From the IMG/VR virus record IMGVR_UViG_2920292642_000002, positions 1-19,430 of that record: 19,430 nucleotides of DNA. The stretch is one strand, 5' to 3'. Positions within the stretch are counted from its first letter, which is position 1. Every line of letters starts with the position of its first letter. Below, piece by piece: positions 1 through 19,430 of the stretch. The notes under the pieces are model-generated. The model was not told the origin of the DNA, did no database searches, and worked only from the letters and a program-made list of their open reading frames with translations. This DNA comes from a virus (Duplodnaviria; Heunggongvirae; Uroviricota; Caudoviricetes). A program made the translations under genes and the position numbers.

Positions 1-324
1 ATGGCCACCGTCAAGGTCGACAACAGCAACTTCCAGTCCGACGTGATTGAGGCCGATGCCCCGGTCGTGGTGGATTTCTGGGCCGAGTGGTGCGGTCCGT
101 GCAAGATGATCGGCCCGTCGCTCGAGGAGATCTCGACCGAGCTGGAAGGCAGGGTGAAGATCGCCAAACTGAACATCGACGAGAACCCGGAACTCGCGGC
201 GCGCTATGGCGTGCGCTCGATCCCCACCCTGCTCCTGTTCAAGGGCGGCGAAGTGGCCGACATGAAGGTGGGTGCCGCGCCGAAAACCGCGCTTTCGCAC
301 TGGATCAAGGACGCCGTCGCCTAA
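1..324 (+). CDS. trxA: Thioredoxin 1 (host)
   Basis: 107 aa with the WCGPC active site in [13 protein letters not shown], plus the SIPT cis-Pro motif. Confidence 0.98.
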
Positions 325-364
325 GCAGAGCTTTCCAGCCACCCGGCTCGGGCGGGCTGATGTG

Positions 365-401
365 ATAAAAACCCCGTCCGATCTGGGCGGGGTTTTTATT
401 T
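365..401 (+). terminator. Intrinsic terminator after trxA
   Basis: ATAAAAACCCCGTCC-gatct-GGGCGGGGTTTTTAT followed by TT; GC stem with a T-tract, and an A-tract on the other side. Confidence 0.9.
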
Positions 402-485
402 GTGAGGCCGCCGTCTGTTTCTCCACAGGCCCGCTCAGCAAGCCGCCGTCCACGACGGTCCGCGTAATCGATCCGCACTTTTCCT

Positions 486-514
486 CTGACAGAAATGGCG
501 CGACGGTATAGAAG
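486..514 (+). promoter_or_regulatory. Possible sigma70 promoter for the tRNA
   Basis: CTGACA (486-491) with TATAGA (507-512, 15-nt spacer) or TAGAAG (509-514, 17-nt spacer), ~40 nt upstream of the tRNA. Confidence 0.35.
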
Positions 515-553
515 GCTCGTGCCGGCCGCGCTCGTTTCGCGCTCCCCCGGCCT

Positions 554-630
554 GCGCTCGTAGCTCAATCGGATAGAGCACCGGACTTCGAATCCGTAGG
601 TTGCAGGTTCAAGTCCTGCCGAGCGCGCCA
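554..630 (+). tRNA. tRNA-Arg, anticodon UCG; likely prophage integration site
   Basis: Acceptor GCGCTCG/CGAGCGC, D arm GCTC/GAGC, anticodon arm CCGGA-CTTCGAA-TCCGT (TCG at 588-590), T arm GCAGG-TTCAAGT-CCTGC, discriminator G, encoded CCA (628-630). Confidence 0.95.
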
Positions 631-673
631 AAAAATGAAGCAAGATCAATCACTTACCGCACCGCCGAAGAGA

Positions 674-736
674 CGGTTTTGCATGGATTGACCGCCATGC
701 AAAAATATGCAAAGCGATGCAAAACCGGTTTTGCAT
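674..736. repeat. Cluster of five ATGCAAA/TTTGCAT motifs including a perfect 20-bp palindrome; putative integrase arm-type or accessory sites
   Basis: CGGTTTTGCAT 674-684, ATGCAAAAA 697-705, ATGCAAAG 707-714, ATGCAAAACCGGTTTTGCAT 717-736. Confidence 0.7.
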
Positions 737-748
737 AGGGAACTCCGA

Positions 749-2020
749 ATGAGGTTCACCGGCCCGTATCCGTACCCCGTCAAGAATGGGCAGAAGTGGC
801 GCGTCACCTGCTATCCGGACGAGGGTAAATCCTTCAGCCGAAGCTTCGCCACCAAGGCCCTCGGCGAGAAATTCATGCGCGACAGTCTCGTCGTGACTGG
901 TATTCAGGCCGTGGCCGAGAGGACCGATCGACCACTCGATGACGTGATCGACATGGCGGTCGAGCAGGGCTCATTCGCCAGCCGCGCGCCGATCGATCGC
1001 GTCCTCGACAAACTCCACTCGAATCGGACGCTGCCGCTACCCAAGCTGGTCGAGATGTTCATCGAGGCCAAGGAGAAGGGCCATGACGGAAAGACCCCTC
1101 GGCGCGAGACCACGGTGGCCCGCTATAGTGAGCGCCTGAAGGTGTTCACGGACTTCTTTGAGGGCCGGTCATTGGCGTCGATCACGAAAGACGACATGCG
1201 CGCCTTCCGCACCCATCTGCTCTCAACCCGCAAGACGCGCAATGCCGCGCGCAATCACCTGCGCATGGTCTCGATCTTCTACAACCACCTGATCGACGAA
1301 CTTGACATGCGCATCGCCAATCCGTGCAAGAAGATCACGATCGAGCTTTCCAAGGACAAGGACCCGGCCGAGGTCTCCGAGGAGGAAATCTACACCGACG
1401 ACGAGATCGAGAAGCTGGTCAAGGTGCTGGAGACCCGCATAGAGCGGACGAACTCCCTCTACTTCAATACCGGTGGCGGCATCAAAGGCCGGGCGGCGCT
1501 GCGCGATGCTCTTCTGATCTCAACCCTGATCTATGCCGGCCTACGCATCGGCGAGGCTCTGGCGCTCGAATGGGATGACATCGACATGGAGCGGCGGGTG
1601 ATCAATGTCACCAAGACGCTGACACGCTTCATGAAGGTGCAACCGGTGAAGACCAAGGCCGGCCGGCGCGTCGTCGTGATCCCGCTGCCTGTCCTCGATC
1701 TACTGAAGCGGTGGCGCATGCGGACCAATCATCCGGTCGTCTTCACCACGGTCGAGGGAAACTACATCGAGCACACCAACGCCCTGAAGATGTGGAAGCT
1801 GGTCGTGAAAGAGGCCGGTGTGCCCTATCATAATCCACACAAAGCGCGGCACTGGTTCGCGTCGAAACTCATCGACAAGGGCTATGACGATCACCGGTTG
1901 ACAGACATGATCGGCCACGAGGACATCTCGTTCACGCGGCGCGTCTATGGTCACCTGCTCAACAAGCGTACACGCATCGAGAAGGACGTGAAGGACATCG
2001 ACAAGGTGTTTCCGGGTTGA
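749..2020 (+). CDS. int: Phage tyrosine integrase (ORF opens at 707; 749 is the preferred start)
   Basis: Catalytic set: GLRIGE (R), VTKT (K), HKARH (HxxR), IGHED (H), VYGH (Y). N-terminal arm-binding-like segment (KWRVTCY...SRSFATK). GGGA RBS 7 nt before ATG 749. Confidence 0.95.
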   Translation: MRFTGPYPYPVKNGQKWRVTCYPDEGKSFSRSFATKALGEKFMRDSLVVTGIQAVAERTDRPLDDVIDMAVEQGSFASRAPIDRVLDKLHSNRTLPLPKLVEMFIEAKEKGHDGKTPRRETTVARYSERLKVFTDFFEGRSLASITKDDMRAFRTHLLSTRKTRNAARNHLRMVSIFYNHLIDELDMRIANPCKKITIELSKDKDPAEVSEEEIYTDDEIEKLVKVLETRIERTNSLYFNTGGGIKGRAALRDALLISTLIYAGLRIGEALALEWDDIDMERRVINVTKTLTRFMKVQPVKTKAGRRVVVIPLPVLDLLKRWRMRTNHPVVFTTVEGNYIEHTNALKMWKLVVKEAGVPYHNPHKARHWFASKLIDKGYDDHRLTDMIGHEDISFTRRVYGHLLNKRTRIEKDVKDIDKVFPG

Positions 2021-2025
2021 GTGCA

Positions 2026-2055
2026 GAAAGGCCCGGAGTATGTCCGGGCCTTTTC
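2026..2055. terminator. Bidirectional terminator between int and the convergent early operon
   Basis: AAAGGCCCGGA-gtatg-TCCGGGCCTTT perfect 11-bp inverted repeat, lying between the int stop (2020) and the minus-strand stop at 2057. Confidence 0.9.
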
Positions 2056-2056
2056 G

Positions 2057-2311
2057 CTAGTCGTTCCATTTCAGCCAAGTGCTGAGGGAGTCGTAGAAGA
2101 CCTCGGAGTCTCGCTCCATGTGGAAGTCCGGCTTGAAGGCGTCCGGCCACCAGTCGACGCCGTGCGTGTCCCGGCTGTACTCCCGGTAGGCGGCGTAGGC
2201 GTCGTTCTCGGAGAGATCGAAGCCGTCCTTGTGCGCCATGGCGACGATGCGCTGCACGTCGGCCTGACGCTCATCCGGCACCGGCAACTCGAAATACATT
2301 GGTGTCAGCAT
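2057..2311 (-). CDS. Hypothetical phage protein (84 aa, MLTPMYFELP...)
   Basis: C-terminal part of the 200-aa ORF; ATG 2311 overlaps the upstream gene's TGA (2305-2307). Confidence 0.7.
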   Translation of the reverse strand: MLTPMYFELPVPDERQADVQRIVAMAHKDGFDLSENDAYAAYREYSRDTHGVDWWPDAFKPDFHMERDSEVFYDSLSTWLKWND

Positions 2312-2640
2312 AGGCCTTGGTCCATCTTGGAGATCGCCTGCTTCATCCGCACACACTCGCGGAAGCGTTTCATGAACAGGCGACTCAGGTTGTCGTCGGA
2401 TCGGTAGATCGACCAGTCCGACTCGTACATTGAACCCTCGGAGATGATCATGCAGTCCGGCCCTTGGTGTTCGACCCAGAATATGCCGACACCGAAGATG
2501 AAATTCCAGACTCCATGTGCCCACGAGGTCGTGGCTTCGTAGGAGAGGTAGACCCTCTCCTTGAACACGACCCACGTGGCCGTCTCGTGCTCCAATAGGT
2601 CCAACGCGTCTTCGAGAGGCGTCGGCTCCACGTAGCTCAT
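2305..2640 (-). CDS. Hypothetical phage protein (111 aa, Trp/Tyr-rich)
   Basis: ATGA overlap with the upstream gene at 2637-2640; protein-like composition. Confidence 0.75.
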   Translation of the reverse strand: MSYVEPTPLEDALDLLEHETATWVVFKERVYLSYEATTSWAHGVWNFIFGVGIFWVEHQGPDCMIISEGSMYESDWSIYRSDDNLSRLFMKRFRECVRMKQAISKMDQGLC

Positions 2641-2873
2641 TCGAGCACGTCACCGCCAAACTGCTCGATGAAGGTCTGCATGTCGCCGGCCGAGCGGAAG
2701 CTGTAGAGGGTCAGGCGCTCGTCGGTGATGGGGCTCATCTGGATATCCATGTCGATCGACGACGGCCGGGCCTGCGCGATCGGCCGCGTGCAGTGGAAGC
2801 GATAACCCTGCCCGTCGAGGGCGCGGGCTCGGGTTTTCGTGAGACCAACGGTCCGGATGTGAGGGCTAGACAT
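2637..2873 (-). CDS. Hypothetical phage protein (78 aa)
   Basis: AGGAG RBS upstream of ATG 2873; coupled to the downstream gene. Confidence 0.75.
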   Translation of the reverse strand: MSSPHIRTVGLTKTRARALDGQGYRFHCTRPIAQARPSSIDMDIQMSPITDERLTLYSFRSAGDMQTFIEQFGGDVLE

Positions 2874-2884
2874 TTTCGTCTCCT

Positions 2885-2901
2885 GTTAAGAATTTCTGGA
2901 C
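2885..2901. promoter_or_regulatory. 17-bp pseudo-palindromic operator-like motif, copy 1
   Basis: GTTAAGAATTTCTGGAC, intergenic, immediately upstream of the AGGAG RBS on the minus strand. Confidence 0.75.
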
Positions 2902-2913
2902 AGTACGGCCGAA

Positions 2914-3270
2914 CTAAAACCCGAGTTCCTTGGCGGCGCTGTCGATCGCGGTGAAGAGGTCACCTTCCACATAGATAGTGGTGTTACGCTCGTCGGCCCA
3001 GTTACCGCAGGCGAGTTCGACGATCAGGCCAGCGAGTTTACCGGCTGCTGCCTTGTTCTCGATCTGGTCGACGATCGTCTCGTCATCGGTGTTGCTGTCG
3101 ACGCCGATCTCCATGTCGCTCACGATCTGGTCATCCGACTCGATGCTGGAGATGAACTCCCCATAAGCTCTGTTGAATTGTCCCTCGATCGCGGCGAGGC
3201 CGGGGATGAAGATGTTGTCGACGCGGACGCCGCGTTCGCGTAGTGCGATGATCTGTTCGTGTGTGAGCAT
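2914..3270 (-). CDS. Hypothetical acidic phage protein (118 aa)
   Basis: TGATG overlap at 3270; in the operon. Confidence 0.8.
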   Translation of the reverse strand: MLTHEQIIALRERGVRVDNIFIPGLAAIEGQFNRAYGEFISSIESDDQIVSDMEIGVDSNTDDETIVDQIENKAAAGKLAGLIVELACGNWADERNTTIYVEGDLFTAIDSAAKELGF

Positions 3271-3455
3271 CAGAGTACCTTTTCCGCGAGCGTCCGTACC
3301 AGCACCCGCAATTCGTAGAAGTTTCTGGCCTCGTCGATGGCCATCAGAATCCGTTGCTTCTCGACCCGGCGCTTGGCCTCGAAGATGCTGATCCCTTCCC
3401 GCGCGCGCAGGTCCTTGACCTGCTGCACGTCAATCTGCGACACGAGAGCCGACAT
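3270..3455 (-). CDS. Small helical protein (61 aa) with weak EF-Ts N-terminal / bL12 CTD-like resemblance
   Basis: GGAG RBS; segment QVKDLRAREGISIFEAKRRVE. Confidence 0.7.
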   Translation of the reverse strand: MSALVSQIDVQQVKDLRAREGISIFEAKRRVEKQRILMAIDEARNFYELRVLVRTLAEKVL

Positions 3456-3732
3456 CCTGCGGCTCCGCCCCGATGCTCTTCAGATTGGCCCAGCACGTTG
3501 GCCCGACGTAGAAGGTGCCGCTGACCGGGTCCCGGACGTAGCCGGCATCTGGGACGACTACGAACGGGATGCCGGTGATGTCCGGCATCCTCATGTCTGT
3601 ACCGAGGATGCAGGGACCACCAACACCGGGCAATTCGATCTCGTTGGCCACCAGTTCATCAGGAACGCCATAGCGCACGCCGCGCAGCGGGCTCTCGCGA
3701 GGCGGAGGAAGGTCCCTGCAAGGATTCTTCAT
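3430..3732 (-). CDS. Hypothetical phage protein (100 aa, MKNPCRD...)
   Basis: ATG 3732 forms an ATGA overlap with the stop of 3729-4151. Confidence 0.65.
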   Translation of the reverse strand: MKNPCRDLPPPRESPLRGVRYGVPDELVANEIELPGVGGPCILGTDMRMPDITGIPFVVVPDAGYVRDPVSGTFYVGPTCWANLKSIGAEPQDVGSRVAD

Positions 3733-4151
3733 GCTGCTTCCTTCTCCGTGACCCGCGACCGAACCCACGCGTGGAAGTCCATGCGCCTGATGCGCACACA
3801 ATCGTCCGGCCGGTAGACCTCGTGTGAGTAGCCGCGCTCTGGAAAGTGGAAGCGGGCGTAACGCTCGACCGACACTTTCAAGAGTTCGTAGTTCATGTTG
3901 ATCAACTGGACGCAGTCCTTGACGCTGAACCAGTTGCATAGACCTTCGAGGGAATCGGTGACGCTGAGCCATCGGCTCTTGAACGCACGGAAATAGGGAT
4001 GTGGTCCCATCGGCAAGTCGGCAGCCTTCGCACCATCTAGTGTGTAGATGGTGTTCACTGGCCTCGCTTCACCGTCATACCAGAGGCCGCGCCAGTCCTC
4101 ACGACGGCCGACGCGATAGAGCTTGGCCGGAGCCTCGATCAGTTCAATCAT
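3729..4151 (-). CDS. Hypothetical phage protein (140 aa), possible ADP-ribosyltransferase-like fold
   Basis: ATGA coupling at both ends; LYRV / WLSVTDS / HEV pattern. The confidence refers to the CDS; the function is speculative. Confidence 0.8.
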   Translation of the reverse strand: MIELIEAPAKLYRVGRREDWRGLWYDGEARPVNTIYTLDGAKAADLPMGPHPYFRAFKSRWLSVTDSLEGLCNWFSVKDCVQLINMNYELLKVSVERYARFHFPERGYSHEVYRPDDCVRIRRMDFHAWVRSRVTEKEAA

Positions 4152-4906
4152 ATTGTCTCACTCTCCCCTGTATCGACAAGCTTCTCGAACTCGGTGACCT
4201 GCTCCAGAGCACTCTTCAGCGAGTAGGAGAGGTAAGAAATTCTTGACACGATGTCGTCGACTTTCTGGCCCAAGGCAAACTGCTTCTTGGCCGTGGTGTC
4301 GTCGTAGACCGTGTTCAGGTCGATGCCGGCCTTCTCCAGCGTGCGAACCTTCTCCAGCACCTTCTCGGCCTCGCGAGCGCGAAACGTGACAGCGCGCTCG
4401 ACCCGAGCCTCGTATTGCTTCTCAAGCTCGGCCGTCTTCAGCCGCACCGCCGCTTCGACCTCGCCGGCATCGACCTCGCTGGCGCGCCGCAGCATCGCCG
4501 CCACGAAGTTCCGGTTGAGCGGCGTGACCGTGTCCAGATTCTTCTTCGGTGCCGGCTTCTTCACCCGCAACGACCCGTTCGGCAGGACCTCCATATGACC
4601 CCAAAGCGCCGGAAGCTCGTGTGCCTGTACGATGTTCTCGGGCGAAACGATCCACCACTTGTCGCAATACTGGGCGACCGCCTCGGCCTTCTCAGGCAAG
4701 GACAGTTCGCGCCGCCAGTCCGACCGGGAGACCTTGATCTCGAACCCCTCGATCAGGAGCCCGCGTGACGGCCACAGGTTCATGACGACAGCATCCGCAT
4801 GCCGGCGCGCGTTCGCTCCGGTCCCGTTACTGACCTCGAACATGAGTGCGTATTCACGCGGGTTGAAATAGCGGCGCAGTGCCGCCTTCACGTCACCGGT
4901 TCGCAT
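4148..4906 (-). CDS. MmcB-like PD-(D/E)XK nuclease with C-terminal coiled coil
   Basis: FEV...RHADAVVMNLWPSRG...GFEIKVSRSDWRRE...CDKWWIV motif pattern. Confidence 0.8.
   Translation of the reverse strand: MRTGDVKAALRRYFNPREYALMFEVSNGTGANARRHADAVVMNLWPSRGLLIEGFEIKVSRSDWRRELSLPEKAEAVAQYCDKWWIVSPENIVQAHELPALWGHMEVLPNGSLRVKKPAPKKNLDTVTPLNRNFVAAMLRRASEVDAGEVEAAVRLKTAELEKQYEARVERAVTFRAREAEKVLEKVRTLEKAGIDLNTVYDDTTAKKQFALGQKVDDIVSRISYLSYSLKSALEQVTEFEKLVDTGESETI
4231..4247. promoter_or_regulatory. Operator-like motif, copy 2 (inside a CDS)
   Basis: GGTAAGAAATTCTTGAC(ACG); encoded by AT-rich codons (TCA AGA ATT TCT) in a GC-rich gene. Confidence 0.5.
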
Positions 4907-5234
4907 CGATCGCCTTCATGGCAAGGGTGACAAGATGCGGCAGCGGCGTCGTGACAGGAGCGATTGCAAGCGGCGGACGCGGATTCTCGGTCTTCCCGGA
5001 GATGATGATCGGAGGAAGCTCTTTCGAGGCTACGCAATACTTGACGACGCGCTTGTTCTTTGCTTCACGCCGGACCAGATTGAGTCCCACGAGTTTCCGC
5101 AGCGGACGCATCACCGAGGATGCCGCGACCTCATAATCGAAGCCCATATCCTGACCGATGTCGCTCGGACTCATCGGTCCCTTATCGCGCAGCCTATACA
5201 GGACGCGCGCCTGAAATTCATTGAGGATGATCAT
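4893..5234 (-). CDS. Winged-helix (MarR-like) DNA-binding protein (113 aa)
   Basis: QARVLYRLRDKGPMSPSDIGQDMG...SVMRPLRKLVGLNLVRR; ATG 5234 lies 1 nt after the dut stop. Confidence 0.75.
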   Translation of the reverse strand: MIILNEFQARVLYRLRDKGPMSPSDIGQDMGFDYEVAASSVMRPLRKLVGLNLVRREAKNKRVVKYCVASKELPPIIISGKTENPRPPLAIAPVTTPLPHLVTLAMKAIDANR

Positions 5235-5235
5235 G

Positions 5236-5673
5236 TCAGCGCCCCGTCGAACCGAAGCCGCCCTCTCCACGCTGGGATTCCGGCAAGTCGGCGGTTTCCT
5301 CGAACTCGGCATCGGCGTAACTCTCGAAGATCGCCTGCGCGATCTTATCACCGTGCTTGATCGTGAGCGGGACGGTGCCCGTGTTGAGGAGGATTACGCC
5401 GATATCACCCCGGTAGCTCGGGTCGACGACGCCGGCCAGAACGTCGATGCCGCTCTTGTAGGCAAGGCCGCTGCGTGGTGCGATGCGCATGTACCAGCCC
5501 GGCTCGAACGCCATGGACAGGCCGGTTGGAAACAGCTTGCGCGTGCCCGGATATAGCGTGACCTCGCCACCGAGGCCAAGGTCGGCACAGATGTCATATC
5601 CGGCCGCGTCGGGCTCGCTCTTCTTCGGAAGGATTGCAGTCGGGGAATTTCGCCGAACCAGAACTCTAAGCAT
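5236..5673 (-). CDS. dut: Trimeric dUTPase
   Basis: All five motifs: AGYDI, IAPRSG, GVVDPSYRG, GDKIAQ, RGEGGFGSTG. Confidence 0.98.
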   Translation of the reverse strand: MLRVLVRRNSPTAILPKKSEPDAAGYDICADLGLGGEVTLYPGTRKLFPTGLSMAFEPGWYMRIAPRSGLAYKSGIDVLAGVVDPSYRGDIGVILLNTGTVPLTIKHGDKIAQAIFESYADAEFEETADLPESQRGEGGFGSTGR

Positions 5674-6826
5674 GGATACGTTGACCTTTCACAATGTGCC
5701 GGGGGGCGGTCTTCATGATATCGGTGGGATCGCTTGGGTCGGTCATCATCACCGGGTGTGCAGCCAGTTCGACAAGAGCCTGATTGGGCTCGAAGACGCT
5801 GTCGAAAACGAACCCGTTGGCGGCGAGCGGGAAGGGAATATCCGTCCGCTCACCAGTCACGATGACTGCTGGCGACCTTGTCTCGATGCTGATGATACGG
5901 GCGATCTTTTCGGGGCGGAAAGGTCCGGGGACGCTTCCCTCCGAACGGTAGTCCCTAAGTAAACCGATTCTTGCGGCTATGGTTAGGGCTTCGTTAGTAA
6001 ACGCGAGGACATGTCCTCTGACCCGATCTTTCGGAGCTTTATCCGAGGCTACCTCCATGTTGGTTGTGATTCCGAAACGGAGTTCCAGCATCTCAGCGAT
6101 TCGCTGGACGGTATCGAGAGACCGGTGTCTGATGATAGCGTTTCTGTCGTCGATCATGGCTCCGTTGATGAGCCCGAACGCAAACGCCCACGAGGCCTCT
6201 CGTGAGAGAGACATCAGATCAACTCGGAGTTGCTGGGTTTTCGGCTCGATCAACCAACTTGCTGCTCTTGTCAACGTTCGCGACTTCACGAAAACGAGAG
6301 CAGTTGATTCGGTTTTGGTTCGCCGGATGGTAGGACGATAGGCGCGGCCGACACTTCCGTGGCCTTCCTGATCCGCGACAGTAAGTAGGAAATTTGCGAC
6401 ATCGTCGGCGACACTGCCCTCGACCAGAGTCATGTTGCTCGGCCGCTGCCGGTCGGTCGAATGCGTCCCGGAGGCGCAGATCATTCCAGTGAGTGCAAAA
6501 CGCCGGATGTCCTCCTTGATCTGACCCGCCAGAGGCGCGGCCCAATCCAGCAGCGGGGGATTCGCTGCGAAGGCGTCATCGATCGGAACGTATCGGATCA
6601 GGCGACCATCCGGCGTCTTGCGGAGAGCGAAGACCGACTCTGGGGTGAGAGTCAATCGTGCGCCGCTCTCCGTCTCGATGGTGAAAAGCGGCTGCTTCGT
6701 CGCCATCGCTTGGATGCGAACCCCACCTTCCAGCAGCCCCGGCTCGGTGCCGCTGCGGTAGCTCAGAGAGCCGTCCGCAGCTTGGTCGAGGAAGCGAGTC
6801 TCGCTATGGAAGATGGGGTTCAACAT
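5666..6826 (-). CDS. Free-standing degenerate intein-like protein (HINT + LAGLIDADG), 386 aa
   Basis: Intein-like blocks in the correct order: A IFHSETRFLDQAADG, B FTIETESGARLTLTPESVF, C ALTGMICASG, E AFAFGLINGA, H RSLDTVQRIAEMLELRFGI, F IARIISIET, G LAANGFVFDS. Start 6826 is preferred over 6910 because a promoter lies at 6834-6862. Its stop overlaps the dut start by 8 nt. Confidence 0.8.
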   Translation of the reverse strand: MLNPIFHSETRFLDQAADGSLSYRSGTEPGLLEGGVRIQAMATKQPLFTIETESGARLTLTPESVFALRKTPDGRLIRYVPIDDAFAANPPLLDWAAPLAGQIKEDIRRFALTGMICASGTHSTDRQRPSNMTLVEGSVADDVANFLLTVADQEGHGSVGRAYRPTIRRTKTESTALVFVKSRTLTRAASWLIEPKTQQLRVDLMSLSREASWAFAFGLINGAMIDDRNAIIRHRSLDTVQRIAEMLELRFGITTNMEVASDKAPKDRVRGHVLAFTNEALTIAARIGLLRDYRSEGSVPGPFRPEKIARIISIETRSPAVIVTGERTDIPFPLAANGFVFDSVFEPNQALVELAAHPVMMTDPSDPTDIMKTAPRHIVKGQRIHA

Positions 6827-6833
6827 GTCCGCA

Positions 6834-6862
6834 TGCCTAGAGGTTCTGGACCTCTGTGTCAA
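6834..6862 (-). promoter_or_regulatory. Sigma70 promoter of the intein-like gene (leaderless), with motif copy 3 (6835-6851) overlapping the spacer and -10
   Basis: TTGACA-N17(CAGAGGTCCAGAACCTC)-TAGGCA; ATG is 7 nt downstream of the -10 and no SD is present. Confidence 0.7.
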
Positions 6863-6874
6863 GCGTTTCTTAAC
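6858..6874. promoter_or_regulatory. Operator-like motif, copy 4, overlapping the -35
   Basis: GTCAAGCGTTTCTTAAC, 6 nt from copy 3. Confidence 0.6.
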
Positions 6875-6879
6875 GAAGA

Positions 6880-9120
6880 TTAACGGACCGGGCAAGCTCC
6901 CGTGGCGCAATCCTCGATCGCGACGCCGTCGTAGGAGTTGTCGTCGTCAAGGATCAAAGGCTTGAGATTCTTGACATAGGCGTCATAGGTCGACTGCGCC
7001 ACGACCTCCTGCGGCAGGTACGGGTGGCCCAACTGCTCGGCCGTCTTGGTCACGTCCGGACGTTCCAAGAACGACACTCCGATGAAGTGGTCCCACCAGT
7101 CGTCCAACCACTCGACGATCTCGGAAACTTCGTGTGGCTCGAAGGCGACCGTAATCGAGCAATTGTGCTGGACGTAGTGATCCATCAGCGTCCTGTACCG
7201 TTCAAGCTGAACGACGGCCGGCTCGGCGTCGACGAAGATCGTCTCCTTGACCCCGTTGACCACGCGCTCGACGGGCGTGAGTCCCTTTTGATCGTACTTC
7301 ACAGGGAAGCGGATCAGCTTTTCCGTGACCTGCTGGTCCTTACCGACCGGCTTGTCGAAGACGTAGTAGCCGGCGTCGAGCGCCTTCTTCACCAACGGAT
7401 CGTGGATCGAGACGGCGACGTTGTTGAAGATGTGCTCGGCCTTCGGCTGATGCGCACCTTCCTTGATCTCGTCTCCGTCCTCGCCCATGGCCTTGGAGCC
7501 GGTGCCATTCGGCTGAACCTGTGTCACCAACGCCGGGCGCGGCGTGCCGAGTTCGTCAGCCATGGAGTTCGCAGCCCAGACGGCGACCTTCTTGAACCCG
7601 TCCAGCATTTCGGCGTTGTCCGCGTACTCCCAATCGACATAGCCGGTCGGGCTGACGCCGCAGAGGCGCAACAGCTTGTTGTTGTCGTCCCACGCCGTCT
7701 GGAGGACGCCGTCGCGCATCGACACGCAGGTCTGCCGGTAGTTGGCGCGCGCCAGAATGTAGGCGGCACGGTGCAGCGCAGGGAGATCACCATTGAAGCG
7801 ATGCATGACGATCTGCACGAGGTTGCAGAAGCCCTTGGACGGCAAAATGATCTCCGCACACGGGTTGCAACCATCGGCCCACGGCGCGCGCTTCTTAGCA
7901 TGTGCCATGTTGTAGAAGCCGGGCTCGCCCGAAAGCTGGATCGAGACGAACATCCGCACAAGCTCTTCGATCGTCGGCTTGCGCATGAACGTGAGCGAGT
8001 TGTTCGACTGGCCGCGCCAGTAGCGATCCGGGTAGTAGTTGTCCTTTGCCTTGGCGAAGCGCTCGGCGTCCGGGTGATCGGCATCAAGAAGCGCGATCTG
8101 GGCGGAGCGGCGCGACGACAGGACGGTGCCGAGGGCGTTGACGATGTCGAGGATGTCGATCGCGTCCAGCGCGCGGCCGGCCGCGTTGTTCATCACGTCG
8201 ATGATGATCTTGAGGCCGTCGCGCAGCGGCTCCCAGCCAGAGGAAATCCAACCATAGCCGCGCAGGCGCTGACCGGCCGGGCGAAGCTGGCTGAAGTCGA
8301 GCACGAGCTTCTTGGCGCGGTACTTCTTGGCCATGAGCGTGCCGGCGAGCTTCGCCCACGCCTTGGCACTGTCGCCGACGACGATCCGCCACTCACCCGT
8401 CTCCGGGTTGAAGGTGTTGGTGTTCTTCTCCTGACCGCCGCGCCCGGCACGCGTCGACGCAACGAACTCCACCTTCTCGATCCGCTGGCCGAAGCCAGAC
8501 AGGAGACCGGGCTGCGGACGAAAGCCCACGCCACAGCCTTGCAACAAAAGCCAAAATGCGTCGACGATGTCGGCCGGAATGCGGATGTCGGTGAAGGAGC
8601 AGTTGAACGCCGCGCTCGGCCGCTCACGGATCACGTCGGTGCCGGCCATCCACTTGACGCGGCCGGACAGCGAGCCCTTACGCGTGCGGATGATCTCGCG
8701 AAGCTCGGCAAGCTCGGCCTCTTCTTCGGCCGTCAGTTGCCAGAGACGATCATACGCGACAACGATGGCGTCGCGCTTGTGCTTTAGGCGCTCTAGCTCG
8801 GACTCCACCGCAGGAATCTTGGCGAGATCGTCAGCGACATCCTCCAGCCCTTCCATACCGAGGCCGGCAAACTGTCGAGACAGGGACTCAATTTCGAGAA
8901 TCTTGGACCAGAGCGCTTCGATGTCGGTCTGAACCTCTTCGAAGGCGTCCTTCATGTAGCTGTATTTCGCCTTCTTCGCTTCCTCCCAGAGGTAGCGCTG
9001 ATGGCCGATCTGCCGGTCGAGAGAGGCGGCTTTGGTTTCGAGACGGGCTCCACCGTCGACGGCTGGACGAAGATATGTACGGTGCTCTACGAAGGCGGCA
9101 CGCGCGGACTGATTGGCCAT
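6880..9120 (-). CDS. nrdJ: Monomeric class II (adenosylcobalamin-dependent) ribonucleotide reductase, RTPR/NrdJm type
   Basis: RTY...HQRYLWE and SGRVKWMAG N-terminal motifs, AFNCSF, GCNPCAEIILPSKGFCNL (thiyl Cys, Glu, Cys), QPNGT, C-terminal CATGACP redox pair. Confidence 0.95.
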   Translation of the reverse strand: MANQSARAAFVEHRTYLRPAVDGGARLETKAASLDRQIGHQRYLWEEAKKAKYSYMKDAFEEVQTDIEALWSKILEIESLSRQFAGLGMEGLEDVADDLAKIPAVESELERLKHKRDAIVVAYDRLWQLTAEEEAELAELREIIRTRKGSLSGRVKWMAGTDVIRERPSAAFNCSFTDIRIPADIVDAFWLLLQGCGVGFRPQPGLLSGFGQRIEKVEFVASTRAGRGGQEKNTNTFNPETGEWRIVVGDSAKAWAKLAGTLMAKKYRAKKLVLDFSQLRPAGQRLRGYGWISSGWEPLRDGLKIIIDVMNNAAGRALDAIDILDIVNALGTVLSSRRSAQIALLDADHPDAERFAKAKDNYYPDRYWRGQSNNSLTFMRKPTIEELVRMFVSIQLSGEPGFYNMAHAKKRAPWADGCNPCAEIILPSKGFCNLVQIVMHRFNGDLPALHRAAYILARANYRQTCVSMRDGVLQTAWDDNNKLLRLCGVSPTGYVDWEYADNAEMLDGFKKVAVWAANSMADELGTPRPALVTQVQPNGTGSKAMGEDGDEIKEGAHQPKAEHIFNNVAVSIHDPLVKKALDAGYYVFDKPVGKDQQVTEKLIRFPVKYDQKGLTPVERVVNGVKETIFVDAEPAVVQLERYRTLMDHYVQHNCSITVAFEPHEVSEIVEWLDDWWDHFIGVSFLERPDVTKTAEQLGHPYLPQEVVAQSTYDAYVKNLKPLILDDDNSYDGVAIEDCATGACPVR

Positions 9121-9140
9121 CTAATGTTTCCTATGCACGC

Positions 9141-9175
9141 AGAAAGCCAAACCGGACGCGCTTTCACGCGCCCGG
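9141..9175 (-). terminator. Terminator/attenuator-like hairpin in the nrdJ leader
   Basis: Minus strand CCGGGCGCG-TGAAAG-CGCGTCCGG followed by TTTGGCTTTCT. Confidence 0.55.
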
Positions 9176-9211
9176 CTGGCGCTTGGTTTGGCTCTTGGAG
9201 AGAGAATCCGA

Positions 9212-9240
9212 ATGATAGATATTCTTGACACGCCGGTCAA
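9212..9240 (-). promoter_or_regulatory. Sigma70 promoter upstream of nrdJ, with motif copies 5 (9213-9229) and 6 (9236-9252)
   Basis: TTGACC-N17(GGCGTGTCAAGAATATC)-TATCAT. Confidence 0.75.
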
Positions 9241-9295
9241 AGAAATCTGGTCAGTGGCTCACGATTTAGCGCCACCAGCATCCGGACCCGACTAT

Positions 9296-9658
9296 CTATG
9301 GTACGTCTGGAACTTGAAGGCCTGCCGCCCTTACCAACACGTCTACCCGGACAACCCTGCCGTCCAGTAGATATCCTCGATAGTCACGGCTCATCCTCTT
9401 GCCGAGGATCAGCCGGGCCTTTTCAATCAGGGTAAGGCCATCGTCGTCGGCGACGCGCGGACGCATCACCGGCCTCGGGGCGGTATTGGTCCCCTTGGTC
9501 TTGTGGGACGCGGGAACTCCCAGTTCCGCGATCCACCGTTTCACTCTCGCGAGGGAAACCCCATAGTAGGCGGCGATCTCCTCGCGGTTCATCCCGTTTT
9601 CCCGCAACTTCCGAAGTTCCTCCCGGCTAGGTGTGACCGGGGATGTACCCATTCGCAT
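9296..9658 (-). CDS. HTH DNA-binding protein (120 aa)
   Basis: N-terminal HTH REELRKLRENGMNREEIAAYYGVSLARVKRWI; C-terminal GYLLDGR segment. Confidence 0.8.
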   Translation of the reverse strand: MRMGTSPVTPSREELRKLRENGMNREEIAAYYGVSLARVKRWIAELGVPASHKTKGTNTAPRPVMRPRVADDDGLTLIEKARLILGKRMSRDYRGYLLDGRVVRVDVLVRAAGLQVPDVP

Positions 9659-9914
9659 TCTCCAATTTCATTTCCACTGTGCCCGGAATAATTCCGAACA
9701 TCTGGTTCATACGCTCCAGCACGGTCCCATCCGTGTAGAGCGAGAACATCGCAGCAACCACGGCCATGGAGGTCGTGATCTGTTCACTCTGGTCCTTGGC
9801 CACACCTTGCCCGTCGAGAAACACTTCAAGGCGAATCTTGTCGTCCTGTCGGTACTCCTCCACGACGATCCGGTTCTCTTCGACGAAGACCTTCTCTTTT
9901 ACCTGTTCGTCCAC
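9627..9914 (-). CDS. Hypothetical phage protein (95 aa, GTG start)
   Basis: AGGAG RBS upstream of GTG 9914. Confidence 0.75.
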   Translation of the reverse strand: MDEQVKEKVFVEENRIVVEEYRQDDKIRLEVFLDGQGVAKDQSEQITTSMAVVAAMFSLYTDGTVLERMNQMFGIIPGTVEMKLENANGYIPGHT

Positions 9915-9939
9915 TACGCAAACTCCTGTTAGGAATGTT

Positions 9940-9969
9940 ATCCTAAACCGATCAACCTATACGTGTCGA
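9940..9969 (-). promoter_or_regulatory. Putative sigma70 promoter for the 95-aa/HTH operon
   Basis: TCGACA (9969-9964) with TAGGAT (9945-9940, 18-nt spacer) or TTAGGA (17-nt spacer). Confidence 0.55.
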
Positions 9970-9984
9970 GAACGAATTAGGAAC
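9970..9984. promoter_or_regulatory. Alphaproteobacterial LexA (SOS) box
   Basis: GAAC-GAATTAG-GAAC is an exact GAAC-N7-GAAC match; intergenic and abutting the -35. Confidence 0.7.
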
Positions 9985-9989
9985 GCCGG

Positions 9990-10910
9990 TCAGCGATCCC
10001 AAATCGTGTCGTCGGCGACGAGCGCGCGGAACTGGACCCACGACCGAAAATTCCGGGTCATAAGGTGCTTGCCGGATTGCTCGGACGGCGTGGCCTGATG
10101 CTCGGTCGGCGAGGCATGAACCGGCGCGGAAATAGCCAGCCGGTTGAACAGCTTGCCGTCCTCCTTGAAATCGGTGGGCTTGCCTTCGTGCGTGCGATAG
10201 CTCACGCGAGCGCAGCGCGCCGCCGAGACAATGCACTTGACGGCATCGAGTGTCGTGTCGAAGTAGGCCGAGCGCGAGTTGTGGCCGATTCCGACTGCAC
10301 TCAACCCTTCCGCAGCCCAGTCAGTCTCACAGGTGCGCAGTCGCATATTATCCTCGTCGAGGATGTAGGGTGTGTGCCAATCGTAAAGGTTCAAAACCTT
10401 CGGGGTCGAGTGCAGACGCGCCTCGATAACAGCCTGCGCCAGATCGCGGATTTCCGGCTGGGCGTCCTTGTGGTTCCGCAGACCCTCCCAGTTCGCCCAG
10501 TCGGTCGCAGTCAGGACCGTGCGCGTCGACAGGAACGGCTCGATCACCCGGTTGACGATCTGCTTGGCGAAGCCGAGCGAGTGGAGCTTGAGAGCATGGC
10601 GGATTGCATCCGACCGCGCCTCATTCCAGATGCGCCGTCCTTCCGCCTCAAGCTGGTCGTCGGCGTGGGTGAAGGCCTGCATACCGGACTGGTCAAGGCC
10701 CCATTCCAGCGGCTCCACCATCTCGCGCAAGCAGTTTGCAACCAACTTCTCGGTCGGGATCGCCCGGCTTGACGCACCGTTGCGCGAGAACGCCCGATGC
10801 GTGTTGAACTCGGGCAGCACGTAGCGGTGGTAGTGAAGCTCCAGCGACGTGATGCGGGTGTCGTCGATCGCCGAGACGGAGTCGGCGAGAATCTTCGCGG
10901 AAATCTCCAT
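9990..10910 (-). CDS. thyX: Flavin-dependent thymidylate synthase (ThyX-like)
   Basis: THRAFSRNGASSR (RHR-X7-S variant), ARCARVSY, SPTEHQA. Confidence 0.9.
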   Translation of the reverse strand: MEISAKILADSVSAIDDTRITSLELHYHRYVLPEFNTHRAFSRNGASSRAIPTEKLVANCLREMVEPLEWGLDQSGMQAFTHADDQLEAEGRRIWNEARSDAIRHALKLHSLGFAKQIVNRVIEPFLSTRTVLTATDWANWEGLRNHKDAQPEIRDLAQAVIEARLHSTPKVLNLYDWHTPYILDEDNMRLRTCETDWAAEGLSAVGIGHNSRSAYFDTTLDAVKCIVSAARCARVSYRTHEGKPTDFKEDGKLFNRLAISAPVHASPTEHQATPSEQSGKHLMTRNFRSWVQFRALVADDTIWDR

Positions 10911-11473
10911 CAGATGAGACCCCGCATTCTGGTCGCGGCTTGCAGCAGACGGAAGGCAGCTTCGTCCAACTGATCCATCGAACCGTGGTTGTAGATCGTG
11001 AAGTCGACCTCGATCTGATCCATCAGGACTTCGGACGGATGCGGATCGGTGCTGGTCGTGCCCGGCCGGACGACGCGAACCTTGACGCCGCCGTGATCGT
11101 CAACGAACGTTGCCTCGTGCGGGAAGCGCATGTCCGTGATGATGACGCCTTCGGTGCTTTGGACCTTGGCCTTGACGATATCGGTCCAGAGGTCCTTGCC
11201 GATAGTGTCGCGCCACTCCGTGCCGAGCGTCTGCATTGCGTGCCGCGTGGACTTATCCTGCAACACAACCAGCGGCTCTTCCTTCTCAGCCTCGGAGCCG
11301 TTGACGCGGCGCTCGGCCTCCTCTGCACTCATCCCCGAAGACATGAGCAGGAACTTGATCATCCCCTTGAGCGTGCCGGCGAAGGCAATCCGCTCGTATC
11401 CGGTCTCTTCGGCAATCATGGAGGCGACGGTGTCCTTACCGCTCCTCTTCTTGCCGGTCATCGCAATCAGCAT
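10910..11473 (-). CDS. Deoxynucleoside monophosphate kinase (T4 gp1-like)
   Basis: N-terminal P-loop GKKRSGKDT, TRHAMQTLGTEW, ITDMRFPHE, HPSE. Confidence 0.9.
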   Translation of the reverse strand: MLIAMTGKKRSGKDTVASMIAEETGYERIAFAGTLKGMIKFLLMSSGMSAEEAERRVNGSEAEKEEPLVVLQDKSTRHAMQTLGTEWRDTIGKDLWTDIVKAKVQSTEGVIITDMRFPHEATFVDDHGGVKVRVVRPGTTSTDPHPSEVLMDQIEVDFTIYNHGSMDQLDEAAFRLLQAATRMRGLI

Positions 11474-11484
11474 GGTCTCTCCTT

Positions 11485-11501
11485 GTTAAGAATTACTGGA
11501 C
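11485..11501. promoter_or_regulatory. Operator-like motif, copy 7
   Basis: GTTAAGAATTACTGGAC(ACG), overlapping the stop of the 121-aa gene and directly before the AAGGAG RBS of the kinase. Confidence 0.75.
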
Positions 11502-11851
11502 ACGGCGGGCGAAACTTCGCCGGGGTCGTCGAAAGCGCTCGTGTAGGCTGGCTGCAACTCCATCGGGTGATACGCCTTGCTCAAGTCGATCGCGGGCAAT
11601 GCGTCGCCGGGGAAGTCGAGTGGCCGGAACAGCGGGCGAGTCCAATCCCGCTCTTCCTCCACGGTAGTGATCCCGCGCTCGATCAGCACGCCTTGAATGT
11701 AGCCGAGCCAGCGGTTGGCCTTCTCGATCGGCATGCCGGCGCGGCAGCCCTCGATAAGCTCCTCCCGAAGCTTGTGCAGTTTCGAGTCCGAGGGGTTCCA
11801 GTTCTCGTAACGCAGTGCGACTAGAATGATGGCTTGATGGTAAGGCGTCAT
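11486..11851 (-). CDS. Hypothetical phage protein (121 aa)
   Basis: GAGG RBS; KANRWLGYIQGVL segment of a type seen in small phage proteins. Confidence 0.8.
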   Translation of the reverse strand: MTPYHQAIILVALRYENWNPSDSKLHKLREELIEGCRAGMPIEKANRWLGYIQGVLIERGITTVEEERDWTRPLFRPLDFPGDALPAIDLSKAYHPMELQPAYTSAFDDPGEVSPAVSSNS

Positions 11852-11858
11852 CGGGTCC

Positions 11859-13268
11859 TCAGATTACGAGCGTCAGCCGTTCCGCTGCGCGGGTCACGGC
11901 GGTGTAGAGCCAGCGACTGGCGTCGGCCCGGAACACATTGGACTGGTCGTGCACCACGACCTCATCCCACTGCGAGCCCTGCGCCTTGTGGCAGGTGATC
12001 GCGTAGGCGTAGTCGACCTCGTGCACGTTCGGCGTCTGCCGGGCGCGGAACACGTCACGCTTCGGCGCGCTCGGGTTGTTCTTGCCTCGGTAGTGTTCCT
12101 CCGGCACGGCCTGAAGGCACTTCAGTTCGTAGTCGCGACCGTCCTCGGCCGTGATCGCCATATTGAAAGTGATCGAGCCTTCATTCAGATAGCCGACATC
12201 GTCCTTGACGAAGGCCATCGTCCCGTTGACCAGCGCCGGGTGCTGCTGACTGTTCTTGGTGACGATCATCATCTCGCCGGCACAGGGACCGAGGCCGTGC
12301 ATGCCGGACAGCTTCCGCAGTTTGCGGGTGATCTGCCACCGCTTCTCATGCGTGCCGACGATGATCTGCGCATCGAGATCGAGGTCGAACGTCTTGTCGT
12401 CCTGATGTGGCTCGATAACGCGCAACAGACCGTCACCATGCGAGCCATAAGGCACGTCGTCACCCTCGCGGATGCGCATGGATGCCCAGATAATCGGGTT
12501 GTCCGCTGCCTGCCGGTGGATTTCGGTCAGGGCTGCGTCAGCGACGCGGTTGCAGAAGCCGGGTCCGGATGGATCGACCGGAGGCAACTGGCCGGGATCG
12601 CCGATCGCGAGAATTGGGACACCGAAGCCTCGCAGGTCGTCGGCCATGTTGGCGTCGACCATCGAACATTCGTCGACGACGATCAGATGCGCGCCACGAA
12701 CGGACGGCGAATCCGGGTTCAACTGGAAGCGCGGACTGTTCTCGTCATAGGCGCGCTCAAGGTCACGTTCCCACTGCTTCACACGGCGTGCAGCTTCGCG
12801 GATGAGTGCAGAGTTGCCGGAGGACTGGATGTCCTTGAACTCGGCCTGCGCGCGGAAAAGTTCCTGCTCAATCTGGTAGGCCTTCATCGCCTTGGGCTGA
12901 TAAATGGCCTTGTGGATCGTGGTCGCCGTGGCAGTCATCTTCTCGGCGTGCAGCTTCTTCGTCATGACCTTCGCGGCCTTGCCGGTCGGGCTGCAAAAGA
13001 CGATCTGGTTCGGGGCGAGGCCGGTCGCCTCAACCAGAAACGGAAGCACGGTCGACTTGCCAGTGCCGGCAAAGCCGTTCAGGAGAAAGAACGGAGCCTT
13101 GTCGAGGCCGCGATCGACCACGGTCTCGGCATACTGCTCGCCGGTCTGGGCGTCGTACATGTGCCGGAGCGATTCCTGCGCGGCCGGCAGTTCTTTGTAC
13201 CAGTCCCGCCAAGTCAGGATCGCCTTGTCCTGTTGCGGGCTAAGTGTGATGCTCACTTTTGGCCTCAC
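11859..13268 (-). CDS. SF1B helicase, RecD/Dda-like
   Basis: GFAGTGKST (I), SPTGKAA (Ia), IVVDECSMV (II), GDPGQLPPV (III), LTEIHRQ (IV), YAITCHKAQGSQW (V), LYTAVTRA (VI). Confidence 0.95.
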   Translation of the reverse strand: MRPKVSITLSPQQDKAILTWRDWYKELPAAQESLRHMYDAQTGEQYAETVVDRGLDKAPFFLLNGFAGTGKSTVLPFLVEATGLAPNQIVFCSPTGKAAKVMTKKLHAEKMTATATTIHKAIYQPKAMKAYQIEQELFRAQAEFKDIQSSGNSALIREAARRVKQWERDLERAYDENSPRFQLNPDSPSVRGAHLIVVDECSMVDANMADDLRGFGVPILAIGDPGQLPPVDPSGPGFCNRVADAALTEIHRQAADNPIIWASMRIREGDDVPYGSHGDGLLRVIEPHQDDKTFDLDLDAQIIVGTHEKRWQITRKLRKLSGMHGLGPCAGEMMIVTKNSQQHPALVNGTMAFVKDDVGYLNEGSITFNMAITAEDGRDYELKCLQAVPEEHYRGKNNPSAPKRDVFRARQTPNVHEVDYAYAITCHKAQGSQWDEVVVHDQSNVFRADASRWLYTAVTRAAERLTLVI

Positions 13269-13497
13269 TGAACGACATTTCGTCGATGATGGTGATTGGA
13301 GCTTCGGTCTCGATCCACGCCTTCGCGCCGCATTTCAGGCCGGTCGGATCGTAGACGGCGATGGACGGGCCGTGGATATCGACTCCACGGCCGTACCTCG
13401 TCTTCCCGCCGATCTTGATCGTGTAGACCGGGCGGTTGCCACCATCGCGCTTGTTGAACGCGATGAACTGGCGGTTGACGTGGATGATCGCCTTCAT
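13240..13497 (-). CDS. Conserved-type phage hypothetical protein (85 aa)
   Basis: IHVN...PVYTIK...GPS..VY...LKCGAKAWIET pattern; ATGA overlap at 13494-13497. Confidence 0.8.
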   Translation of the reverse strand: MKAIIHVNRQFIAFNKRDGGNRPVYTIKIGGKTRYGRGVDIHGPSIAVYDPTGLKCGAKAWIETEAPITIIDEMSFSEAKSEHHT

Positions 13498-13766
13498 GCC
13501 AGCCAGATGATCCCGGTCTTTCCGGACCTGAGCTTCTTGCGCTCGCCGGAGTCCACCACGATGCCGGCGTTGCGAAGCTCGGTGATGCGCGGCCGGACCG
13601 ACAGCGGCGAAAGCTTCAGCGCCTCCGCGACCTCGTCACAGGTCATCGGCTCCTCCCGCAGGAGTTCGAGGACGCGCTGGCGCATTGATTTCGCGTTCGC
13701 GGTGGAAGGCATCGCCGCAAACGACGTGTCGGTGTTCTGGTGTCCGATTCCGTTGACGTACGACAT
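13494..13766 (-). CDS. Winged-helix DNA-binding protein (90 aa)
   Basis: RVLELLREEPMTCDEVAEALKLSPLSVRPRITELRNAGIVVDSG. Confidence 0.85.
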   Translation of the reverse strand: MSYVNGIGHQNTDTSFAAMPSTANAKSMRQRVLELLREEPMTCDEVAEALKLSPLSVRPRITELRNAGIVVDSGERKKLRSGKTGIIWLA

Positions 13767-13768
13767 GG

Positions 13769-14917
13769 TCAGTCCTTCCTCCCGCCCGGATGAAAATCGA
13801 TGGCGACCGGCGCACGCAACTTGCCGTCAGGCGTGCGCTGCTTCATGTACCGGACGGTCACCGGGTGGCCGACGTAGTGCTCGGCATTCACGAGCAGCGC
13901 GGCGCAGAACTCGAAGCTTCCACGGATGCCGGCTTCATTGGTGCGGCCGTCCTCAAGCTCGACGACCACACGCTTGGCTTTGCCGGCCCAGTTGCCGTTG
14001 CCTTCCTCGATCGCGAGAAGCTTGAACTCCTTGGCCTCGAAGTCCTTGCGCTTGAGCAGGTGCTTGGAGCGGGTGTGCTCGTAGGGTGCGCGCATGGTGC
14101 GCACCATCTGACCCTCGTAGCCTTCCTCCAGCCACTGTTCGAGCAACTGGTCGAGGCCGGCCTGATCCTCAACCTCGAAGGTCGGAACGAGCACGATGTT
14201 CGGGCAGTCGAACTCGTGGCGGAACATCCTATCCAGTTCGTCCACGCGATCCGTCGTCGGACCAAAGGCGGCCTCGGCAATGTCGTAGACGTGGTACTGG
14301 ATGAGGTCGCGCTGCTGCTTGGCGAACTCGGCGCGCTGCTGCTCCTCCGTGACGCCGGCCTTCAGCGCCTTCTTGTCCACCTTGAAACCCTTCCGGATGA
14401 CGGAGGTCAGGGTGTTGAAGTCGTCCTTGTAGGCGTGGTTGTAGAGTTCCCCGTCGAGTACGAGTTCAGGGTATTCATCGAACGCCGGCCGCAACTGCTC
14501 AAGGATGTGGTCGACCGTCGTGATCGGCTGACCCTGACGGGTGGTCGCACCATCGACGGTGATGATGGCGCGGATGCCGTCGAGCTTCGGCTGCGCGAAC
14601 ACCGGGAACGCCAGAGGCCCCTTGAGCTTGTCGTAGTCGCGGGCGAGCATCGGCTGGATGAACACGTCATCCCAGTTGGCGTCATGGTTGCGCCGATACT
14701 TGCGATCGAGCTTCTTCTTTTCCTCGGCCTGCGCCTCGAAAATAGCCTGCTCTGCGGCCGTTGGCTGAGACTTCGGCGTGCAGGAGGTCCAGCCGGACTC
14801 GACGGGTGTACCGTCAACAAGTCCGGAAATTCCGCGCCAGCGAGGGCCGTCAACCTGATACTGCCAGAAGCGCAGGTTGCCCTTGGAGTCGCGGGTGTAA
14901 ATCTTGTCAGAGATCAT
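13769..14917 (-). CDS. lig: ATP-dependent DNA ligase
   Basis: QPKLDGIR (KxDG adenylation site), LDGELY, YHVYD, EGQMVR, LKRK, plus a C-terminal OB domain. Confidence 0.95.
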   Translation of the reverse strand: MISDKIYTRDSKGNLRFWQYQVDGPRWRGISGLVDGTPVESGWTSCTPKSQPTAAEQAIFEAQAEEKKKLDRKYRRNHDANWDDVFIQPMLARDYDKLKGPLAFPVFAQPKLDGIRAIITVDGATTRQGQPITTVDHILEQLRPAFDEYPELVLDGELYNHAYKDDFNTLTSVIRKGFKVDKKALKAGVTEEQQRAEFAKQQRDLIQYHVYDIAEAAFGPTTDRVDELDRMFRHEFDCPNIVLVPTFEVEDQAGLDQLLEQWLEEGYEGQMVRTMRAPYEHTRSKHLLKRKDFEAKEFKLLAIEEGNGNWAGKAKRVVVELEDGRTNEAGIRGSFEFCAALLVNAEHYVGHPVTVRYMKQRTPDGKLRAPVAIDFHPGGRKD

Positions 14918-14936
14918 CGGGAGCCCCGTGTGTTGG

Positions 14937-14967
14937 AGAAAAGGTCCCCGGCGTCGGGAGCCGGGGA
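14937..14967 (-). terminator. Possible intrinsic terminator upstream of the ligase
   Basis: Minus strand TCCCCGGC-N7-GCCGGGGA followed by CCTTTTCT. Confidence 0.5.
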
Positions 14968-14975
14968 GACGGGGA

Positions 14976-15218
14976 TCAGGCGTTGATTTTCGGCAGCGTG
15001 GCGCGGAGAGCGCTTGCGTCCTTGGCCTTCTCGGCGGCGGTCGAAGCGGTGAGCAGGGCGCGGTCGGCGACTTTCTGCGCAGCGACTTCCTTGGCCTTCT
15101 CCTGCGCCTCCAGCTTTTCGATGTAGGCGTCGACGGAGGCGAGTTTGTTCACAGCCTTGTCGAAGGTCTTTCCGTCGATGAGGCCGAGACGGATCAGCAG
15201 TCTAACGATGAGGTCCAT
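14976..15218 (-). CDS. Small Ala/Lys-rich helical protein (80 aa)
   Basis: GAAAGG RBS; amphipathic helical composition. Confidence 0.8.
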   Translation of the reverse strand: MDLIVRLLIRLGLIDGKTFDKAVNKLASVDAYIEKLEAQEKAKEVAAQKVADRALLTASTAAEKAKDASALRATLPKINA

Positions 15219-15301
15219 CGTGAATTACCTTTCAATGTCAGGGATTGATGGGCATGCGGACCGACCGGGGCTCTGAGCCCCGGCCACGCGGTTGACGCGC
15301 T

Positions 15302-16210
15302 TTAGAAGGAGCGACGACGGGTCGTGCGCTCGGCCGGCACCGGCTTGGTGGTGGTCTCGGCCGGAGGAGCCTCCGTGGCGGCGGCAGCCTGTTCGGCAGC
15401 AGCGGCCTTGCGGGCGCGAGCTTCCTCCAACTGCCGCATCAGAGCGGCTTCCTCGTCGTCGACCTCCGGCTCGGCGGCGGGAGCGGCCTGCTGCTCGATA
15501 GCCTTGGTCTCGCGCGGTGCAGACTTCGGCTTCTCCTCCTCGATGAGGTTCGAGTTGGAGTCGGACTCCGAGACGGTGCGGCCGTCGCCGTACTGGGCGA
15601 TCAGGTCCTCCTCGGACATCCAGTCGACGATCTTGAAGATCGGGTAGTGCTTCTTCCCGTGCTTCTTCTCCTTGGGCATGTACGAGCCCTTGGTGAACTC
15701 CACGACCGGAAGCTCGCCCGGATGGTTCTTGTACTGCCGGCCGTAGTCCTTCAGCAGATCACCCAGCGGGCGCAGGGCCGACTTGGTGGTCGTCTTGTAG
15801 ACGATCTGGACGCCGGCATGATCAGCGCCGAGCGGGCGAAGGTCGATCGCGAACTGCTCCGACCAGCCGTCCTGCGTGCCGTCAGCATGCTTCTCGTAAG
15901 GACCGTGGTCCGTGAGTTCATGCTTGCCGGGCGGCGGACCCTGAAGGATCGGGACCATGATCTCGTCGACCACCTCCTCATCCTTCCAGCAAATCCAGCC
16001 GCGACGGGCGTTCGCCACGTCGGCAACGAGGCGTTCTTCGGCCTCGATCTCCTGCGCGCTCTGCCCGTAGGAGAACTCGCCGGAGTTGCCGTTGAACTTG
16101 GCGTAGACGGCCGAAGAGCCACCAAGATCGTTACCGGCTGCCGCAAACGGATCGTAGGCGCTCTCCTGAGCGATCTCCGTCCGGGTACGGGTTGCAACTG
16201 CTGTACTCAT
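15302..16210 (-). CDS. Putative phage ssDNA-binding/recombination protein with a long low-complexity C-tail
   Basis: Strong AAGGAG RBS; aromatic-rich core (KFNGNSGEF, GWICW, DGW, YPIFKIVDW), acidic/Ala-rich tail, and position next to a nuclease. The function is an inference. Confidence 0.7.
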   Translation of the reverse strand: MSTAVATRTRTEIAQESAYDPFAAAGNDLGGSSAVYAKFNGNSGEFSYGQSAQEIEAEERLVADVANARRGWICWKDEEVVDEIMVPILQGPPPGKHELTDHGPYEKHADGTQDGWSEQFAIDLRPLGADHAGVQIVYKTTTKSALRPLGDLLKDYGRQYKNHPGELPVVEFTKGSYMPKEKKHGKKHYPIFKIVDWMSEEDLIAQYGDGRTVSESDSNSNLIEEEKPKSAPRETKAIEQQAAPAAEPEVDDEEAALMRQLEEARARKAAAAEQAAAATEAPPAETTTKPVPAERTTRRRSF

Positions 16211-16259
16211 TGTGTCTCCTTTCGTTCAGCAGGGTGTGCTTGACTTCCGACGCCCGGAT

Positions 16260-16276
16260 GTCAAGAATTTCTGGAC
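16260..16276. promoter_or_regulatory. Operator-like motif, copy 8, overlapping a minus-strand TTGACA
   Basis: GTCAAGAATTTCTGGAC(ACG), intergenic upstream of the putative SSB. Confidence 0.75.
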
Positions 16277-16283
16277 ACGCAGA

Positions 16284-17435
16284 TCACGCGTCTTCGTCGT
16301 CGAGGTCCTTGAAGGTGACCTTCAGGATTTCATACGGGTTACCGAGCTTCATATGCTCGGAGACATCGATGCCGGCCGCTTCGAGCGAGGACTTGTCGAG
16401 AGTCTGCCGGCCCTGTGCCATAGTGTAGGAAACCGACCAACTGTTTCCTTGCGCCTTGTTCGAGCCATGGCGACGCAGGACCTCCTTGATCTCCTCATTG
16501 AGGCGATCCAGTTCCTCCTTCGCCTTCTTCGCTGCCTTGGTCGCAGCGCGGCGGCGGAACAGGAGTTCGTCCTTGAGCAGATCGCCCACGAGCGCCGGGT
16601 CCGTCTGGCGTTTCTTGTCCGTCGTCTTGCCCGGCATCGCCTTCACCGTCGTGTCGAGGCACGACTGTTGGTAAGGGCAATACTGACAAGTGCCGTCGAT
16701 CACACCTTCGCGATGAAGCTTGGACGGATCAGTCGTCTTGAAGACCAATTCCGCGCGATCCTGCGCAATCTTGAACTTCTTCTCGTCGAACTTGACGACG
16801 AATACTTCGATGTCATCCAAGAACGACGCGTTGATGTACAGGATCACAGCGTAGTTGGGCTTGAACGCCGTCGTCTGACGCATCAACCCCATCTGAATCT
16901 GGGTCTGGCCGTGGTGGATCGCCTTTTCCTCGGACAGGTCCACACGCGGGTCGATCGACTTGACCTCCAGCATGAAGCAGTCGGTGCCGAGATCGACGAC
17001 GCCGTACTTGGCCAGAGCATTGCGGGCCACACCACGGATCAGACCGTCCGGTGTAACCGACAGCACGCCCTCCGGCCGGCCGTTATCGTCGAAGTCGTCC
17101 GGATCGCCGTCGAAGAGGGTGATCTGGTTCTCACCGCCCATCAGGAACTCGAACAGCTTGAGTTCCTTCGCGCCCCACTCCATGGCGGGGACAACGATGT
17201 GGTTCTCGATGATGTCGCCGCGCCGCAGCGCGCCCCACGACTCCTCGTATTCCGGATCGGGCTCGAAGCCGTTGCGCTTGTACCAAGCCTTGCGCAGGCA
17301 GCCGAACGCCTCCGAGCCGCCGAGCGTCTTGTTGCGGTCGTGACCCCACTTCTTGTTGGTGCCGTCGACCCACGACTGGAAGATCGCCTTGAAATCCAAC
17401 GGCTCTTTGGTCGTAGTCAGCATGTCAGGACTCAA
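16284..17435 (-). CDS. Cas4/AddB-like PD-(D/E)XK exonuclease with a probable 4Fe-4S cluster
   Basis: GCLRKAWY (Cys1), TPDGL, EVKS, QTQIQM, CQYCPYQQSC (Cys2-4). Confidence 0.88.
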   Translation of the reverse strand: MSPDMLTTTKEPLDFKAIFQSWVDGTNKKWGHDRNKTLGGSEAFGCLRKAWYKRNGFEPDPEYEESWGALRRGDIIENHIVVPAMEWGAKELKLFEFLMGGENQITLFDGDPDDFDDNGRPEGVLSVTPDGLIRGVARNALAKYGVVDLGTDCFMLEVKSIDPRVDLSEEKAIHHGQTQIQMGLMRQTTAFKPNYAVILYINASFLDDIEVFVVKFDEKKFKIAQDRAELVFKTTDPSKLHREGVIDGTCQYCPYQQSCLDTTVKAMPGKTTDKKRQTDPALVGDLLKDELLFRRRAATKAAKKAKEELDRLNEEIKEVLRRHGSNKAQGNSWSVSYTMAQGRQTLDKSSLEAAGIDVSEHMKLGNPYEILKVTFKDLDDEDA

Positions 17436-17649
17436 TGGTGATGGTGCCGTAGAAGTCTTTCCAGCACTCAGGGATGAGGGTGTCGCTGTAGACGCCAGCG
17501 CGGCCGTGAACGGTCGTGGTGAGGGTGACGCCGGTCCGAGGGCCGGTGAACATCACGACGTGCGGAGGATCATCCGGGAGGCCTCCCGGAACACAGAGGC
17601 GCTTCAGGATCGGGTAGGGACGGGTGTTTGGTGTGGCTGTAGTCTTCAC
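17425..17649 (-). CDS. Hypothetical phage protein (74 aa)
   Basis: ATGA overlap at 17646-17649; overlaps the start of the nuclease gene. Confidence 0.7.
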   Translation of the reverse strand: MKTTATPNTRPYPILKRLCVPGGLPDDPPHVVMFTGPRTGVTLTTTVHGRAGVYSDTLIPECWKDFYGTITIES

Positions 17650-17858
17650 TGCGCGTCACCCTTCATGTCCTCGTAGCAGGCGCGGTAGCCGGCTTCGTAG
17701 GCATTGGTCAGCATCTCGGAGGTGATCTGCTCAGCCTTGGCGGCGATCTCCGATTCAGCATTCTTGCGGATGTTGGTGATGACGCTGGAGTTGGAAATGG
17801 CGGAGCGCTCCACCATAAAATCCAAATATTCCTTGTCGTTCGGTTCCATTGTCTGCAT
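17646..17858 (-). CDS. Hypothetical phage protein (70 aa)
   Basis: In-operon ORF with AYEAGY motif; SD weak and start uncertain (17858 or 17849). Confidence 0.65.
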   Translation of the reverse strand: MQTMEPNDKEYLDFMVERSAISNSSVITNIRKNAESEIAAKAEQITSEMLTNAYEAGYRACYEDMKGDAQ

Positions 17859-17872
17859 ATCGCTTGGCTCTT

Positions 17873-17889
17873 GTCCAGTAATTCTTGAC
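17873..17889. promoter_or_regulatory. Operator-like motif, copy 9 (inverted orientation)
   Basis: GTCCAGTAATTCTTGAC; its reverse complement GTCAAGAATTACTGGAC matches copy 7 at 16/17. Confidence 0.75.
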
Positions 17890-17898
17890 GCTTATCGA

Positions 17899-17942
17899 GG
17901 CAGACGGCCGGGTCGAAGAGGCAAACTCCCCGGCCGTCTGCC
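17899..17942. repeat. 14-bp perfect inverted repeat forming a long hairpin
   Basis: GGCAGACGGCCGGG (17899-17912) / CCCGGCCGTCTGCC (17929-17942). Confidence 0.85.
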
Positions 17943-17980
17943 AAGCGCTGGTAACGAACAGCGCTAGGGGTATTGGTGGA

Positions 17981-18619
17981 TCAGGCCGCGTCGGCGGGAG
18001 CGGGGCTTGGGAGGGCGATCGCACCCTGCTCCACCAATTTCATGAGCACACGCGCGGTGGCTCGGCAGTCGATGATGGCGTTGTGAGCGCCTTCCAGTTC
18101 CTCGTCGAAGAAGAACTTCATGCACTCGGCCAGCTTCGGCCACTTGTAGTCCTCGTTGTGCAGCGGGCGCTTGCCCTTCTTCTTCACGATCGGCGTCGCC
18201 GCCTTCATCGTGCAGACGATCGACTTGTCTCCGAACGGGTCGTCGCCGACCGCGCCTTCGAGCGCAAGCTGCACCATCGCCACGGCCCGGCGCATGACAA
18301 TCGTGTCGAACGCCGTGTTGTGACACACGATCATGTCTGCCGCGTTCACCATGCCAAGGAACACGTTGATGACGTGGTCGAGATCGAGCCCGACTTCCTC
18401 GGCAATCTGCTGCGTGACCCCGTGGATCAGTGCGACCTCCTGCGGGATGTCCCACGAGGACGGAAACACGATCAGGTCCGCCGAGCCGAGTTCGCGGCCG
18501 GTATTCAGGTCGATCAGCAATGCACCAAGCTGCACGAGCTTGGGCTGCTGCGGGGCGATCGGGTCGGCCTTGAAGTCGGCCTTTCCGGTCGTCTCCGTAT
18601 CGAAAATCAGAGCTTTCAT
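17981..18619 (-). CDS. Stand-alone DEDDh 3'-5' exonuclease (DnaQ-like)
   Basis: FDTETTG (ExoI), CHNTAFD (ExoII), AHNAIID (ExoIII). Confidence 0.93.
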   Translation of the reverse strand: MKALIFDTETTGKADFKADPIAPQQPKLVQLGALLIDLNTGRELGSADLIVFPSSWDIPQEVALIHGVTQQIAEEVGLDLDHVINVFLGMVNAADMIVCHNTAFDTIVMRRAVAMVQLALEGAVGDDPFGDKSIVCTMKAATPIVKKKGKRPLHNEDYKWPKLAECMKFFFDEELEGAHNAIIDCRATARVLMKLVEQGAIALPSPAPADAA

Positions 18620-18651
18620 CGGGAGGTCGTTAACCTTAATTTCTGGGTGGA

Positions 18652-18680
18652 TTGTTAGATTATCTGGACACGAACGTCAA
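18652..18680 (-). promoter_or_regulatory. Sigma70 promoter upstream of the exonuclease, with motif copy 10 (18653-18669) overlapping the spacer and -10
   Basis: TTGACG-N17(TTCGTGTCCAGATAATC)-TAACAA. Confidence 0.7.
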
Positions 18681-18695
18681 GAAAAAGTTAGGAAC
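18681..18695. promoter_or_regulatory. Near-consensus LexA box abutting the -35
   Basis: GAAA-AAGTTAG-GAAC, one mismatch to GAAC-N7-GAAC; same position relative to the -35 as the box at 9970. Confidence 0.5.
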
Positions 18696-18696
18696 A

Positions 18697-19047
18697 TCAC
18701 CACAGCGGCCGGCCGGTCGGACCCATGCGGCACTGGCCCGTGTTGGGCTCGACGCCCACTGCGATATCGTCCCAGATTTCGATCGTGTCGAAGTCCTTCT
18801 CATTCGTGATCTTCAGCGGCGGGATGTCTAGTTTGGCCAACCACGCGTGCATAAGAGTTTGAAGAGTCTGGCGATTTTCCACATCGCACCAGCGCGCGGT
18901 GAAGATTCGAACCTCGACCCCATTGGCCAGCCAGCGCTTGATCCGATCGACCATGGGCATGATCGGCTCGCCAAGGTGGTTATACCCCTTCCAGCCGTTG
19001 TAGACGGCGAGCGTCCGGTCGAAATCGACGCCAATCCAACCACTCAT
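18697..19047 (-). CDS. HAD-superfamily phosphatase (PseT phosphatase-like)
   Basis: VDFDRTL (motif I), IFTAR (motif II), WDD (motif IV). Confidence 0.85.
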   Translation of the reverse strand: MSGWIGVDFDRTLAVYNGWKGYNHLGEPIMPMVDRIKRWLANGVEVRIFTARWCDVENRQTLQTLMHAWLAKLDIPPLKITNEKDFDTIEIWDDIAVGVEPNTGQCRMGPTGRPLW

Positions 19048-19280
19048 AGATGCTCTCCTCGAACGATGCGTTTCTCAAATTCTGTCAAGCAATTCTTGAC
19101 ATCGCGGACCTCGGAAAGGAGGCGCTGCATGGGTGTCGTTTCGTCGATCGGCGAATGCGCGTGGAAGCCGAATCGGTGACCCTTGAAAATCTCCTTGATG
19201 ACCTCGGAGCATTCCTCGCCGAGGCGGGCGATGACCTCCTCGAATGGCGCGGTATCAAGCGGGTATTTGATCAGGTCCAT
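19044..19280 (-). CDS. MazG-like all-alpha NTP pyrophosphatase-like protein (78 aa)
   Basis: LGEECSEVIKEIFK ... LSEVRDV acidic pattern; TGATG and ATGA overlaps at its two ends. Confidence 0.6.
   Translation of the reverse strand: MDLIKYPLDTAPFEEVIARLGEECSEVIKEIFKGHRFGFHAHSPIDETTPMQRLLSEVRDVKNCLTEFEKRIVRGEHL
19084..19100. promoter_or_regulatory. Operator-like motif, copy 11 (inside a CDS)
   Basis: GTCAAGCAATTCTTGAC, a near-perfect palindrome. Confidence 0.5.
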
Positions 19281-19430
19281 CAGAGCACCACGTCGGCGTA
19301 ATCGTTCGGGAAGCTTCCCCGATCGGCGAGCCAGTCCATGTCGGGCTCGACGCTCTCCACCTTGGCGATCGTCTGGCCGGAGCCGACAAGCCATTCCAAG
19401 AGTTCCATCGGCTGGATTTCATGACCCTCC
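19280..19430 (-). CDS. 3' end of a phage gene truncated by the window edge (...EGHEIQPMELLEWLVGSGQTIAKVESVEPDMDWLADRGSFPNDYADVVL)
   Basis: Open frame from the window end to TGA at 19280-19282, which overlaps the next ATG. Confidence 0.65.
   Translation of the reverse strand, partial: EGHEIQPMELLEWLVGSGQTIAKVESVEPDMDWLADRGSFPNDYADVVL

Follow-up and report, generated by a model that had tools for sequence, protein, structure and literature searches.

A dispersed 19-bp palindrome in a 129-kb prophage resembles the operator of a CI-type repressor

Described operator systems and the prophage

Among described systems, the lambdoid phages are close to the dispersed repeat considered here, and in lambda and P22 the centres of tandem operators are separated by about 23-24 bp. 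The operators of P22 c2 and the lambdoid CI repressors (18 bp; 2r1j, 3jxb) are rotationally symmetric, conserve their outer 6-7 bp around a variable A/T-rich centre, and overlap -35 and -10 boxes, features that the prophage repeat shares. In P22 operators, the repressor contacts the outer bases, and the central 4 bp are read indirectly, with A/T preferred (PMC4267663). The prophage sites differ in having a centre of 5 bp instead of 4, in a half-site that is itself a -35 hexamer, and in number, with about 60 spread over 129 kb compared to six at two control regions for lambdoid CI.

Silencing from many scattered sites is also known. The temperate phage P1 (about 94 kb) resembles the prophage in that its C1 repressor keeps it silent at many scattered operators, but these are asymmetric 17-mers, about 15-20 in number, the P1 prophage is a plasmid, and C1 does not have the CI/LexA fold. 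In Cluster A mycobacteriophages, one immunity repressor (gp71 of L5) serves dozens of genome-wide stoperators, many of them in short intergenic gaps and some off promoters, where they are roadblocks (PMC4351075). The prophage likewise has dozens of dispersed sites, including non-promoter sites in short intergenic gaps. The L5 site, GGTGGMTGTCAAG, also embeds the complement of a -35 box. However, L5 sites are asymmetric, monomer-bound and strictly oriented relative to transcription, whereas no such asymmetric, single-orientation site was found for the prophage repeat, which is palindromic, forms 23-bp tandems and has only a mild orientation bias (TTGACA faces the gene at 32 of 50 sites, with TGTCCAG in the opposite half at 30 of the 50).

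The Cluster O mycobacteriophages offer a further likeness, being prolate-headed siphoviruses with more than 30 copies of a 17-bp dyad (TGTTCGG-N3-CCGAACA), many intergenic and about a third within genes, for which a dimeric binder has been predicted (PMC4351075). Their repeats differ in lying mostly off predicted promoters and in having no assigned function or candidate repressor, and the phages in having no integrase (PMC4351075). Set against these systems, the prophage most likely represents the known strategy of dispersed-operator silencing in a new phage group.

The palindrome, its copies and its conservation

The window, meaning the whole 19,430-nt stretch of DNA analysed, contains attL, where the element with all the copies has its left border; the complete prophage is 128.8 kb long and is bounded by attL and attR of a tRNA-Arg. 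The consensus of the repeat is T-GTCMAG-AAWTT-CTKGAC-A, and scores in bits come from a symmetric weight matrix derived from its copies in the prophage. What a sequence-only reading of the window had described as a 17-bp pseudo-palindrome is indeed a dyad repeat, but its true length is 19 bp, with a T and an A outside the 17-mer, and it thus has the symmetry of a lambdoid-type repressor operator (about 14-20 bp). Two 7-bp half-sites, TGTCMAG and CTKGACA, flank a 5-bp centre; information is concentrated in positions 0-6 and 12-18, and the A/T-rich centre is less conserved. The features in the window are listed below, the palindromic copies without strand.

585-630, plus strand: attL, the final 46 nt of tRNA-Arg(TCG), with an exact repeat at the far prophage end (C34:226957-227002)
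2885-2901: putative operator copy, 27.5 bits, at a gene junction 11 nt 5' of the start codon of ORF 2637-2873(-)
4231-4247: intragenic copy, 20.3 bits, within ORF 4148-4906(-) and made of rare codons
6835-6851: downstream partner of a tandem pair, 6.4 bits, 23 bp from 6858
6858-6874: putative upstream operator of the same pair, 22.5 bits, minus-strand half CTTGACA
9213-9229: downstream partner of 9236, 13.8 bits, 23 bp apart, gene-facing half containing the -10 box TATCAT
9236-9252: putative upstream operator of the ribonucleotide-reductase promoter, 5.7 bits, containing the -35 box TTGACC
11485-11501: putative operator copy, 24.6 bits, overlapping the stop codon of ORF 11486-11851(-)
16260-16276: putative intergenic operator, 28.5 bits, 49 nt 5' of ORF 15302-16210(-), gene-facing half CTTGACA
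17873-17889: putative intergenic operator, 26.4 bits, 5' of ORF 17646-17858(-)
18653-18669: downstream partner of 18676, 14.9 bits, 23 bp apart, overlapping the -10 box (TAACAA)
18676-18692: upstream member of that tandem pair, 9.5 bits, containing the -35 box TTGACG
19084-19100: copy, 29.0 bits, within the 3' end of ORF 19044-19394(-)

Weight-matrix scores together with the 23-bp spacing identify each of the 11 positions named earlier as a copy or a phased partner; 6835 and 9236, weak alone at 6.4 and 5.7 bits, each lie exactly 23 bp from a stronger copy. The reported absence from trxA and int is also correct: no copy lies there or in the tRNA, and the first match is the one at 2885. The copy at 18676 is a twelfth, additional to those first listed.

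In a pattern search allowing up to 3 mismatches, the window gave 13 strand-matches at 7 places compared to 0.07 expected from 200 shuffles. At a cut-off of 16 bits, the weight matrix found 57 strong copies in the prophage (128.8 kb) compared to 3 matches in the rest of the host genome (5.98 Mb), which is the enrichment that the operator proposal had called for. Those three matches are weak and none is a true palindrome, the scan found no real copy in the host chromosome, and 400 genomes of the family hold at most one. The prophage has 57-73 sites, of which 50 lie between genes; roughly one copy in three is not at a recognisable promoter. The roughly 60 copies span every module, among them the early gene cassette, tRNA island, structural region and lysis region. 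The suggestion of a regulon of early and replication genes was therefore too narrow, and the regulon extends over the entire phage, beyond the early genes.

Conservation in related phages, another check attached to that proposal, is seen in Mesorhizobium phage Cp1R7A-A1, which has 56 copies. Positions are kept at 28 of the 32 alignable sites, despite flanks only 66-80% identical, and across the footprint at the sites identity is highest in the half-sites (88%), lower in the centre (63%) and lowest in the flanks (37-49%). The IMG/VR contigs L025 and L026 retain sites too. Several of the copies in the window illustrate this (Cp1R7A-A1 positions are prefixed L001). The 2885 copy, flush against the ribosome-binding site AGGAGA with no -10 box after it, is kept at the same junction (L001:7807, 28.8 bits). 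The 11485 copy lies 11 nt 5' of the dNMP kinase start (11473), with no space for a promoter, and its counterpart 12 nt 5' of the dNMP kinase gene (L001:17013, 28.3 bits). The 19084 copy, 37 nt 5' of the start of ORF 18697-19047(-), is found at the same place (L001:24596, 29.1 bits), and 6858 (L001:11773) and 16260 (L001:21723; 9720 in L026) are kept as well. The 9213 and 18653 sites have strong orthologues (L001:14134, 25.9 bits, and L001:24166, 28.5 bits), and the pair to which 18653 belongs exists in L026 (7593/7616). The 17873 site has no conserved counterpart in the two relatives compared, and the 4231 region has no homologue in Cp1R7A-A1. Both intragenic copies had been thought to use atypical codons; this holds for 4231, where TCA, AGA, ATT and TCT have relative adaptiveness of 0.04-0.19 against a gene mean of 0.66, but not clearly for 19084 (0.47 vs 0.50).

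Promoter overlap and readings of the repeat

At most sites the gene-facing half is a sigma-70 -35 box (CTTGACA). A "TA" follows this half by 16-18 nt at 21 of 50 sites, compared to a background of about 1.2 per spacing and to 4 in the antisense direction. Gene-directed -35- and -10-like hexamers 16-18 bp apart occur at about 40% of sites, and the promoter sites of the motif are centred near -39. In the window, four of the nine sigma-70-like matches coincide with or adjoin motif sites, three of them on the gene strand and one antisense. The top match, TTGACC-17-TATCAT (10/12), is at the 9236 operator; TGGACA-18-GACAAT is a promoter-like match at 17873; ORF 5666-6826(-) has a promoter whose -35 box is the CTTGACA of 6858 and whose -10 box, TAGGCA, is the gene-facing half of 6835; and the TTGACG of 18676 belongs to the promoter of the 3'-5' exonuclease gene 17981-18619(-). 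The sequence-only reading placed the repeat over -35 boxes, in promoter spacers or before ribosome-binding sites. Such overlaps exist, but the half-site being the -35 hexamer itself goes beyond mere overlay.

The prophage has 9 tandem pairs spaced exactly 23 bp apart and Cp1R7A-A1 has 14, compared to 0.08 expected, and the downstream copy contains the -10 box. As in lambdoid operators, the repeat thus combines overlap of the core promoter (-35 and -10) with a fixed spacing that permits cooperative binding. Junction and intragenic sites have no such promoter, among them several 11-23 nt 5' of start codons and the strong, conserved 2885, 11485 and 19084, so a promoter cannot account for the whole motif family.

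We consider it reasonably probable that a dimeric helix-turn-helix repressor, encoded by the phage, uses the palindrome as its operator and silences the whole prophage; that the sites are bound, by what, and that binding represses are all three points we infer. A bound dimer would occlude the -35 hexamer within the gene-facing half-site. About 10 promoters have a second operator, exactly 23 bp downstream of the first, and since this is the distance from -35 to -10, its half-site would double as the -10 box; two dimers, probably cooperative, would then cover the entire core promoter. By analogy with the stoperators, copies within genes or at gene junctions, 11 nt 5' of start codons, could act only as roadblocks or anchoring sites. 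Together, some 60 sites would directly silence every module of the 129-kb prophage. The earlier idea of one repressor with many dispersed operators instead of a single cI switch fits the dyad symmetry, A/T-rich centre, -35/-10 overlap, 23-bp phasing, confinement to the prophage and kept positions; what does not fit is its restriction to early and replication genes.

It is unlikely that the sites instead belong to a phage-encoded positive factor, an activator or RNA-polymerase recruiter that marks promoters in lytic growth. The centre near -39 of the many sites in promoters is close to the class II activator position, relatives that are lytic in the laboratory retain sites (PMC4961962), and the T5 A1-like proteins of phiCbK-like phages have been suggested to change the specificity of the polymerase (PMC3556154). 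Against this, a promoter half so close to the -35 consensus would need no activator, three of the strong conserved sites (2885, 11485 and 19084) have no promoter to activate, and coverage of the -10 box by the tandem partner speaks against an activator, which would not sit there.

The third of copies without a recognisable promoter could suggest a function at the level of the DNA itself, such as nucleoid, condensation or partition anchoring, recombination marks at module borders, or a packaging aid, and the similar 17-bp dyads of Cluster O, mostly off promoters, have no known function (PMC4351075). This is quite improbable, as the motif is tied to transcription by being systematically fused to -35 and -10 boxes and by a TTGACA half that tends to face the downstream gene, and the sites do not lie at the ends of the segments that differ between the prophage and Cp1R7A-A1.

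There is little likelihood that the repeat is a promoter element only, with the host RNA polymerase itself recognising an extended -35 box plus upstream sequence and with no dedicated binder. The half facing the gene matches the rhizobial -35 consensus, CTTGAC, the A/T centre is where a proximal UP element would be expected, and four of the nine sigma-70-like window matches coincide with the motif, but polymerase recognition gives no reason for a mirror-image half as strongly conserved as the -35 half. It also leaves unexplained the copies at 23 bp in promoter spacers, the conserved copies that lie inside genes or directly abut ribosome-binding sites, and a host genome that has the same polymerase without such palindromes.

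A host regulator such as CtrA (TTAA-N7-TTAAC) is a very remote prospect: some copies read GTTAAG...CTTAAC and hence TTAA-N7-TTAA, 2885 and 11485 have one such half, and CtrA binds and mildly activates the Cp1R7AA1_019 promoter (PMC9437464), but most prophage copies have TCAAG or TCCAG in their halves and not the TTAA-N7-TTAA(C) box of the host regulon, the conserved GAATT-like centre is foreign to that box, a host regulon is hard to match with the near absence from the host chromosome and the family, and the early cassette has separate CtrA half-sites (TTAACC, TTAACCAT) 2-5 nt upstream of the palindrome.

The candidate repressor and related phages

For the preferred reading, an operator of a phage repressor, the most likely binder and best candidate, judging from its sequence and predicted structure, is a CI-type protein encoded elsewhere in the prophage.

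G000:C34:221332-221994 (L007:9332-9994), outside the window: candidate repressor, 220 aa

Residues 20-78 are a Cro/C1-type (XRE) helix-turn-helix (Pfam HTH_31 and HTH_3), whose nearest solved relative is the N-terminal domain of P22 c2 (E 5e-7; profile 3e-11), with the recognition helix SRSAIGQWE compared to SNVAISQWE in P22 c2. In the AlphaFold model (pLDDT 89.5), the N-terminal domain lies 0.9 A from P22 c2 and the C-terminal domain is LexA/S24-like, the best matches to the model, over its full length, being the lambda-186 hybrid repressor, 186 CI, lambda CI and LexA. Pfam finds no S24 peptidase domain, and in a sequence alignment, made without active-site superposition, no GDSM-type serine precedes the conserved GD motif. 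Phage 186 CI, whose C-terminal domain is among the best structural matches (2fkd, TM 0.78; full-length 2fjr, 7jvt), does not undergo RecA-driven self-cleavage and is inactivated by an antirepressor, which would fit the missing catalytic serine of the candidate. It differs in acting at one promoter region and two flanking sites.

In contrast to the lambdoid phages, no divergent cI/cro switch lies beside the candidate's gene. Its own promoter, CTTGACA-17-TAACTG, has the -35 half and lacks the left half, which fits a gene that needs to stay on in the lysogen. Among the 4 helix-turn-helix proteins tested, only the candidate has homologues in all five relatives with dispersed palindromes. The screen for DNA-binding domains covered part of the prophage's proteins, and the binder may be another regulator. 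In the metagenomic relatives L082-L084, the recognition helix of the homologues is changed (SRSA-A/V-S/N-F/W-W-V), but GTCAAG-N5-CTTGAC sites are retained nearby, so either helix and motif do not cleanly co-vary or the bases are read only by the conserved S-R-S.

Cp1R7A-A1 and DSS3phi8 have been described as lytic or probably virulent (PMC9437464, PMC4961962). They nevertheless retain 56-70 sites, which suggests that the function of the motif may extend beyond lysogeny. The distant relatives DSS3phi8 and RcXuper have dispersed palindromes of their own, TGTCA-N7-TGACA. One could tentatively propose, as a possibility that we rate below even, that the large phiCbK-related siphophages of Alphaproteobacteria (Cp1R7A-A1-like, DSS3phi8/RcXuper-like and Lacusarx/RXM-like) share a genome-wide CI-type silencing, in which an operator is fused to nearly every sigma-70 promoter, with half-sites and spacing specific to each lineage (TGTCM-N9-KGACA, TGTCA-N7-TGACA and CGTTAA-N2-TTAACG) and host CtrA sites in addition. 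If true, shared silencing would supply, for those of the phages that are regarded as lytic, the mechanism that proposed lytic deferment or pseudolysogeny has lacked. In DSS3phi8 and RcXuper, the homologue of the candidate adjoins the integrase.

The dispersed palindrome and the prophage that carries it

The left part of the stretch is organized as follows:

Start of the window: trxA
554-630: tRNA-Arg(TCG) gene
707-2020: tyrosine integrase gene, after the tRNA gene
Beyond the integrase: genes for nucleotide metabolism and replication, in a long minus-strand run

The 3' end of the tRNA gene (585-630) is repeated exactly, over 46 nt, at positions 226957-227002 of the host assembly contig C34. This places the window at the left end of a prophage of 128.8 kb (C34:98194-227002), and this att repeat at tRNA-Arg(TCG) bounds a complete prophage of the Cp1R7A-A1 type. 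Among sequenced phages, the nearest is Mesorhizobium phage Cp1R7A-A1, a phiCbK-like siphovirus of 131 kb; it shares the gene order and is 78% identical across 44% of the window. Its lineage has been described as probably virulent, and the prophage seen here shows that it does integrate.

The sequence-only reading had described copies of a 17-bp repeat at 2885, 4231, 6835, 6858, 9213, 9236, 11485, 16260, 17873, 18653 and 19084. All 11 positions were borne out, 6835 and 9236 as sites that are weak singly and are phased partners of stronger ones, and a twelfth site lies at 18676. The 17-mer gives 13 strand-matches at seven places in the window, compared with 0.07 expected. Over the 6.1-Mb assembly, 38 of the 70 places with up to three mismatches are inside the prophage, as are all of those with none or one. 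An iterated symmetric weight matrix extends the motif to a 19-bp palindrome, T-GTCMAG-AAWTT-CTKGAC-A, with high information in both 7-bp halves and less in the A/T-rich center. With a cutoff of 16 bits, this matrix finds 57 copies in the prophage against 3 in the rest of the assembly, which makes the motif roughly 880 times denser in the prophage; a cutoff of 12 bits gives 73 and 34. No match beyond the prophage is a true palindrome, and therefore there is no host regulon. Among 400 other genomes of the host family, none has more than one perfect copy. Single copies of a perfect palindrome, TGTCAAGGAWTCCTTGACA, occur in three otherwise unrelated genomes of that family (G355:C37:11363, G358:C82:6499, and G183:C35:17665), and the near variants TGTCAAGGATTGCTTGACA and TGTCAAGGATTACTTGACA occur in two more (G380:C61:5510 and G116:C107:8144). 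A conserved regulator that recognizes this half-site, of host or mobile-element origin, may have its operator there.

The suggestion that conservation in related phages would bear on the repeat was followed up in Cp1R7A-A1, where 56 copies score at least 16 bits; a pattern search gives 28 matches per strand and none with the reversed control. Thirty-two of the 57 strong prophage sites can be aligned to it across the site, with flanks 66-80% identical, and 28 of these have a Cp1R7A-A1 site at the mapped position. In ungapped alignments of 22 orthologous pairs, identity is 88% in the half-sites, 63% in the center, and 37-49% in the flanks. Seven window sites (2885, 6858, 9213, 11485, 16260, 18653, and 19084) have counterparts at the same junctions, and no counterpart of 17873 or 4231 is kept. 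Conserved sites are present as well in two IMG/VR contigs, L026 and L025, which share about 70% identity with the prophage; the counterparts of 16260 and of the 18653 pair are among these sites.

Sites within promoters and sites away from them

Read toward the gene, the site is TGTCCAG-AAWTT-CTTGACA, and its final seven bases are the rhizobial -35 consensus. Orientation was scored at 50 sites whose flanking genes lie on one strand; gene calls beyond the window are crude and GC3-based, so start-codon distances there are approximate. The half facing the gene favors T at position 14, giving TTGACA (32 of 50), and the half facing away favors G, giving TGTCCAG (30 of 50). A "TA" begins 16-18 nt past the gene-facing half at 21 of the 50 sites, compared with 4 on the antisense side and a background of about 1.2 per spacing. 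This loose test was used because alphaproteobacterial -10 boxes are weak; a strict TAnnnT test finds just 13 of 116 site-orientations. The best sigma-70-like match of a consensus scan of the window, TTGACC-17-TATCAT, falls on the 9236/9213 pair, and three more lie on or at motif sites (18676/18653 and 17873 on the gene strand, 16260 antisense). A full promoter is carried by a repeated early-gene cassette 50-63 kb past the window end. It runs from a TTAACC CtrA-type half-site through a palindrome ending in CTTTACA, 16-17 nt, and TATGGT to a shared leader, GTCAACGCAACGGAG, and ATG.

Strong sites also occur in tandem. The prophage has nine partners at exactly 23 bp and Cp1R7A-A1 has 14, where about 0.08 is expected per offset, and there are almost none at other offsets. 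With a 17-bp spacer, a -35 hexamer and a -10 hexamer begin 23 bp apart; accordingly, the gene-facing half of the downstream operator became a -10 box. In the window, these boxes are TATCAT at 9213, TAGGCA at 6835, and TAACAA at 18653. Two dimers bound to a tandem pair would span the promoter between roughly -52 and -7, which is the layout of a repressor and not of an activator.

Could the repeat be a promoter element and nothing else? The overlap with -35 boxes speaks for this, but several sites lie elsewhere. Those at 2885 and 11485, both conserved in Cp1R7A-A1, stand 11 nt before start codons and abut the ribosome-binding site, with no -10 box in either direction. The conserved site at 19084 is inside the 3' end of a gene, and the one at 4231 is intragenic and uses the rare codons TCA, AGA, ATT, and TCT. 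A promoter alone is thus insufficient, and a DNA-binding protein accounts for every class of site. CtrA boxes were rejected as well, as the halves are not TTAA and a host regulon is absent. An RNA hairpin, terminator, or RNase site was dismissed by inspection, since both orientations function and an 8-1-8 palindrome has no loop.

The sites are most likely dispersed operators of one regulator, for which a phage CI-type repressor is the candidate. The sequence-only reading, one repressor with many dispersed operators, holds in this respect; its restriction to an early regulon does not, because the sites cover the whole phage. They are also part of promoters. This is a known strategy in a new form, with predicted operators built into promoters phage-wide.

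Other elements were seen near these promoters. At the ribonucleotide reductase gene (window 9121-9212), the tandem-operator promoter is followed by about 85 nt of untranslated leader, which contains a strong hairpin (9130-9185). The short word GTTAGGAAC / GTTCCTAAC (six copies, control 1) is found at window 9927-9946, 9975-9983, and 18687-18695 and at four other places in the prophage; some promoters, the one of the CI-like gene among them, have it 10-25 nt upstream. Position 9927 also has a separate inverted repeat, GTTAGGA-N6-TCCTAAC, which is perfect. At C34 ~166400-178200 (49-61 kb past the window end), the small genes of the early cassette are interspersed with 18 copies of a 26-bp palindrome, CGTTAACC-N12-GGTTAACG, each with two CtrA-type TTAACC half-sites. 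Cp1R7A-A1 has only six perfect copies, and the set probably corresponds to the cluster of CtrA sites described in the Cp1R7A-A1 terminal repeat region. On the attR side, a strong operator (25.8 bits) lies at C34:226927-226943, 12 nt from the att core, with a second one 75 bp from it. In the excised circular phage, these are predicted to lie about 135 nt upstream of int, so integration parts int from this control region.

The candidate repressor

The host is excluded as the source of the binder because host sites are absent. Four HTH proteins encoded by the prophage were compared:

Window 4893-5351: small HTH protein
Window 9296-9658: small HTH protein
Window 13494-13766: small HTH protein
C34:221332-221994 (L007:9332-9994): CI-like protein, 220 aa, flanked by the lysis genes and the rightmost operon

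The last is the sole CI-like gene found in the prophage, and of the four proteins only this one has homologues in Roseobacter phage DSS3P8 (DSS3phi8), RcXuper, Lacusarx, and RXM; the homologue adjoins the integrase in DSS3phi8 and RcXuper. An XRE-type HTH spans residues 20-78. Over its full length, the AlphaFold model (pLDDT 89.5) is most similar to the lambda-186 hybrid repressor, 186 CI, lambda CI, and LexA. No S24 domain is found by Pfam, and no GDSM serine is seen in the alignment, which would resemble 186 CI, a non-cleaving repressor. By sequence, the nearest solved relative is the N-terminal domain of P22 c2 (E 5e-7; 3e-11 with a profile), with the recognition helix SNVAISQWE as against SRSAIGQWE here and a fit of the modeled HTH at 0.9 A. 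P22 repressor binds the outer bases of 18-bp symmetric operators and reads their uncontacted, A/T-preferring center indirectly (PMC4267663). The motif has the same anatomy, with conserved outer halves and an A/T-rich center.

The CI-like gene's own promoter, CTTGACA-17-TAACTG, is without a matching left half, and in relatives that half is degenerate only (Cp1R7A-A1, L001:800; L083:223; L084:1268). The nearest homologues of the protein (P0007, P0008, and P0016) are 36-40% identical, and their recognition helices read SRSAANWWT, SRSSINFWC, and SRSAVNWWT. No closer relative was found in single-protein scans of genomes and viral contigs, or in viral contigs scanned with P0007 and P0008, and a metagenome scan with a five-sequence alignment gave three short contigs only. 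In this assembly, the public product of the gene has 130 aa (P0002, residues 91-220) and lacks the HTH domain. The frame is nevertheless open over all 220 aa, and its product can be aligned with Cp1R7A-A1 gp198 over the full length; the P0002 start codon is probably annotated too far downstream.

The repeat is absent from the accounts of Cp1R7A-A1 and its relatives, which describe CtrA boxes, integrase, and repressor genes (PMC9437464, PMC4961962, PMC7643831, PMC3556154); an earlier mention is possible in Gunathilake et al. 2021, the original Cp1R7A-A1 description. The closest described systems are the P22 and lambda operators, the L5 stoperators, the P1 C1 operators, and the unexplained 17-bp dyads of Cluster O mycobacteriophages (PMC4351075). 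If the reading of CI-type operators is true, a 129-kb temperate phage is silenced by one CI-type repressor directly occupying about 50 promoters and a dozen non-promoter sites, without a single switch and cascade. Direct silencing at many sites has been documented so far mainly in P1 and L5-like mycobacteriophages, whose sites are asymmetric and unrelated to this palindrome. The sites offer a ready promoter map for a poorly annotated phage group. Together, the operator, the candidate repressor, and the neighboring CtrA half-sites make the group's lysis-lysogeny logic directly testable.

Other palindromes in distant relatives

The motif was not found in DSS3phi8, RcXuper, Lacusarx, phiCbK, or RXM. 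Four of these phages have dispersed palindromes of their own.

Dispersed palindromes (up to one mismatch; control, reversed pattern)
Phage; pattern; copies; control
Prophage studied here; TGTC[AC]-N9-[TG]GACA; 66; 7 (3+0+4)
Cp1R7A-A1; TGTC[AC]-N9-[TG]GACA; 78; 3 (0+2+1)
DSS3phi8 (KT870145, L054-L061); TGTCA-N7-TGACA; 70; 2
Rhodobacter phage RcXuper (OP186293, L075-L081); TGTCA-N7-TGACA; 52; 2
Sphingobium phage Lacusarx (KY629563, L062-L068); CGTTAA-N2-TTAACG; 11; 0
Citromicrobium phage RXM (OL963731, L069-L074); CGTTAA-N2-TTAACG; 15; 0

In DSS3phi8 and RcXuper, the sites often lie over TTGACA boxes and often form pairs 29-43 bp apart. No mention of them was found in the DSS3phi8 paper. The prediction is that the same protein family governs 50-70 sites in marine roseophages. 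The recognition helices parallel the palindrome types: SRSA(I/V)GQWE, SRAAVGQWE, and SRATIVQYE or SRASMVHYE. This fits one repressor family with lineage-specific sites, on a basis of only three lineages. In the metagenome contigs L082-L084, the helix is changed (SRSAASFWV, SRSAVNWWV), yet GTCAAG-N5-CTTGAC sites adjoin. With three lineages fitting and these contigs contrary, sequence comparison leaves co-variation of helix and half-site ambiguous. Two further observations concern single genomes or pairs: in the DSS3phi8/RcXuper genomes, one perfect TGTCA-N7-TGACA copy precedes the integrase gene by about 140 nt, and RXM carries an additional palindrome, GGACAA-N-TTGTCC, in six copies.
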